DNA of 64,000 nt, from the IMG/VR virus record IMGVR_UViG_3300028048_001604. The stretch is one strand, 5' to 3'. Below, in pieces: positions 1-64,000 of this stretch (position 1 is its first letter; every line of letters starts with the position of its first letter). The notes beneath the pieces are model-generated. The model did not search any database. It was not told the DNA's origin and saw only the letters and a list, made by a program, of their open reading frames with translations. The position numbers were made by a program, and so were the translations under genes. This DNA is from an uncultured virus (IMG/VR IMGVR_UViG_3300028048_001604) (Duplodnaviria; Heunggongvirae; Uroviricota; Caudoviricetes).

Positions 1-583
1 CCCCTTCTGCATTACCCTGTCCGTTTGCTTGACCTAATTGATAAGCCTCTGACGTAGGTAAATCATATGAAGTATCGGTATACGTAGCTCGAACATTTAA
101 TGTATCACCTGGTACTACCATATCACCGAAATCTTCGGTAGTTGTAAGACTGATATTCAGCAACTCACCAGACATAGAATACAGATATGAATTTTTCTTA
201 GTCTGCTCACCTAGAGTTGAATCCCAAAACAGGATTGTGTTACCCCGTAAATAGTAGGCTGCATATCTTTTACCTACTACTGCGTCTTTATCAGACCAAC
301 GAACAATAGTACTTCTAGTCTTACCATCAGAGAATTTCATTGTGCCATACTGTTGAAATTCTTTATAATACATATTATATGGCTCAATCATATCTTCTGT
401 AATAAGAGCATTGGCTGAAATTGAGTCACCCTTAATACGTACTACCTTGATTGTTTTACGCGTCTCTATACTACCAATAGCAGTAATAATAGAAACAAAA
501 ATAATAACTCCAAGTGCTAGAAGAATACCTATTGTTCTACTTTTTACAATATTAGCATTTCTAGGTTTCAAATTGATTGCCAT
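1..583 (-). CDS. SAF-domain / Flp pilus assembly CpaB-like membrane-anchored protein (3' end runs off the window)
   Basis: Not in the ORF track; translated by hand from ATG at 583: MAINLKPRNANIVKSRTIGILLALGVIIFVSIITAIG (TM), then VVRIKGDSISANALITEDMI...DAVVGKRYAAYYLRGNTILF (SAF-like) and FGDMVVPGDTLNV (RcpC-like). AAGGAGG RBS upstream. Confidence 0.6.
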   Translation of the reverse strand, partial: MAINLKPRNANIVKSRTIGILLALGVIIFVSIITAIGSIETRKTIKVVRIKGDSISANALITEDMIEPYNMYYKEFQQYGTMKFSDGKTRSTIVRWSDKDAVVGKRYAAYYLRGNTILFWDSTLGEQTKKNSYLYSMSGELLNISLTTTEDFGDMVVPGDTLNVRATYTDTSYDLPTSEAYQLGQANGQGNAEG

Positions 584-594
584 TTCAAGCCTCC

Positions 595-2178
595 TTAATT
601 ATTGAAATCTGCTTGTACATACAGTGTTATATACCCTCTATCTAACATGGGTAAAATAAGACCATCTTCTAATAATACCCCGAATGATTTGACGATTTTA
701 CCGTCTACATTATATTCTATATATTTGTATTGTTTATTACCGTCTGAATCACGTTCAATTTTGAACTTCCTATTTGTACGTGGGTCTACCCTATCTGGAA
801 TCTCACCTCGTAGAATATCGTTTTCAGTAAGTTCACGTTCTTTGTAACGAGATGCAGTAATAGAGTAATTGTCTCCAGTATAACGATAATAAATTCTATC
901 TTCATTTACAAGATACGTATTTTCAGTAGCGTCTTGACTACCCCTATTCATTATTGTAAACATCATATTGTTTACATCAATAACAGTAGGATTAGTATGA
1001 TGTTGAACTAGTTCAGCGTCAGCTATTTGATAATTCAACTCATTAAAGATTTTACCGTCTCTATCAGGCTTAAAATTCTTTATACCAAAAGCGTCTTTGT
1101 GCCCTCTAGCGTCTACTCCTAAAGATTGGAAAATCATTTTGTAATCTACGTCTTTATATTTACCACGTACAGATGCTCTTGTAACTACCCCGTGCCTTAT
1201 AGTCAGACCTAGAGTTGTTACATTTTTATGATTATCTTTATACTTACTACAAACTGCACCGATAAAACTTTCTAAAGGTATATTTTGGTCTGCAAAAGCA
1301 TTTGAGCCTATACAAATTACGTGTAGATTTGATAAGGTTAAAGGGTGACTCTTTTCTAGCATAAGACCTACAAGTTCTTTTTGGTCAGCCTGTATGTTTC
1401 CAACAGGAGCTGACTTACCCAAAACGAAGTCTACTGCCTCAGCTTTCATACCATATCTTAACATAGAATTGATAAAAGGACTTAAACTGAAATCAATAAA
1501 ATTTCTAGTAAGACGTGGTGCCCCAAACTGATAATCTTTACGCATACCTGAATAATAGGCAGACATTAGCCACTTAAAATACCCAACCTGTACGCTTTTC
1601 TTATACAAATCTTTTAGATATGTACGAGAATCAGCATTTCCAATGTGTCTTACATCAGAAAGTAATGTAATACCAACCATAGCACGGTGTTCTTGCGTAG
1701 CAAAATCGGGATATAATTTAGATATTACTTCATAGAAAACACCTGCCCCAGACTGATACCGTTTTTCTGGGTCTTCAAAGGTATACTGATTACAAATAAG
1801 AATACCTTCACACCCTGTAGAGTTAGATGTAACGTGAATAAATTCAGATGCGTCATCTTCTTCGGCTATATCGTGATGGTCTGTTGCTAGTACAACAACA
1901 TCTGAATCTACTAATTCTTGCAATTTAGCCTTTGAAATATTAAAATCGGCAGTAATAACCAAATAACCACGCAATTCTTCAACTGGCTTAAGAAAACCAT
2001 GGTCTCTGTTGTCATTTACCCAAGTTTTGTAATCAGTTCTACCCAAAATTTGCTCGGCAAAATCAACTTCTAATTTAAGCGAATACAGACCATCTACATC
2101 CGGGTCTCCATATAGAAGAAGAGGTCTGTTTTTGTACTTATTCAATATTCTTCGATAATCACTTATACCCTTGTACAT
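595..2178 (-). CDS. recJ: DHH-family RecJ-like single-stranded DNA exonuclease
   Basis: YGDPDVDG, ITAD, TDHH, SGAGV, LSDV motifs and DHHA1-like SVRG...RGHKDAFG. Confidence 0.8.
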   Translation of the reverse strand: MYKGISDYRRILNKYKNRPLLLYGDPDVDGLYSLKLEVDFAEQILGRTDYKTWVNDNRDHGFLKPVEELRGYLVITADFNISKAKLQELVDSDVVVLATDHHDIAEEDDASEFIHVTSNSTGCEGILICNQYTFEDPEKRYQSGAGVFYEVISKLYPDFATQEHRAMVGITLLSDVRHIGNADSRTYLKDLYKKSVQVGYFKWLMSAYYSGMRKDYQFGAPRLTRNFIDFSLSPFINSMLRYGMKAEAVDFVLGKSAPVGNIQADQKELVGLMLEKSHPLTLSNLHVICIGSNAFADQNIPLESFIGAVCSKYKDNHKNVTTLGLTIRHGVVTRASVRGKYKDVDYKMIFQSLGVDARGHKDAFGIKNFKPDRDGKIFNELNYQIADAELVQHHTNPTVIDVNNMMFTIMNRGSQDATENTYLVNEDRIYYRYTGDNYSITASRYKERELTENDILRGEIPDRVDPRTNRKFKIERDSDGNKQYKYIEYNVDGKIVKSFGVLLEDGLILPMLDRGYITLYVQADFNN

Positions 2179-2373
2179 TTAACTACCTCCCTTCCATAGT
2201 ATTTCTTTCAACTGCTTTTCCGAATAAATTCTGTAGCCTGTAGGAGTTTTATGGTCTGGTTTTAGAATACCACGTTTGTCCCAATTACGAAGAGTCGTTG
2301 CAGATACCCCTAGCAATCGGGCAAATTCGTCTATCTTGTAGAACTTTTCCTTGGCATTACTTGATGCCTCCAT
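2179..2373 (-). CDS. Stand-alone MerR-type HTH DNA-binding protein (resembles the IS607 TnpA N-terminal HTH)
   Basis: YKIDEFARLLGVSATTLRNWDKRG...TPTGYRIYS. Confidence 0.8.
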   Translation of the reverse strand: MEASSNAKEKFYKIDEFARLLGVSATTLRNWDKRGILKPDHKTPTGYRIYSEKQLKEILWKGGS

Positions 2374-2379
2374 ACTTAT

Positions 2380-2595
2380 CTACCCTTTCTTTTCAACTTC
2401 CTCTAAAAGTTCACGAACAGTATCGACATTCATTCGACCAATCTCCTTGTCACCAAAATTCCTTGTAGAATCAATTTGTTCAGCTGCTTCAATTAAGGTA
2501 CTAACTGCATCTCTACCGCACAACCGAATAGAACCGTCAGTATCAAATACTTTGCGAGCAACTTCACAAAAACATTCTTCGTCTTTGCTTTTCAT
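2380..2595 (-). CDS. hypothetical protein
   Basis: 71-aa ORF, GGAGGT RBS, co-oriented with neighbours. Confidence 0.6.
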   Translation of the reverse strand: MKSKDEECFCEVARKVFDTDGSIRLCGRDAVSTLIEAAEQIDSTRNFGDKEIGRMNVDTVRELLEEVEKKG

Positions 2596-2725
2596 ATCAT
2601 ACCTCCGTTACAAATACCAAATTTGTGATATAAAAATACTCCTCCCCACATATTATAATAACATAGTATGCAGAAAGGAGTAACAAAGTCTTATAAAGTT
2701 TTTATACAAGTACTAATGATACAAA

Positions 2726-3484
2726 TTACAACTCACCTTCGAGGTCACTATCATCATCGTCATCATCGTCTTCAACATAATCACTATCTTCGCTAAAATC
2801 ATCATCGTCTGCACTTACAGAATCCATAAAGGTATTAAGCGTTCTAGACTGCTCCTTTGCGAGAGCCTCGTTCTTAATAGTTGCTACCCAACCCAAAGAA
2901 AGGTCACGAATCTTATCAAAAAGTTCCTTAAAATAGAAACTAAATGAACCTGTACTACCACCAAGAATGAGTGAGTGCTGGAATTCATATGGAAATCTTG
3001 AGTAGTAATCTTTACCCATTCCTGTAATGAAAGAGAGAAGATTATTTGCATCTGTCCACTTAATCTCATTCATACCGATAGCAGAAGAAAAATTATCACC
3101 ACAAAAGACTGCTAACATAGTATTTTCGCCTGACTTATTTTTAGCATTTACACAAACAAGACCGTTTGTAACGTGGACTAGCATATACCCCTGCTCTAGG
3201 AAGATAACGTCTACGTTTGCTACATTCTTCTCTTTAGATACAAGATTTGTTAGACCAAATTCCTTACAAATAAAATACTTATTAGCAACCCTAACTACAT
3301 CAGTACCATCTGACTCGGTAGCCTTTAATACCAATGACGAAGTTGTATCGTCTGCTTCAAGAGTTACAGGTGTGAGGTTAGACTCCAAAACAGAATCTTC
3401 AATCTTGAGAGTTTTATACCCATGACTGCGTATTTTGTATTCCTTGACACCATCGTTGTTAATATCTACAAAAACTGACTGCAT
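2726..3484 (-). CDS. hypothetical protein with acidic C-terminal tail
   Basis: 252-aa ORF, AGGAGG RBS, consensus promoter upstream, D/E-rich tail. Confidence 0.7.
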   Translation of the reverse strand: MQSVFVDINNDGVKEYKIRSHGYKTLKIEDSVLESNLTPVTLEADDTTSSLVLKATESDGTDVVRVANKYFICKEFGLTNLVSKEKNVANVDVIFLEQGYMLVHVTNGLVCVNAKNKSGENTMLAVFCGDNFSSAIGMNEIKWTDANNLLSFITGMGKDYYSRFPYEFQHSLILGGSTGSFSFYFKELFDKIRDLSLGWVATIKNEALAKEQSRTLNTFMDSVSADDDDFSEDSDYVEDDDDDDDSDLEGEL

Positions 3485-3532
3485 AATTGTAAACCCTCCT
3501 AATGCAAATTGCTTTACTTAATTTCTAATAAT

Positions 3533-3561
3533 ATTATACTAAAAATATGCTTGATTGTCAA
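3533..3561 (-). promoter_or_regulatory. sigmaA/sigma70 promoter
   Basis: TTGACA-17 nt-TATAAT, perfect consensus, intergenic. Confidence 0.85.
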
Positions 3562-3597
3562 TAGTATATGTAAAAATTTTCGCACAATCTCGACATA

Positions 3598-4461
3598 CTA
3601 TAATGCGTTTAGTATATCTTCCATAGCCTTATCAGATAAATTAGGGTCAACTAATTCTTTACAGAACTTGCCTTCTTCTATTGCTTTCAGTAAAACGTGC
3701 ATTTGATAGCAATTATAGACTGCATACCCATCTTTGTCTTGCAGGCAAACTTCACTTATATTAATACCCTTTTCATATGCGTTTAACAATTCATACAACT
3801 CGTCTTTTGTAAACTTTGGTGTCACATAAGACAAAAAATCGTTTAAGTTTACCCTATCTGCATACGAGAGCAAAATATACAGATTTTCAGTAGACCAAGC
3901 CTCATCTAAAAGTAGCTGAATATCCAGACCTTTGCGTAACATTTTCATATAGGCGTTTACACGTTCTTCGTCTAGGTCTTGTTCGTCTTGGAGTAGCCAC
4001 ATAGGATACCCCTTCTTCAAACCTTTACAAAAAATAGGTACTAAGTCAGCCTTGATTTTGGTAAAATCAACTCTTGAAATATCAGTACCCATATAGGTAA
4101 ATTCGGCTAAAACTTCAAACGTAGATGGTAATACTCTGCACGACTTGTTATTTGAAATATAAACTAGTAAATTTGAACACAACTCGGATTGCTTATAAGT
4201 ATTTCTTATGTAATATAAAGTCTTACCCGTAGCATTTACACATAAATAATCTAGCGGTAACATTTCACGCAAGGCTAATCTAATCTGCCCTAACTTATAA
4301 CTATCGTTACCGCATACTTTAATAAATGGAATAATAGGAGTATCATCTAGTATTGCTAAACGAATTTCATCTAATACGTCTGGAGAGCAATCACTAAATA
4401 TTGACTTATAATTATCTAGGGTGACACGAATATCATTATATTTAATACTCACCATTATCAC
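3598..4461 (-). CDS. hypothetical helical-repeat protein
   Basis: 287-aa ORF with recurring EIRLAI / QIRLAL / QMHVLLKAIEEG / KGLDI / KGINI elements. Confidence 0.65.
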   Translation of the reverse strand: MIMVSIKYNDIRVTLDNYKSIFSDCSPDVLDEIRLAILDDTPIIPFIKVCGNDSYKLGQIRLALREMLPLDYLCVNATGKTLYYIRNTYKQSELCSNLLVYISNNKSCRVLPSTFEVLAEFTYMGTDISRVDFTKIKADLVPIFCKGLKKGYPMWLLQDEQDLDEERVNAYMKMLRKGLDIQLLLDEAWSTENLYILLSYADRVNLNDFLSYVTPKFTKDELYELLNAYEKGINISEVCLQDKDGYAVYNCYQMHVLLKAIEEGKFCKELVDPNLSDKAMEDILNAL

Positions 4462-5149
4462 CTCTATAAGCCGAATAATTGCCTGTTACAATAATACCCT
4501 TTAACCTTGCATTTTTATTACGTGCCTCACGAAGTTGTTCTTTCAAGTATTCATATTCTTTTTCAATCCTACATCTTCTAGAGAGTGTATTGTTATCTTC
4601 ACGCAATCTATCAAGTTCCCTACGCATAGCTACCAAATCATATTCTTCGTGACCTACATAGCTGTCTGCGTTCCTATTGAATTCAGAAACAGACGGAATA
4701 GACTCCTCAACTTTTTTTGGTGCCTTGATATTTTCAACTTTTGGCTTTTTAACTTTTGGCTTTTTAACCTTTTCTGGTGTCTCGATATTTTTAACACCTT
4801 TAATAGTACGCATTACGTCTTCCAAAGTAAAAAGTTCAGACTTTGGTACACACTCCTCAACGAATTTCTTACGCATATCAATATCAAAATGTTTGACTGT
4901 AATATCTACATCAAGGTCTTTCAAACGTACAAGACCTTTACCCATATTGATTGAGAAATGTGGCTCTGTAAAAAACACGTTGCGTAATTCAGTTTTTGAA
5001 ATACCTACACGTGTGTGGGTCAGATACCTACTACCTTTATAAGTATAAGCCTGACCTGCAGGTACATAAAACTTATTATTTTCTACATCATAATAAACTA
5101 CACACTCACCTTTTATAGATGCGTCGTTTTTATACAATCTTACTAACAT
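4442..5149 (-). CDS. hypothetical protein with KKPKV repeats and C-terminal coiled coil
   Basis: 235-aa ORF, AGGAG RBS, own promoter. Confidence 0.7.
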   Translation of the reverse strand: MLVRLYKNDASIKGECVVYYDVENNKFYVPAGQAYTYKGSRYLTHTRVGISKTELRNVFFTEPHFSINMGKGLVRLKDLDVDITVKHFDIDMRKKFVEECVPKSELFTLEDVMRTIKGVKNIETPEKVKKPKVKKPKVENIKAPKKVEESIPSVSEFNRNADSYVGHEEYDLVAMRRELDRLREDNNTLSRRCRIEKEYEYLKEQLREARNKNARLKGIIVTGNYSAYRGDNGEY

Positions 5150-5184
5150 AGTAAACTCCTTTGATTTAACTTTATTGTATAATT

Positions 5185-5213
5185 ATTATAACACGGAATC
5201 TGAATTCAGTCAA
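5185..5213 (-). promoter_or_regulatory. sigmaA promoter with extended -10
   Basis: TTGACT-17 nt-TATAAT with TG extension. Confidence 0.8.
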
Positions 5214-5220
5214 TAGCAAC

Positions 5221-5526
5221 TCACAAAGAAATATTCAGAATACCCTTGTAGCCTGTTGAGTCTATAAGCATATACAGATATACTAAAATCGCAAATATAA
5301 ATAAAAATAACATACCTTGAATTATTGAAATCAAAGTAAAAGACTTCAAAGATTTATACTTACGATAAATTACCTTTTTATGCAATGCATTCTTTGCATA
5401 CTCAACAAAATTATCGTATTCAGACAACCTAAAGAATCTACTTATTATTAGTGGAGCAAGGATATTATATACACCAAAATACCCTAGCACAACTAAAAAG
5501 AATGTATATAAATCAATTAACTTCAT
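5221..5526 (-). CDS. small membrane protein (2 TM)
   Basis: two hydrophobic stretches in a 101-aa ORF. Confidence 0.55.
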   Translation of the reverse strand: MKLIDLYTFFLVVLGYFGVYNILAPLIISRFFRLSEYDNFVEYAKNALHKKVIYRKYKSLKSFTLISIIQGMLFLFIFAILVYLYMLIDSTGYKGILNISL

Positions 5527-5528
5527 AC

Positions 5529-7835
5529 TCAGCTACCTAAAGACATAGTCTGACCGTGATTTGGGTTTTCTACCATAACATTCATTTCGTCTATAAACAT
5601 ACCATGTTTGCCTACAAGAGTATAGATATGCTCACGTTCCTTGGCACGTGTACAAGCAATATAATGTACCCTACGCTCTTCCGCTACAAGGTCGGCGTCT
5701 GATAAATCAGTTTTGCTAGACGGAAATACACCATCACTATCATTCCAAATATAAACCGAGTCTGCTTCCTTACCCTTAAACTCATGTACAGTTGCTATCG
5801 TAATATTAGCATTTTTCAACTTGATAGCATTTTTAAGCCTGTCATTTATTCTAACTACATCATCTACAAATTCACGAATTGTGGCATAGTTGTTACGTTC
5901 TATAAGATTAAGTAACGCAGAAATCAGAGTTTTAGCACTCTCATTATATGTGGTTTTCTTTGCAAACGTCTTATCATACATATAAGCATACAGATAACGC
6001 AAACCAATAATATCCGCATATTGTACCCGATTACCCTGTTCATCAAACATCTCAGCACGTACAGACTTAATCAATTCTAGTAAAGATGGGCAACTATATT
6101 CAATATCTTCTAAAGGCATTGTCCATATTGTCATAGCACTTGTCTTGGTTTTACTATTTTCCAACGCATTTACTAATTCATTTACCTCGTACCTAGCATA
6201 ATAAGGTACAAGCATATTTAATGCAGACCGTACCTTTGTATCGCTTAACTGCATAAACAAATTAGCAATATTAAGAATACTACGTGGAAGTGAAGAAGAT
6301 AACGTCATGCCCTCAGACGAAATAGAATATCTACCCAATTTTGCTTTTTCAATATTTAATGCAGGAATGATACCTTCAAAATTAGTTCTACACAAAATTG
6401 CTACACTACGATTAGCATTAATATCTTCATCTATTGATTTAATAAGGTGGTCTGTCATATTAGACAAAGACATAAATTCATAGGCGTGTAATTCGCCTCC
6501 TTCCCTAGCACTTTTGATTGCTTGATTTTCAGAATCTTTATTCAAATGAATACTAGGTATGATAGGAGAAAGAATAGCCTCAGGACACCGCCAATTTACA
6601 CTCAAAGGAGTAATATTAGGATTGAAATCTTTAGGAAAATTCTCGGTCAGAACCTTACTATCACTACCCCTAAAGGAATAGATTATTTGAGATTGGTCTC
6701 CTACGACTACAATTTTACCTTTTGTTGGTATACCCGTATAAAGGGCGTCACGTTTATCAGTATCGAAAGTAGCGTCTGTATTTTCTACAAGATTGCCTCG
6801 CCTATAAGCACGTAGAATAGCATATTGAATTTGAGATGTATCTTGAAATTCATCTAGGTACATATAGTTGTAACGTGACGCTACAACATTTTGAACCGCA
6901 GGGTTTGGAGTAACATACAGATAACGATATAACAACTCGGAAATATCTTCAAAATCCATTACCCCACTTGCAATTCTTTCGCTAGAATACAACTGAATTA
7001 GCATATCAGTAACTTGTTTATTAAGGCAGTAGTCTGGAGCAGACGGGTGGCAATACTTTTTATCATCAAGCCTACTCCTAGCATAGGTAATTATTGAACC
7101 GATAATACGATAATCTTCGGCAGTTAAATTCTTACCATCATTTCTAACAATATGAGCCTTTCTAATAGCCCTTCTAAAGCAACCATCTAGTGTGGATTGT
7201 TCGCCAATATTGACCGTTACACCCATAGATTCAAGACAACGCTTAAATTCAGCATCTAGAGTACTAAACACAATCTGACCGGCAGTTTCAGAATACCCTA
7301 GTTTTCTTTGCCATTTTAACAGAGCTTGTTTCAACTCTTCCGCACCTGAACGTAAAAATGTACCTACAAATACCTTGTCTACAACTTGAACATTCATACC
7401 ATTAGGTAATGTCTGTACACGCATACAAGAGCCTGTTGCAATATCTTTTTGAATCTTAGAAATCAGAGCCGTTGTTTTACCTGCACCTGCTGCTGCGTTA
7501 ATAATCTGATTGCCATCAGTAGTTAACGCATAGTACAATTCAGTATATTCAATGTTATCATAGTCTGGCTTATAGTTTTTGCGTTCTTCATCAGACATAG
7601 CCATATATTGATTTTCCGTAACTACTTTAGGTAAATCTAAAGTTTCAGATACACAAACAAAAGGTAACTTGTAAATCAGTTTACCCGTCTTGTGTACTTG
7701 CGTTAAATATGCCCCTAGAGTAGTTTTAGTATTAAATACAGGAGCATAAACTTGTTTTGGTTTTTCATATGTACTACCCAAATTCGCCTTAAAATTTGCT
7801 AGGCGGTCTAATGTTGACATTAATTTACACCTCAC
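5529..7835 (-). CDS. UvrD/PcrA/Rep-family superfamily 1A DNA helicase (start may be 7820)
   Basis: AAAGAGKTT, YLDEFQDTS, VVGDQSQIIYSFRGS, NWRC, AILCRTN, TVHEFKGKE, EERRVHYIACTRAK. Confidence 0.95.
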   Translation of the reverse strand: MRCKLMSTLDRLANFKANLGSTYEKPKQVYAPVFNTKTTLGAYLTQVHKTGKLIYKLPFVCVSETLDLPKVVTENQYMAMSDEERKNYKPDYDNIEYTELYYALTTDGNQIINAAAGAGKTTALISKIQKDIATGSCMRVQTLPNGMNVQVVDKVFVGTFLRSGAEELKQALLKWQRKLGYSETAGQIVFSTLDAEFKRCLESMGVTVNIGEQSTLDGCFRRAIRKAHIVRNDGKNLTAEDYRIIGSIITYARSRLDDKKYCHPSAPDYCLNKQVTDMLIQLYSSERIASGVMDFEDISELLYRYLYVTPNPAVQNVVASRYNYMYLDEFQDTSQIQYAILRAYRRGNLVENTDATFDTDKRDALYTGIPTKGKIVVVGDQSQIIYSFRGSDSKVLTENFPKDFNPNITPLSVNWRCPEAILSPIIPSIHLNKDSENQAIKSAREGGELHAYEFMSLSNMTDHLIKSIDEDINANRSVAILCRTNFEGIIPALNIEKAKLGRYSISSEGMTLSSSLPRSILNIANLFMQLSDTKVRSALNMLVPYYARYEVNELVNALENSKTKTSAMTIWTMPLEDIEYSCPSLLELIKSVRAEMFDEQGNRVQYADIIGLRYLYAYMYDKTFAKKTTYNESAKTLISALLNLIERNNYATIREFVDDVVRINDRLKNAIKLKNANITIATVHEFKGKEADSVYIWNDSDGVFPSSKTDLSDADLVAEERRVHYIACTRAKEREHIYTLVGKHGMFIDEMNVMVENPNHGQTMSLGS

Positions 7836-8475
7836 TTAAAATACTTTCATTCTTAAGCCACAATTCTACTTCTGTACGGTCTATGATTGCATCTATAGAT
7901 GCACCCTGAGTTGCATAGCAAGACCAAGCAATATAATCATTCAAATCATGCAACTCAACAACATAGTCTTCTAACTCAATCTGAGCGAGGTTTACACCAT
8001 AGACCTTCTGCACAGAGCGGTCTTCTGCATAGGCTACGAATACATACCCCGATTCAGCTAGTTTTCTTACACTACAAGAATATACATTTTCAATTAATAT
8101 GTCTCCTATAACAATATCAGACAAAGAAGTTTCTTTATCTTTTCGTAGGATAACCGCACCTGTTACGTCTTCAGTTACAATCCAATCAAAATACACATAA
8201 TCTGTTAGACGTACTAACTTACCTAAAACACAATCGTAACGTATAAGACAATTCAGATTATCCTCGTTACAATCCCTAAAATATAGGAAACGAACGTCAG
8301 CATTATTGCATGAAAAATGTTGAATACAATATAGGTTATTGTAATCCGTACCGACTACCCTATATGCATCTTTTTCAGGAATACCCTTGGACAAATCAAC
8401 GTCTACACTATGATTAATGTAATCTACAACTTCACTACTAGTTTCAAAGTCTATCAAATCATCAAACTGTATCAT
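7825..8475 (-). CDS. hypothetical protein, paralog of 8484..9200
   Basis: shares GTxxNxLY, YDCxxGxLxxxTD, GAVILxKD with its neighbour. Confidence 0.7.
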   Translation of the reverse strand: MIQFDDLIDFETSSEVVDYINHSVDVDLSKGIPEKDAYRVVGTDYNNLYCIQHFSCNNADVRFLYFRDCNEDNLNCLIRYDCVLGKLVRLTDYVYFDWIVTEDVTGAVILRKDKETSLSDIVIGDILIENVYSCSVRKLAESGYVFVAYAEDRSVQKVYGVNLAQIELEDYVVELHDLNDYIAWSCYATQGASIDAIIDRTEVELWLKNESILSEV

Positions 8476-8483
8476 AAAGCCAC

Positions 8484-9200
8484 CTATCTAATACCGAATT
8501 TGCATAACTGAGATAAAAGATTTGCACACAAGTTAATAACTTGTTTAGAAGATACATTGTCTAATAACCCAAAGTTATACATTCTATTTACAACTGTATC
8601 ATACCAATTCAAAAAATCTACACTTGATTCAATCTTACGGTACATAGGTGCCTCATCCTTAGGTAAAGGCTTTTCTTTAGTAGGTATGCCCATATACGTT
8701 TCCGAAAAAACGTGATTCGTATACGCATATACACCTTTAATATTTTCATCTTCACCAAAAGGGATAAATATGCAAGAACCAATTTGTTGCAAATCAAGTA
8801 AATGACAACCAACTATATCTTTTACAAATGTACCACCAAAATACAAGTCTCCTACATCATTAACCAAATCTTTATAAAGAATTACCGCACCAACTATACT
8901 ATCATAAGTATCAGCAGTAGCATACCAATCTGTTATAGCCTTTAGAGTACCCTTTTCGCAATCGTATTCTACTAAACGCAGACGGTCTTCTTCAACGAGT
9001 TGGACAAATATAATAGAACACAATTCGCCGTCTGCTTTATAAGTATACGTTTCTACATACAGAGGGTTAAACTCAGTACCCGTTATTGCCAAATAATCTT
9101 CTACATTAAGACCTTTTGCATTACATATATTTTCCAACGCATTGAATACGGCTTGTAGCTCTAAATCATATCGACACTTTTTGATAACATCAAACTTCAT
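8484..9200 (-). CDS. hypothetical protein, paralog of 7825..8475
   Basis: shared motifs as above; AAAGGTG RBS. Confidence 0.7.
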   Translation of the reverse strand: MKFDVIKKCRYDLELQAVFNALENICNAKGLNVEDYLAITGTEFNPLYVETYTYKADGELCSIIFVQLVEEDRLRLVEYDCEKGTLKAITDWYATADTYDSIVGAVILYKDLVNDVGDLYFGGTFVKDIVGCHLLDLQQIGSCIFIPFGEDENIKGVYAYTNHVFSETYMGIPTKEKPLPKDEAPMYRKIESSVDFLNWYDTVVNRMYNFGLLDNVSSKQVINLCANLLSQLCKFGIR

Positions 9201-9223
9201 AAAAGCACCTTTCTACAAAAATA

Positions 9224-10717
9224 TTAGAATAAAGATAACAATCTTGATTCTACACCTTCCCTTAAAACACCGTAGTGTGTTGTTAAAGAATCAGAACTAT
9301 AAATACCCATATCTTTGCCTTCTACATAATCATCATACATAGCCTTACCACCTAGATATGCTTTCTTAAACAAACCCAAATCGATAGGCACATTATATTC
9401 AGAACAAATCCAATATATCAGTTGGTTTTGTGGCATATCTACAAGCAAATATTCGTCACTACCCATATATTTTGGAATACATTGTTTTATACTATCGTCT
9501 GCTTGCGATAAAGGTACAATAAACATAGATTCAAAACTTAAATAATATTCAACACCTAAATCGATAAACTCGACAGACATTTTTGTAGTATTCAAATCTA
9601 TATAAGGCGGTTTGCTATACATACTTTTGACTTCGGTTGTATATAACTTATTCCAAATAAATTCAGAGTGGACAAAAGTATCAGTAGTATTGATACACAA
9701 AAGCGTAACCGCTTTACTTGTAACATTTTGAATAATTGCAATTTTTGCAGACTCGATAGCACCACGCACATTTGACTTAGTTGGTTGAGTTCTTGTATAT
9801 AATATTACAGGAGAGCCAACAAGCATACCCAATTCTTCCATACGTTTTAACTTATCTTGAGCAGACCTAAACGCGTCTCCGTCTTCATTTACATACTTAC
9901 TACACAAACCCATATCCATACCCTTTGTGTACCAAGCATTATAACCACATTGTCGCTTTAGGATATCTAACCGACCGATTACTTCATTGTTGTGGTATTC
10001 ATTTTCTTCATCAGATAAATTCAACTTTTCAATACGCAACATTGTGTCCCGTTCATCTAAAGTAAAGAATACATTAGAAGATAGAGCCTGCGTACATTCA
10101 GACAGTATAAGAGGGTAACTTAAACTATCTTGCGCTAACAAAGTTTCAGTATCCAAATATACAAGCAATTTCTCAAAGAATACCCCCGAATGATTTTGAA
10201 TTACATACCAAGCGAACAAGGATAACCACGTCTGACCAGCATAGCGTGTGTTGATAAGGCTACGGTTTATACTACACATTTTACTAGACTCGCCTACACA
10301 TTTGAATACAAGAAAATCATCAACCCGTTTTAACATTACCCTAACTGGTTTAGGATTATGAATTTTATAAGCATAATCACGAGAATATTGAGAATACTCG
10401 GCAAAATCAAAATCAACTTCATTTTCTACGATAAACTGATTGAAGATAAGTTTGTAATTATTAACGTCAGCCTCGTCATCAAGAAGTAACAAATCACTAG
10501 GTACATTTACATTTACAAGATACCCTTCTGCAACCGCTACCCTTAAATATGGAAATACATAAGTTGAATACAAAGATTTATCAAGAGTAATATTTTGTAA
10601 CGATACAGATTCATTATGTAACAACTTGGAATATTTACCCAACTCGATGATATAGTATAATTCACAAGCAGTATTTACGATATTGCAAGGGTATATGTCT
10701 GTTAACTTAATAGCCAT
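9224..10717 (-). CDS. hypothetical protein
   Basis: 497-aa ORF with AAGGA RBS and promoter upstream. Confidence 0.75.
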   Translation of the reverse strand: MAIKLTDIYPCNIVNTACELYYIIELGKYSKLLHNESVSLQNITLDKSLYSTYVFPYLRVAVAEGYLVNVNVPSDLLLLDDEADVNNYKLIFNQFIVENEVDFDFAEYSQYSRDYAYKIHNPKPVRVMLKRVDDFLVFKCVGESSKMCSINRSLINTRYAGQTWLSLFAWYVIQNHSGVFFEKLLVYLDTETLLAQDSLSYPLILSECTQALSSNVFFTLDERDTMLRIEKLNLSDEENEYHNNEVIGRLDILKRQCGYNAWYTKGMDMGLCSKYVNEDGDAFRSAQDKLKRMEELGMLVGSPVILYTRTQPTKSNVRGAIESAKIAIIQNVTSKAVTLLCINTTDTFVHSEFIWNKLYTTEVKSMYSKPPYIDLNTTKMSVEFIDLGVEYYLSFESMFIVPLSQADDSIKQCIPKYMGSDEYLLVDMPQNQLIYWICSEYNVPIDLGLFKKAYLGGKAMYDDYVEGKDMGIYSSDSLTTHYGVLREGVESRLLSLF

Positions 10718-10738
10718 AATCTAATTCCTTTCGTATAT

Positions 10739-10767
10739 ATTATACCATAAAAACTATATAAAATCAA
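10739..10767 (-). promoter_or_regulatory. sigmaA promoter with extended -10
   Basis: TTGATT-17 nt-TATAAT with TG extension. Confidence 0.7.
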
Positions 10768-10879
10768 GCACGTCTACGAATAATTAAAGAAAATACTAAA
10801 GATAATTTTATATACATATACCGCCTTCTTCTACAAGAAATATATAAAACAAGGCAGGCTAGTATTAAACATACAGTAA

Positions 10880-11908
10880 TTATTCATTACGTTTAGCAGA
10901 TTCAATCGTTTTACGCATAATATCAATACCCTTACGAATTACGTCGGGGTGTGTTCGATTAAGTACAGACACAATACCCTGTGGGGATAAAATCAAACCC
11001 AACGTATTGACGAACTTATTTACCGCCTCATCATTGTTAGGTTGATTCATACGTTCTTGACTACCAAAATCATACCCCATTGATGCCTTCAACAAATCGA
11101 TAATATCGGATTCAGATAACGGCTCGATACCCAAATAATCTTTTAAAGTAATATCTTCAGAAATCGTTGCCTTATCTTTTATAACAGTATTGTTACTTAA
11201 AACCAAAGGCGTCTCCATCAAGCGTTTGCGTAATTCAATCATAGGAGCCATATTATCATCGTGTATTTTTTCTTGAGTGGCACTAAAAATTCTATGTTTG
11301 AGCATAAAATTGATATACCTTAACTTATCTATATCTACCTTACCTTCAGATAACATCGCCTCGGTGTTAATTGAAAGTAGTAACTTTACATAAGCCAACT
11401 CATTACCTAATTCTTCAACAGAATACATACGGTCGGGTGTTCTACTAATTTGACCTTGCAACTTCATTGGCAAGTACGAACTAAAGCTATTCGGCATAGA
11501 TATAGACAGTGCAACAATAGTATCCTTTACCCTTGTAATGCCCCTTTTATTCATTTTGTATAAATCAAAATATCTAAATATATCAGCACCAAAAATAGAA
11601 AAAAATTGACTACTAATACGAGAACGTAAAACACGAATAGTTTTTTCAGACCTACACTTACCCGTTATACCTCGTAAACTATTACATAAATCTTCAAAAC
11701 TAGCGTTCCAATTAACACAAATAGCTTTAGCAAGTTTTGAACTGTTTGCACCAGACTCGATAACAAAAGTTATAAGCATATTTGCTACACGTTTTGCATA
11801 CATATAATCATCCAAAGAAACCAAATCAGTATCAATATCATCAAGACGTGTCTCGTTATACACGCGATTTAACTTACGCATATGGTCGAAAAATGATAAC
11901 CTAGCCAT
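10880..11908 (-). CDS. hypothetical protein next to the repeat block; candidate initiator or DNA-binding protein
   Basis: True start probably ATG at 11908 (MARLSFF), with AGGAG RBS at 11916-11920. Basic helix CRSEKTIRVLRSRIS. Function inferred from position only. Confidence 0.65.
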   Translation of the reverse strand: MARLSFFDHMRKLNRVYNETRLDDIDTDLVSLDDYMYAKRVANMLITFVIESGANSSKLAKAICVNWNASFEDLCNSLRGITGKCRSEKTIRVLRSRISSQFFSIFGADIFRYFDLYKMNKRGITRVKDTIVALSISMPNSFSSYLPMKLQGQISRTPDRMYSVEELGNELAYVKLLLSINTEAMLSEGKVDIDKLRYINFMLKHRIFSATQEKIHDDNMAPMIELRKRLMETPLVLSNNTVIKDKATISEDITLKDYLGIEPLSESDIIDLLKASMGYDFGSQERMNQPNNDEAVNKFVNTLGLILSPQGIVSVLNRTHPDVIRKGIDIMRKTIESAKRNE

Positions 11909-12297
11909 AACAATTCTCCTTATACAATACAAATAATACAACAAAATACAACAGTAGACGTATAAAAAATAAATACAACTCAACAAACAAGATACATAAG
12001 ACACCATGTTTAGAAAAGTAGATTATATATTTATTCTTTATTTTCTACAAAGCCTATTTTAACATACTTTCAGAGAAAAAACAAGGTATAGCTCAAAAAT
12101 AATTAACCTTTCAAAATTTGTAAAATTTCTAAAAATGGGATAAATTTTTTTAATGATACATAAAAGTAGATTAAATATTCAACTTGAAAACACAAATTTG
12201 CCTTGAAAATTAAAAATTTATCTACAATAAAATATATAGAATATTAAATATAAATTCATAAGTACAAAATATACAAAATTTAACATAAAAATAAATT

Positions 12298-12960
12298 TTC
12301 AGCCTTGACAATAACTTTTACAACTCACATAATAACAAGACAAATCAAGAACTACCAAAAGACATTACAGAAAATTCAATAATTCACAAAGACATTTCAA
12401 AAGCAATCTTACCCAAATTATTCGAAATATCATTGTCAGAAAAGATACAACTTATAATCTTGACAAGTATTATGGTTGAGCCTATTCAACCTTGACAAAC
12501 ACGCAACCTGTTACACCAACAAGCATTATAATTAAGATTATTCAGCCTTGACAAACAAAATACAACTTACAATTCAAACAAACCTAGACAATCATTCAAT
12601 CTATCAACATAACAAGCCTATATGCTTATAAATAAACACTACCCAAAGACACAAACTAACTTTCAGCGTTGGTACAATCTACTATCATAACAAGCATATA
12701 CGATTATGTTATTTCAGCCTTATACAATAATATAATATATTATTATAATAAGCATATACTACTAGGTTATTTCAGCCTTCTATGAAAATATAATGTATTG
12801 CCATAACAAGCATATATGCAAGTTATTTTACACTACCCAAACATAATATCGCATTTAATATATTACGATAACAAGCATATACAATTAGACTTATTTATTT
12901 TTACATTTTACCACACATAATACATATAGTCAGGTTTGTCTTAACAAGCATACTACAACC
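12298..12960. repeat. Degenerate ~56-60 bp repeat family with alternating motifs TTCAGCCTT(GACA) and ATAACAAGCATATA
   Basis: TTCAGCCTT-like at about 12298, 12485, 12541, 12662, 12713, 12771; ATAACAAGCATATA-like at about 12609, 12687, 12745, 12803, 12868, 12941. Confidence 0.75.
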
Positions 12961-12990
12961 TATTACTTTAACAAGTACATATACTTAGGT

Positions 12991-13157
12991 TTTATTGCTA
13001 CCCGTTGGACTACTTGCCTTTGATACTACTTTATAGCCTGCTATCATAACAACAGTATATTGATAGGCTTTATTACTACCCGTTGGCTTACTTGTTTGAT
13101 ACTACTTTATAGCCTGCTATCATAACAACAGTATATTGATAGGCTTTATTACTACCC
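12991..13157. repeat. 76-bp-period direct duplication (63 bp identical) with internal inverted repeat
   Basis: 13019-13081 is identical to 13095-13157; each copy contains AGCC(TGC)TATCA...TGATAGGCT. Confidence 0.95.
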
Positions 13158-13467
13158 AATTCTTATTCACCTATAACATTTACTTTGCAATCTACTAGTA
13201 TAACAAGTATATATATGGCTAGGCTTACTTAATCTCTACAACAAACTAAACTTAAAATATTTACATTTATTGTGACTATAATTATTTAGCACATACAAAA
13301 ATTATTAATATTTGTATAGAAAATAATTACAATATGTTTATCACAAAATCTAAACTTAAAAGGCATTAGTACTACAAAAATACAAAACAAAGCCTTGACA
13401 TTTTATATAGCAATATACAAGGCATATAATACAAAACAAAACCATAGTTGCCGATTACAAAGCAAGT

Positions 13468-13634
13468 TTTACAGACTACATTTTCAGATTTACATATTGC
13501 AACGTCAGATTTATAAACTACGGTTTAGAATTATAGATTACATTCATAGATTTACAGACTACGTTTATAGATTTATAGCCTACATTCATAGATTTACATA
13601 ATACATTTATAGAGTTGTATATTACATTTATAGA
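13468..13634. repeat. Eight tandem ~21-bp iteron-like repeats, consensus TTTAYAGAYTACATTTATAGA
   Basis: units start at 13468, 13489, 13510, 13530, 13551, 13572, 13593, 13614. Confidence 0.9.
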
Positions 13635-13690
13635 TTTAATATACACATAAACAGAATAACAAAAAACAAATTGAAATTAAGAATAAACAA

Positions 13691-13925
13691 AAATCATACC
13701 TGACACATATAATTATAACCTAATATTAGATTTACATAAAACAGTACAGATTATTGACAAACAAAACAAGACTTACAACAAACAAAAATAAGGTAAATAC
13801 AGAATATCATAAATGTACCTGACATATACAACAACAATCTAATAACAGATTTATATAAAACAATACAGATTGTTAACAAACAAAATAAGAACTACAACAA
13901 ACAAAAATGAAGTAAATACAAAATA
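13691..13925. repeat. Two diverged A-rich 119-bp tandem units
   Basis: TACCTGACA at 13697 and 13816; both continue with TACAGATT...ACAACAAACAAAAAT...GTAAATACA. Confidence 0.85.
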
Positions 13926-14690
13926 CCCTGTTTGTACCTTGAATACCCAATACAAATTGGATATACATTTGTACCTTGAATACCCTATACAAATCTTTCA
14001 TATATCATTCGTATCTTGAATAACATATATACAAATCTTGAATAGATTATACGCGTCTTGAATACAAAATGTAAATCTACAATACCCTGTTTACATATTA
14101 AATACCAATATTCATACCTTGAATAACATATATACAAATATAGAATAGATTACGCGAGTCCCGAATACCATACTTGCATTGAGTACATCATACAAACAGA
14201 AGTATCTAAAACAAAACTAACAACTTGATAAAAATACACATAAAAATAGAGTATTCATAAAACCTAACGAATACCCTAATAAAACTAATGAGCCACACTT
14301 GTAACTACGATATAAAGTATAAATCTACAATACCTTATATGTGTCTTAAACACCATATTATAACTTGACTATCGAGTACAAACCTACAATACCTTACACG
14401 TATCTTGAATACCCTATTCAAAATCAGAGAACCTTATTTATAACTATAATAACAAATACAAGCCTACAATACCTTATACGTATCTTGAATACCCTTATGC
14501 AAATGGGTACAATACCATAACTTAAGTACCAAATACAAATCTAGAATACCTTATACGTATCTTAAACACCATACTTGTAACTAGAATACACTATTCACGT
14601 CTTGAGTATCATATTTGTAACTAGAACGCATTATTCGTGTCTTGAATACCCTATTTGTACCTAGAATACATTATTCGTGTCCCGAATACA
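13921..14690. repeat. ~20/40-bp repeat family with core CT(T/A)GAATACC(C)
   Basis: many CTTGAATAC copies; four clean 40-bp units at 14541, 14581, 14621, 14661, each with two 20-bp subunits. Confidence 0.85.
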
Positions 14691-14730
14691 AAAAAATAGG
14701 ATATCCGTTAAATATAACGAATACCCTATT
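14689..14730 (-). terminator. probable intrinsic terminator shielding the repeat block
   Basis: imperfect hairpin AATAGGATATCCGTTA / TAACGAATACCCTATT followed by a T-run on the minus strand. Confidence 0.55.
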
Positions 14731-14830
14731 ACAAATTGAAGTTCCTTGAAAATTAAAAAACTTTACAGTAACTTTAGCCTATATATGCTATACCCTAAAG
14801 TTAAATTCTACCTTAGATTTTACAAACTAC

Positions 14831-15100
14831 TTACCGTAAAATAGATTCTCCAAGATAAGCAAAAGTAGGTCTCTTACCACTAGCCAAAGCCATAGCCAAT
14901 TCTTGACGAATTAGCCACATATTACAATCAATACGAAATTCATTACGGTCTCTATCGGAAACAATATCATTTCCAAGGCTTTTTACAAAAGCCTGCCTAC
15001 GATATTCTTTCTTAATCAGAGAACGCAAGTGTGCGAAATCATTTACCATAGATTCGTTTTCGTTTTTAGTATTCAAAACTTCAATCATAGTATGCTCCAA
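14831..15100 (-). CDS. hypothetical protein
   Basis: 89-aa ORF directly downstream of 15116..15502; start uncertain. Confidence 0.55.
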   Translation of the reverse strand: MEHTMIEVLNTKNENESMVNDFAHLRSLIKKEYRRQAFVKSLGNDIVSDRDRNEFRIDCNMWLIRQELAMALASGKRPTFAYLGESILR

Positions 15101-15115
15101 ACTAAAACAAAATAC

Positions 15116-15502
15116 TTAACCAAGATTCTTAAATGTTTCCACCGTGTATCCACTTAAATCATTTACACGCTGAAGAATATCAGCCTGGTAATCATCAAGA
15201 CCAAACTGCTTTACAACGTCAGAATAGCAAGACGTTCCGCCAATCTCAGCAACGATATAGGTTTCTTCATATTCTTCGGGAAATTCTTCCATAGACGGAC
15301 GAGATTCCTTAATGAAACCTTTCATATCATCCATAGTATAGCAGCCTTCATCATCTTTGAATACAAAGGCAACAGTACCATCAAAGAATACGGTTACACC
15401 GTTATACGTCTGGCTTGCAAGAATGAACTTACCCTTTGCGTTCTGATACCAATCTTTTGTGTCCCAATCCATTTTTACTACATCATTTGTGACCTTTGCC
15501 AT
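15116..15502 (-). CDS. hypothetical protein
   Basis: 128-aa ORF, GGAGGT RBS, strong promoter upstream. Confidence 0.75.
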   Translation of the reverse strand: MAKVTNDVVKMDWDTKDWYQNAKGKFILASQTYNGVTVFFDGTVAFVFKDDEGCYTMDDMKGFIKESRPSMEEFPEEYEETYIVAEIGGTSCYSDVVKQFGLDDYQADILQRVNDLSGYTVETFKNLG

Positions 15503-15656
15503 TTATTTTACCTCCGTAAATATGTTGATAAAATGTACATTATATCAAATACCTTTACAGTTTTACCCACTATGCAAGCATAAAGAACAAAACCGCAACT
15601 CGGTATGAGATAACAGTATATAAATACCCTTGCAGTAATTTCTTACTATATTATGT

Positions 15657-15685
15657 ATTATACACCATGTCTTGAAATTTGTCAA
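15657..15685 (-). promoter_or_regulatory. sigmaA promoter
   Basis: TTGACA-17 nt-TATAAT, perfect consensus. Confidence 0.85.
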
Positions 15686-15740
15686 TACTATATTATAAAA
15701 ATTTTTATTCATATCCTAAAGTTTTTATAATACTTGATAC

Positions 15741-15971
15741 TTATGCTAGACTATACTTAAACAAACTTTCAAAAACAAGATGTTTTTGTTTCGGTCTTGG
15801 TTTTGTTGCTTTACCCGATTGGATTAAAGACCAAGCCTTGTTTACTTTAGCAAACATATCGGGGTCACCACCATTGTCTGGATGATAAGTTACACACAAC
15901 TTTCTATAAGCCTTTTTACATTCATCTAATGTAGCCTCATAAGATACCCCTAACACCTTATACGCATCCAT
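15741..15971 (-). CDS. J-domain-only protein (DnaJ N-terminal domain)
   Basis: DAYKVLGV...KKAYRKL...YHPDNGG...FAKVNKAW. Confidence 0.9.
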   Translation of the reverse strand: MDAYKVLGVSYEATLDECKKAYRKLCVTYHPDNGGDPDMFAKVNKAWSLIQSGKATKPRPKQKHLVFESLFKYSLA

Positions 15972-16632
15972 ATAGCCTCCTTAAAATACCATTAAAATCT
16001 TTCGTTTCAGCAGATTCAAGTAAAGATACACCGTCTGCAAAACTAGGAACACGCAAGATACCCAAATCGTTTAGTATGTCGCGATTACCTACCCAATTCC
16101 AATCAATGTAATATTTATATTGATTATAATATTGGTCTACAAGTAGGAAAAGCACGTCTTTATCTTTAGCATAACTTCTTCCCCATTTATTTTCAGCCTC
16201 ACGTACCCATTTCAAAATATGAGAAAGATTATCTTCAACTAAAATAACATCATCTTCGAGTAAAATTGGCTTGCCTTCGGAGCAGGACATATAAGCCTCA
16301 CCATTAAGACCGAAATCTACAATTTGTTTGTCTCTAATTGACTTTGTTTCTTTACAGTCTACTTGCGTATAAGGAACTACTTCAAAAAAATCTTTTAATC
16401 GTTTAATACCCAATTTTGCACCTTTATACGGCTTAAGAGCAGACATATACTTTGGGTCTGAAAAAGCAGAGTACAAATCTTTTTTGCTAATACCCTTTAT
16501 GCCCGTATAATCATACTTATATGCGTCAGAAATATGAATCTTCTTACCGTACTTTTCGAGGATATAGTTTTCCATACCGCTACAAGAATCTAGTAGTACA
16601 CCATCAAAATCAACATAAATCTTCTTAAACAT
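15958..16632 (-). CDS. HAD-superfamily 5'(3')-deoxyribonucleotidase (NT5C-like)
   Basis: IYVDFDGVL, LKPYKGA, ILVEDN, QYYNQ. Confidence 0.8.
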   Translation of the reverse strand: MFKKIYVDFDGVLLDSCSGMENYILEKYGKKIHISDAYKYDYTGIKGISKKDLYSAFSDPKYMSALKPYKGAKLGIKRLKDFFEVVPYTQVDCKETKSIRDKQIVDFGLNGEAYMSCSEGKPILLEDDVILVEDNLSHILKWVREAENKWGRSYAKDKDVLFLLVDQYYNQYKYYIDWNWVGNRDILNDLGILRVPSFADGVSLLESAETKDFNGILRRLYGCV

Positions 16633-16676
16633 TTTGCACCTCGATAATAATTAGAAATACAGAAAGCATTAAAAAG

Positions 16677-17417
16677 CTAATTAAAAACGCAATCAAATCT
16701 ACTTTTAACAAAATTAAGTATGTCTGTTGAAATATCTATACCCAACTTGGTTTCCAAACCAGCAAACTCTGGGTGTGGAGATACACCTGTAAATATAAGG
16801 TTTCCACCTTTAGAAATCAAATAATTTGCAGTAAAGTACCACAAACCTGTACGCTCATAAAAATACCATGAATCATCACGCAAAACAGAGTTTAGACCAC
16901 GCGAGGCAACCTTACCCTTTGTTGAGTCGAAATCATAGTTATTTGTATATTCATACGAAAACTTTGCCTCTCCGCCTACACAAAATACCTTGAACGACTT
17001 ACCAAAAGAACTGCGTATGTATTTTTCAACTATGTAACTTGTTTCACTTCTAGTTAAGTTTGCAAATTGCAACTGCGTAGTTACTAATTCCACCTTACCA
17101 CACATATCTTTATATACAAAAGGTAAACCGAACCTTGATACAATATAATCAAAATCATCAACGTGAATCAAAAAATCGACATTATCATATCTACTATTTA
17201 AAAGATGCAACTGGTCTACATTATCTACCAAACTATATACGTTAGCGATATATGCGTCTTTACCCGTAAACTTTAAGAAGTCGGTATTTGTATTTGTCAA
17301 AAAATACAAATCATCAGAACTTGGCGTCTGAACTAAATTCATACCCATTTGATTAGCTTTTTGCATAAGACTAAGTCTTGTCTTATCATTCTTATACCCT
17401 ATGAAATAAATACCCAA
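16677..17417 (-). CDS. RimK-like ATP-grasp protein (divergent)
   Basis: FGLPFVYK, GKVELV, YIVEKYIRSSFGKSFKVFCVGGE, PEFAGLETKLGIDI. Confidence 0.65.
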   Translation of the reverse strand: MGIYFIGYKNDKTRLSLMQKANQMGMNLVQTPSSDDLYFLTNTNTDFLKFTGKDAYIANVYSLVDNVDQLHLLNSRYDNVDFLIHVDDFDYIVSRFGLPFVYKDMCGKVELVTTQLQFANLTRSETSYIVEKYIRSSFGKSFKVFCVGGEAKFSYEYTNNYDFDSTKGKVASRGLNSVLRDDSWYFYERTGLWYFTANYLISKGGNLIFTGVSPHPEFAGLETKLGIDISTDILNFVKSRFDCVFN

Positions 17418-17453
17418 AACTAGCTGTCCCTTCTTACTAAACTTCTACATATA

Positions 17454-17482
17454 ATTATAGCACAAACTCAAAAATTTGTCAA
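17454..17482 (-). promoter_or_regulatory. sigmaA promoter with extended -10
   Basis: TTGACA-17 nt-TATAAT with TG extension. Confidence 0.85.
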
Positions 17483-17495
17483 GTTATACCCAACA

Positions 17496-18029
17496 TTATT
17501 TCCACAAATAATTTGTAGTTGATATCCAGTCTACCCATAAATCTTGAGCCTCTGTTGACGCATTTGTAGAAGAAGTAAAGTGAGTATTGAAATACTTTTC
17601 CCAAGACTTGAACGTTAAACTAGCCTTCTCACAATGATTAATATAATCTAATTGTTTCTTTGTAAACTTCGCCTTATCTAACTTTTTACTTACAGATTTT
17701 AGACTGCTTACATAATCCGCCTTGGTTTTGTTGTTTGCTATCATAGATTCAGTGTTTGCTAAATATGTTACCCGACACAAATCGTACTTGAATTGTTTTA
17801 CAGTGGATGCGTGGTAAATACATATGACAATACACATAATTGATACAAGCAAGAAAAATATGCCTGTGTAGACCAAATGTACCGTCTTACGCTTACCTGC
17901 ATCCAATTTTGTACCCGTATAAAGCACATACTGAGTGAGGTAAAATATTAATACCGAAACAAAACACAAAGTACAAGTTAAGAGAATACCACCGAAAGTT
18001 GAATGTATAGACATAGCAAAACCTCCCAT
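17496..18029 (-). CDS. membrane protein (2 TM); start probably 18014
   Basis: two hydrophobic helices; GGAGG RBS precedes the second Met. Confidence 0.65.
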   Translation of the reverse strand: MGGFAMSIHSTFGGILLTCTLCFVSVLIFYLTQYVLYTGTKLDAGKRKTVHLVYTGIFFLLVSIMCIVICIYHASTVKQFKYDLCRVTYLANTESMIANNKTKADYVSSLKSVSKKLDKAKFTKKQLDYINHCEKASLTFKSWEKYFNTHFTSSTNASTEAQDLWVDWISTTNYLWK

Positions 18030-18135
18030 ATATCAAATAGTTATACACGTCTTTAATACTATAAAATACAAAACCTTGAACTAGATGCTTTATACCATCA
18101 AACTTTCTATAAGCCTAGTTAACTACAAAAATAAA

Positions 18136-18190
18136 TTTTGGGAGTACATTTTTCTATACTATATGTATATAGAAAAACTACCCCCAAAAC
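18136..18190. promoter_or_regulatory. long imperfect inverted repeat (terminator or operator)
   Basis: TTTTGGGAGTA..TTTTTCTATA / TATAGAAAAA.TACCCCCAAAA. Confidence 0.5.
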
Positions 18191-18226
18191 CTTAAAAATC
18201 ATTGTCTTGTAAATTCACGAAAAGTC

Positions 18227-19609
18227 TTATTCTGCGGGAGATTCAGCCTCCTTTGATTGAGATACACCTAAATCTTCATCAGTTATGTTTGAATCACCCG
18301 AAAACAATTCTTTGCAAGAACGCATAAAGTGTGTAGCAAAATTTGTTGCACTGAGTATAGTACCCATTGTAAATCGAGATGTAACTCCGAGTGTGTAACG
18401 AATAAGACCTTTGTTCTTACGGTTTACTGCATAGTCTCGTAAGTTACCCCAAGCCCACTCTTGAGCCTTTTGCGTACTATCACATACGTGAGTACTATAT
18501 CCACGCATAAAACCGTTAAATCTTTGACCACGAGCAACACCGTCTTCAAAACTTTTTTGTACCCTTGATACATTAGGTGCACCTTTAGACACACCGTCTT
18601 GCTTATTTACCAAATCTTTCCTAGTTACAGTATCGTCTCCAATAGTAACTTTTTGCAACCTAGTAAAAATAGCAAACATACCCTCTAGGGTTGACTGATA
18701 CTTTCTAGTTATGTAAATCAACTCTTCACCTAAATTTGAACTTGATAGACAGTTGCTAGGTATTGACATACTTACAAGGCTTGCGAATTTAGAAATTACA
18801 GACCAATCAAACAAATCATAATATCTGCACTGTTTTATACTATTAACTGCACAAGGTGGAATATTATTGAAACTATAATTCTTCGGAAAGCGTACCTTAT
18901 AATAAACACCATTAAGAATAATAATTTCATCTTCAATAACTATACTATGGATACGCTTAAAACCGCCTGCTTGACGTAAAAGTTCTTTAGTAATATACTT
19001 ACTAAGTCTGTCTAGATTTGTCCACATATCGCTTGTACAGTTACTTTCATAATCAGACAACCATGTAGGCTGAACGTCTACCATACCAACCTTCTTACCA
19101 TCAACTTCAACTTCTTTGTATAGAGGTACGTCTGGTTTAGATAGGTTTTCACGAATTCTATCGGCTTTAGTATTTTTCGATAATTCTCTAAAGGCTTTTA
19201 TAGTCTCTTGTTCAGTTATATTACCAACAATTTTATCATAATCTGTAGGTTCATCTAGCTTGTCTGGAAATACCCCACGAATTATCTTGCTTGATACAGG
19301 GCGAGCATCCTCTTCTTCTTCTATATATCGAGTAGGTAAAACATAAGCCTCTTTGTTAGCATCAGCCTCAATGACTTCAAAGGCTTTTTTAGACGGTATA
19401 TTAACTACCTTACCTTCTTTGCTTGTAAATACAATATTTTTTCCAAACAAGTCGGTATCTAATACCCCATCTTGACTTTGCACTTTAACAGATTCGTTAT
19501 TACTAGTAACAACTGCGGGGTTTTCAAGCATTTCTTTGTCAGCCTGAATCTGTTGTAGACCCATATCAATCTTTTTGTTTAAGTGGGCTTTTAATTCATC
19601 TTTTGTCAT
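18227..19609 (-). CDS. hypothetical protein coupled to the upstream ATPase
   Basis: 460-aa ORF, start overlaps the upstream stop. Confidence 0.75.
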   Translation of the reverse strand: MTKDELKAHLNKKIDMGLQQIQADKEMLENPAVVTSNNESVKVQSQDGVLDTDLFGKNIVFTSKEGKVVNIPSKKAFEVIEADANKEAYVLPTRYIEEEEDARPVSSKIIRGVFPDKLDEPTDYDKIVGNITEQETIKAFRELSKNTKADRIRENLSKPDVPLYKEVEVDGKKVGMVDVQPTWLSDYESNCTSDMWTNLDRLSKYITKELLRQAGGFKRIHSIVIEDEIIILNGVYYKVRFPKNYSFNNIPPCAVNSIKQCRYYDLFDWSVISKFASLVSMSIPSNCLSSSNLGEELIYITRKYQSTLEGMFAIFTRLQKVTIGDDTVTRKDLVNKQDGVSKGAPNVSRVQKSFEDGVARGQRFNGFMRGYSTHVCDSTQKAQEWAWGNLRDYAVNRKNKGLIRYTLGVTSRFTMGTILSATNFATHFMRSCKELFSGDSNITDEDLGVSQSKEAESPAE

Positions 19610-22600
19610 TATTCAAGCACCTCCTCAAATAAGCCTTCAGCCTGACATTCTTTATATACCGTAATAAGCAAGGTGAGATACTCATCAGAGCCGATTTTAA
19701 TACCCCTTTCATTGGCTACTTCTACAAATGTATCATAGAAAATATCGCCTATCGCTACACCTGATTCTTCTTCACCAGTATCTTCATAATAATCATCGCC
19801 ATCTGCCAAATCACCCAATGAATTATAACTTTGTGGCTGAGTGGTAGAGTTTGGTGTCTCAGGAGTTTCAGAATCATCTAAACCTTCAGCAGAACCGTCT
19901 AAATTTTCTTCAAAATCAGAATCAAAATCTTCACCTACGGCTGCCCTATCAACATCTTCCTCGGTAAAGTATTCTTCAGGTGTGGATTGCATAGTAGTAG
20001 ATGTAGTACCGTCTAGAGCAATATTGTTTTTTGTAAAGAATTTCAAACGAGTTTCTGCGTTTGCTCTAAAAGCACCATTTGTACCCCAACAATTAGCAAT
20101 ATCGTTAATAGTAAACCAGCCTGCAGGACTTAAATCATAAATCAATTCTTGCCAACGAGAATACCCCATTTGGTTTGCTACTCGGTCAGCTACCCTACCA
20201 GACTCACACATCAAATCTTTAATCTCGGCGTCAGTACTATCAGTACCCGTTACAGATTTACGTGTCAGACGAATAAGACCTAAAAACCCTACACCATCTA
20301 CCAACTTATCATCTTCGAGTTCATATGTACCTTGAGGTTTTGTAACATCATCAAAGACTTTTTTAACGTCTTCGGCTGTAAGATGATTATTTGGGTTTGC
20401 TAACCGCTCAGCAAACTGACCTACATATTGATATGCACCAGTCTTATCGTAGTTAACTACACCATTATTGAAAGAAACTTTACACTTCTTATCATTTAAT
20501 ACGAGATATGCCTTAAAAGGTACAATTTTAGCATTATCAACATTACCTTCTGACATAGTTTTTGTAGAAAAAGAACCATTTTTTGCGTCTACATAAATCC
20601 AAGCACTTTTTCCTACCCATTCTTCATTCAGTTTACCATTCACATTAAGCATAGCACTAGGTTTTACATTATTACCCAAGAACCAATCTTGACCAAAAGA
20701 TGTAACTCCGCTATCAAGTATAAGTCTAGGCATAGAATAACTATACTGTGGAGCATAAAATTTGCCTTCGTTTGTCAGTTTGAAGAATGTATCTTCATTA
20801 AATTGAGATGCTATGGATTCTTCTGACGTATAAGCACCTTGAATCTGCTGACCTAAAATAAATATATCGTTATCTTTATCAACTACATTTTTCCAACCTG
20901 CATTGGCTCCATCGCTAACTGCCCTAAATGCAGATGCAATACAACTAATAACAGTATTTGCATAAGCTGTACTATAAGGACTTTTAAACTGTTCGAGTTT
21001 TCTTGTCGCAGTTGACATTTTACGTTCTGCGTCTCGTATCTTTTTAGCCCTAGCTGTTGCACCTTTTTCACTATCTTCTTGTTGAAGAGCATCTATATCA
21101 ATTTGACATTCCTTGATTTGATATTCATAGTCTGCATACCCTTTACCCGATGCTGCGTTGAGTTCAAACATATACTGTAGCAAAGGAGATGTAGGTGAGC
21201 TAACGAAACGTCTAAAACCAGTTTGGAAATTACTAAACTCGTCTAGTAATACTACCAAACCGCCACTAATACCCTCGTCTTGGTCTGTTACCCCACCGAG
21301 TTGCTGAAGTACATCTTTATTACTTGCATTGTTAACTCGTAAAGCCATAATACCCAATACAAAGAGCATAGCTCTCATATAGATAATATCGCCTACCCTA
21401 TCATATGACTTGTAGATGGCTGAATCATCGGGCAAATTCGGTACGCCTGTAAGCATCTCACAAACATCTGGGTGTGCATTTAACCAAGGAGCAGTCTGAT
21501 GATAATACCATTTCAATGCACCACTTTTTGCATTGTAGCATTTACCGTCGCCTTCTGACCAACCACCTGAAACATCGTGGCTAGGAGAAATACCACCACC
21601 TGATACAATAAACATACCGTCTCCTACAAGACCATAGAACATTGAAGCCATATCGGGTTTTCTATCTAGATAAAAGAGTGGCTTGTTATTTGCTATGGCT
21701 GGAGCAATAATATTCATTGTCATAACACCTTTACCTGCTCTAGAGCCTGCGTAGATGTTATGAATCCAGTTATCTTGAAAGTAAAGAGAGCCGTCTCTAG
21801 ATTCAGAAGAATAAACTTCCTTACCCGATGGTGACTCACCTAAAAGAATGTTAAACCAATTCGCCTTTATACCATTCTTAATATTATTTTCTTGAACTCG
21901 GAAACCCCACAAAGGTTTTACCCCAGCTAACTGAGGGTTAAATTCGTGATGATATTCTGCTACCCTAATATTTGGAATAACATTACCGTCTGATGCAGTT
22001 ACAGGAATATCGATTCTGTCTTCAAAATTAGAAGTATCGTTTACATCAATACCCTTTGTATATAAGTCTTTTACATCAATTTCCTTAAAAGTACCCGTAG
22101 TATCTGCAATACGTACAGAAATACTTGCTGTTTCCCCACCAACTACCTCGTAACGAGTAAGTATGAACATAGTTTGCAAACTTCTTACAAGAGCATCCAT
22201 ACGATTACTAATTTTATCACGATACTGAGCAGAATCTTGTAATAACTTAACTACGGAATCATAAGCCTCAAAATCAGAAAGTTCAGCCTCGGAGTTGGCG
22301 TACCCCTTTTCTACTAGGCTTTGCTTAAGCTGACTTAAAGCAGATTTTGTATTAAGACCAGATTCAATGTAGCCTGCTTCTTTCATAATCATCTCAAAGA
22401 GTTTTACATACCCGTTTTCAATGATTTCTTTTAAGGCTGGGATTACAAAATTATCCATATATTTTGTTAGAGTACCAGTCTTGCTAGAATCTACAATCTT
22501 CTCGTACTTTCGTTTACTTAATGTGTTCTGCAACGGCTGTAAACCAAATACAAATTCAGCCACCTTATTTGGAAAATATACAGTATAGTCAGTATGATTG

Positions 22601-23472
22601 AAAACTTCGTTATAATCAATCTGACGAGAAGAACTATCTAAGATGTAACCCTTATCGGTTTTTTCGTACAAAACATCAGAAACTGCCTTTAAAACCTGTA
22701 TCTCTGTTTCAACAGGTTCATCAAACCCGTCTAACTTTAACTTCTCCTTGATAGTTTTTAGACCGTCATCAGCAGTAACTTTTACAAAACTGTACGGATT
22801 TTTACTAGTATTAATTACTTTATCGTTTAACTGATGCCCCCAAATACCCACGTATGGGTGCAGACCAAAGTTTTCTGAAAGTAAGGCACGATATGTACCA
22901 TCTAGAATATTCATAATATGGGCAATACTAGTTTTTACACTAGGGTTAGCAAGAATAACTGCCTTTGCTTTCTTTGAAATACCCGAAGTATCGGTCTCTA
23001 CTATATAAAGTTTATATGTGTTGATAATATCTTGTTTTAATTCAGACAAAGGTAAATTATCATAACTTGTCTCACGAATATTTGTCTTTAGACATTTTTC
23101 AATATTCGCCTTGACAGTTTGCGTACTAATCTCTTCACCTGTTGTTAGGTATGCTGCTACAATATCTTCACACAAATCGCTAAAACCAAACTTATCAATT
23201 TTAACATCTATGTTGTCTGGCTTATCAATAAGTTCTTTTACCTTATTGTAGGCTAACATATAACAACTAGCAGTTATAAACTTTAATTTATTCTTGTTTT
23301 CATCATCGCTACCCCCTTCAGACGTAAAGCTATTCTGTACATTCTTAGCCTGCGTCTCTAATTCGGGATAAGTTTTAATTAAAGACGAAATACCATTATA
23401 TGCTACCTCAAAAGTAACTTTTTGAGTTTGCTCAGTTGTCTTATCTACTTTGGATTCGTTTACCTCAACCAT
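19609..23472 (-). CDS. large FtsK/HerA/VirD4-like P-loop ATPase with acidic tail
   Basis: Walker A IYAGSRAGKG, LFYLDRKPD strand, Walker B VVLLDEF, FILGQQ sensor-like motif. Confidence 0.6.
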   Translation of the reverse strand: MVEVNESKVDKTTEQTQKVTFEVAYNGISSLIKTYPELETQAKNVQNSFTSEGGSDDENKNKLKFITASCYMLAYNKVKELIDKPDNIDVKIDKFGFSDLCEDIVAAYLTTGEEISTQTVKANIEKCLKTNIRETSYDNLPLSELKQDIINTYKLYIVETDTSGISKKAKAVILANPSVKTSIAHIMNILDGTYRALLSENFGLHPYVGIWGHQLNDKVINTSKNPYSFVKVTADDGLKTIKEKLKLDGFDEPVETEIQVLKAVSDVLYEKTDKGYILDSSSRQIDYNEVFNHTDYTVYFPNKVAEFVFGLQPLQNTLSKRKYEKIVDSSKTGTLTKYMDNFVIPALKEIIENGYVKLFEMIMKEAGYIESGLNTKSALSQLKQSLVEKGYANSEAELSDFEAYDSVVKLLQDSAQYRDKISNRMDALVRSLQTMFILTRYEVVGGETASISVRIADTTGTFKEIDVKDLYTKGIDVNDTSNFEDRIDIPVTASDGNVIPNIRVAEYHHEFNPQLAGVKPLWGFRVQENNIKNGIKANWFNILLGESPSGKEVYSSESRDGSLYFQDNWIHNIYAGSRAGKGVMTMNIIAPAIANNKPLFYLDRKPDMASMFYGLVGDGMFIVSGGGISPSHDVSGGWSEGDGKCYNAKSGALKWYYHQTAPWLNAHPDVCEMLTGVPNLPDDSAIYKSYDRVGDIIYMRAMLFVLGIMALRVNNASNKDVLQQLGGVTDQDEGISGGLVVLLDEFSNFQTGFRRFVSSPTSPLLQYMFELNAASGKGYADYEYQIKECQIDIDALQQEDSEKGATARAKKIRDAERKMSTATRKLEQFKSPYSTAYANTVISCIASAFRAVSDGANAGWKNVVDKDNDIFILGQQIQGAYTSEESIASQFNEDTFFKLTNEGKFYAPQYSYSMPRLILDSGVTSFGQDWFLGNNVKPSAMLNVNGKLNEEWVGKSAWIYVDAKNGSFSTKTMSEGNVDNAKIVPFKAYLVLNDKKCKVSFNNGVVNYDKTGAYQYVGQFAERLANPNNHLTAEDVKKVFDDVTKPQGTYELEDDKLVDGVGFLGLIRLTRKSVTGTDSTDAEIKDLMCESGRVADRVANQMGYSRWQELIYDLSPAGWFTINDIANCWGTNGAFRANAETRLKFFTKNNIALDGTTSTTMQSTPEEYFTEEDVDRAAVGEDFDSDFEENLDGSAEGLDDSETPETPNSTTQPQSYNSLGDLADGDDYYEDTGEEESGVAIGDIFYDTFVEVANERGIKIGSDEYLTLLITVYKECQAEGLFEEVLE

Positions 23473-24347
23473 TTTAAAATCTCCTTATCATTCAATAGTG
23501 CATAAATAACATCATAAGATTTTGCACTTACAGGTGTCTTAATATCAAATACTGAATATAAGAGGTTGCTAATTGCAGGATTCTTTATATTTGGTTCTTT
23601 GAGTACCCCTAAACTTGTTCCTGAACCAATACTATCATATTTTCTACGAGTTAATTCTAGTGCCTTTACACGCTTAATGTAGTCTGGATTATCTGGACTG
23701 ATATTTAAAAACCTATTCATAAGTCTGTTTATAACTTCAGCGTCAAAACGATTCTTTTGATACCTGAGAATATCCATATCAAGGTCTGCTGTATCAGTAA
23801 TTACTTTTGTTTTGAAATACCCCATTTCTTTAGAAGTATAATACTTCTCAAAAGTATTCATCGGGAAGAAAAGTTTATACCCAAAAGTTCTCTGGAATTC
23901 TTGCAGATGAGATTCAATGTCTACAACTGCTTTGGCGACTACATTAATACTATACTTTTTATATTCACTATCAATGTAGTTTCTCGCGTCTTTATTGTCT
24001 AGACAATCAGTATTACCAATTCTGTCTGAAAGAACTAGATTACTTGACTTGTAGCAGAAAGGAATGTCTTGTGGCTTACCCGTATAAACTAGAAATGTAT
24101 CTATTGCAAGGCGTTCCATTCTTACCTCCTCAAGTTCTTTACAATAATACTTGTTTGTATTTATACCAACTAGGTTATTGAAAGACAGATTGCTTGAATG
24201 ATTTAAGGCTCTCTTGATAGATGCAGAAGTCTCACTAGTACCCGTATAATGGTTAGCAATAAGTACACCTACAAATAATTCTCTATACTTATCAATACCA
24301 TTTTCGCCATCTACAATAGCCTTGATTTTTTCATAAATGTCTGGCAT
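23460..24347 (-). CDS. hypothetical protein
   Basis: 295-aa ORF overlapping both neighbours. Confidence 0.7.
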   Translation of the reverse strand: MPDIYEKIKAIVDGENGIDKYRELFVGVLIANHYTGTSETSASIKRALNHSSNLSFNNLVGINTNKYYCKELEEVRMERLAIDTFLVYTGKPQDIPFCYKSSNLVLSDRIGNTDCLDNKDARNYIDSEYKKYSINVVAKAVVDIESHLQEFQRTFGYKLFFPMNTFEKYYTSKEMGYFKTKVITDTADLDMDILRYQKNRFDAEVINRLMNRFLNISPDNPDYIKRVKALELTRRKYDSIGSGTSLGVLKEPNIKNPAISNLLYSVFDIKTPVSAKSYDVIYALLNDKEILKWLR

Positions 24348-25429
24348 TAGATATTCACCTCCTCTACAAGAATTTCTTTATAATGTTTCATTAATTTCAA
24401 AGCAGGTGTGGTTTGCTTTAATTCAATCTTATACTTTTCGATACATTCATAAGATACTTCTGAACATTTACAAGCAAAATACCCATTATGCTTTAAAGAC
24501 CTATAAAAACTATCAATCCAAGGTTCGTCTTTATACTTTTCATAGAATGTCTTGTAAATATAAGTATTACAATACATAACTATTTTAGCAACTCGTTCTT
24601 TTATTATGGGTTCTAGAGAATGTTCTAGGTCTTTTATGTCTAATTCATTACTCTTAATAAGAGTAAACTGATTGGCGTCAAAGTTAGCAAAAATAACACA
24701 AAGATTGTCTTGTAGACCATGTAATAGAGAACTATAAGTATGAAGTAAATCTTCTACCTTATGCTTACTATCCGTATCATGTTCAGTTCTAACTTCAGCA
24801 ACTTTTGTAGCCTTATCTATATGCTCTTTTGCCTCAATGATAGCCTTGAAATGCCTATTCAGTGGACTACCATCTCTATCTAATTCATAGAACTGACCTG
24901 AAGAACCATAGCTTTTCCACCATGAATTACCATTAAATATTTCACAACTTTGAATATGCAGACCTTGAGTTTCGTCTGCAAAAGCATACCCTTTATTCTT
25001 GAGTACAAACTCATAATACTGCTTTATGTTAACATTGTCTACGAGGTAGATACCCTTTAGACGGGAGAAACGCTTACAAACACTACCTTTTAAGTCTCCG
25101 TTGAAACCTGTGTAACCCTTTATCAAAGCTTTAGGGTTGTATAGGTAGTTTACCCAATCTGGTCTGTCGGCAAGAATAACAATTTCTTCCAAAGATGCTA
25201 AAATCTTTGGTTCAACTGCTACACTAACCAAATCTATGCTTTCACCTTTTTGTACGTCTCTACCCAAATCGTCAGGGCTGTATGGTGCAAATTTTGGTTT
25301 GATACCAATGTGAAAACAAATAATCGTTCCATATGGGCTTATAATAAGCCGTCTGATATTGTTGGGTGAATAATATGCCATATTATTAGAGTAGTCTAAA
25401 GCCCTTTGTAGTTTTGCCTTTACACTCAT
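24347..25429 (-). CDS. hypothetical protein
   Basis: 360-aa ORF, first gene of an overlapping four-gene unit. Confidence 0.7.
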   Translation of the reverse strand: MSVKAKLQRALDYSNNMAYYSPNNIRRLIISPYGTIICFHIGIKPKFAPYSPDDLGRDVQKGESIDLVSVAVEPKILASLEEIVILADRPDWVNYLYNPKALIKGYTGFNGDLKGSVCKRFSRLKGIYLVDNVNIKQYYEFVLKNKGYAFADETQGLHIQSCEIFNGNSWWKSYGSSGQFYELDRDGSPLNRHFKAIIEAKEHIDKATKVAEVRTEHDTDSKHKVEDLLHTYSSLLHGLQDNLCVIFANFDANQFTLIKSNELDIKDLEHSLEPIIKERVAKIVMYCNTYIYKTFYEKYKDEPWIDSFYRSLKHNGYFACKCSEVSYECIEKYKIELKQTTPALKLMKHYKEILVEEVNI

Positions 25430-25478
25430 TTTGACCTGCCTTTCTATGAAATACCTATTATATTATATCTCAATACAC

Positions 25479-25514
25479 AAAAAATACGGAGTTACAAATA
25501 TTGCAACTCCGTAT
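25479..25514 (-). terminator. intrinsic terminator
   Basis: minus strand ATACGGAGTTGCAA-tat-TTGTAACTCCGTAT followed by TTTTT. Confidence 0.8.
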
Positions 25515-25543
25515 CTCTTAAACTATTTATATTATATGCACTA

Positions 25544-28500
25544 TTATGAGTTTACAAGTGCCCCAAGATTAGCATCTTCAAATGTAATACTAGCTGCACC
25601 TTCATCGATATGTCTTACGAAGTAAAGTTTGGTCTGTAAAGTATCAGAAACCGTAACTGTGCTTGGAACAAGATTCATATCAAAGTTTGCGTCATACCCC
25701 TGAATAAGGGTGGAATCGTTTGCGGTTACAGTACTACCCGAATCACTAACCAACTTATACTTTGAGTTATCTACAACTATATCCTCACCCGTTGTATTTG
25801 TATAGGTTACGTCTACAACTAACATACCACTAGTAGTCTCATTTGTATTTACCGTATACTGAGCAGTTAAGTTATTAGGTAATGCTGCGGAAACCTGACT
25901 ATACTTATTCGTAGTATCTGCTGAATCGTTACCCTGAACTAGAGTATCGTGTACAGTATCCTTAAATTTTGTGTAGATGTCATAACTTTCTTTATCTCTT
26001 GTACTCAAAGCATTAGGGTCTTCAATGTTTGAATATCTCTTTATAAACCAAATAGCATTTACCTTATTTAGCTTAATTTTACCCTTGCTTTCTTCGTCTG
26101 CAAACTTAATCAGAGAATCAATAAACACATCCTTTGATTCTACACTAGGAGTGAAATCGTAATTAGTAGGGTTGAGATACATAATAAAGTCTGTATAGAA
26201 ATTTGCAAGTACATTAACGTCTTTGAAGTCTGCTGCTGACTTAACATCACTTATCTTAGCTTTTCCAGCTTTGTGAGTAAACTCGCCTGTTATAGTATAA
26301 TTATACCCGTCTAGAACATAGTTTGATGTTAGGTTTACAGTTTGTGTGTCTGCACCATCAATACTCGTATATTTATCAGACTCACCTGATACCCGAAGAT
26401 TGATATCCTTGTTACTATGTGTAGACATATAGTCTGCCATAGAATTCATAGACTTTACAAATAAAGGCTTGTTTGCTTTTGCTACCTTGTAGCCATCTTT
26501 ACTATAAAGTGTCTCGGCATTTGAGATGTAACTATCATATGCATTACCACTATTCTGCACTAGAGAACGAATGGAATCGAGAATACCATCAGTATCTTTT
26601 GCACCGAGGTTTAATACAGTACCGTCTGTATTACCCTTCTTATCTGTCTTAAAATACTTGCTTAATGTCGATGTAAGCATTTTTCTTACGAGAGCAATTC
26701 TATCAGTTTTCTGTGTGATACCCGTGGCTGATGCGTCATTGCTTAAACCAAATACATTAAAAACTAAATCAGATGATTTACACTTAATGTAAGCTGACGT
26801 ATTCAGATTAAGGTCTTTACCAAGATTATGCAGATATGCGTCAGAAGTACTATTCAAGTAAGTCATAAGTTTGCCTGCATTGATATAAGTATTATCTTTA
26901 TCTACTAGAATATCAGTGAGTTCAGCACTTTTATCTTTAGTAGTAAGATAAATTGTAGCTGAGTACTTATCGGCACTCTTCTTCTGCCCTTTTACTTCTA
27001 CAATATAGTTTGGCGAATCCCAATAATTTGTAGCAAGGTCTGAATCAGAAGTCCAAGCATTTTCGGTCTTACCCGTATCTTTAGTACCCTTTGATGTTGC
27101 CTCTGCCCTTTTACCAAAATCATTCGCAGTTTTATCATTATTGTTAGAAGAATCTCCAACTGCAGAACTTGTAACTGTGAACTTATAATTAAAAGTACCA
27201 GTCTGGGCATCGAAAATGGCATTTAGGTCGTCAGTAAAACTCGAACCTTTAGTAAAGAACTTAAATGCAACAAAGCCTGCTAATGCAATAATCAATACAA
27301 TACCCACGATTAAAAGACCTTTTTTATGAGTCTTACGACTTTTGTCATTAGGCTTTGGCTTTTTATCATTAGGCTTTGTCTCCTCAGGCTTTTTTGGCTT
27401 TTTACCAAAATGTTTCTTTGGTTTCTGTTCCGCCTCAACAGGTTTCTGCTCTACCTCGATAGGTTTCTGGGTACTCTCTGTATCATCAAAACCAAAATCT
27501 GAAATAGCCTGTGCTAACTCGTCTAATCTTTCATTGTTTGGTTCAACAGGAGCTTCGTCTGACTTGATACCCTGTTCATTCTGAGTTCCGTTTGATTTGA
27601 TACCCTGTTCATTGGTAGTTTCGTCTGGCTTACTATTATATTCAGCAGAAGTTTCGTCTGGCTTGATACCCTGTTCATTCGGCACTTCTTCAGATTCATC
27701 TGGAGCATACATATCAGTACCTGTAAATTCAGAGATAGCAGATGCTAGAGCTAAACAATTTTCAGAAATTGGTTCTTCATCTGTCTGGCTGATAATTGTA
27801 TCTGTACCAAACAAATCATCTTCTTCATCATTAAAAGACCAATCAGATTCGTCAATAACCTTATCTGTAGGCTCTGACTTGGATTGTTCAGTATCTGCCA
27901 TGCTGCCAGATGGCTCATTAGCGAACAAGTCATCATCAGTGAACAGATTACCCTTGTTTTCAGAGGAAGTTTCGTCTGCGAATAAATCTTCATCTTCTTC
28001 TGAATCGGTATTGTCTTCATCAGCAAACAGAGAATCATCTTCGTCTGATACAGGCTCTTCGACACTATCATCGTCTGTAAACAAAGATTCATCTTCATCA
28101 TTGGAATCATCTGACTCTTCGTCACTATCGTCTTCATTAGCAAACAGAGAATCATCTTCATCAGTATTATCAGATACAGACTCTTCGTTGCTATCCTCTT
28201 CGTCTGCAAACAGAGAGTCATCTTCATCAGTATCTAAATCATCATAACTAATACCCGATTCTGTATCATCTTCTTCTGAATCTAAATCGTCATAGTTGAT
28301 ACCCGATTCATCTGGCTCGGTATCAATAACATCTTCACCTGAATCAATAGCATCTTCTTCTGAATCTAAATCGTCATAGTTGATATCCGATTCATCTGGC
28401 TCATCAATACTCGATTTGTTATCCGTACTTGAATCATCTGGTTCAATATCATCAGAATCTAAATCATCATAATTGATGTCTTCTTCCGAATCAAAACTAT

Positions 28501-29134
28501 CATTAGCTTGTTCAGTATCGGCACTAGCTTTGGGATTTACCTCTGTATCATTAGAATCTGAATCATTGAAGATTGGTTCTTCATCATCAAAATTCAAATC
28601 ACCGTCAAATGAAAAATCGTCTGATACATCATCAGTTGAATCATCGATAGAATCGTCTGATACGTCATCAGTATCGAAATCAATATCAAACGAAAAATCA
28701 TCTGATACATCATCGAAAGAATTATCAGTAGGCTCGTCTGATACCTCATTGTTGGTTTCCTCGATAGAATCGTCAACTGGCTCTTTATCAGAATCATCTA
28801 ATATATTGTCAAAAGACTCTTCGGAAGAATCGTCTGATACCGTATTGGCTGGTTCATCGATAGAACCGTCTGATACCATATTGATTGATTCATCGATAGA
28901 ATCATCCGATACCCTATCGGTAGAACCACCTGCTACTTTATCGGTAGAGTCACTTGATACCCTTTCAGTGTGCTCCTCTGCCTTGGTTTTCAAACCAATA
29001 CACTCGCCTTCGGTACCCTTGACATTTTCAGATGTCTCTGGTACTGCTCCATTATGCACCCAATCTCGATACCGAACCTGTTCATCAGGCGGTAGGGATG
29101 CATACTCGGAGCGAGTAAGCTTTCTAGTAAACAT
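25544..29134 (-). CDS. 1196-aa single-pass membrane protein: very acidic repetitive N-terminal region, TM helix, extracellular domain with Ig-like C-terminus
   Basis: D/E/S-rich repeats (VSDDSID, INYDDLDSEED, DDSLFADE), KKG then LLIVGIVLIIALAGFVAF TM, C-terminal VVDVTYTNTT..YKLVSDSG beta-sandwich-like segment. Confidence 0.8.
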   Translation of the reverse strand: MFTRKLTRSEYASLPPDEQVRYRDWVHNGAVPETSENVKGTEGECIGLKTKAEEHTERVSSDSTDKVAGGSTDRVSDDSIDESINMVSDGSIDEPANTVSDDSSEESFDNILDDSDKEPVDDSIEETNNEVSDEPTDNSFDDVSDDFSFDIDFDTDDVSDDSIDDSTDDVSDDFSFDGDLNFDDEEPIFNDSDSNDTEVNPKASADTEQANDSFDSEEDINYDDLDSDDIEPDDSSTDNKSSIDEPDESDINYDDLDSEEDAIDSGEDVIDTEPDESGINYDDLDSEEDDTESGISYDDLDTDEDDSLFADEEDSNEESVSDNTDEDDSLFANEDDSDEESDDSNDEDESLFTDDDSVEEPVSDEDDSLFADEDNTDSEEDEDLFADETSSENKGNLFTDDDLFANEPSGSMADTEQSKSEPTDKVIDESDWSFNDEEDDLFGTDTIISQTDEEPISENCLALASAISEFTGTDMYAPDESEEVPNEQGIKPDETSAEYNSKPDETTNEQGIKSNGTQNEQGIKSDEAPVEPNNERLDELAQAISDFGFDDTESTQKPIEVEQKPVEAEQKPKKHFGKKPKKPEETKPNDKKPKPNDKSRKTHKKGLLIVGIVLIIALAGFVAFKFFTKGSSFTDDLNAIFDAQTGTFNYKFTVTSSAVGDSSNNNDKTANDFGKRAEATSKGTKDTGKTENAWTSDSDLATNYWDSPNYIVEVKGQKKSADKYSATIYLTTKDKSAELTDILVDKDNTYINAGKLMTYLNSTSDAYLHNLGKDLNLNTSAYIKCKSSDLVFNVFGLSNDASATGITQKTDRIALVRKMLTSTLSKYFKTDKKGNTDGTVLNLGAKDTDGILDSIRSLVQNSGNAYDSYISNAETLYSKDGYKVAKANKPLFVKSMNSMADYMSTHSNKDINLRVSGESDKYTSIDGADTQTVNLTSNYVLDGYNYTITGEFTHKAGKAKISDVKSAADFKDVNVLANFYTDFIMYLNPTNYDFTPSVESKDVFIDSLIKFADEESKGKIKLNKVNAIWFIKRYSNIEDPNALSTRDKESYDIYTKFKDTVHDTLVQGNDSADTTNKYSQVSAALPNNLTAQYTVNTNETTSGMLVVDVTYTNTTGEDIVVDNSKYKLVSDSGSTVTANDSTLIQGYDANFDMNLVPSTVTVSDTLQTKLYFVRHIDEGAASITFEDANLGALVNS

Positions 29135-29222
29135 AAATTTTACCTGCCTTTCTAAATAAAATAAATAGAATTCCTATCGCAATAACTACCTTTGGCTGAA
29201 AGCTACTTAGTAGTTTTCTCAA

Positions 29223-29264
29223 GGCGTGAAGTACCCCTCAGCTAAAGCAGAGGGGATTTACGCC
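29223..29264. mobile_element. IS200/IS605-family terminal palindrome (hairpin)
   Basis: minus strand GGCGTAAATCCCCTCTGCTTTAGCTGAGGGGTACTTCACGCC, a GC stem with CTTTAG loop ending in TTCAC, abutting tnpB. Confidence 0.65.
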
Positions 29265-29668
29265 ACCAAAGTTAAACTAGGAAACTTAATATGCTTTTCA
29301 TCAACTGAATAAACCCTATCATATCTTACGTAAAAGCCTTCTTTACATTTGCCTTTCTTCTTAAACCTTGGGTAGCCTCTACAACCTCGCTTGAAAAAAT
29401 TTGAATATGCCTTAAGCATATCTTTTACTGCCTGCTTAATTGTCTCTGAGCTATAAGACTGCAACCATTTATACTCTGCTGTGTATTTCATGTCTGTTAT
29501 TTGTCTCATAATTTCTTTTTGACCTAAAACAATGCCTTTATTTTTATAAGCATCTTCTTTCATAGCAAGTGAAAAATTGTAGATAAATCTTGATACGCCT
29601 GCATTTTGTTTTAGCCATTCTTCCTGTGACTTATCTGGCTTTAATCTAAGCCTTCGACCTACAATCAT
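29258..29668 (-). pseudogene. tnpB: Truncated TnpB (IS200/IS605/IS607 OrfB); N-terminal 136 aa only, no RuvC or Zn finger
   Basis: RLRLKPDKSQ...AGVSRFIYNFSL...KWL...QAVKDMLKAYSNFFK...YPRFKKKG. Confidence 0.85.
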
Positions 29669-29754
29669 AAAACCACCACCTTCAAAGCATTGATAATTCT
29701 ATATTTTTAATTACCCGACAATCGGTCTTTACTATAATACCCTTACTAAAGGTT

Positions 29755-29783
29755 ATTGTACCATAAATATGCACAAAAGTCAA
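29755..29783 (-). promoter_or_regulatory. sigmaA promoter upstream of truncated tnpB
   Basis: TTGACT-17 nt-TACAAT with TG extension. Confidence 0.7.
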
Positions 29784-29794
29784 GCGGTCTGCAA

Positions 29795-30781
29795 CTAGTT
29801 TTGCAAGTACTCAAATTGATTTATGTAGTCTACCTCTTCCGAGGTTAAACCTAGAATATCTTTGATGTTGACTACCCTATCGTTGCTGGTTGTCACATTA
29901 TCGCATACATATGCCTTAGTAAAATCTAATGCAGGAACATACCTAAACATATCTGTTGTCATTGTGCTAGATACCTGAGCGAGCATTGTATTCATCTGCC
30001 AAAACTTGGATTGGAAAAAAGCCTGACAGTGTTCCGCCTCTACCCTAGTATCGAACACTATAAAAGTAACAAATGAGCCGAAAAATACATCTCCTGCACT
30101 ACAAATACCAATTACAAAGTTTATAGTTGTATGATGTAATGCAGACATTGTACTTGTAAAGATTCTGAACTTATCCATCATATATGTACTGAGTAAATCT
30201 TTACGAGAAATCCATTTAGCCATCTCTGGTTTTGACGCACTCATTTCAACACGAACATCATCGTCTGCTTGTTTAGAATCGTGAAGTAAATTTTGATTTG
30301 CAACATATATTGCACTACCACGAGCATACCCAACGGACTTGGCTACGTCTTTCAGACTACCGTTTGTCTTGCATAATTTCTTACATTTCTGTAATATGCT
30401 AACAAGCATAGGGTTGTATAACCAAAAATCTTCTGTAGAATCATATTCTACCCAATCGAAATCAAAGTACTTTTTATTATGTTTAGATACACCTTTTACC
30501 CAACAGGTTTGTCTTGGTTTTCTACTTGCTAGATAATACATAATACCATCTGGCTCGGTAATGTTAAAAATGTCTGTTTCGTGGCGAAAATATACTACCT
30601 TTTCTAGGTATTTATTCATCCATGAACTCAAGTCTTTTGACATTGATGCATTTACCCATTTAGCTGGAAGTACCATAGACTGATACCCATCTTCTTTTAT
30701 ACACTTCTGAGCCATCGCAATAAATTCATTAAATAAATTATTGTTATATGGTGGATTACCAATAATAAAATCGAACTTCAT
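29795..30781 (-). CDS. Eco57I/type IIG-like adenine methyltransferase, catalytic NPPY half plus target-recognition region
   Basis: True start probably ATG 30781 (MKFDFIIGNPPY), GAGGG RBS; MVLPAKW, FRYVP..DF motifs. Confidence 0.8.
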   Translation of the reverse strand: MKFDFIIGNPPYNNNLFNEFIAMAQKCIKEDGYQSMVLPAKWVNASMSKDLSSWMNKYLEKVVYFRHETDIFNITEPDGIMYYLASRKPRQTCWVKGVSKHNKKYFDFDWVEYDSTEDFWLYNPMLVSILQKCKKLCKTNGSLKDVAKSVGYARGSAIYVANQNLLHDSKQADDDVRVEMSASKPEMAKWISRKDLLSTYMMDKFRIFTSTMSALHHTTINFVIGICSAGDVFFGSFVTFIVFDTRVEAEHCQAFFQSKFWQMNTMLAQVSSTMTTDMFRYVPALDFTKAYVCDNVTTSNDRVVNIKDILGLTSEEVDYINQFEYLQN

Positions 30782-30788
30782 ACTACCC

Positions 30789-31529
30789 TCACAACTTAAA
30801 TAAATCAGTAAACATATCCATAGACATAGAATCGACTGCCTGTTTCTCAATGCTAGTATCGGTAGAATCTTCTCCAAACTTGCTTGCTACCCCATATTTA
30901 TGAATATCTTTACAAGGTATATCTAAATTACTAAAGTCCCACTCATAAAAATAAAGCATATTCTCGTCTTTTAGAGCCATATCGTGAGTGCCATCATTAT
31001 GAACTGTACCTCTACAAGGTATTAGTGTGTTACCCCATACGATGTTTTCTTCGAGGATATTTGCTAGTTCAGAAAGTATATAAGTCTTCTTTTGTATATC
31101 AACATTCTGTAGCCACTTTTCTACAACTTCTAGTACACGCAATCTAGACTCCAGTACATTATCATACTGAACGTCTACCCCATAGATTGTGCCTACTGCG
31201 GTAAATATATCTCTTACAATAGCAATTTCTGGCTGGTCTATAGAAATACCACGCAATTTCCGTTCGATAAACTGAACGGCAAAATTACCCGTACCGATTG
31301 AGGGTTCTAGAATCGTCTTATTTAAAGGTAAAACTCCTTTATCAATACCCTTATCTAAGCCATATTTATCAGAAAACATATCAAGCATATCTGATACACA
31401 CCAAGCAGGAGTCAGTACCTCACCATTTTCTTTTACCCTTGATTTATCTATAATCTCGGACTTACCATCCCAAGACGTACCACCTGTTTCTCGAAGTGGG
31501 CTTTTAATTATCTTTTCTGATACACTCAT
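30789..31529 (-). CDS. DNA methyltransferase SAM-binding half
   Basis: RVKENGEVLTP (motif X), ILEPSIGTGNF (motif I), IYGVDV, NIVWGNTL; no NPPY. Confidence 0.85.
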   Translation of the reverse strand: MSVSEKIIKSPLRETGGTSWDGKSEIIDKSRVKENGEVLTPAWCVSDMLDMFSDKYGLDKGIDKGVLPLNKTILEPSIGTGNFAVQFIERKLRGISIDQPEIAIVRDIFTAVGTIYGVDVQYDNVLESRLRVLEVVEKWLQNVDIQKKTYILSELANILEENIVWGNTLIPCRGTVHNDGTHDMALKDENMLYFYEWDFSNLDIPCKDIHKYGVASKFGEDSTDTSIEKQAVDSMSMDMFTDLFKL

Positions 31530-31539
31530 AAACTATCCC

Positions 31540-32283
31540 TTACTTACCTAAATTACAAATCTTCAAAACTTTACCGTCTAAGTATTCTGGATACCAACGG
31601 TTACCTTTAGGTCTATTAAAACTACTATAATCTACAATAATCTCAACTATTGTTAAATCAGCTGCCTGTGCTCTGTTTGTTTCTTCCGTATCACAATCAG
31701 CCTTGCTATCACCTATAATACATTTAACTACATTACCATTAGCCATGATAAGGTCAACCTTATCTCCACTAGTACCCCATGCAGTTCCAAGAGCAATACA
31801 GATTCTATCTCCATTCATACGAAAACCTGTATTTGGGTCTGTCCATGCACCGTCACCACGAAGTACTTTCCATTGTTTAGACTTCGTATTTGTTACCGCA
31901 CTATAAGGCATATAATTCTTGCCTGATGAATAAAAATAATTCGGTACAATTACCCCATTCGCATTAGCATAATCATATGCCTCACGCTTTTCACGTTCTG
32001 CACGTTGTTCTTGTGTTTCTACCTCAATATCTTGAATACCCGAACCTACTAAATCAGTATCGTTAATTACAAAGTTTGTATTTCCTGAAGTAACTCCGTT
32101 AAAGGTGACGTCTGTATCTGTGTTAGCACCATTTGATGCACTACCTAACATACTTACTAGTGCCGAGCATACACCTGCCCTAGCACCACTTCTTGTTGGA
32201 AGTTCAGATGCTTTGACAGGCTGAATACCCATAGCAATTAGGTATACAGATGCCACTCCTAAACATAGTTTGTTAAACTTCAT
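31540..32283 (-). CDS. secreted protein, putative cell-wall-modifying enzyme (double-psi barrel/3D-like)
   Basis: signal peptide ending VKA; RICIALGT...GDKVDL...IIGDSKAD. Confidence 0.45.
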   Translation of the reverse strand: MKFNKLCLGVASVYLIAMGIQPVKASELPTRSGARAGVCSALVSMLGSASNGANTDTDVTFNGVTSGNTNFVINDTDLVGSGIQDIEVETQEQRAEREKREAYDYANANGVIVPNYFYSSGKNYMPYSAVTNTKSKQWKVLRGDGAWTDPNTGFRMNGDRICIALGTAWGTSGDKVDLIMANGNVVKCIIGDSKADCDTEETNRAQAADLTIVEIIVDYSSFNRPKGNRWYPEYLDGKVLKICNLGK

Positions 32284-32294
32284 TAATACCTCCT

Positions 32295-32975
32295 TTAGTG
32301 CTTGGTTAAGTCTGATACAGTGCTTAACTTCATACTCTCATAGGTATCAATGTTGTCTTTTAGGTTTGACTTGCTTAAAAATTTATTAAGAAAATCATCA
32401 ACACCGAATACTTTTATTTTAGATTTATCTGCTAATTTTGTTTTAGTATCCTTTTCTACTAAAGTGATAGACATTGTTTTCTTCTTGTCTTGTGTCTTAA
32501 AACAATTAGACTTAAATAAATCAAAATAAACTGTATCAAACATAGTTTCAATATCACTATCAGAAAGCTCACCCTGTAGATACTTATTTATGGTATCTTT
32601 TACAGTTATCTTGTCTGTAGACAACTTTGTAATTGTCTTAAACGGAGCATATGTAACTTCAAACGTATAAGAAGTACCCTTTGTCGTTTTCGCTGTGGAA
32701 ACTAAAGATACTTTTCTTATACTCTTTGATAGTGACTTCAAAATCAATTCTTTGTATTTGTTATCTTCAACGTAAATATTAGAATCAAGTAATTTCATGT
32801 CTCCGCTACATTTATCGCAAGTAATATAGTCAGCATCCTTAAATGCCGTCATATACCCTAATGCGGAAGATGTTTTTAACTTATCTAACTTTACATGATT
32901 ATAACATAAAACAATGATAATTGTCAAGATAAAAATAGCGGATATGCTTATACAAATTCGCATTTTAGATTTCAT
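32295..32975 (-). CDS. membrane-anchored hypothetical protein
   Basis: N-terminal TM helix. Confidence 0.65.
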   Translation of the reverse strand: MKSKMRICISISAIFILTIIIVLCYNHVKLDKLKTSSALGYMTAFKDADYITCDKCSGDMKLLDSNIYVEDNKYKELILKSLSKSIRKVSLVSTAKTTKGTSYTFEVTYAPFKTITKLSTDKITVKDTINKYLQGELSDSDIETMFDTVYFDLFKSNCFKTQDKKKTMSITLVEKDTKTKLADKSKIKVFGVDDFLNKFLSKSNLKDNIDTYESMKLSTVSDLTKH

Positions 32976-33663
32976 CTGAACTAATCTCCTCTACATGAAT
33001 TGATTTATCTACATTTTCTACTTCTCTGTTGAAAATATAAATTTCATTATTATACTTTCCGTCAACTGGGTAGATTGTGGCAGTGCCTTTAATGTTTTCT
33101 ACATTATAGATTTTACCCTTGTCATTTACCCCATATTCTACCATAGCAAACTGAAAACCGTCCTCGGCAAAAATATCCATAATCTCAAGAATTACACGTT
33201 TTGCCTCAGGATGCAGACCGCTCAAGATTTCATCCATAACAAGTAGACGTCTACCCTTTCGTATCTCAATCAGAGATACTACAAAAAGGAACGAGATGAC
33301 CTGCCTTAAACCTGTACCTGATTGTAAAGTAAGGTCACGAGTATTACCATTAGAACCAGTCAACTCAATATTAATATGAGCATACTGACCCTGATACATT
33401 GTTTTCTTTACAGTAATACTTCTACTATCATTCGGAAACAACTCCTGTAAAGTTTTATTGATAATACCCATAACATAGTTGAGGATAGCATTTGTGTTAG
33501 CGTCTGATACAGATGCTAACAACTGCTGAGCCTCAAGCATATTAACATATTCTGTATTTTTATCGCTTAACTTCTTTGTCAGTTCATCAATATGAGCCTG
33601 CAACTTCTGTGCCTGTTCGTACTGACTTTTAACTGCATAAACTTCACTACTATATTTACTCAT
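32965..33663 (-). CDS. SbcC/Rad50-like ABC ATPase, C-terminal half
   Basis: short coiled coil, signature LQSGTG, Walker B LLVMDE, D-loop-like SGLH; no Walker A. Confidence 0.8.
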   Translation of the reverse strand: MSKYSSEVYAVKSQYEQAQKLQAHIDELTKKLSDKNTEYVNMLEAQQLLASVSDANTNAILNYVMGIINKTLQELFPNDSRSITVKKTMYQGQYAHINIELTGSNGNTRDLTLQSGTGLRQVISFLFVVSLIEIRKGRRLLVMDEILSGLHPEAKRVILEIMDIFAEDGFQFAMVEYGVNDKGKIYNVENIKGTATIYPVDGKYNNEIYIFNREVENVDKSIHVEEISSDEI

Positions 33664-33700
33664 TTTACCTCCATCTCTCTAGGTCTTTTAACATATTACT

Positions 33701-33729
33701 ATTATACCATATAAGACCATATAAGTCAA
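33701..33729 (-). promoter_or_regulatory. sigmaA promoter of the Rad50 C-half gene, overlapped by a 13-bp perfect inverted repeat
   Basis: TTGACT-17 nt-TATAAT with TG; AGACCATATAAGT (33714-33726) / ACTTATATGGTCT (33735-33747). Confidence 0.8.
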
Positions 33730-33762
33730 GTTAAACTTATATGGTCTGTTAAAGAAAAATGA

Positions 33763-34137
33763 TTAATCATGATATAGTGTAGAGTTTACTAAATTATAAT
33801 TCGTACCCAAGAGAGTGATACCGTCTGTAGTACAATCAGCCTTTAACTTACTATAATCATGGTTATCAATAGCAGTTTTTAGTGTGGTAGCATCTGCAAC
33901 ATCAATATTACAAGAACCGCCACGATACTGCAAAACTCCTTTTTCATCCGTTAGATACAAAGTATAATCATACCCTTGTGGCAAAAATACATTATACGTA
34001 AGAACGCCTGCACCATCGATTTCTTCTACTGTAATACCGTCTTTTGATACCTTTATGCCGTCTGATTTGTCTACCCTTGAGCTACAAGCCGTAAACAGAA
34101 ATAATACACACAATAGCAATACAATTCTCTTAAGCAT
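33763..34137 (-). CDS. lipoprotein
   Basis: MLKR, hydrophobic stretch, lipobox-like FTAC. Confidence 0.7.
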   Translation of the reverse strand: MLKRIVLLLCVLFLFTACSSRVDKSDGIKVSKDGITVEEIDGAGVLTYNVFLPQGYDYTLYLTDEKGVLQYRGGSCNIDVADATTLKTAIDNHDYSKLKADCTTDGITLLGTNYNLVNSTLYHD

Positions 34138-34146
34138 TACACTCTC

Positions 34147-35514
34147 CTACTGAACACGTACTCTTACAATAGAGAACCAAGCGTCTGAGGTGTCAGCAAA
34201 TACAATACCCTGATGTCTTGCGTCTCCACCATTTGAATAAATAATCTTTACCGTAGAATTTTCGGATTCAAAAGAAGAATCTCCTGTGTCTGCACCAATA
34301 ATAGCTTTATTGATAATATCTGGCATAATACGGAAACTAACCTTTCCTGACTGAACCCCTTCAAAACCGTGGAATTCTGTAGGGTTGATAGTCTGGTCAT
34401 AAACCGAATTTGATACTTCTACAGTTCTATCATCTCTATTCATACAAACAGTAACTGTTTCATTCTTAAATGCAAGACGCTTGATAATATCCTTAAAATA
34501 ACATCTATCAAAGATAGCATAGTTATCCTTATCGTATTTACCCTCTGTATCGAGATACATTTGAGTGGTTGCAGACATATCAATCAACTGACTATCATAA
34601 AGCATAAATGCTTCTACCCCGTCGGATTTGAACATAAGATACTCCGCCTGCTTTGTAACTTCTACTGAATCAAGCATTTGAACACCATCTGCCTGAACTA
34701 CCCCTGCAAAAGAGCCTGAGCAAACAACCTTATCAATAAAAAGCAATACCTTATAATTAAGACGAATATCCTTGAAAATATCGTTATTTTCAGATACAAG
34801 CATATTTCTAATGAAAGATGCATGGTTAGGACTCATAGCGGAAACATAATCTTCCTTAAAAGTCATAAAACTGTAGATATTTGTTCCGTTACCCATTAAG
34901 CCTAAAAGTGTGGCTGTGTATAACTTCAACACATTTGAATCAGTAGTCTCAAACTTGGCATCAGCAGGAACTACCCTTGAGATACTGTGCATTTGAGTAG
35001 CATTAATTACCAAAGATGCAAAAGTATATGTAGAAATCATAGGCTGAGTATTTTCAGCTGCTATTAAATCAGACTCTTCTGCATATTCATCTTCAATATC
35101 AAGAATACCGAGCTGACTATCGTCGGAAGTCTGTGTTTTACCCTTTGGCACTTCTACAACGGTGAGCTTGATAGAACCATTTACTGTCTCAAGAGTAAAT
35201 GAATCTACTCTAGTAGTTCTGACAGTCTTATACGTAGACAAGAAACCAATCAGCTCTTTAGAATCAATCTGCATATAAGCAAAACCGTTCTTATATTCAG
35301 TATCATCTACCTCTGCTAATACATCGTCTGTCGATAATACCCTACGATAGGTAATCATGCTACTAACTGCAATCAAGGAAACCAAGCCTGTCGCCTGTTC
35401 TACCCTAAAGATGATACCCTTGGCATTTGCACTATTACCTGCATCTTCACTGACTAACTGCAATTCTGCAAAGTCAGTCATAATCTTGTTAAAATTCTTA
35501 AATGTTAAACGCAT
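34147..35514 (-). CDS. probable DNA sliding clamp (DnaN/beta-like, divergent)
   Basis: KGIIFRV...VSLIAVS, IDSKELIGFL, FDRCYFKDIIKRL resemble beta-clamp domain patterns; size and context fit. Confidence 0.5.
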   Translation of the reverse strand: MRLTFKNFNKIMTDFAELQLVSEDAGNSANAKGIIFRVEQATGLVSLIAVSSMITYRRVLSTDDVLAEVDDTEYKNGFAYMQIDSKELIGFLSTYKTVRTTRVDSFTLETVNGSIKLTVVEVPKGKTQTSDDSQLGILDIEDEYAEESDLIAAENTQPMISTYTFASLVINATQMHSISRVVPADAKFETTDSNVLKLYTATLLGLMGNGTNIYSFMTFKEDYVSAMSPNHASFIRNMLVSENNDIFKDIRLNYKVLLFIDKVVCSGSFAGVVQADGVQMLDSVEVTKQAEYLMFKSDGVEAFMLYDSQLIDMSATTQMYLDTEGKYDKDNYAIFDRCYFKDIIKRLAFKNETVTVCMNRDDRTVEVSNSVYDQTINPTEFHGFEGVQSGKVSFRIMPDIINKAIIGADTGDSSFESENSTVKIIYSNGGDARHQGIVFADTSDAWFSIVRVRVQ

Positions 35515-35525
35515 TTATGTACCTC

Positions 35526-36203
35526 CTACTGAAAATCTGTACCTGACAGAATAGAATTAAAATTAATTGGTGGTGCAGATACAGGTGTGCTTGATACAGG
35601 AGTCATTGTCTGCTGAGTAGGAGCAGGAGCTGGAGTAGGAGCTGTTGCCTGAGAGATAGGTACAGTAACTGGCTGAGGTGTTGGTGCCTCTACGTGAGGT
35701 GCAGGTGCTACAACCTGAGTCTGCTCTACCCTTGTTGGTGGTGCTACATTAGGCTGAGCCTGTGGCATTTCTACCCTAGCTGGCTGAGTTACATTAGTCT
35801 GTGGCACTTCTACCATAGTAGGCTGAACCTGTGCCTGTGACATTTCTACCTTTGTTGGCTGAACCTGTGGCATTTCTACATTAGCAGACTGCGATACATT
35901 TACATTAGCCTGCTGTACTTCTTCCTTGGCTTCTTCAAAGTTACCCTGCTTGATTGCGGATAAGGTAGTTTCAAGTTTGGCTACCTCTGCCTGCTTTTCT
36001 GCAAGTACCTTATTATATTCAGCCTCTACAGTCTCTGGAGTTAAATCTACCCCATAACTTGCTTTGTAGTTAGCAATAGCAGTAGATAACTGAGTCTCTA
36101 GAGCCTGTTTCTTACCCAAATTAACCTGTCGTTCCTTGTTCAAGGTCTGAACCTGAGCATTTACACTAGAAATCTTCTGTAGCAATTCATTATAATTGGT
36201 CAT
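35526..36203 (-). CDS. coiled-coil protein with Q/P-rich repetitive tail
   Basis: ~95-aa coiled coil then VEMPQ/QPT repeats. Confidence 0.75.
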   Translation of the reverse strand: MTNYNELLQKISSVNAQVQTLNKERQVNLGKKQALETQLSTAIANYKASYGVDLTPETVEAEYNKVLAEKQAEVAKLETTLSAIKQGNFEEAKEEVQQANVNVSQSANVEMPQVQPTKVEMSQAQVQPTMVEVPQTNVTQPARVEMPQAQPNVAPPTRVEQTQVVAPAPHVEAPTPQPVTVPISQATAPTPAPAPTQQTMTPVSSTPVSAPPINFNSILSGTDFQ

Positions 36204-36215
36204 TTTTCAATCTCC

Positions 36216-36398
36216 TTACTTTAAATTCAAAGTCTTGATAAACTCTTCAACAGTCTTAACCTTAAACTGCTTCCTACCGCTAGGCAAAACACGGTCTACT
36301 TTGATTTTACCCTGTTTGATATAGGAACGCATGGTCATATGCGATACCCCAACCATTTCAGCTGCCTCTGGGATAGAAATATAATCCTTTGTGGGCAT
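36216..36398 (-). CDS. excisionase-type HTH DNA-binding protein
   Basis: YISIPEAAEMVGVSHMTMRSYIKQGKI..LPSGR. Confidence 0.85.
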   Translation of the reverse strand: MPTKDYISIPEAAEMVGVSHMTMRSYIKQGKIKVDRVLPSGRKQFKVKTVEEFIKTLNLK

Positions 36399-36458
36399 TT
36401 TACAACCTCCTTTTTATCAAAATATATACTAAAGTAAAAATAACAAGTTCTTTCAGTC

Positions 36459-37481
36459 TCATTCAGTACCCATAACCTTTCTGATGTAGGACTTGGCTAC
36501 TTCTTTTGCATTTTCACTAGCACTAGGAATAGCGTCAATCTGCTTTTCATAATCTCCTGCTACAATTTCATAAGAAATAATCTCCTGTAGAGTTTCAGAT
36601 AAATGCTCTTTTCTAATCTTCTCAGCCATTTCATCTTCGGTCTCCTCGGAGATAACTTTATCTGCGTCGATAAACAAGTCTTTAACTGGAGTTAAATCCA
36701 TACGCTCCTGCAAAATATCGGTCTGACCGCTATCAGCATTATACCCTAGGATTAAGTACCAGCAATACTCATAGTTATTTTCGTCTGCAACTGGTCGAGT
36801 TGGACAGCCTAAATAAAATAAGTTACATGGTGCCCCATTCGGCATTGTAGTACTTATAAACTGAGGACTTGGGTTATGAATATGCCCACTGATAACAAGT
36901 TCTACCCCGTTGAAGTTTTCGAGATTGCCTAATTCGATACCGTCTCCACCACTATACCAAGTAGTCTTACCACTAATTTCATAGTTATTGTGACCAACTA
37001 CTACGTTAGAAACACCCTGAGGTGCAAGTTCTAATGTCTGATGCTCTTTACCATAATCTACTAAATGAAAACGTACCTCTGGTAAAGCGTCACCTTTCTT
37101 CGCATAGTAATCAAAATACCCATTACAAGCAGAAGAATCAACAATAAGGCAGAGTGTGCATAAAAGATTAAAGTCTGGGTAACCCTTAACATCATGGTTG
37201 CCTCTAACTGCATATACCTTACATACGGAATTCCATTCCATTAACACTTTACAAAATAGAGATAACACTTCCCTACTTTTAATATTCGTTTCAGACCAAC
37301 CGATAATATCGCCTGCCAATACAACTGCACTAGGTCTAATCTCCTTGATTTTATCGGTAATCTGCCTTAATACGGTAAAACAATTTGCAAGGTAATCTTT
37401 GTGTCTACCCGTATATACATCTGATATATGTAAATCCCCAACGCAAAGAACTTTACCGCCATATACCTTGTTTAAGTCCAT
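36459..37481 (-). CDS. sbcD: SbcD/Mre11-like metallophosphoesterase nuclease
   Basis: GDLH, AGDI, GNHD, GHIH, GCP motifs; lies between the two Rad50 halves. Confidence 0.85.
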   Translation of the reverse strand: MDLNKVYGGKVLCVGDLHISDVYTGRHKDYLANCFTVLRQITDKIKEIRPSAVVLAGDIIGWSETNIKSREVLSLFCKVLMEWNSVCKVYAVRGNHDVKGYPDFNLLCTLCLIVDSSACNGYFDYYAKKGDALPEVRFHLVDYGKEHQTLELAPQGVSNVVVGHNNYEISGKTTWYSGGDGIELGNLENFNGVELVISGHIHNPSPQFISTTMPNGAPCNLFYLGCPTRPVADENNYEYCWYLILGYNADSGQTDILQERMDLTPVKDLFIDADKVISEETEDEMAEKIRKEHLSETLQEIISYEIVAGDYEKQIDAIPSASENAKEVAKSYIRKVMGTE

Positions 37482-37511
37482 CTGCTTAAACTCCTTTCTA
37501 ATTATATTAAT

Positions 37512-37540
37512 ATTATACCATATAGTCTTGATAACGTCAA
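37512..37540 (-). promoter_or_regulatory. sigmaA promoter with extended -10
   Basis: TTGACG-17 nt-TATAAT with TG extension. Confidence 0.75.
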
Positions 37541-37564
37541 TAGAATCTATAAAATTTTTACAGT

Positions 37565-38215
37565 TTATAATTGTAAAGTTTTAGCCTTGAATACCCTGTA
37601 TGCTCGTAGAAATGTTTCAGTATCTGCTGGACTTAAAGCTACTTTTACTTTACCCTTCGTAACTACTGTTGTTTCAGTATTGTCTAGATAAATATTATTG
37701 TAGCTTACCTTATATATTTTTGAATCTGTTTCTACTTTTACATAATCTTTAGAACATACAAATGTTATTGATGTTGGCTTTGATACCTCGCTACCCGAAT
37801 AATCTTTATTCTTGATGTAATCTAGCCTGACTAATACCCCTACGATAATGAAAATGGCAACGATTATACCTAAAGCAATACCATCTTTAATACGTCTTTT
37901 ATGTCTGTATTCTGCTTTTAACTTATCGTTATCAGTAAGTAACTGCATAAGAATATTGTACTTCTCTTGTTGACTTACAGTAAGAGTACCTCGTGATTCT
38001 AACTCTATCTTTTTATTATATGTCTCTACAATAGAGTCACGTTCTTCTTTCAGCAAGGTTATCTTTTCGTTGTCTACCCCTATATGCTTAAGGCTTGCTA
38101 ATTCAGAGTGTACTAGGTTTACTTCGTCTTTAGTTAGTAATGCACCTGAATCTACCTTTTGTATTAAATCTTTTATATTCATATACTTATATCTACACCT
38201 GCCTTCGTTTAGCAT
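37565..38215 (-). CDS. single-pass membrane protein
   Basis: central TM GIALGIIVAIFIIVGVLV; start uncertain. Confidence 0.65.
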   Translation of the reverse strand: MLNEGRCRYKYMNIKDLIQKVDSGALLTKDEVNLVHSELASLKHIGVDNEKITLLKEERDSIVETYNKKIELESRGTLTVSQQEKYNILMQLLTDNDKLKAEYRHKRRIKDGIALGIIVAIFIIVGVLVRLDYIKNKDYSGSEVSKPTSITFVCSKDYVKVETDSKIYKVSYNNIYLDNTETTVVTKGKVKVALSPADTETFLRAYRVFKAKTLQL

Positions 38216-38377
38216 TGTCTCAAAAATACTATCTTGCTAATAAATGTGAAGAAACGTGCGAGTCGCTAGTACAACTCAAAAATTTAAAGTTTAAACATTA
38301 TTTTTAGGTATGCTCTGCATATAGAAAAATCTAGTAAAAACTAGAAAATTTTCGATATACTAAAATCGAAAAAAGTC

Positions 38378-39334
38378 TTATTTCTTTGAATTGCCAAGCT
38401 GGATTATGATACCCGATTTGATGTTCTTTACCACAAACATAAAGTCAGAACTGAAAGTGGCATCTACACTTGATATATTATCGTAGTTACCGTCTTTCTT
38501 TAATGTGTCACCACTCAAATCGAAGTAATTTATAGTAATATTGTTGGCATAAGAATTGTCTGCTTTTAGCTTACCATTCTTCGTAATAGCATTAAGATAC
38601 TGACCATTATTTGAATACGAAGAAATACTAAATGGGTTTACCCCGATTGTTTTGTACTCTTTGGTAAACTTTATGGTCTGCCAATTTTTATCCAAAAGGT
38701 CATCACTACCCTGTATCAGATAGAGTTCGTACTCATTATTAATTGGTATACCATAGATACTTGTAGTATCAGAAGAATAATAATCACAATACCCTTGATA
38801 ATACAAAGTACCACTATTATCCTTATGGAAAGGAGCGTCTGCATTGAAAATACAAAGACCTGCTATCTTAATATTTTTAGTATCGATACCCTTGATTTTC
38901 TTGATGCTTACAGCACCTTTAGTCTTGTCTTTTACAGTACCCCAATGCTTGAACGTAGATACAGATTTATCAGAAACAACATACTTTGAATTAGCAAAAT
39001 CTTTATAGCCTGTTTTATATGCTTCAAAAATAGTACCGTCTTCAGTACCCTTTGATATATTATAGTCATACAAAATCTTCTGTATTGCTATTGGACTCTC
39101 TAAATTAGAGGAGTCTTTAGTGCTTGATAAAAACTCATGTATGTACGTGTTATTAGCATTGTCTATAATCTTATATACAGAATCGTTAGGGTACTTATAT
39201 CTATACAGATACTTGTCAATGGTCTTATACCCACCTAGCATATACCATGACATAAGTATGATAGGAACTGCTAGTACTATAATCAGTATATCATAAATTA
39301 TACATACTATATCTGTATCTTTCTTGGAGAACAT
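38378..39334 (-). CDS. membrane-anchored hypothetical protein
   Basis: N-terminal TM, polar extracellular-like remainder. Confidence 0.65.
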   Translation of the reverse strand: MFSKKDTDIVCIIYDILIIVLAVPIILMSWYMLGGYKTIDKYLYRYKYPNDSVYKIIDNANNTYIHEFLSSTKDSSNLESPIAIQKILYDYNISKGTEDGTIFEAYKTGYKDFANSKYVVSDKSVSTFKHWGTVKDKTKGAVSIKKIKGIDTKNIKIAGLCIFNADAPFHKDNSGTLYYQGYCDYYSSDTTSIYGIPINNEYELYLIQGSDDLLDKNWQTIKFTKEYKTIGVNPFSISSYSNNGQYLNAITKNGKLKADNSYANNITINYFDLSGDTLKKDGNYDNISSVDATFSSDFMFVVKNIKSGIIIQLGNSKK

Positions 39335-40482
39335 TAGATTACCTCAACATGGCCTTCCGCAGGGTCGAAAACCTGTCCGCAATCTGGACACTGTACAAGC
39401 GATTTACCCATAGCATTTGCCCGAGATTTTAACTCTGCTAACTCTGTCTGCTTTGCTCCTAACTCTGTATCAATGGCTGTAACATCACAAGATGCAATAC
39501 TCTGATACATATCTAGCATTTCTGCTAGCGAATCAACCTGTGAAAGGTCTATCTCCTCTAACTCTGGAGTAATTTCTACCCTTTCAGATAAAATATCGAG
39601 AATACCTTTAAGAGCCTCTAACTGTGAAGAATCGATTGGGTTTACTGTAGGTATTACCTTAATAGCTTTAAGGTTGTCTAATGCAGAAATAACATTAGAA
39701 ATAACGGAAAGCTGAGTTGTATCAATAACATCTAATGCAGGTGGTAATGTAATACCCCTTGCCTGCTCGTCTAAACTAGAAATTGTACCCAAATCTGATT
39801 CTCTTGATTCTAGAGAAGTTACAACTGCATCTGCCTGCTCTAAAAAGGCTACCATGTCGGCAGTAATATTGATACCCTGACCTAGTAGAGATTTGCTTGT
39901 TTGCAACTCATACTCGATGGCGGATAATTCAGAGTTTACGCTATTCTTGTCTGCATTAAGAAGTTCACTAGCTCTAGCAAGCTCCTCAGCCTTCAGAACA
40001 GTATTAAACATCTTGTAGTTTTCGCCACCCTTTGTATCTACCCCAAGTAAAGGCTCAAAACAACTGCGGAAATTGAGTAATGTTTTCTCATAGCTGATTA
40101 AACCTAGATAAGTCTGGATTGGTTCGGGTACATCTTTAACTGTAGTAAGCTGATTACCCTGCTTTGTAGTAAAGATTAGTTCATTATTCTTATACATTTC
40201 GTATAAGGACTGACCATTCCTATACTTGTCTCGCATGATGCTTACATCATCATCAAAATATGCTACAATTCTAAAGTAGTCTGCATCATCTTTGATAAAA
40301 CTTATCTGCTTTGATGCATTGGAATTGGTGCATAATACCCTGAGGGCGGTCAGCATGGCTGACTTACCACTATCATTGTATCCTTTGATATTTACAATAT
40401 TTGTACCATCAAATTCTACCTTGGCATTTGCAAAAGACATAAAATTTGTAACTTCCCATGCCTTTAATTTTGAGTAACTCAT
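39334..40482 (-). CDS. SbcC/Rad50-like ABC ATPase, N-terminal half ending in a CxxC zinc hook
   Basis: Start probably ATG 40482 (MSYSKL); VTNFMSF, Walker A GYNDSGKS, helical arm, C-terminal CPDCG; no signature or Walker B. Confidence 0.85.
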   Translation of the reverse strand: MSYSKLKAWEVTNFMSFANAKVEFDGTNIVNIKGYNDSGKSAMLTALRVLCTNSNASKQISFIKDDADYFRIVAYFDDDVSIMRDKYRNGQSLYEMYKNNELIFTTKQGNQLTTVKDVPEPIQTYLGLISYEKTLLNFRSCFEPLLGVDTKGGENYKMFNTVLKAEELARASELLNADKNSVNSELSAIEYELQTSKSLLGQGINITADMVAFLEQADAVVTSLESRESDLGTISSLDEQARGITLPPALDVIDTTQLSVISNVISALDNLKAIKVIPTVNPIDSSQLEALKGILDILSERVEITPELEEIDLSQVDSLAEMLDMYQSIASCDVTAIDTELGAKQTELAELKSRANAMGKSLVQCPDCGQVFDPAEGHVEVI

Positions 40483-40483
40483 A

Positions 40484-40705
40484 TTACTTGCTCTTCCTTT
40501 CTTTTTTATCACTAATTTTACCACGAAAAGCTAAATATGGAAAGTACTTTTTGTAACAATCCACACAAACTACACATGAATCTATTATTATAGTACCACC
40601 TGTACTAGAATTTGGGTCTGCTATACTACCATAAACTCTGACACCACATTTATATGCTAAAGGACGCATACACACTGTACATTTTCGCATATTCATTTTA
40701 CGCAT
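40484..40705 (-). CDS. small zinc-finger-like protein
   Basis: CTVC...CVDC, AGGAGG RBS. Confidence 0.6.
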   Translation of the reverse strand: MRKMNMRKCTVCMRPLAYKCGVRVYGSIADPNSSTGGTIIIDSCVVCVDCYKKYFPYLAFRGKISDKKERKSK

Positions 40706-40744
40706 GATAACCTCCTAAAATTTCTAATATTTCATTTCTATATA

Positions 40745-40773
40745 ATTATAGCATAAATATTGAAAATTTGCAA
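40745..40773 (-). promoter_or_regulatory. sigmaA promoter with extended -10
   Basis: TTGCAA-17 nt-TATAAT with TG extension. Confidence 0.7.
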
Positions 40774-40785
40774 TAGTGACTGCAT

Positions 40786-40815
40786 AAAAAAAGAGGGTAG
40801 ATTTTACTACCCTCT
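40786..40815 (-). terminator. intrinsic terminator
   Basis: AGAGGGTAG / CTACCCTCT stem followed by a T-run on the minus strand. Confidence 0.8.
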
Positions 40816-41260
40816 AATCGTAACTTGTGCTATTCTCAAATAGATTACATATATCAATACCTCTTCGCTGATACTCATATAAGTCTGGCGGGTCTATATA
40901 CTCTATGGAGCGGTCTGTAACATCTAGCACCCCCATTTTGTATTCATAATCGCCTGTACTCTTGCGTGTGTATGGCTTTAATGTGCCTTTACAGAAAAAG
41001 CCTTCAGTGACTACGTAAAACCTATGCTTACATTTACCCTGCATAATGCCCTGAATTTGTGCCTGACACTTATTACCCAAACGACTGATATAGCTTTCAA
41101 CTTCATGTCTACTAAATTTTTGAGTACGCTCACCTTCATAGTATCTTGCTACCTCAACAGACATATGATAACTGTAGGAATCCTGCGTCATAAGCTTAAC
41201 TGATAGATGCCTTACGCAAGCCTCATACAGTAACGGATATAACTTCTCATCTGTAATCAT
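40814..41260 (-). CDS. hypothetical protein
   Basis: 148-aa ORF, GAGGT RBS. Confidence 0.65.
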   Translation of the reverse strand: MITDEKLYPLLYEACVRHLSVKLMTQDSYSYHMSVEVARYYEGERTQKFSRHEVESYISRLGNKCQAQIQGIMQGKCKHRFYVVTEGFFCKGTLKPYTRKSTGDYEYKMGVLDVTDRSIEYIDPPDLYEYQRRGIDICNLFENSTSYD

Positions 41261-41263
41261 AAC

Positions 41264-42331
41264 TTATACCTCTAATATAATATTGTATTTTGGACTTGCG
41301 TTCTCGCCTATATAAGAACGAGTACCCTTTGGAATTACTATAACCATACCACGTAATTCTGTGTCTATCCTTGTTGACTTCGGGTCTTCTAATATAAGTA
41401 TGTAAGGTGACCTTCTAATTTCATACAATCGTTCTTTATCATATAAGTTAGTACTAATCAAATAGTTAAATTCATCTAAATTTGCTGTGTTATTATATAA
41501 CTCTTTATATATAAACTCTGCACGTTTCATATAGTCTGATGCTTTTGTATACTCTTTACCACCACCTCTCATAAGTTTGCAGTAAGACATTTGTGTAGTA
41601 AATACTTTTACGTGTCTTGGTATACGTAATATTGGTGGGGTAAACAAAAAGTAGTCTAGAGTAAAATTCGTAATACCCTGTGGTACTGTTAAAGGTGTGC
41701 TAACACGAGTACCATAAAATGAACTATTTTCTGAATATATTGAACTTATACTATAATTTTTTATGGTTACATTACAGTGATTAGATATGCTACCACTAGG
41801 AGTAACCTCAGCATGATTAAAGTCTATCGTAAAGTCTTTAACCGTCCTACCTGCAATAAACTTTACAAGTGTTGTAGCTTTTGATAATTTTACAGAAACA
41901 TTAGTAATATCCTTTGATGTAAAAATTATCTTCTTAATTAAATCATCGAACTGTACAGTCAAAGATTGCTGGGCGTCAATACCCGAACCTTTGACATAAA
42001 TTTCATATGCATAATTACCCATATATGGTACTTTGAATACACCTTCTGTACCATTTAATGTAAAAAATACTTTTCCATATTCCTCGTCTATTTCTACCTT
42101 GCCTGCTAATACTAGCTTAGCCTTGGTTGCAGATGCCTGTTTTTTAAGTTCAGACATAGAGTGCTGGGCGTGGAAATGTATGACGTTTTTCTCGTCACAA
42201 GTGATACCCTTTATTTCTATACCCTTTCGGAATAACTTGCGTAATACAGGCTTTGTGAAATACTCGATTACACCGTCTTTTGTATCCTTTACAGTATAAC
42301 CGTCTTTATATGGTTCCCACAAGATGTACAT
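41264..42331 (-). CDS. hypothetical protein with degenerate BspA/LRR-like elements
   Basis: LTVPQGIT, LRIPRHVK, VIPKG elements; GGAGGT RBS. Confidence 0.55.
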   Translation of the reverse strand: MYILWEPYKDGYTVKDTKDGVIEYFTKPVLRKLFRKGIEIKGITCDEKNVIHFHAQHSMSELKKQASATKAKLVLAGKVEIDEEYGKVFFTLNGTEGVFKVPYMGNYAYEIYVKGSGIDAQQSLTVQFDDLIKKIIFTSKDITNVSVKLSKATTLVKFIAGRTVKDFTIDFNHAEVTPSGSISNHCNVTIKNYSISSIYSENSSFYGTRVSTPLTVPQGITNFTLDYFLFTPPILRIPRHVKVFTTQMSYCKLMRGGGKEYTKASDYMKRAEFIYKELYNNTANLDEFNYLISTNLYDKERLYEIRRSPYILILEDPKSTRIDTELRGMVIVIPKGTRSYIGENASPKYNIILEV

Positions 42332-42425
42332 AAAACTTACCTCCGCTGTTATATACGGTCTCCTTCTAACTTATGTTCTATATCAAAAATTCCAATACCT
42401 TTATTATGATTTTATATAAGCAAAG

Positions 42426-42462
42426 AAAAAGACCATCTGGGCTGCACGTACCCAAATGGTCT
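42426..42462 (-). terminator. intrinsic terminator
   Basis: AGACCATCTGGG / CCCAAATGGTCT stem followed by a T-run on the minus strand. Confidence 0.75.
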
Positions 42463-42497
42463 ATATGTATCTAAACTCTATGAAACTCCTATGGTTT

Positions 42498-43625
42498 TTA
42501 TACACCCATATTTGGAAGTTCGCCTGTTGAAGCAGTTGGAGCTGCCTGAGCAGGTGTTGGAGTCTGAGCTTCTGCATTACCCAGCTGTTCAAGAACCGCA
42601 GATGCACTAGTTGGCTGGGCTGGAATACCCATCGCACCTGCCTGTGACATCTGGTACATTACGAGCTTGTCTTCGACAGGCTTCATTACCTCATCGCAAG
42701 CCTCCTGCTGTTCCTGTGCATTACGAAGAACTGCAAATACCACATTTGTACGAATGTTTTCAACATCCCAAGCCTCGGTCTGCTTATCGAAGTACTCTGC
42801 CCAAGGCTTGTAATCGTCTCCCATAGGCTTTACAGTAACCTTGAGCTCCTTTGCAGAGTGCATAGCTGTAGGCTGCTGACCATCCTTAACTGCGTATGTG
42901 AAATCAAGAATGAGCCACTGACCGCCAATATTATCGATTGACAAATCATTATTTGTAATCTCATTGTATGCGTCGATAGCTGAACCAAACTTATCAAGGA
43001 ATGTGGACTTACGAATCTTGTAATAGCAAGGCTTACCCGTGATACGACCTGATGCGTCAAGTTTAGGAACTACTGTACTCTTACCATCAGCGGTATCCTC
43101 GGTATCAATAACTACGATAGGGAATACAAGCCATTCAACTGCCTCTTTAACTGCTCTGTTATTGAGAAGTTTCTTTGAGTCTTCCTTGAGTGCCTCTTTA
43201 CCCTCTGGAGTCTTTCTATCGATACCACGCTGTCTTGCAAGAGCGTCAATTTCAAAATTGTAGAGTTCCCAACTCTTCTGAACTGCATCACAGAATGGGC
43301 AACTACCATCGGTGTGCAGTTCAGCAGACTCAATGCCTGCACTACATCTTACATCAAGATAACTTCTACCCATGATGATTGGATGAGCTGCGAACCTGTC
43401 TGCACGAAGAATTACCTTACCGTCTGCATCTACATCTGTATGATTTGGCACATATACAAGAATCTTCTTATTTACAGGAATCTCGAAAACAGGGAAATTC
43501 TTATCATAAGACTTCGGTACAGTAACTGTGCCTGTCTGCATACTAGATGCGTTAGTAATTGCTTTCTGCTCTTCTGGTGAGAGTTTCTTTGGTGTAGGTC
43601 TCTTTAACATAAATTGTTCCTCCAT
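42498..43625 (-). CDS. probable single-stranded DNA-binding protein (T4 gp32-like Zn-binding type)
   Basis: H...C...CPFC Zn-like motif, FPIVVID strand, flexible C-terminal tail, distinct codon usage suggesting high expression. Confidence 0.55.
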   Translation of the reverse strand: MEEQFMLKRPTPKKLSPEEQKAITNASSMQTGTVTVPKSYDKNFPVFEIPVNKKILVYVPNHTDVDADGKVILRADRFAAHPIIMGRSYLDVRCSAGIESAELHTDGSCPFCDAVQKSWELYNFEIDALARQRGIDRKTPEGKEALKEDSKKLLNNRAVKEAVEWLVFPIVVIDTEDTADGKSTVVPKLDASGRITGKPCYYKIRKSTFLDKFGSAIDAYNEITNNDLSIDNIGGQWLILDFTYAVKDGQQPTAMHSAKELKVTVKPMGDDYKPWAEYFDKQTEAWDVENIRTNVVFAVLRNAQEQQEACDEVMKPVEDKLVMYQMSQAGAMGIPAQPTSASAVLEQLGNAEAQTPTPAQAAPTASTGELPNMGV

Positions 43626-43733
43626 AAAATAGAACTTTGGTCAAATTGAGGTGTTTCCTGTCTTATCTTCTAACAGGGCATACTCTGTAACATTTATACA
43701 AAGTCACTCGTGCATAGTGACCTAGTATCAAAA

Positions 43734-44630
43734 TTATTTTTGAAGTCTTACCCCTAAAGCGGAGATGACCTCTGAAATAGCGGTATTATACCCTTTTTGA
43801 CATTCAGCAAGTATAGTACTATCACTATTTAAATATATTATACCATCCGCCTCAGTAAATGTCAAGCAATACTCCGAAGTTTTTGTAGAAACTGGATTAC
43901 TTTCTAACGTGTCTAACAAGTAAATTAATACATTTTCACGAGTAACAGATGTACCTGAAAAATGCTTTGTAAAATTATACTTATAAGTATAGATATAATC
44001 ACGCATAGCATTACTGCTTGGCATATTTAAGTCTACATAAACGTAATAAACACCGTCTTTCTTTATAACATCATGTATGTCACTAACAGAACACATATTT
44101 GCGAAAGATTTTAAGGCTCGTGCCTCACAATCATATGAGTCGTAACTAGTAGAGGTCTTGCTTATATCATTATTATATGTATCAGTCAAAGAACTACCCG
44201 ATTTTACATATTTATCTAGCGAACCAAAATCGCCTGAATGTAGAGCATTAAAATACCCACTCAATGTATTGCCTATTGCAACCTGTTCGTCATTACTAGC
44301 TGGTTTACCGTCTACACGTGCCTGTTTAATGCTATCTTCTGCACTCACTACGGATTGAATAGATTTATACCCTTTTGTTGCGTTGTGGTTTACATATACA
44401 ATAGAGCCTGCGGCTACAACTGATGTAATAGCAATACATACCATTATAGGTAAAAGACGTTTGGCTTTTTCTGATGTAGTGTCTTGCAAGAAATCTGAAT
44501 CTCTAACATCATTAAAGTATTCATAGTTGTCTAGAGATTCGTCTACCTTTAGGAAATTCCAGTCCGCCTCTTCAAAAATATCTAACTCCGTATCTAGGTC
44601 TAAGATATCCTGCTGTGTGCGTATATTCAC
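43734..44630 (-). CDS. membrane-anchored hypothetical protein
   Basis: acidic N-terminus, TM LLPIMVCIAITSVVAAGSIVYV. Confidence 0.7.
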   Translation of the reverse strand: MNIRTQQDILDLDTELDIFEEADWNFLKVDESLDNYEYFNDVRDSDFLQDTTSEKAKRLLPIMVCIAITSVVAAGSIVYVNHNATKGYKSIQSVVSAEDSIKQARVDGKPASNDEQVAIGNTLSGYFNALHSGDFGSLDKYVKSGSSLTDTYNNDISKTSTSYDSYDCEARALKSFANMCSVSDIHDVIKKDGVYYVYVDLNMPSSNAMRDYIYTYKYNFTKHFSGTSVTRENVLIYLLDTLESNPVSTKTSEYCLTFTEADGIIYLNSDSTILAECQKGYNTAISEVISALGVRLQK

Positions 44631-45355
44631 TCGAATACCCCTTTCTTTATGTCTAAGGCTATATTCTTGTCAGTATACCCATAGTCTAATGTAGTAACGT
44701 CACCATCTAAACCAAAATAAGCCTCTTTACAAGTAATCTGTCTGTTTACATAGACAGAACTACTCTTACTATCTATACTGTATCTGCCAACAAGAAAAGG
44801 GGCTCGCATCATATACCCTTTCTTTCCAAGTAGTATCTTGTCTGCTGTTGTAAATATATCTGAATACATATTTAGATAAAGTAATAGGTTATATATCTGT
44901 AAAATACACGTATTTGTCAAATAGGTTGTGATAGATTGATTAAATTGTTTTGCATATCGCTCTAGGTACTTTAATTCTGACTTAACATTCAATACATTAT
45001 TGATTGTAATTTCAAATTCAGATGGGATAAAGACTGCTACCCCTAGTTTCTTGCAAAACTTAAACAGTGTAATAAGACTGTGGGTGAATACCCTTTGTCT
45101 ATATACGATTGTGCCGTCAGTTTTTCTTACTTTGTCTATCCTGCCTACAAATATAACAGTATCACTATCAATATCCTTGATTACGTCTAGAATATCTAAC
45201 ATCTGTTGTAAAGTCTTTGTTTGAAAATATCCCTTATTGATAGTAAAACACAAAGCCTTGTTCGTTTTAGATATAGAGGACTTAAACATTTTGCCTGCAC
45301 AAGGGATTACAAACAACATATCCTCAGTTTTTGCTAAATCTCTTGCTAAACTCAT
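44627..45355 (-). CDS. hypothetical protein
   Basis: 242-aa ORF with ATGA overlaps at both ends. Confidence 0.7.
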   Translation of the reverse strand: MSLARDLAKTEDMLFVIPCAGKMFKSSISKTNKALCFTINKGYFQTKTLQQMLDILDVIKDIDSDTVIFVGRIDKVRKTDGTIVYRQRVFTHSLITLFKFCKKLGVAVFIPSEFEITINNVLNVKSELKYLERYAKQFNQSITTYLTNTCILQIYNLLLYLNMYSDIFTTADKILLGKKGYMMRAPFLVGRYSIDSKSSSVYVNRQITCKEAYFGLDGDVTTLDYGYTDKNIALDIKKGVFE

Positions 45356-46152
45356 ATAACTAACTCCTCTATATCCTCTTTAGAATCCTTAAACTGCATA
45401 ATTGAATCAATAACATCAGATGCCTCGAACCAACTAACAAAGTTATCCATATCTTTTACAGTAAGTACGGTGCCATCTTCTAACTGTAGTTTTCCACCTA
45501 CAACCTTAATAAAGGTAGTATTACACGGAACTTGCCAACCTTTAGGACTATTTCTGTTTAAAGACTGCCTGCCTACCCTATCTGCATCGGGGATTGCTAG
45601 TACTTTCTTGAAATACTTTAATTGCTCTCCCTTAACAGGACTTACAGTATTACCCATAGTTGCCATAGCTGGCAAACCAATAGCACTAAGTGAAAGGCAG
45701 TCGAAAATACCCTCGACTAGAATGGCAGTACCATCGAACTTTGACCAAGACAACTCATAGGCTTTCTTAAAATTGAAGAAAAGTACATCCTTACTGAAAT
45801 ACGGAGTACTCAAAGTGATGTATTTTCGCGAATCTGGGTAATACCCTATCAAGGAAACAAGGTTTCCTGCATAATCCTCTACTGGAATCTGATACCTGTT
45901 TGATAGAATAAAATTGCCTTTTCTAGTTGCGAGTCCTAACTTTTCTGCATTGTCTAATAGACTTACATCTATATCACAACGACCTATATTCATATTTCTT
46001 AAAAGTTGTTTTTGTGCCCCACCTATATACCCTCGTATTTCGCATAATTCATCTACGGAGTTTTCATCAAACTGAGTCTGCATAAAAGAATATGCTTCCT
46101 GCAGTTGCTTACTCATTTGCCTGTAGTATGGAAACACTTGATTTTGTTGCAT
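45352..46152 (-). CDS. DnaG-type primase core (Toprim) lacking the Zn-binding domain
   Basis: NRYQIP, KY, LFFN, ILVEGIFD, ATMG, PDADRVG, KDMD. Confidence 0.85.
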   Translation of the reverse strand: MQQNQVFPYYRQMSKQLQEAYSFMQTQFDENSVDELCEIRGYIGGAQKQLLRNMNIGRCDIDVSLLDNAEKLGLATRKGNFILSNRYQIPVEDYAGNLVSLIGYYPDSRKYITLSTPYFSKDVLFFNFKKAYELSWSKFDGTAILVEGIFDCLSLSAIGLPAMATMGNTVSPVKGEQLKYFKKVLAIPDADRVGRQSLNRNSPKGWQVPCNTTFIKVVGGKLQLEDGTVLTVKDMDNFVSWFEASDVIDSIMQFKDSKEDIEELVI

Positions 46153-46157
46153 TAATA

Positions 46158-47177
46158 CTACCTTCTTTTGTCTAACATTAATACTCTACCATCAGCAAGT
46201 ATAACTCTAGGTGTTTCAGAAGATGTTGTATAAGAAACTATACCCTGAATACTCAAATTCGTTTCTAAAATATCTCCTTTTACATAAACTGCTACAACAC
46301 ATTTCAAAGCCTTGACTATCTCACTGTTTAAAGCACCAGTCTTAACATCGTTATCTAGTACTTTGTAACCACAAAAATTATCCTTTTCTGGGTGGTAAGG
46401 TCTGCGTTGAGTTACTGCGTCATATATATCTGCAACGCTAACTATTTGAGCCAAATAATTTATCTGCTTACCATACAACCCATACGGATACCCTTGTCCA
46501 TTTAACTTCTCGTGATGTTGCAGAACAATATCACAAATATTTTTATTGTAATACTTCTTGTCGATGTAGTTAAATGCTAACTGAGGGTGGTGTTTTACTA
46601 TGGCTCTTTCAAAATCAGTAAGTCTTCCACGCTTATCTACCAACTGCTTAACAGTAATATCTTGTTTACCCAAATCGTGTAACAAAGCACCTACAACTAA
46701 ATCATTCAAAGGATATGAATGTGCAATACCCAAATGCCTATATAACATAGTAGATAAAATTGCAACTCTTATGCTGTGCTTATATGTAGTATAGTGTACT
46801 AGTAATAACTTATATATATTATATAATAAAACTGGGTTTTTTGCAATAGTATCTTGTATAATCTTTTTTGCATATGCGTAATCTTTTTGGCAAACTCCAT
46901 GTATTTTCATAGCGCTGATAGAACGATTTAACAATGTTACTATTGCATTATACACCTCTACCATTTTGTTTATGTCCTCTGGGGTGTATACCTCTACACT
47001 CATGATACTACTCTGTTTAAGCATAGAAATCTCGTGCATATTCAAAGAGCCTAACTTCTTGAGTTTTACCCCATTTGGCAACTCAACTGTATGAGCTAAT
47101 ATGTGTCCTTGTCTTAATTCAGTCGTATAAATGCTTTGCACATATAATACCCCCTCTAAACTAAAATTTCTCGCCAA
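46158..47177 (-). CDS. HD-GYP cyclic-dinucleotide phosphodiesterase
   Basis: HSIRVA, LLHDLGK, HHEKLNGQGYPYGL, VADIYDA..RRPY. Confidence 0.92.
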   Translation of the reverse strand: MARNFSLEGVLYVQSIYTTELRQGHILAHTVELPNGVKLKKLGSLNMHEISMLKQSSIMSVEVYTPEDINKMVEVYNAIVTLLNRSISAMKIHGVCQKDYAYAKKIIQDTIAKNPVLLYNIYKLLLVHYTTYKHSIRVAILSTMLYRHLGIAHSYPLNDLVVGALLHDLGKQDITVKQLVDKRGRLTDFERAIVKHHPQLAFNYIDKKYYNKNICDIVLQHHEKLNGQGYPYGLYGKQINYLAQIVSVADIYDAVTQRRPYHPEKDNFCGYKVLDNDVKTGALNSEIVKALKCVVAVYVKGDILETNLSIQGIVSYTTSSETPRVILADGRVLMLDKRR

Positions 47178-50100
47178 GAGTTTTAGTATTTGTAGTAGCC
47201 TTTATTAGTCTTGCTTTTGATAAACTAGAATTATGGTTATTACTTACATCTCCTACCATAAAGATACAAGATTTACCTCTTGTCATCATTGTGTATATCA
47301 TATTATTGTTTACAAATGTTCCGTATGTATTGCCAACTGTGCAGATTCCAAGTTTTACTTCGGAGCCTTGTAGCTTATGTACTGTGCCTGCATAAAACAA
47401 CTCCAGATTCTGTATGTCCTCTCCAATAATATTAATACCTGAAGTATCCTGAGAACTACCTGTAAAAAGTGAGCAACGATATAAAATATTAAAGTATGTC
47501 TGAGATAGATAATCATAATATTTTACAACCATAAAATACTTATTGTTGCCTACCCAAGTCATATCGTCACGTAATGAATCTGGATATTCGTCAAAATCAT
47601 CTGGTTTTAATTCAACTTCATCTTGAATATAGATGTTGTCTGCACTTATAATGCCAACGAATACCCCTACATCTCCGTTGGCTATTCCATACCCGTATTT
47701 CTTGTTGATTGTACCATCAGACTGCAAATCTTCATACCACTGCATATTATACATATTCTTATTGGTATGAATTACACGGTCTCCAATTACAAAACGAGTA
47801 TTATTACAAATAACTGTTTTTCTATAGTCTCTGTTATCATTAAATATAGGTTGTAATACCCGATTGAGTGACGTGCTACTCCAAGAATATCTAGGTGTTT
47901 TATACGGTGTGATTACCTGTATATCATCTTTTGTAATATTTAGACTCGGTAGCTCTGGTATCTTACTTTGTAAAATAGCAATATCCCTTACAGTAGCCTT
48001 GCCTAGATAATATTTACATAACAGGCTTACAATGTAACTAATATCCTCATCAGAACAAGGTACTAAAAAGAAATCTTTTTCAGATGGTAACGGTAACATA
48101 GAATCTGCGTCACTATTATCTGTAACATAATTACTAGCCAAAGTAATATTAGAACCACTAGATGCTCGCTTTGATACATTTAAGTATTGTGTGGGCATGG
48201 TACGAAGATAATTTCTGAAAGGCAGGCTTTTACCAATCGGTGATAACTGCTGTGGGTCTCCAAACATATAAATGTAGCATGAGTCTAAGTCTACCCTCTT
48301 TAATACAGAAGTTAGTAGACTTAAAGAAACCATAGCTCCCTCATCAATAAGTAGAACTGAATCAGAAATAGTACCCGAAATATCATCATCTGACATATTA
48401 CCAAAAGAAGTACAAGTGTCTACCCCTATTCTACATAGTCTATGTAGAGTATAAACTCTACGCTTAATTACTTCCTGCATACGTTTTGCTGCCTTACCTG
48501 TTGGGGCACTGAAATATAAGTGCTTATTAGAGAGTCGTTCCAATATATATACAAAAAGTTCTGTATCTGTTGTCTTACCACTGCCTGCACAACCTGCTAC
48601 TAAACCAAAGCCATGTGTAAGTAGCATAGCTGCGTCTCTTTGCTCTGGCTCTAATGTGAATCCCTTTAAATTTTCAAACTCAGCAATTAGAGGCTCAATA
48701 TCGCTAGGTGTAATACCCGTTTCTTTTTCAGCTAACGATTCTGCACAATCAAATACATACAACTCTTGCTCTGCTAACTGATATGGTACGATACCGTTAT
48801 CAAAAGAAATACCCATGCCTGACCCTTTGTATTTCTCTACTGCTTGAGTAATATCATTGTAACTGAGTCGTCTTACATATTTATTTCCGATGGACTTAAA
48901 ACTAGCTGGACTATAAGTTGTAACAACTTTGCAGTCAAAATAAGTCTTCAATTCAGCAATAGTACCTGATTTAAGGAAAGTACCTGTTTCTGATACCCTT
49001 TTATATTCTGCCTTTGTTAGAGAAAGACCAAATGGTGTCTTCAATATACTATTCATATCATAAATAGTATTGTTTGTACCATCAAACATAAACTCGGAAT
49101 CAAGAATACCAATATTTCGTAGCTCTGCTAAATCTTGTTTATCCGCTACACCAACTGCTACTGCAATCTGTTCAACCTTGCTGTAATTAAGCAATCCGAA
49201 TAGGCAAATAATATACGGGTTTTCAGTTAATACCCTTACAATAGAAATATTGTAAAAATCGCAATACCCTTTGAGGTCTTCTATTACAGAGGTTTGAATA
49301 CCCAAGGTTATGCCTAGCATTTTTGCATAAAACATTTCTGTATCTGAAAAGGCATCGTTCACATAACTTTCTGTTACGTCTGAAAATACAGTATCATCTA
49401 TATAACAGTTACCGCAAACTAGGTCTCTAACTTGTGTTATATACTGTAAAACAAACTGCTCTACAGTGCTACCCAAATAAGGCTTACGACCTACGCTACT
49501 AAAGTCTGCTAGATATTTCTTTAAAAGAGTATTGCCTGTCCTTGCATATGTATCTGGCTTGGAAGATTTATATTTGATAAGTCTATCAAAAAGAGTAGAT
49601 ACCCTAGAGTTTACAGAGTCTGTTGGTCTGTAATCGTCTAAAATTGACTTTAGGTGATTTTGACGAACAGACTTACTGTTCTCTAATAAACCTCTAACTT
49701 TTTCAATATTGACAGTATTTTTCTGTACCTTCTGCCTATTGGTACGTGTTAGTGCTTTTGCAGGTTTTGCAGTCTGTTGCATACCCTTGAATTGACTGCT
49801 GTTTACAGTATTTGAGGTCTGTTGTATACCCTTTGATTGACCGTTATTTGTTAGGTCAATCTGCAACTCTTTCATTGTAGAAGTAAATCTTGGTAATGCA
49901 GTAACATAAGTTGGTAAGTCTAATCTACCAACTGCTGCACTTCTACGCAAATACTCACATAAATCATGTTCATTTGAAATACCCTTGAAACTTAAGTTGT
50001 TTAATGGTGTCTTGGCAATCGCCCATGATTTACCGTTGCGTACCCATTTGAATAAACTGCAATAATACTTATCTATTCTACTAAAAACTAGAGTGCCTTC

Positions 50101-50421
50101 CAAGGTGTACCAATCTGGGTATTTTGCGTCTTTCTGTACATAAGTTATTAACTCTCCGTTTACCATGTACAGATTCTTTTCTGATTTAAGACCTAACTGC
50201 TGTTCTAGTTCTCGCTCATAATAAGATAAATCTACACAAAAGCAACTTAAATTGGCGAAGAAACCATTCGTCTGTACTTGTACGTCTCTACCCAAGTTTG
50301 GTGGTGTGCTTAATGGCTTGTTGATATACCCCATAACACGTATATTTTTCAGAGTACCATTACCACCCTTACCCTGCCAATCCATGTGAGCGAATTTTAC
50401 TAAATCTATATAGTTAATCAT
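47161..50421 (-). CDS. recD2: RecD2-like superfamily 1B helicase with long N-terminal extension
   Basis: ENPY, GCAGSGKTT, APTGKAAKR, TLHRL, IDEGAMV, GDPQQLSPIG, QVITP, GDRVI, NGDVG, TVHKLQGSE, YTMMTRGK. Confidence 0.92.
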   Translation of the reverse strand: MINYIDLVKFAHMDWQGKGGNGTLKNIRVMGYINKPLSTPPNLGRDVQVQTNGFFANLSCFCVDLSYYERELEQQLGLKSEKNLYMVNGELITYVQKDAKYPDWYTLEGTLVFSRIDKYYCSLFKWVRNGKSWAIAKTPLNNLSFKGISNEHDLCEYLRRSAAVGRLDLPTYVTALPRFTSTMKELQIDLTNNGQSKGIQQTSNTVNSSQFKGMQQTAKPAKALTRTNRQKVQKNTVNIEKVRGLLENSKSVRQNHLKSILDDYRPTDSVNSRVSTLFDRLIKYKSSKPDTYARTGNTLLKKYLADFSSVGRKPYLGSTVEQFVLQYITQVRDLVCGNCYIDDTVFSDVTESYVNDAFSDTEMFYAKMLGITLGIQTSVIEDLKGYCDFYNISIVRVLTENPYIICLFGLLNYSKVEQIAVAVGVADKQDLAELRNIGILDSEFMFDGTNNTIYDMNSILKTPFGLSLTKAEYKRVSETGTFLKSGTIAELKTYFDCKVVTTYSPASFKSIGNKYVRRLSYNDITQAVEKYKGSGMGISFDNGIVPYQLAEQELYVFDCAESLAEKETGITPSDIEPLIAEFENLKGFTLEPEQRDAAMLLTHGFGLVAGCAGSGKTTDTELFVYILERLSNKHLYFSAPTGKAAKRMQEVIKRRVYTLHRLCRIGVDTCTSFGNMSDDDISGTISDSVLLIDEGAMVSLSLLTSVLKRVDLDSCYIYMFGDPQQLSPIGKSLPFRNYLRTMPTQYLNVSKRASSGSNITLASNYVTDNSDADSMLPLPSEKDFFLVPCSDEDISYIVSLLCKYYLGKATVRDIAILQSKIPELPSLNITKDDIQVITPYKTPRYSWSSTSLNRVLQPIFNDNRDYRKTVICNNTRFVIGDRVIHTNKNMYNMQWYEDLQSDGTINKKYGYGIANGDVGVFVGIISADNIYIQDEVELKPDDFDEYPDSLRDDMTWVGNNKYFMVVKYYDYLSQTYFNILYRCSLFTGSSQDTSGINIIGEDIQNLELFYAGTVHKLQGSEVKLGICTVGNTYGTFVNNNMIYTMMTRGKSCIFMVGDVSNNHNSSLSKARLIKATTNTKTLGEKF

Positions 50422-50451
50422 AATATATCCTTAATTAATACTTGTATGGTT

Positions 50452-51888
50452 TCACAATAAGTCTTTGATAACAGAGTTTGCCCAGTTTACTACCCATAAT
50501 AGCCAAGAGTAAAGTAAGCCTGAAACTACCAATACACCAAATACTAAACCAAAGAACGTAAGGAATAATACACCTCTATGATTTATAGTCTTTTTAGACC
50601 TGTCTTTAGGGTTTAACTCTAGTCTCCAAGTACAACTACCGTCTAACTCGTGAGATACGCATAACTTTCCAAACGTAATCTTTGACATTAAATCGAAATC
50701 GAAAAATGGATTGATTAAATCAAACCAATAACTGATATATAAAAGTATAGACCAAATAATGATGAAGATACCCGTCAAGGCAATTATACGTCTTACCCAT
50801 GCTATGATACCTGCATCTTCACGAGTACTTGCTACATTCATTTCCCAATCTGACAGACCATTCATAGTATCTGATGATAAATTGTCACGTTTTGAATTAG
50901 ACGTCTGGTCTGTTAATGCAGGTTCAATTAACTTGTTAAAAGCAGATAATTGACTTTCAGACCAATACCCACTCTTCTTCAACTGTTTTGATACAGTTTT
51001 AGCTGTCTTGGCACCATCAGATAAATCTGCTCCACCTAACCAAGTGTAGAACTTTTTAGCAAAAATACCTCTATTTGCTTTTACCTTACCCTCTGTTGAA
51101 CAGAACTCTGTTAGAAAGAAGTCACCAAAATTAACCATAGAGCCGTATGCTTTAGCACCAGCGTCTCGACCATCATATTTTGTCGCAAGACCTCTATCTG
51201 ATGCAAATGTTTGTGTAGCTGCATTAACTTCAAATACAATCTGGAATACATTTGCTGCACCATCTGGAGTTTCAGCTGCCTGGAAAGCACTAAAATCACC
51301 TGACGGTACAGTTTTAGGTACATCTGCCATAGTAATACCGTTATATGTGTAATCACTATTTGCGTTCTGAGCTACAAACGTATTATACTTATCCAAGTAA
51401 TCCCAATATTTTTTATCCCTTTCTTTAAATGTACGTAGCATATAAGCTATCTGACAAGAACCATCGGCACAACCACCATTTGACTTTTCGTGTTGGCAAT
51501 TACTGTTCTCTGTTGAATTCGTAAAACCTGTAAATGGGTCAAAACCAAACAAACCACCTGCTCTTTTACCAGCTGGGCATACAGGGTTACATGTGCTTTC
51601 TTGCATAGCGTTCCCTAAAATACCTGCTATGGCTGCTGTTGAGTACCCATCCTGCTGAAGTACTAATACCCAACCTTTTATTCTTTTAATACTAACATCG
51701 TCTAAACCCATACCTGTTAGTATAGAATCACCACCTGCACTGGCATCCTTTGAATCTGATGCTGCCTTTTCAGCGTCTGTACTATCCCCTGTTTTTGATG
51801 TTTGTGATGCATATACCTTATTTGGTACTATACACAACGACACCGAAAGTATAAAAATAAATATAAAACTTAATACCCTTTTATTCAT
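50452..51888 (-). CDS. Secreted lysozyme-like (phage tail lysozyme family) protein with C-terminal TM helices
   Basis: signal peptide, GYSTAAIAGILGNAMQES, AANVFQIVFE, two C-terminal hydrophobic segments. Confidence 0.7.
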   Translation of the reverse strand: MNKRVLSFIFIFILSVSLCIVPNKVYASQTSKTGDSTDAEKAASDSKDASAGGDSILTGMGLDDVSIKRIKGWVLVLQQDGYSTAAIAGILGNAMQESTCNPVCPAGKRAGGLFGFDPFTGFTNSTENSNCQHEKSNGGCADGSCQIAYMLRTFKERDKKYWDYLDKYNTFVAQNANSDYTYNGITMADVPKTVPSGDFSAFQAAETPDGAANVFQIVFEVNAATQTFASDRGLATKYDGRDAGAKAYGSMVNFGDFFLTEFCSTEGKVKANRGIFAKKFYTWLGGADLSDGAKTAKTVSKQLKKSGYWSESQLSAFNKLIEPALTDQTSNSKRDNLSSDTMNGLSDWEMNVASTREDAGIIAWVRRIIALTGIFIIIWSILLYISYWFDLINPFFDFDLMSKITFGKLCVSHELDGSCTWRLELNPKDRSKKTINHRGVLFLTFFGLVFGVLVVSGLLYSWLLWVVNWANSVIKDLL

Positions 51889-51899
51889 CTGCTCCCCCT

Positions 51900-51934
51900 A
51901 AAAAATAAAGGACTTTGATTAGAAGTCCTTTATT
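51900..51934 (-). terminator. intrinsic terminator
   Basis: AATAAAGGACTT / AAGTCCTTTATT stem with T-run. Confidence 0.7.
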
Positions 51935-51953
51935 ATACCACTATATTTATTAT

Positions 51954-52817
51954 TCAGAAAGTAGAGTACTGAACTAAAAGTACATTCTTACCATTTACAA
52001 CCTTATGTGATATATTCTGTCCATAGGCTGTAAACGAAAATGTGTCGCCTGCTTTAATTGAATCAACTGGAACGCTACCAGATATATCTTCAAAAACTAC
52101 TAATTCATCCTTAAGACCATATACAGAATACCACTCGTAGGTACACAACATAGCTGTATGGTCATTTGATAAACTCTTAATTGCCTTTAAATCTGTAAAT
52201 GTGTAAGCGGTGTGTGGCTTAACTAAACTATCGAAATTGTTTAGTAACTCAGGAACTGAACGAGGACTCTCACCATCTATATGGTGTCCTGCCTCAACAT
52301 CATCAGTACCCACAACAACTCTAGATGTTGTAATAAGGTCTTCATGTGTTAAAGCACTACCCCACTTGCTACCAAAATCTGCTAGGCTTACACTATTTGC
52401 ATACTTTGACCAACTCGTACCATCTATGGCATATTCTGGTACAGAAATGTGGTCATATACACGCAACTCAGTTGGATAATTTGGTGTAGTTTGCTTATTT
52501 AGTTCAGCCTGACGTTCTTCTTTGGCATCTTCATCAGCTTGTTCCTGCCTTACGTCATCAGAAATCTTTACCTTGCTCTTTTTTGTAGTACCCGAATTTA
52601 CACCTAGTGATGGGTCATAAGACTTTACCTCTTTCTTTTTTTCTTCTTCCTCAGCCTTTTCTTTAGCTATCTGCTCTGCTTGTGCTTTGGCTTGTGCCTG
52701 TGCCTCTGCCTTCTTCTTTTGCAAGTTGTGACTGCGAATACCCATAACGGAGCCAAATAATACAAGCAAGACTACTATGATAATTATTAAAACTTTATGC
52801 TTTTTTACCCAACTCAA
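51954..52817 (-). CDS. membrane-anchored hypothetical protein
   Basis: N-terminal TM, charged helical linker, globular C-terminal domain. Confidence 0.7.
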   Translation of the reverse strand: MSWVKKHKVLIIIIVVLLVLFGSVMGIRSHNLQKKKAEAQAQAKAQAEQIAKEKAEEEEKKKEVKSYDPSLGVNSGTTKKSKVKISDDVRQEQADEDAKEERQAELNKQTTPNYPTELRVYDHISVPEYAIDGTSWSKYANSVSLADFGSKWGSALTHEDLITTSRVVVGTDDVEAGHHIDGESPRSVPELLNNFDSLVKPHTAYTFTDLKAIKSLSNDHTAMLCTYEWYSVYGLKDELVVFEDISGSVPVDSIKAGDTFSFTAYGQNISHKVVNGKNVLLVQYSTF

Positions 52818-52831
52818 AGTATTGCCTCCAA

Positions 52832-53770
52832 CTACTTAAAAATTTCAAGATACTTATCATCAATCTTTATTCTATTATCTACTGCATGGGCAACTGACTG
52901 CTGAATTAATGTTAAACGACTATCAAGTAGGTCTGCCTGAAAAATGATATAAGCTCCAATAGTACGAGCCTGGTCACCAAATTCATCATGGTGCTGGACA
53001 ATAATTGCTTCCAACTCCTGTAGCCAATGCTCATTGTATTGAGTCTTAATCAACTCGGCGTTAGCTTCAGCATATTTAAGACCAAGAGTACGGTGAGTGA
53101 TGATACTAGAATCTGTATATACCCCGAAATTCATTTCATCAATTTTACCAATATCGTGAACGAGTGCCCCAATAATCAGCAAATCTTTGAAGTCTGATGA
53201 ATACCCTTTGAAGTAGGTATTTACAAACGAGATTGTGTACATAACTACCTTATATGTATGTACTAAAAGACCGCCCTTACAATTATCATGGTGACTCTTA
53301 GCTGCGAACTCAACCTTGAAACGGTCTGCTACCCCTTGGTTTTCAAAAAGAATAGCGTTGGCTACGGTCTTACCCTTTTCTGTAAGGGTCTTATATACCA
53401 TGTCTTTCAAGCCGTTCCAATAGGCGTCAATATCATACAAAGATGGGAGAAAATCAGAAGAACTAAAACCTTCAACTGCCTCTATGTCTTGCAGTATAAC
53501 AGAAGTAACTCCATTATAAAAATCGCCTTTTCCTACAATAAAAGTAGGTACTAGTGTATAATTTTCTGCCTTTAACTTATTAAAAGCATTTGAGTTATTC
53601 CAAACCTTAAATGAAAGAGTAGCCTCACCTGAAGTTAAAGTACCCCTGATAAATTCAGAACCTGTCTTTGTAAGGCAAACCGAATAGTCCTTGATTAGGC
53701 ATACACCCTTAATCTGTGTACCGCTAGATACTTCTAATAATTCTTTTGCCTCTAACTTTTTAATACCCAT
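52832..53770 (-). CDS. yhaM: YhaM/Cbf1-family 3'-5' exonuclease (OB fold plus HD)
   Basis: TKTG..F..KVW OB fold; AAKSHHDNCKGGLLVHT, LVHDIGK, QHH, ADLLD. Confidence 0.88.
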   Translation of the reverse strand: MGIKKLEAKELLEVSSGTQIKGVCLIKDYSVCLTKTGSEFIRGTLTSGEATLSFKVWNNSNAFNKLKAENYTLVPTFIVGKGDFYNGVTSVILQDIEAVEGFSSSDFLPSLYDIDAYWNGLKDMVYKTLTEKGKTVANAILFENQGVADRFKVEFAAKSHHDNCKGGLLVHTYKVVMYTISFVNTYFKGYSSDFKDLLIIGALVHDIGKIDEMNFGVYTDSSIITHRTLGLKYAEANAELIKTQYNEHWLQELEAIIVQHHDEFGDQARTIGAYIIFQADLLDSRLTLIQQSVAHAVDNRIKIDDKYLEIFK

Positions 53771-53779
53771 TTCAACCTC

Positions 53780-54157
53780 CTAAACTGCTAATACATAAAG
53801 CATATCGCCTTCTAGCATTGTGTCTTTGTCTATATACCCTATTACTTTTGCATTACTTGTTAAACTTAAAAATGCTCTAACCTGTAAAGGAAATACCTTT
53901 GTGAAAGATATTAGTTTCTCGCCTTCCGAGATATATACCTGAATAGGTTTCATTTCAGATTCTACATCATAACTATCTGATGCCTCGGTCATCTTTTTAA
54001 GTACAGATGCCTGAGCCTCTGATATTGTAGAATCGTCACCCAATTCGATAATAAAACATGGATATGTAATACCCTCTGACACGTAGCGTCTAACATTACC
54101 TGTTAGACCGTCAACTTCAAAGTCACGATTTTCTTCCTTAACCTCGTACCCTAACAT
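53780..54157 (-). CDS. hypothetical protein
   Basis: true start probably ATG 54157 (MLGYEV) after an AAGGAG RBS. Confidence 0.65.
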   Translation of the reverse strand: MLGYEVKEENRDFEVDGLTGNVRRYVSEGITYPCFIIELGDDSTISEAQASVLKKMTEASDSYDVESEMKPIQVYISEGEKLISFTKVFPLQVRAFLSLTSNAKVIGYIDKDTMLEGDMLYVLAV

Positions 54158-54186
54158 GAGTAAATTTGCTCCTTTCACATACACAT

Positions 54187-54215
54187 ATTATAACATTAGT
54201 CTGCTTGTTTGTCAA
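54187..54215 (-). promoter_or_regulatory. sigmaA promoter with extended -10
   Basis: TTGACA-17 nt-TATAAT with TG extension. Confidence 0.85.
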
Positions 54216-54219
54216 GTAA

Positions 54220-57200
54220 TTATAGCTTATAATATGCACTAGTAAACAGCTGTGTTAAAAAGCCAATCTTATCACTAGGTATAGCTGTTAAAGTCTCCGC
54301 GATTTTTTCTTCTTTATCCCTTGGGTCTACATAATACTGACATATCGTATATTCGTTTGGTGGGATACTTTCTGTATCTGCATATTTAGTACTAAAAGTC
54401 TTTAGCATATTAAGGCAACCTGCATTACCCAAGAGTATGGCTGTATTTACATAAAACTTATGCTCTGGTACAGAAGTAAATACCCCTTGACGCTTAATAG
54501 TATCGAAAAGAAGATTGAGTCTTGCAGTTTCTGCATCTTCTTCGTTCATATCAAACATGTCTGGAATACCCTGAGCAGTGTTGTTTGTATTAGATACCTC
54601 TACATTAGGAATATCTAATAGATTAACTTGTGACCTATCAGTCTTATGTAGTTTACAAAACATATCCAAGGCTGACTGAGTTGTGGTTGCAGGTTCAAAA
54701 GACTCTAAAGGATTACCCTGCTCGTCTAAATATACGCTCTGAATATGGTAAGTTTTGTCTAGGTACTCCTCAAATTCTTTTCTGTAGAAATTGAGGTTCA
54801 AAGGCTCATCTTTGAAGAATTCCTTGATAGCCTGCTTATACATTTTACTATCTTCTTTACAACAACCTAAAACTTCATTGTTTAGAGTAGGTTTGATTTC
54901 TTTACCCTGGCTGTTTTCATCTAATATCTGGTTACGAATATCTCGTACCTCAAAATCGCGAATAATGTCTGGAATACTATTACAGAATTCTTCTGGGTTT
55001 TGATGCCATAACGGATAACCTGTTTTTCCGTACTTCTTTACCCACTCCCATTGTAACTTAATAGACCATTCTACTGATTTAGCCTCATACCAGTTTCTGC
55101 CATACCCAAAACCCATATACAAAGGACACCAAGGTGTGCCATCTTCATTTACAACTTTAACTTCATACTCCTCACGAATAACGCGCAAGAAGTCGGCAGG
55201 ATTAATATCAACTGACACCTCACCTAATAATTCATCATGGATAAAGCCTGAGAACAATACCTTACCTAGCCAACCTTCTTTACAGATGCGTTTGAAAAGT
55301 CTGCCTACACCTATTTTATATAAGTCTGCTGCGGTATTATGCGTTACTAAACCATCTGCTACATAATACCCACAATCTGTGTTACAAACATCATACATAT
55401 CAATGTATTCATCTGTAATCTCGACAGATTTAACTTTTAAGCCTATATTATAATTATATATATCTGCTATTTTTCCAACTGCACGCGAAAACTTTGTTAG
55501 TGAGGACTTAGTTGAAATATTACACTCAATAAAATGTCTATCTGTTAAATCTTTGCACTCTACATAGTTATCAATATTACTAGGGTCTTTACCCACAAGA
55601 AGAAATTTGTGTATTGGACTGCATATAAACTTTGTATCATCTTCAAATGTTATGATGCACTTCTGTTTCTTACCACTATATAAAACATCGCCATGAGTCC
55701 AGTCTGTACCGTTCCATACAAAACCTGAATACCCTACTAATTCTTTTATAGGCTTAACACCAAATTCTTTAGTTTCAATTTTTGTGTCTCCGTGTAAGCA
55801 TCCCTGAATGACCTGATTGCCTGCTTGTCTACGTATAGCATTTACAGTAAAATTCTGACGATTATAATATCTACGTCTACCAAAATAGGTTTCGGTAAAG
55901 CCTTCGTTTATACCCTTATCTCTATGATGTTCAAACCAATCTCTAATATCTTCCTGCCCATTGAAATAAGCCTTACGCAGTTCTCTAGCCTTGATTGTAT
56001 TTTCTGCACTAGGTTCTCCGAATACCCTTGCACCTAGAGATTCGTCTCCCATACCATATGGTAAACCGAAATTAATACCCTTGGCTGCTTTACGGAGTTT
56101 CTTTGTAACTGCTGAATAAGGTACACCATACATATGAGCTGCCTGATAAGCATGGTAATCGAAGTCTGGGTCTGCAAAAGCCGTCATAATACGTTTATTA
56201 CCTACCATGTTAGCAAGTACACGATACTCGATAGATGAATAATCGGTATCGAACATATAATACCCTGGTCTTGGTACTACGTGTTTCTTGATTGGGTCAT
56301 TATAGGACTGATAATTAGGGTCATTAATACTAACTCTACCAGTGGATGCTCCAGTCTGATTTACAGACGAAAATACATAACCATCAGAAGTAGCAAACTT
56401 CGGGAAGTTATCGATAATCTTACGTACTGCCTCTGCCTGTCTATATTCAGAAAGGTAAGATGCGAACGGATATAACGGTTCATCGTCAATATTAGTCATT
56501 TCTGCTAATTTCTTGATGGTGTCCTTATCCGTTGTAGGTCTGCCTGTTTTTCTTGAAATCTGCTCGGGAATACCCAGTTGATGGTACATAATATCAATTA
56601 ACTGAGCAGGAGAGTTAGGATTAAACTTTTTACCTGCAATCTCCTCCATTTTAGCCATTGTATTCTCTTGAATCTTTGCAATATCTTCTCTAACTTTATC
56701 GAGAGCAGTAATATCAATCTTGTGACCATAGAACTCCTGATATGCTACTGCAAACATAAAGTTTATTTCAATCTGATATACTTTATTAGCATTATATTTA
56801 CCCAACAAATCGGTTTCCATTGCATACTTAAACAATCCCTGAGTATTATCAGTATCTGCACAAGCATACAAACGTACCAAGTTGTATGGCAAATCCCAAA
56901 ACTTAATGTCTGAATCTTCACCCCAAGCACCGTCTTTTATCAAGTCAGACAGTTCTAGAGAATCTCTATGCAGTAATAAATGAGCATTTTCCTTCAAGCT
57001 GAGTCTCCAATTCAGTCTAGACGCTCCAAGAGTTAAAGCAATTAGCCACATTGTATCGTGTACGATATTGCAATTAATATCATAAATATATGCAACCTTC
57101 CAATCGAATTCACCGTTATGGGTAATTAATTTTTTACCCTCAAGAATAGGTCGCATATAATGTTCCATAAAATAATAGTGGTCGCCACCACACAAATTTG

Positions 57201-58122
57201 GAATAGCTTTCATCTGTGTTGGGAAGAAGAATGATTCTCCATACTTTACAGATAAAACTACCCCTACTAGTTGGTCGGCTTGACCGATACGAGATTTGAA
57301 TGTGATGTTAAGACCTGTAGTCTCGGTATCGTAAAAGACATACCCATCCCAATCCATAATATATTTACATATTTCTTCAAGGTTTTCATCAGTTACAATC
57401 TGATAATTCTTTTCAAGTAACCATGAAAATTCTTTTTCTGGGTGAGCTGCTATTACCTCTTCGATAGTTTGATATAAATTGCCAGTAGTAACAGGTCTCG
57501 GTGCCTGCTTTGGAAGTGGGAAACCAAGATATTCTTCGTCAAATTTGATACCGAGCGAATACCCGTTTTTTACTAGTGTTAAAAGGCTTGTTGTTGCATT
57601 ATCCTCTGTTAAATCAATCTTAAAATCATCTGTCTGTATATGCAAATCAGTAATAACTCCGTAGAAAAGAGTTACCCTAGCAAATACCTTTGTTTTATCC
57701 ATCGGGAATTTAATTTCATATTCAGTACTAGGACAAGTCTCAATATCATTAGATGCTAACTGCAAGCCTGTATACCCTAATTCGTTTGTTACAGTACACT
57801 GTTGCTTTGCATACCTAATTAAAGCACCTAATCTGCACCAAAAATCTTCATTTATAGGTGCTTTTACATTTTTTCCTGCACTATTCTTACGAATGGCTGA
57901 ATCTACACTAATTCTGCTTACTTTAATATCTAAACGATGCTCATTCAGTCCATCATAAGAATCTAGTTCAATTTCATTATCAGTTTCAAAGGCTCTGTTT
58001 GAAACCATATTATTAAAGGCAGTTACACCTTTAGAGATAACACGTAAACGCGTCTCGGATAAGTTATCCATACCCTCGACATCATACTTTAACCCTTTAT
58101 AATCAATACTACCTGTTAACAC
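54220..58122 (-). CDS. polA: Family A DNA polymerase with 3'-5' exonuclease domain and an intein
   Basis: ExoI YDTETTG, ExoII HNGEFD, ExoIII YACAD; TGRVS..PNYQ, motif A DYSSIEYR, motif B RKAAKGINFGLPYG, motif C IHDEL. Confidence 0.96.
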   Translation of the reverse strand: MLTGSIDYKGLKYDVEGMDNLSETRLRVISKGVTAFNNMVSNRAFETDNEIELDSYDGLNEHRLDIKVSRISVDSAIRKNSAGKNVKAPINEDFWCRLGALIRYAKQQCTVTNELGYTGLQLASNDIETCPSTEYEIKFPMDKTKVFARVTLFYGVITDLHIQTDDFKIDLTEDNATTSLLTLVKNGYSLGIKFDEEYLGFPLPKQAPRPVTTGNLYQTIEEVIAAHPEKEFSWLLEKNYQIVTDENLEEICKYIMDWDGYVFYDTETTGLNITFKSRIGQADQLVGVVLSVKYGESFFFPTQMKAIPNLCGGDHYYFMEHYMRPILEGKKLITHNGEFDWKVAYIYDINCNIVHDTMWLIALTLGASRLNWRLSLKENAHLLLHRDSLELSDLIKDGAWGEDSDIKFWDLPYNLVRLYACADTDNTQGLFKYAMETDLLGKYNANKVYQIEINFMFAVAYQEFYGHKIDITALDKVREDIAKIQENTMAKMEEIAGKKFNPNSPAQLIDIMYHQLGIPEQISRKTGRPTTDKDTIKKLAEMTNIDDEPLYPFASYLSEYRQAEAVRKIIDNFPKFATSDGYVFSSVNQTGASTGRVSINDPNYQSYNDPIKKHVVPRPGYYMFDTDYSSIEYRVLANMVGNKRIMTAFADPDFDYHAYQAAHMYGVPYSAVTKKLRKAAKGINFGLPYGMGDESLGARVFGEPSAENTIKARELRKAYFNGQEDIRDWFEHHRDKGINEGFTETYFGRRRYYNRQNFTVNAIRRQAGNQVIQGCLHGDTKIETKEFGVKPIKELVGYSGFVWNGTDWTHGDVLYSGKKQKCIITFEDDTKFICSPIHKFLLVGKDPSNIDNYVECKDLTDRHFIECNISTKSSLTKFSRAVGKIADIYNYNIGLKVKSVEITDEYIDMYDVCNTDCGYYVADGLVTHNTAADLYKIGVGRLFKRICKEGWLGKVLFSGFIHDELLGEVSVDINPADFLRVIREEYEVKVVNEDGTPWCPLYMGFGYGRNWYEAKSVEWSIKLQWEWVKKYGKTGYPLWHQNPEEFCNSIPDIIRDFEVRDIRNQILDENSQGKEIKPTLNNEVLGCCKEDSKMYKQAIKEFFKDEPLNLNFYRKEFEEYLDKTYHIQSVYLDEQGNPLESFEPATTTQSALDMFCKLHKTDRSQVNLLDIPNVEVSNTNNTAQGIPDMFDMNEEDAETARLNLLFDTIKRQGVFTSVPEHKFYVNTAILLGNAGCLNMLKTFSTKYADTESIPPNEYTICQYYVDPRDKEEKIAETLTAIPSDKIGFLTQLFTSAYYKL
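55336..55800 (-). mobile_element. Mini-intein (155 aa, no homing endonuclease) in polA
   Basis: NQVIQG|CLHGDTKI ... CSPIHKF (block B) ... MYDV (block F) ... YVADGLVTHN|TAAD; excision restores conserved QGTAAD. Confidence 0.95.
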
Positions 58123-58125
58123 TAA

Positions 58126-58548
58126 TTAAGCCTCCTCAAAATCAAAGCCCTTATGCACTACCTTTTTATCTAACTTATCTTCATAAGCATAAATGTTTGC
58201 TTTTGGTAGGTTTGATACCACAAGTCTGTATCTGATAGGCACACTATGCAGTCGCAAATAAGCCTTCTCGAACAGTTCTTCATACTGTGGTTTTGAATAC
58301 CCTCGAGCGAACCACTGCTTTACTGCATTATTATTAATTTCAAAAGTTACCTCTTCATCTTTAGCGTACATATCAACATACCCTAATGAACGCTCGAATG
58401 TGTAGAGCAACTCCTTGTAGAATACATCTGTAATATTATTATCGATAATTCTTTTAACTGAGGTAGCAATAACTTCGCCTTCACGCATAAGTACTATTGC
58501 TGAAATATGTTTTCTTACAAAAATACTACATAGCAACATTTCAAACAA
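58126..58548 (-). CDS. hypothetical protein, possibly a degenerate RNase H-like fold
   Basis: SAIVLMREGEVI...ELL...EVTFEINNNAV topology; catalytic acidic residues not evident. Confidence 0.4.
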   Translation of the reverse strand: MFEMLLCSIFVRKHISAIVLMREGEVIATSVKRIIDNNITDVFYKELLYTFERSLGYVDMYAKDEEVTFEINNNAVKQWFARGYSKPQYEELFEKAYLRLHSVPIRYRLVVSNLPKANIYAYEDKLDKKVVHKGFDFEEA

Positions 58549-59758
58549 CCTCCAAATAATCTATAATAAAATAATCATATCTGATTGGAATACCCCTAAC
58601 ATACCCTTTGTTTCGTAAAGCTCTTACCTTTTGTCTGTTTGCTAAAAGATAAAAATTACTAGAGCCTATATTTAATAACTTACCATTACAAGTACGAAGT
58701 GCATTAGATATATATTCATGTAATTGTAGCTTTAGAAATTCGTCATATGACGGGCTGATACTAGAAATTATACTGCCTGCTAGAGTACGTAACGTATAAT
58801 CCTCTTCTATTTGTAACTTTATAGCAGAGGTGCTATCTGCTCTTAATATCATGTTTATCATACTTAAAAAACTAGTATAGTTTATTTGAACTATAACTTG
58901 ATTCTTTGTCAAAGGACTGGTTATATATTTTGCTCCAACTGCATCATAGTCAGGGTAAACTTTACCAGTTTTATCGCATACCCTTGTACCGCTAGTTTGT
59001 GGCTTTAAGGAACGAAAATCTGTTTCATAAAACTTAAAATCTGCACTACCCAATTCATACTTTAGCTGGTTTAAAAACAAATCAAAATCTTCTAAATACT
59101 TATTGTACAGAGCAAGCATCTCCTCTAAATACCCATTATATTGACGTAGTTTGTTAAACCTGCATAAAAAACTTTCATTAAAAGTATAGCGTTTACCGTC
59201 TTGCTCTTTTATTTTACTGAACAATAAAAATATATCGTCTGGATACTCTAGAAACAGTTTTGGTATATTTGCTTTCAGCTCCTCTTCTGCAATAAGGTCA
59301 ACTGCTAAATCGGTAAAATCAGATGATACGGTTTTACTTACAGATGCGAAGCCTGTTTCATTCTTCTCTACACTGCTAACTGCTATTGTTTCTTCCAGAG
59401 TGCGATTACATTCAGAAGTGTCAATACCAACTGTACTGGCTGCTGCCGACATTGGTATCTCCTTCTTGGCACGTCTAATGTCTTTACTGAAAGGTGTTGC
59501 AGTGAGAGCATTTACATACCCACTGATTGTACCCTTTGTTGGGTTGTAATGTGTGCAAGTGTACTCAAATACCCTTTGCTTTGCCTCTGCTACTAAAGAT
59601 GGATTACCCTTTTGATAGAGCCAAAACAATTTATCATGTTCTTCTAACGCATCTAATATAGCTCCTACTTTAAAAGCATTTTGACTGACCTTATCTGCTT
59701 TACTATATGCATAACTACATAAAAGACTTTTTGGTAAAAGCAAATTCTTCATCAACAA
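58541..59758 (-). CDS. hypothetical protein with sigma70 region-2-like segment
   Basis: HYNPTKGTISGYV resembles the FDPxKGxFSTYA motif. Confidence 0.45.
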   Translation of the reverse strand: MLMKNLLLPKSLLCSYAYSKADKVSQNAFKVGAILDALEEHDKLFWLYQKGNPSLVAEAKQRVFEYTCTHYNPTKGTISGYVNALTATPFSKDIRRAKKEIPMSAAASTVGIDTSECNRTLEETIAVSSVEKNETGFASVSKTVSSDFTDLAVDLIAEEELKANIPKLFLEYPDDIFLLFSKIKEQDGKRYTFNESFLCRFNKLRQYNGYLEEMLALYNKYLEDFDLFLNQLKYELGSADFKFYETDFRSLKPQTSGTRVCDKTGKVYPDYDAVGAKYITSPLTKNQVIVQINYTSFLSMINMILRADSTSAIKLQIEEDYTLRTLAGSIISSISPSYDEFLKLQLHEYISNALRTCNGKLLNIGSSNFYLLANRQKVRALRNKGYVRGIPIRYDYFIIDYLEVV

Positions 59759-60329
59759 CTCCCTTATACTTTGAAAAACTTAGAATCGCTTTTACAACTT
59801 CTGCTATGGATTCATCTGCCTGACATACCCTAGCTATTGTTTGAGTAGCCTTCCGATACCCTTTTAAGGCATTACTGATACAGGCTTTGAAGTTGATATT
59901 ATAAGTTTCTCTGCATTTCTTATCTATGGTGCTAATATCTGAAAGTATTTGAATGTATTCATCTCTATCATCAAGATACTCGTACATATCTACCTGCGTG
60001 TATCGTTCGCTCATCTTCTTTTCTACTGTATTGAGTACAGATACTTTGGTATCGTCTTCGCCAAGCATATCAATAGAAAGTTTTTTCTTATCCTCATTGA
60101 ACTGCTTTATCTTATCAAAGCGTTTACTGCTGTAGATATACCCACCTATGTTAAACTTCTCTGGGTGGTAAAACTCTTTACCCTTGAGAGCTTGATAATA
60201 AACTACATACACATCATCTAGCATATCGTCTTTTAGTTTATTTACATTCTTGAATAGGCTTTCATACCTTGTCGGTAATTTATTTTTGCCTAACGATATA
60301 CCATAACTGTAACTAGAAAGTAAAGACAT
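59715..60329 (-). CDS. hypothetical protein, possibly sigma-factor-like
   Basis: DDMLDD...NIGGYIY...KKKLSIDML pattern; own promoter. Confidence 0.4.
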   Translation of the reverse strand: MSLLSSYSYGISLGKNKLPTRYESLFKNVNKLKDDMLDDVYVVYYQALKGKEFYHPEKFNIGGYIYSSKRFDKIKQFNEDKKKLSIDMLGEDDTKVSVLNTVEKKMSERYTQVDMYEYLDDRDEYIQILSDISTIDKKCRETYNINFKACISNALKGYRKATQTIARVCQADESIAEVVKAILSFSKYKGVVDEEFAFTKKSFM

Positions 60330-60351
60330 AACATCTCCTTATGTTAACTAT

Positions 60352-60380
60352 ATTATAACACATTTTACGAGAGAAGTCAA
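60352..60380 (-). promoter_or_regulatory. sigmaA promoter with extended -10
   Basis: TTGACT-17 nt-TATAAT with TG extension. Confidence 0.8.
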
Positions 60381-60381
60381 A

Positions 60382-60765
60382 CTATTTCTGCGTTAAAGCA
60401 TTGATAACTGCTTTAACATTTTCATCTTCGACTGCAATACCCTGACCTTGAACAATTACTTTCATAACACCATCTTTATCTTTTACTACTGACTGAATAT
60501 CTTTAACGTCTACCCAAGTATCTGCTAGTTTTACTTGAATCGAATTGGAATCAAACTTTACAGAATCGCTAGGAGTGTACTGAGATATTACACTAGTAAC
60601 ATTATCCATGTTTATGTGGTCTGGCACTTTAATTGCAAAACTGTAGATAGCAATCGTGCAAATGATACCTATTGTTAGCAACTTGAAAAACAACTTCTTG
60701 ATTAAAAAGAGTGCTAACAGGATAACTACAATAGCACATAGAAAAACGATAATTTGGTCTGACAT
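60382..60765 (-). CDS. membrane protein (2 N-terminal TM)
   Basis: hydrophobic N-terminal hairpin. Confidence 0.65.
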   Translation of the reverse strand: MSDQIIVFLCAIVVILLALFLIKKLFFKLLTIGIICTIAIYSFAIKVPDHINMDNVTSVISQYTPSDSVKFDSNSIQVKLADTWVDVKDIQSVVKDKDGVMKVIVQGQGIAVEDENVKAVINALTQK

Positions 60766-60777
60766 AAAACTTACCCC

Positions 60778-61422
60778 CTATGAACGGTTCAGAATATCAG
60801 CAAATGACAGTTTTCTTACCTTTGTAGTCTGTCTTGATGCCCTTGGTGAACCTGACGTTCTTTTAATGTCCTGCTCCTTTAAGACAAATACCCCATATTC
60901 AGTAGCAGGAATAAAGTCCTCTACTGAAATTGTATCCTTACAACTAATACCTTTCTTCTGATATACGTTATAAGGAATTGTGCCCCAATTAATACCCTTG
61001 AGGTTGATAAGGTCTCCACCAGAAATACGAATATTATTATACTTATTACTATAATCCCAAACTTTTCTGAGGTCTGCAAAGTCATCTGATACTTTGAAAA
61101 CAATGTGCAGATTTGGATTGATACCTGCATATAATTTAACATCGTCTTCAGTGAAAATATCTCCAATGTTTACAATGCAGTAAGTATATACGCTTGAAAG
61201 GTCTAGGTCTTTTAGATTACCCTGTTCTAGTGGGTTTCCAAAATACTCTACTGCAATAACATTCTTACTACCCTTGACGGTCTCAAGTACTTCCGAAATG
61301 TTACTCGCGTCTGCACTAACTGTGAATACCACAGATTCATCTCTAAACTTACCTGCTTTTACTGCAATATGCTTATTCAAATATTGTCTTACATCATCAA
61401 CACTAATACTTATTCTCTTCAT
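60778..61422 (-). CDS. hypothetical protein
   Basis: 214-aa ORF, AAGGAG RBS. Confidence 0.7.
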   Translation of the reverse strand: MKRISISVDDVRQYLNKHIAVKAGKFRDESVVFTVSADASNISEVLETVKGSKNVIAVEYFGNPLEQGNLKDLDLSSVYTYCIVNIGDIFTEDDVKLYAGINPNLHIVFKVSDDFADLRKVWDYSNKYNNIRISGGDLINLKGINWGTIPYNVYQKKGISCKDTISVEDFIPATEYGVFVLKEQDIKRTSGSPRASRQTTKVRKLSFADILNRS

Positions 61423-62402
61423 TTTAAGTTTGCTCCTTTATACTCATTAACCTCAAACATATACATGAATCTCAAAAAATCTGCATCGCTATGCCAACTA
61501 GGTTCTAGCATGGTATAAACTGAAAGTAATCTACTCATAGGTATATCTTTTAGTCTCCATATAAAACGATTATACCTAGATAACTTTGATTCATTATACC
61601 CTGTAGGGAGATTTTCTATTCGCTTATAGATTGTACCGCTAATAAGCAATTCTTTAATCTGTATGAATGACTTGAGATTTGCTAGTAGATAATTATGAGT
61701 GGTCGAATACCCTAAGGCGTCTACCAATTCTAGACCTGCTTTTACCCTATTTTTCATTTTTGTTTTAGCACCACGTTCTGATGTACTAGGAGTAAAGTTT
61801 AATATATTTATTAAGTAACTCTCTGTTGTTAGACCGCCTATACCAAACTGCTCCGTTATTTGACGCTTTGTTTTCAACTCGGTGCCATCATGTAGTGCCT
61901 TAAATATTTGCATACATACGTCTATATCTCCCGAATAACCCTCACGTACAAACTTCAAAAGATTCTTATCTAGCTTGTCTGGACATATAGTGTCGTATAG
62001 AAATAGAAAATCATTAGTCCTTAAATACTTAAAATAGAAATCGTAGATAATGGTTGTAGTCTTACGGAAAGAATCTTTGAACTTCTTGAATACCCCATAG
62101 TTTTCACAAGTACATAAGAATGTTACTGTTGTAGACATACTAATTGTCCTATGTAATTCTTTATTATTAAGTTTCATTAAGTCTATTTGAACAAACCATC
62201 TATCTCCAAAAGGTGGAACAATACCCTGCAGGTCACGAACTTTTGCTAAATCCTTTTGAGTATGTACCTCAATAATAGTATCTCTCGTAGTACCTATACG
62301 AGCCTTTAATTTATCTACCATATAGATTGTTAAAAGGTTACTAGGTGATTGCAAAAGTACTACATCTGGTAGAGGTCGTTCACTTAAATCTCGTAAAAGC
62401 AC
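61419..62402 (-). CDS. possible clamp-loader delta (HolA-like) subunit
   Basis: 327 aa; VVLLQ, PPFGDRWFVQI (compare PFFxxRRLVxV), GYSGDI patterns; no Walker A. Confidence 0.4.
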   Translation of the reverse strand: MLLRDLSERPLPDVVLLQSPSNLLTIYMVDKLKARIGTTRDTIIEVHTQKDLAKVRDLQGIVPPFGDRWFVQIDLMKLNNKELHRTISMSTTVTFLCTCENYGVFKKFKDSFRKTTTIIYDFYFKYLRTNDFLFLYDTICPDKLDKNLLKFVREGYSGDIDVCMQIFKALHDGTELKTKRQITEQFGIGGLTTESYLINILNFTPSTSERGAKTKMKNRVKAGLELVDALGYSTTHNYLLANLKSFIQIKELLISGTIYKRIENLPTGYNESKLSRYNRFIWRLKDIPMSRLLSVYTMLEPSWHSDADFLRFMYMFEVNEYKGANLK

Positions 62403-64000
62403 TTATACCTCCTTGACAAAGCCAAACTGCTTTGCATTCGCTCTTAATTCATCACATAGTACTGTGATGATAGTATTATAAACCTTACCGAATTTTAATT
62501 CATCCCAAAAGTCACGCTGAACCTGAACAAAGCCTGCATCCCACTCTGTAACTTTATCTCTGTCAGAATAAGACGCTGAAAAATATAACTTTACAAAATC
62601 ATATAACTTCTTGGCAGTTTCAGACCAATAAGATTTTGATTCTTCAATCTGCTTTAATACAAAACCATTCTCTGCTGTAGTATTCTTAAGGTCTTCAAGT
62701 ACCCTAGGGTCTTTGCATACTGATTCTACATCTGCCTTACTTAAAATAAACATCTTATTCATAAATGTAGTACCCTTACCACGATAAGAATAAGCTTTAT
62801 TATCTGAATCAAGTAAGAATAATACAAGGGCATTTCTTAACCAACTAGCAAAGCCTTCGCTTTCAGTATTGGGTGCATATAATACCCTGCCCTCATAAGT
62901 TGTATTGTCGGCATACAATCTTCTAAATGTATAGTTGGCTACACATCTCCAAAAGTTTTCTTCAGTGATTGATACATAGCCTTGCTTATATGGTAGAGTT
63001 GTGATACTTCTGTTATGGATATTATCATTACCCATTACACCTAAAGCACCCTCAAGAATAGGAGAAGTTACCAACTCGCCATCTTTATGTTTAATCTCAA
63101 CAGGTAACTGAAGTCTTGGTAGTACAGTCTTGAAAGCACCACTTCTATCAACTACCCAATCGTACAAAGACATGGTATCAGTATCCCTAGATACAGTAAC
63201 TGTATTCTTCAACTCAATTTTACCATCTAATGTCTTTACACGCTTTTCTAGAACTACATTAGTGTCTAGAGTTGCACTATCGAACCAGTCACCTCTTGAC
63301 TGCATAATAAGATATACAAAATCATCGGTAATAAAACCGTTATTCTCAAATTTATATACCTTGTTTAGTTGTACTAGCATATCACTAGTAGTAAAATCAA
63401 CTGGAGCAATTATGCTCAATCTGACATTTTGCTTCTGTAGAAGTACAGTAAGTAGCATAATCTGATACAGGTATTGATACCCTGTTGACTTGCTGAACGG
63501 AGTGAAGTCAGTAAAATTTAATGCTACGGTAGGCTCCTGCATTGACTTTGTTACTGCGGAACTGCCACTACCCATATTAAGAATGTCTAAATGAATTACT
63601 AATTCCTTGTCGCTATTTAATGCCTCACGCAATTTAGATGGTAGTTTACTTAAAAAACTATCTAATGTGTAGTCGTTTAATTCATACCCAATCAAATTAA
63701 AATCTGAAACGTCTACATTCGGTGTCTTATTCAAAGTCAGTGCATTTAAAACGTCTGGCTTGCAAGACATGGCAACGCAATCAAGACTGCTAGGATAGTT
63801 TAATGAATCTGAAAGTGACCATAAAAGTGTATCGTTTGAAGAAATATTTTCAAGTAACTTTGTAAATACCTCTGATTCAAGAACTGAATCAATATGTGTG
63901 GTCGTAGAAATAGTACCCTGAATTATATTCTCTAACTCAGCCTTACTTTCTTTAATCTCGTCTAAAGTACTGCCTCTATCTATAAATGTGTTTACAATAA
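62403..64000 (-). CDS. large hypothetical protein, 5'-partial; C-terminus resembles the specificity region of some type IIG-like R-M proteins
   Basis: Frame stays open from 63770 to the window end (IVNTFIDRG...LDCVAMSCK); ITEENF..RR..APN..NAL and WDAGFVQ motifs. Confidence 0.6.
   Translation of the reverse strand, partial: IVNTFIDRGSTLDEIKESKAELENIIQGTISTTTHIDSVLESEVFTKLLENISSNDTLLWSLSDSLNYPSSLDCVAMSCKPDVLNALTLNKTPNVDVSDFNLIGYELNDYTLDSFLSKLPSKLREALNSDKELVIHLDILNMGSGSSAVTKSMQEPTVALNFTDFTPFSKSTGYQYLYQIMLLTVLLQKQNVRLSIIAPVDFTTSDMLVQLNKVYKFENNGFITDDFVYLIMQSRGDWFDSATLDTNVVLEKRVKTLDGKIELKNTVTVSRDTDTMSLYDWVVDRSGAFKTVLPRLQLPVEIKHKDGELVTSPILEGALGVMGNDNIHNRSITTLPYKQGYVSITEENFWRCVANYTFRRLYADNTTYEGRVLYAPNTESEGFASWLRNALVLFLLDSDNKAYSYRGKGTTFMNKMFILSKADVESVCKDPRVLEDLKNTTAENGFVLKQIEESKSYWSETAKKLYDFVKLYFSASYSDRDKVTEWDAGFVQVQRDFWDELKFGKVYNTIITVLCDELRANAKQFGFVKEV

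Follow-up and report, generated by a model that had tools for sequence, protein, structure and literature searches.

Why does a stretch of AT-rich DNA repeat one G-rich word hundreds of times, almost always in the same orientation, and what might read it? In the window (the whole 64-kb stretch analyzed here, 1..64000), ATACCC was matched 179 times, 177 times on the + strand and twice on the − strand (10689-10694 and 50117-50122), against an expectation of 25.2±5.4 for both strands pooled (maximum 41) in 100 dinucleotide shuffles. The window-wide strand polarity described in the original prediction was therefore confirmed, and its local counts were exact (26 copies on the + strand in 1-12000 and 25 in 54001-60000). 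All long ORFs of the window lie on the − strand, so the sense-strand reading of the motif is GGGTAT.

The polar motif and codon choice

The original prediction had taken the hexamer as the unit, but the enriched core proved to be the pentamer GGGTA, with 367 sense (−) and 16 antisense (+) copies in the window (z 15.2, max-order Markov model); under the same model, no hexamer carried a signal exceeding that of the pentamer. By zero-order chance GGGTA should occur about once per 1,100 nt, i.e., 59 times in 64 kb. On the sense strand, GGGT was followed by A in 367 of 409 cases, and 367 of 589 GGG trinucleotides were extended to GGGTA. The base after the pentamer was preferentially T (177 T, 84 A, 68 G, 38 C), the 177 copies with T being GGGTAT.

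Codon usage does not explain the enrichment. The original prediction had allowed that it might vanish under synonymous-codon shuffling, yet GGGTA was observed 332 times in the window ORFs versus 113.0±7.6 in such shuffles (maximum 134, z 29) and GGGTAT 163 times versus 43.9±5.1; whole-codon shuffles gave 60.0±7.7 copies of GGGTA. As had been claimed, the motif occupied all three codon phases (65/97/170), and a further 35 copies were non-coding, so that non-coding DNA carried 5.1 and coding DNA 5.8 copies per kb. The pentamer shapes synonymous codon choice: glycine before tyrosine was encoded by GGG in 65 of 87 cases versus 62 of 971 elsewhere, and valine after an NGG codon by GTA in 97 of 103 cases versus 664 of 1235 elsewhere. 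Competing words, which had been named as a second possible objection, fell well behind. The runner-up k-mers AGACG, CAGAC, and GACCC reached half the z of GGGTA or less, were confined to one codon phase, and had no family-wide presence.

A pXO16-like family of replicons

The window is distantly related to pXO16 (pBTHD789-1), a conjugative plasmid of 350 kb from Bacillus thuringiensis sv. israelensis. Its element, which comes from bovine gut and spans at least 187 kb, is a new member of a Bacillota family of giant conjugative (phage-like) replicons that resemble pXO16. A 1287-aa P-loop ATPase (19609..23472, − strand) serves as the family marker; it aligned with its pXO16 counterpart at 25.9% identity over 84% coverage (E 5e-53). 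Its only matches among plasmid records were 10 B. thuringiensis records of ~350 kb each, and none was found among phage records or in Pfam, NCBIfam, or PDB. An Atlas lead (0.87-0.88), which is a lead only, indicates that it is probably a VirB4/TraG-type conjugation ATPase rather than the FtsK/HerA-type enzyme suggested earlier. Relatives that carry the motif share only ~26-30% identity in this protein. By tblastn, the core order PolA, HD, Toprim, SbcCD, AAA ATPase, marker ATPase, PcrA-like, RecJ-like was the same in pXO16 and in the relative G001:C1, so that window and plasmid have a collinear replication/transfer core, although their proteins are only 25-42% identical.

The motif recurred in these relatives with the same polarity. 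Sense and antisense counts of GGGTA were 930/46 in pXO16, 368/11 in G001:C1, and 657/51 in G003, and the integrative relative G002:C14 had 162/23 copies of the motif. Enrichment again exceeded codon usage in pXO16 (502 GGGGTA versus 119±10 expected) and in G003 (599 observed versus 262). The plasmid differs from the window in favoring AGGGGTA (461/2), and the motif there also serves as an SD-like element in about one gene in four. Altogether, 46 of 78 metagenome and viral loci carried the motif, and a sister clade had GTTTA(T) in place of GGGTA, the 3′ TA(T) being common to both. As controls, 12 stretches were taken from further contigs binned with G001 and G002 (~211 kb of ORFs, motif at 0.3-0.9 per kb); they contained 102 sense and 87 antisense copies. 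The motif is thus family-wide and element-specific, its bias being absent from other contigs of the two bins.

Genes are co-oriented in the window, in every listed pXO16 CDS, and in the 78 loci; in G003 and G004, respectively, 118 of 119 and 208 of 212 ORFs share one orientation, and the few exceptions look spurious. The single orientation of all pXO16 CDS was already known (PMC6199540). No switch in polarity or GC skew was found round the whole 350-kb pXO16 or in 260 of the 264.6 kb of G004. The proposed comparison with relatives thus gave a motif polar on the sense strand in pXO16, G001:C1, and G003, without a switch in complete replicons. Since all genes are co-oriented, however, polarity linked to transcription is inseparable from polarity linked to replication or transfer.

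Spacing was more even than chance. Copies of GGGTA in the window lay on average 175 nt apart with a largest gap of 771 nt. Gap CVs were 0.75, 0.81, and 0.73 versus ~1.0 at random placement; the largest gaps of pXO16 and G001:C1 were smaller than in all 500 random placements. The metagene profile was flat (p 0.99 in the window), and per-gene counts were under-dispersed (dispersion index 0.29 in the window and 0.61-0.75 in the others). Across the family, the motif occurs on the sense strand every ~175-380 nt, indifferent to reading frame or gene boundary. Coverage by GGGTA is therefore selected per length of DNA. The proposal of a selected, oriented, element-owned signal was upheld in that the motif withstands codon-preserving shuffles, is evenly spaced, and recurs in distant relatives.

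Primase start sites as the preferred reading

Within the pXO16-like family, GGGTA(T) is a cis-signal under selection and specific to one strand. Among the candidate functions, a primase ranks first: we tentatively favor the view that the family's DnaG/T7-type primase, split into several proteins, starts at GGGTA on the discontinuously copied strand. The sense strand would then always be copied discontinuously, as the lagging-strand template of a unidirectional (rolling-circle-like) replication co-directional with transcription, and/or as the ssDNA strand transferred in conjugation. On that strand 5′-GGGTA-3′ would be recognized by the element's own DnaG/T7-gp4-type primase, in which the Toprim core, the CHC2 Zn-ribbon, and the DnaB-like helicase are separate parts. 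The primer would begin with ATP opposite the T, with the 3′ A as cryptic base, and read pppACCC. Selection would hold the density of sites near T7's own, despite the rarity of G-rich words in AT-rich DNA, and GTTTA(T) would play the same role in the sister clade, with pppAAAC as primer. The placement of the motif on the lagging-strand template holds only if replication is unidirectional and co-directional with the genes. A strand that is identical all the way round fits the absence of a polarity or GC-skew switch in pXO16 and G004, and a study of pXO16 states that the plasmid transfers ssDNA and that mobilized plasmids require an oriented single-strand origin (PMC6199540).

Both GGGTA and GTTTA end in T-A and so fit the primase-site format 5′-(N)n-T/C-cryptic base-3′ with a purine-NTP start. 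The sites of T7 gp4 are likewise short G/T-rich words on the lagging-strand template, with a 5′-GTC-3′ core (3′-CTGGT-5′ giving pppACCA) and the same format of N..N-T-(cryptic base). The T7 ZBD recognizes 5′-GTC-3′ on the lagging-strand template, from which pppACC(A/C) is made (PMC9198812); T7 uses ACCC primers, and ACCC would be the primer from GGGTA. With the T7 H33A mutation, GTA and GTG are recognized in place of GTC, and Firmicute DnaG begins primers opposite the middle T in d(CTA) or d(TTA) (PMC2978363). The Firmicute enzyme therefore resembles the proposed one in its 3′ A cryptic base and its start opposite the middle T, and GTTTA ends in TTA; it differs in being a host enzyme of trinucleotide specificity, whereas the word described here has 5-7 nt and is specific to a mobile-element family.

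The gene content is also T7-like, in that the family encodes a family-A polymerase, a Toprim protein, a CHC2 Zn-ribbon, and a DnaB-like helicase, but the primase would be split over separate genes and its cryptic base would be A. In the window, a Toprim protein with the DnaG-type primase catalytic core (45352..46152, − strand; TIGR01391 positions 195-338, E 9e-13) has no Zn finger, and no gene for a Zn-binding recognition module (ZBD) was found in the 64 kb. Its identity was 39% to pXO16, 50-51% to G001:C1, 35% to G003, and 32% to G004. Pfam searches detected Zn_ribbon_DnaG and a DnaB-like helicase in pXO16, and homologs of all three (Toprim, Zn-ribbon, DnaB-like helicase) were present in G003 and G004. 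The family-A DNA polymerase (54220..58122, − strand), with a 3′-5′ exonuclease domain and an intein insertion, was 42% identical to that of pXO16 and 59% to that of G001:C1. A conserved 375-aa protein with a C-x10-H-x4-C-x2-C motif and no Pfam match (42498..43625, − strand; 28% to pXO16, 46% to G001:C1, found in 18 of 54 loci) is, by our own reading of its sequence, a candidate gp32-like ssDNA-binding protein.

Besides the missing Zn finger and ZBD gene in the window, further observations run against a primase. In the 56.6-kb contig G002:C14, which shares the transfer ATPase, lysozyme, and HD protein with the window and carries the motif (162/23), neither PolA nor Toprim was seen, and the window Toprim found no homolog in the G002 bin. 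T7 itself shows a different pattern: its three primase sites sum to 161 on the sense strand in 40 kb, or ~1 per 250 nt, but are neither polar nor enriched (GGGTC 39/55, TGGTC 79/62, GTGTC 43/42), whereas GGGTA is under genome-wide selection. T7 therefore offers no precedent for such selection of primase sites.

It is possible, if somewhat doubtful, that the motif is more generally an element-private, strand-specific identity code, read on ssDNA by the primase or by a Chi-like helicase-nuclease partner. If so, the displaced and transferred strand would carry, every ~200 nt, a word that no machinery but the element's own recognizes, and an entering 100-350-kb ssDNA could be primed, or protected from degradation, immediately and from end to end, unlike DNA of the host or of competitors. 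The clade words (GGGTA, GGGGTA, GTTTAT) would have diverged together with their reader, as Chi did with RecC. No description of a strand-specific GGGTA signal was found in the literature.

Alternative readings and the repeat block

GGGTAT matches what we take to be the σB-type −10 hexamer, and strictly co-oriented genes would give a transcription or RNA signal the same polarity as a primase site. RNA polymerase with a σB/σF-like factor might read GGGTA(T) on the non-template strand, as a −10-like element for promotion, pausing, or σ retention, or an RNA-binding or processing protein might read GGGUA in the transcript; we consider this unlikely, though it is the strongest of the rivals. The letters and the non-template sense are identical, with the −10 assignment presumed, T is favored after GGGTA, and the motif is always on the sense strand. 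In pXO16, 109 of 456 ORF starts have the motif ≤20 nt upstream, and the region is present in metatranscriptome assemblies, which is no proof of transcription. Papers on Bacillus and Listeria σB promoters contain GGGTAT and papers on mycobacterial SigF contain GGGTA, so the original statement that no described system has this motif needs qualification. Most sites lack a −35 partner, which in σB/σF-type promoters is GTTT(AA) 12-17 nt upstream. GTTT at an 11-18 nt spacer accompanied 25 of 367 sites versus a 5.6% background, three other replicons were similar, and no upstream position was informative in four replicons. Moreover, hundreds of evenly spaced intragenic copies, at one site per 175 nt, flat and under-dispersed per length, are unlike transcription units, and Pfam detected no sigma factor among the window ORFs. 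The window also has canonical GGAGG ribosome-binding sites, the motif lies near only 4 of 57 starts, and SD-like words are avoided within genes, yet GGGTA is enriched there.

Rather less probable is a private Chi-like site, at which the element's helicase-nuclease set would read GGGTA on ssDNA and switch from degradation to protection or recombination, guarding forks or linear intermediates or marking self. Chi is a polar, over-represented word on the leading strand, and GGGTA would have this geometry, evenly spread, if replication is co-directional with the genes; its length and density are within what we take to be the range of the B. subtilis 5-mer Chi. Clade-specific variants occur, as is known for Chi, and helicase and nuclease genes belong to the conserved core. 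The candidate genes, all on the − strand, encode a PcrA/UvrD-like SF1A helicase (5529..7835; pcrA E 5.6e-38; 33% to pXO16; in 21 of 54 GGGTA-clade loci and 0 of 24 others), a 1086-aa protein with a RecD2-like SF1B helicase as its C-terminal half (47161..50421), an SbcD-like metallophosphoesterase (36459-37481), an SbcC-like ATPase (39334-40524), and a RecJ-like DHH exonuclease (595..2178; 29% to pXO16). However, the window, where many ORFs are unannotated, yielded no helicase-nuclease of AddAB/RecBCD type with a recognition subunit, no AddB/RecC-like protein, and no helicase fused to a nuclease; the PcrA-sized protein had no match to a nuclease domain, and G002:C14 has none of these helicase or nuclease genes. 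RecD2, an originally proposed reader, is a poor family-wide candidate, since the RecD2-like protein (34% to G001:C1; 580-aa N-terminus without assigned family, weakly resembling TraA-type relaxase-helicases) was not found in pXO16 by tblastn. A Chi bias shared with the host was not seen in the 12 control stretches (102 sense versus 87 antisense), which argues against a host enzyme as reader, and AGCGG, presumably the B. subtilis Chi sequence, was not enriched in pXO16 (83/51 versus 147 expected). GGGTA resembles Chi (RecBCD/AddAB) and KOPS/SRS in being a short, over-represented, strand-polar, and clade-specific word over a whole replicon. Such words, as known, are found on chromosomes, have a polarity of 60-90% that changes strand at ori and ter, and have host enzymes as readers; GGGTA, in contrast, is 96-99% polar, never switches, and is carried by one family of mobile elements from both Bacilli and Clostridia, with only candidate readers.

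We give little weight to a KOPS/SRS-like guide that would orient an FtsK-like coupling protein or the VirB4-like ATPase for one-way transfer. The family marker is, as a lead, a T4SS-type ATPase, FtsK-like proteins occur in pXO16, G003, and G004, and G002:C14 shares mainly transfer genes and still has the motif. The density of the motif is, however, 10-70 times that of known guides, and there is no convergence point in complete pXO16 or in 260 of the 264.6 kb of G004. The KOPS-like reading offered originally is also disfavored by the FtsK-like protein of pXO16, in which Pfam (E≤0.01) matched only the FtsK_SpoIIIE motor domain and no gamma domain. Known guides are G-rich polar words (PMC3384302); against a guide stands the reported transfer of ssDNA by pXO16 (PMC6199540).

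The window also contains a 3.1-kb AT-rich non-coding block, a possible origin, oriT, or centromere region. An iteron-like array (13921..14795, − strand), comprising repeat families D1, D2, D4, and D6, has a ~20-nt periodicity and a sense unit of about ATTTGTATAGGGTATTCAAG; it holds 10 GGGTA copies of one polarity, the other units being GGTATT or GTGTAT variants, and the motif copies originally noted in these repeats were found at 13923-14726. The remainder of the block (12008..13920, − strand; GC 0.29) contains 58-nt repeats (12673-12911), two identical copies of a 63-nt repeat (13019-13081 and 13095-13157), 21-nt repeats of the sense AAATCTATAAATGTA type (13444-13646), and 119-nt repeats (13697-13934). 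Beside the non-coding block as a whole lies a gene for a 76-aa J-domain protein (15741..15971, − strand; DnaJ E 1.2e-13), matched in 36 of 54 GGGTA-clade loci. A comparable array in G002:C14 consists of AAATCTACAGAT plus CTGGGGTACT units. Binding of a coating, partition, or initiator protein, nucleating at such arrays and spreading to dispersed copies, is a very unlikely explanation. The arrays do carry a clade-specific extended motif (AWAGGGTATT in the window, CTGGGGTACT in G002:C14), and ParM homologs occur in pXO16, G003, and G004, but a dsDNA binder has no need of 96-99% strand polarity and the array units are mainly GGTATT variants rather than GGGTA. The binder originally suggested, ORF 10880-12007, is not conserved: homologs were absent from pXO16, G001:C1, G002:C14, and all 78 family loci.

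That the motif lacks a function and arises from a mutation or repair bias that depends on strand and context, or from a bias in codon pairs, is barely credible: GC skew is strong and uniform and several further words are polar on the sense strand, but GGGTA, unlike the runner-up words, is free of phase lock, occurs in every phase and in non-coding DNA, is under-dispersed, is shaped at the amino-acid level (60 with whole-codon and 113 with synonymous shuffles, 332 observed), and is replaced by a different word in the sister clade.

A strand-polar pentamer in the window

The original prediction held that the hexamer ATACCC is enriched on the + strand throughout the window, and the word was found 177 times on + and twice on −, where dinucleotide shuffles gave 25 ± 5 for both strands summed. 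Its local counts were exact (26 in 1-12000 and 25 in 54001-60000), and the two reverse copies that it claimed were located at 10689 and 50117. Because all long ORFs of the window lie on the − strand and the GC skew of the + strand is negative throughout, the word is read here as GGGTAT on the sense strand (i.e., the strand of the genes). A maximal-order Markov test identified a single outstanding word, the pentamer GGGTA (367 sense and 16 antisense copies; z = 15.2), and no hexamer gained over it. The predicted polar enrichment was therefore upheld, but its unit is the pentamer. On the sense strand, GGGT continues to GGGTA in 367 of 409 instances and GGG in 367 of 589, with T favored as the base 3′ of the pentamer (177 T, 84 A, 68 G, and 38 C).

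Synonymous codon choice in the window is locally overridden by GGGTA. Gly was encoded by GGG in 65 of 87 instances ahead of Tyr versus 62 of 971 elsewhere, Val following an NGG codon was encoded by GTA in 97 of 103 instances versus 664 of 1235, and the wobble base ahead of GGT-A was G in 170 of 362 instances versus 62 of 696. The 57 ORF-genes contain 332 copies of GGGTA, compared to 113.0 ± 7.6 (maximum 134; z = 29) in synonymous-codon shuffles. Shuffling whole codons gave only 60.0 ± 7.7 copies, which shows that amino-acid order has also been shaped. The first G of the word occupied the three codon phases 65, 97, and 170 times, a further 35 copies were non-coding, and density was alike in non-coding (5.1 per kb) and coding DNA (5.8 per kb). 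The runner-up words, AGACG, CAGAC, and GACCC, had z values half that of GGGTA or less, were confined to one codon phase (e.g., 9/11/117), and were not common to all relatives; AGAC[G/C] was dropped as a second motif since it is phase-locked and not family-wide. Given the shuffles, the lower z values of the runners-up, their single phase and their absence from some relatives, neither synonymous codon usage nor a similar enrichment of other words, the two ordinary explanations raised alongside the original prediction, accounts for the excess of GGGTA.

The copies are also more evenly placed than expected, with a gap CV of 0.75 versus 0.99 ± 0.05 for random placement and a largest gap of 771 nt versus 1127 ± 213 nt. 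Their number is level along genes (30-39 per decile; chi-square p = 0.99) and per-gene counts are strongly under-dispersed (index 0.29; Poisson = 1). Even spacing, a flat profile, and under-dispersion together imply that GGGTA is set per length of DNA irrespective of gene borders. As had been predicted, the motif extends into non-coding repeats: an AT-rich non-coding block of 3.1 kb (12008-15100) with several repeat families includes a ~20-nt periodic array (13921-14795; sense-strand unit ATTTGTATAGGGTATTCAAG) in which 10 GGGTA copies share one polarity. A role as ribosome-binding site was rejected, since starts in the window use GGAGG, with GGGTA no more than 25 nt away at just 4 of 57.

Relatives of the element and distribution of the word

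Searches of phage records with the window (megablast) and with its marker ATPase (tblastn), a 1287-aa P-loop protein encoded at 19609-23472 (−), returned nothing, and a profile search of the ATPase against the PDB gave no matches at E ≤ 1. The ATPase matched only ~350-kb plasmids of B. thuringiensis (pXO16/pBTHD789-1; 26% identity, 84% coverage), and protein-language features give a lead, and only a lead, toward VirB4/TraG-type conjugation ATPases. Across the replication/transfer core, the window is collinear with pXO16 and with G001:C1, a 95-kb contig of a Lachnospiraceae MAG. The window's own protein was found on a contig of up to 187 kb. Its DNA is present in bovine-gut metagenome runs, those compared being only 7 SNPs apart in 20 kb, and in metatranscriptome assemblies, whose contigs come from RNA libraries and are no proof of transcription. 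Relatives detected by the marker ATPase are frequent among metagenome contigs, human-gut assemblies included, and the contigs that carry them reach 360 kb. In the available excerpts of a review, pXO16 is described as having all CDS in one orientation, as suspected of a phage-like nature, and as transferring ssDNA via a distant T4SS, and the plasmids that it mobilizes require an oriented single-strand origin; the same excerpts term it "terra incognita," give no replication or transfer signals, and mention no polar motif (PMC6199540).

With z = 20.9 in the window and 17.4 in pXO16, GGGTA was the top over-represented pentamer of both. The whole 349,599 bp of pXO16 hold 930 sense and 46 antisense copies (GGGGTA, 658/5; AGGGGTA, 461/2), occurring at 19-36 per 10 kb all round the replicon and in all three codon phases, and GGGGTA was found 502 times compared to 119 ± 10 in synonymous shuffles. 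GGGTA occurs near 109 of 456 pXO16 starts, yet 728 of the 930 copies lie within ORFs. Sense and antisense counts were 368/11 from end to end of G001:C1, 657/51 in the 140-kb relative G003 (599 versus 262 in synonymous shuffles), and 162/23 in G002:C14, a 56.6-kb MAG contig representing an integrative element with serine recombinases and a 2.5-kb array of CTGGGGTACT units.

Searching with the ATPase profile yielded 78 further loci (±10 kb around each; 1.2 Mb in total), which were scored as GGGTA-positive when the word reached at least twice its expectation with at least 90% of copies on the ATPase strand. Forty-six were positive (pooled, 2945 versus 107 copies in 759 kb), 14 had GTTTA in place of GGGTA, and 16 had neither word, although three of these 16 were enriched with a polarity of just 85-89%. 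Twelve 20-kb control stretches from other contigs of the G001 and G002 MAGs showed 102 sense and 87 antisense copies in ORFs, or 0.3-0.9 per kb, a clear contrast which, barring errors in MAG binning, assigns the motif to the element family and not to the host. Near-identical loci (L058-L069, L071, L083, and L085) on ~126-132-kb contigs recurred in many metagenome assemblies with ~90/1-2 GGGTA copies per 22 kb, and may represent a common, complete family member. One locus (L090) contains nearly no ORFs of at least 100 aa under code 11, yet has GGGTA at 73/3; recoding was dropped as an explanation since no single stop reassignment opens the frames, and the locus is probably an indel-rich assembly.

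In the sister clade, represented by G004, a complete 264.6-kb record with terminal repeats, the top word in the synonymous-shuffle test was GTTTA(T) (1141 versus 624; z = 20.7), and GTTTATC was found 175 times versus 41. In G004, GTTTA(T) is found in every phase as well as outside coding DNA, with a gap CV of 0.81 and strand counts of 1275/326. The clade with GTTTA(T[C]) comprises G004 (L120-L132), L093-L103, L110, and L112. The word thus varies by clade yet retains its 3′ TA(T).

Essentially all ORFs lie on one strand in every family member examined, and minority-strand ORFs of at least 450 nt all had inverted skew and junk translations. Bar one recombinase, no convincing opposite-strand gene was found in the family DNA (~1.2 Mb of loci L035-L112 plus pXO16, G001:C1, G003, and G004). 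That sole real exception, a serine recombinase at the edge of G002:C14, carries 1 motif copy versus 2, too few to inform. No switch of motif polarity or GC skew was seen round pXO16 or in 260 kb of G004 examined; the family is characterized by strictly one-way genes and by a GC skew that does not switch. Since the genes are all co-oriented, polarity linked to transcription is inseparable here from polarity linked to replication. A strand polarity of 96-99% implies a reader that either recognizes a single strand (ssDNA or RNA) or moves along DNA by tracking.

Possible functions of the word

We favor the reading that GGGTA provides primase start sites on a strand that is always copied discontinuously. 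Under this reading, replication would run one way, in the direction of the genes, with the motif strand serving as lagging-strand template, and/or the motif strand would be the one transferred; GGGTA would yield a pppACCC primer and GTTTA a pppAAAC primer. Annotation of the window with Pfam, PHROG, and NCBIfam identified a family-A DNA polymerase with an intein (54220-58122, −; Intein_splicing match at residues 818-929) and a Toprim protein corresponding to the DnaG catalytic core without the Zn finger (TIGR01391 positions 195-338; E = 9e-13). pXO16, G003, and G004 each carry a Toprim protein, a DnaG-type CHC2 Zn-ribbon, and a DnaB-like helicase, a primase set that resembles T7 gp4 but is split over three genes; a family-A polymerase is likewise present. 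According to published work, the Zn-binding domain of the T7 protein recognizes 5′-GTC-3′ in the template of the lagging strand, and the product is pppACC(A/C) (PMC9198812). Firmicute DnaG initiates on CTA and TTA at their middle T, the 3′ A being cryptic, and a single mutation in the T7 Zn-domain shifts GTC to GTA (PMC2978363). GGGTA and GTTTA are of the right format. The even spacing, in which no gap exceeds about 0.8-1.7 kb, is consistent with Okazaki-type priming. T7's three primase sites total 161 on the sense strand in 40 kb (~1 per 250 nt), compared to a chance occurrence of GGGTA in the window of ~1 per 1,100 nt (59 expected in 64 kb), so that selection toward a workable site density is plausible. 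Several observations count against primase sites. T7's own sites show no polar enrichment in T7, which was therefore rejected as a precedent; neither PolA nor Toprim was found on the G002:C14 contig, though the motif is present, nor was a Toprim found in the G002 bin with the window Toprim as query; and the 64-kb window has no Zn-ribbon gene.

The geometry and density of GGGTA would also fit a private Chi-like site, and the window encodes helicases and nucleases, with profile matches to PcrA-like, SbcC/SbcD-like, and RecJ-like proteins and a RecD2-like helicase (47161-50421, −). However, no recognition subunit was found, the RecD2-like protein was not found in pXO16, and no bias was seen in the other contigs of the G001 and G002 bins. 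The RecD2-like protein, for which no relative was found among the viral contigs searched, has an N-terminal 580 aa without known identity and a weak TraA_Ti relaxase-helicase match (E = 7e-10), making it a candidate relaxase-helicase of the element.

GGGTAT also agrees in letters and strand with what we take to be the −10 element of σB-type promoters, which would make the word a promoter look-alike or an RNA signal. The sites lack a −35 partner, on which ground a σB promoter was rejected, and the layout follows length and not genes. A guide for a translocase is disfavored by the FtsK-like protein of pXO16, in which no gamma domain was found, and by the missing convergence point. If the reader were a coat or partition protein that nucleates at the arrays, strand polarity would not be needed, and ORF 10880-12007, originally put forward as the site binder, is not conserved in relatives. 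A mutational by-product is argued against by under-dispersion, occurrence in all phases, and the change of word between clades.

Polar over-represented words such as Chi and KOPS are known for chromosomes. GGGTA differs in being restricted to a family of giant mobile elements with members in both Bacilli and Clostridia, in its density of one copy per 175-380 nt, and in that the family word never switches strand and has clade-specific variants. No description of such a word was found in print, although the primary pXO16 papers (Makart et al., 2015, 2018), outside our scope, might mention one. Elements of the pXO16 type are poorly understood giant conjugative or phage-like replicons, and a 5-nt word that is 96-99% polar, overrides codons and amino acids, and varies by clade offers a strong handle on them. 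It is a sequence signature for spotting the family and its strand orientation, and it leads to a testable hypothesis of how a 100-350-kb single strand becomes duplex, or of how such replicons replicate one way. It may also represent the first instance in which primase sites are selected genome-wide, or the first Chi-like code confined to a mobile element.

Other features of the elements

Profile matches in the window further included methyltransferases, HD proteins, and a J-domain protein. A 136-aa ORF (29258-29668, −) matches only the N-terminal HTH of IS605 OrfB/TnpB-type transposases and is probably a truncated transposase remnant, co-oriented with all else. A 1196-aa protein (25544-29134, −) combines a very long, repetitive, acidic N-half rich in D, E, and S with a transmembrane-like stretch and a globular C-part; it had no family match and is possibly a component of the surface or of a T4SS. 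Tandem paralogous ORFs form long runs in G001:C1 (~200 aa; 1-35000, L014 and L015) and in pXO16 (~150 aa), those of pXO16 being noted in review excerpts.

GGGTC was scarce on the sense strand of the window (3 copies versus 23 antisense), pXO16 (11 versus 132), and G003 (1 versus 43). The bias was dropped as a signal, since GACCC is locked to the GAC-CCN phase and the bias is missing in G001:C1, and it is probably a codon-context effect. GATC is absent from the window (~200 expected) and occurs once in pXO16 (~1004 expected), with 22 and 48 copies in the relatives L009 and L010, a pattern suggestive of restriction avoidance confined to certain hosts. Homopolymers are avoided in pXO16 genes (AAAAAA, 25 versus 793 expected from synonymous shuffles; TTTTTT, 10 versus 165) and, more weakly, in the window (z about −3.7).
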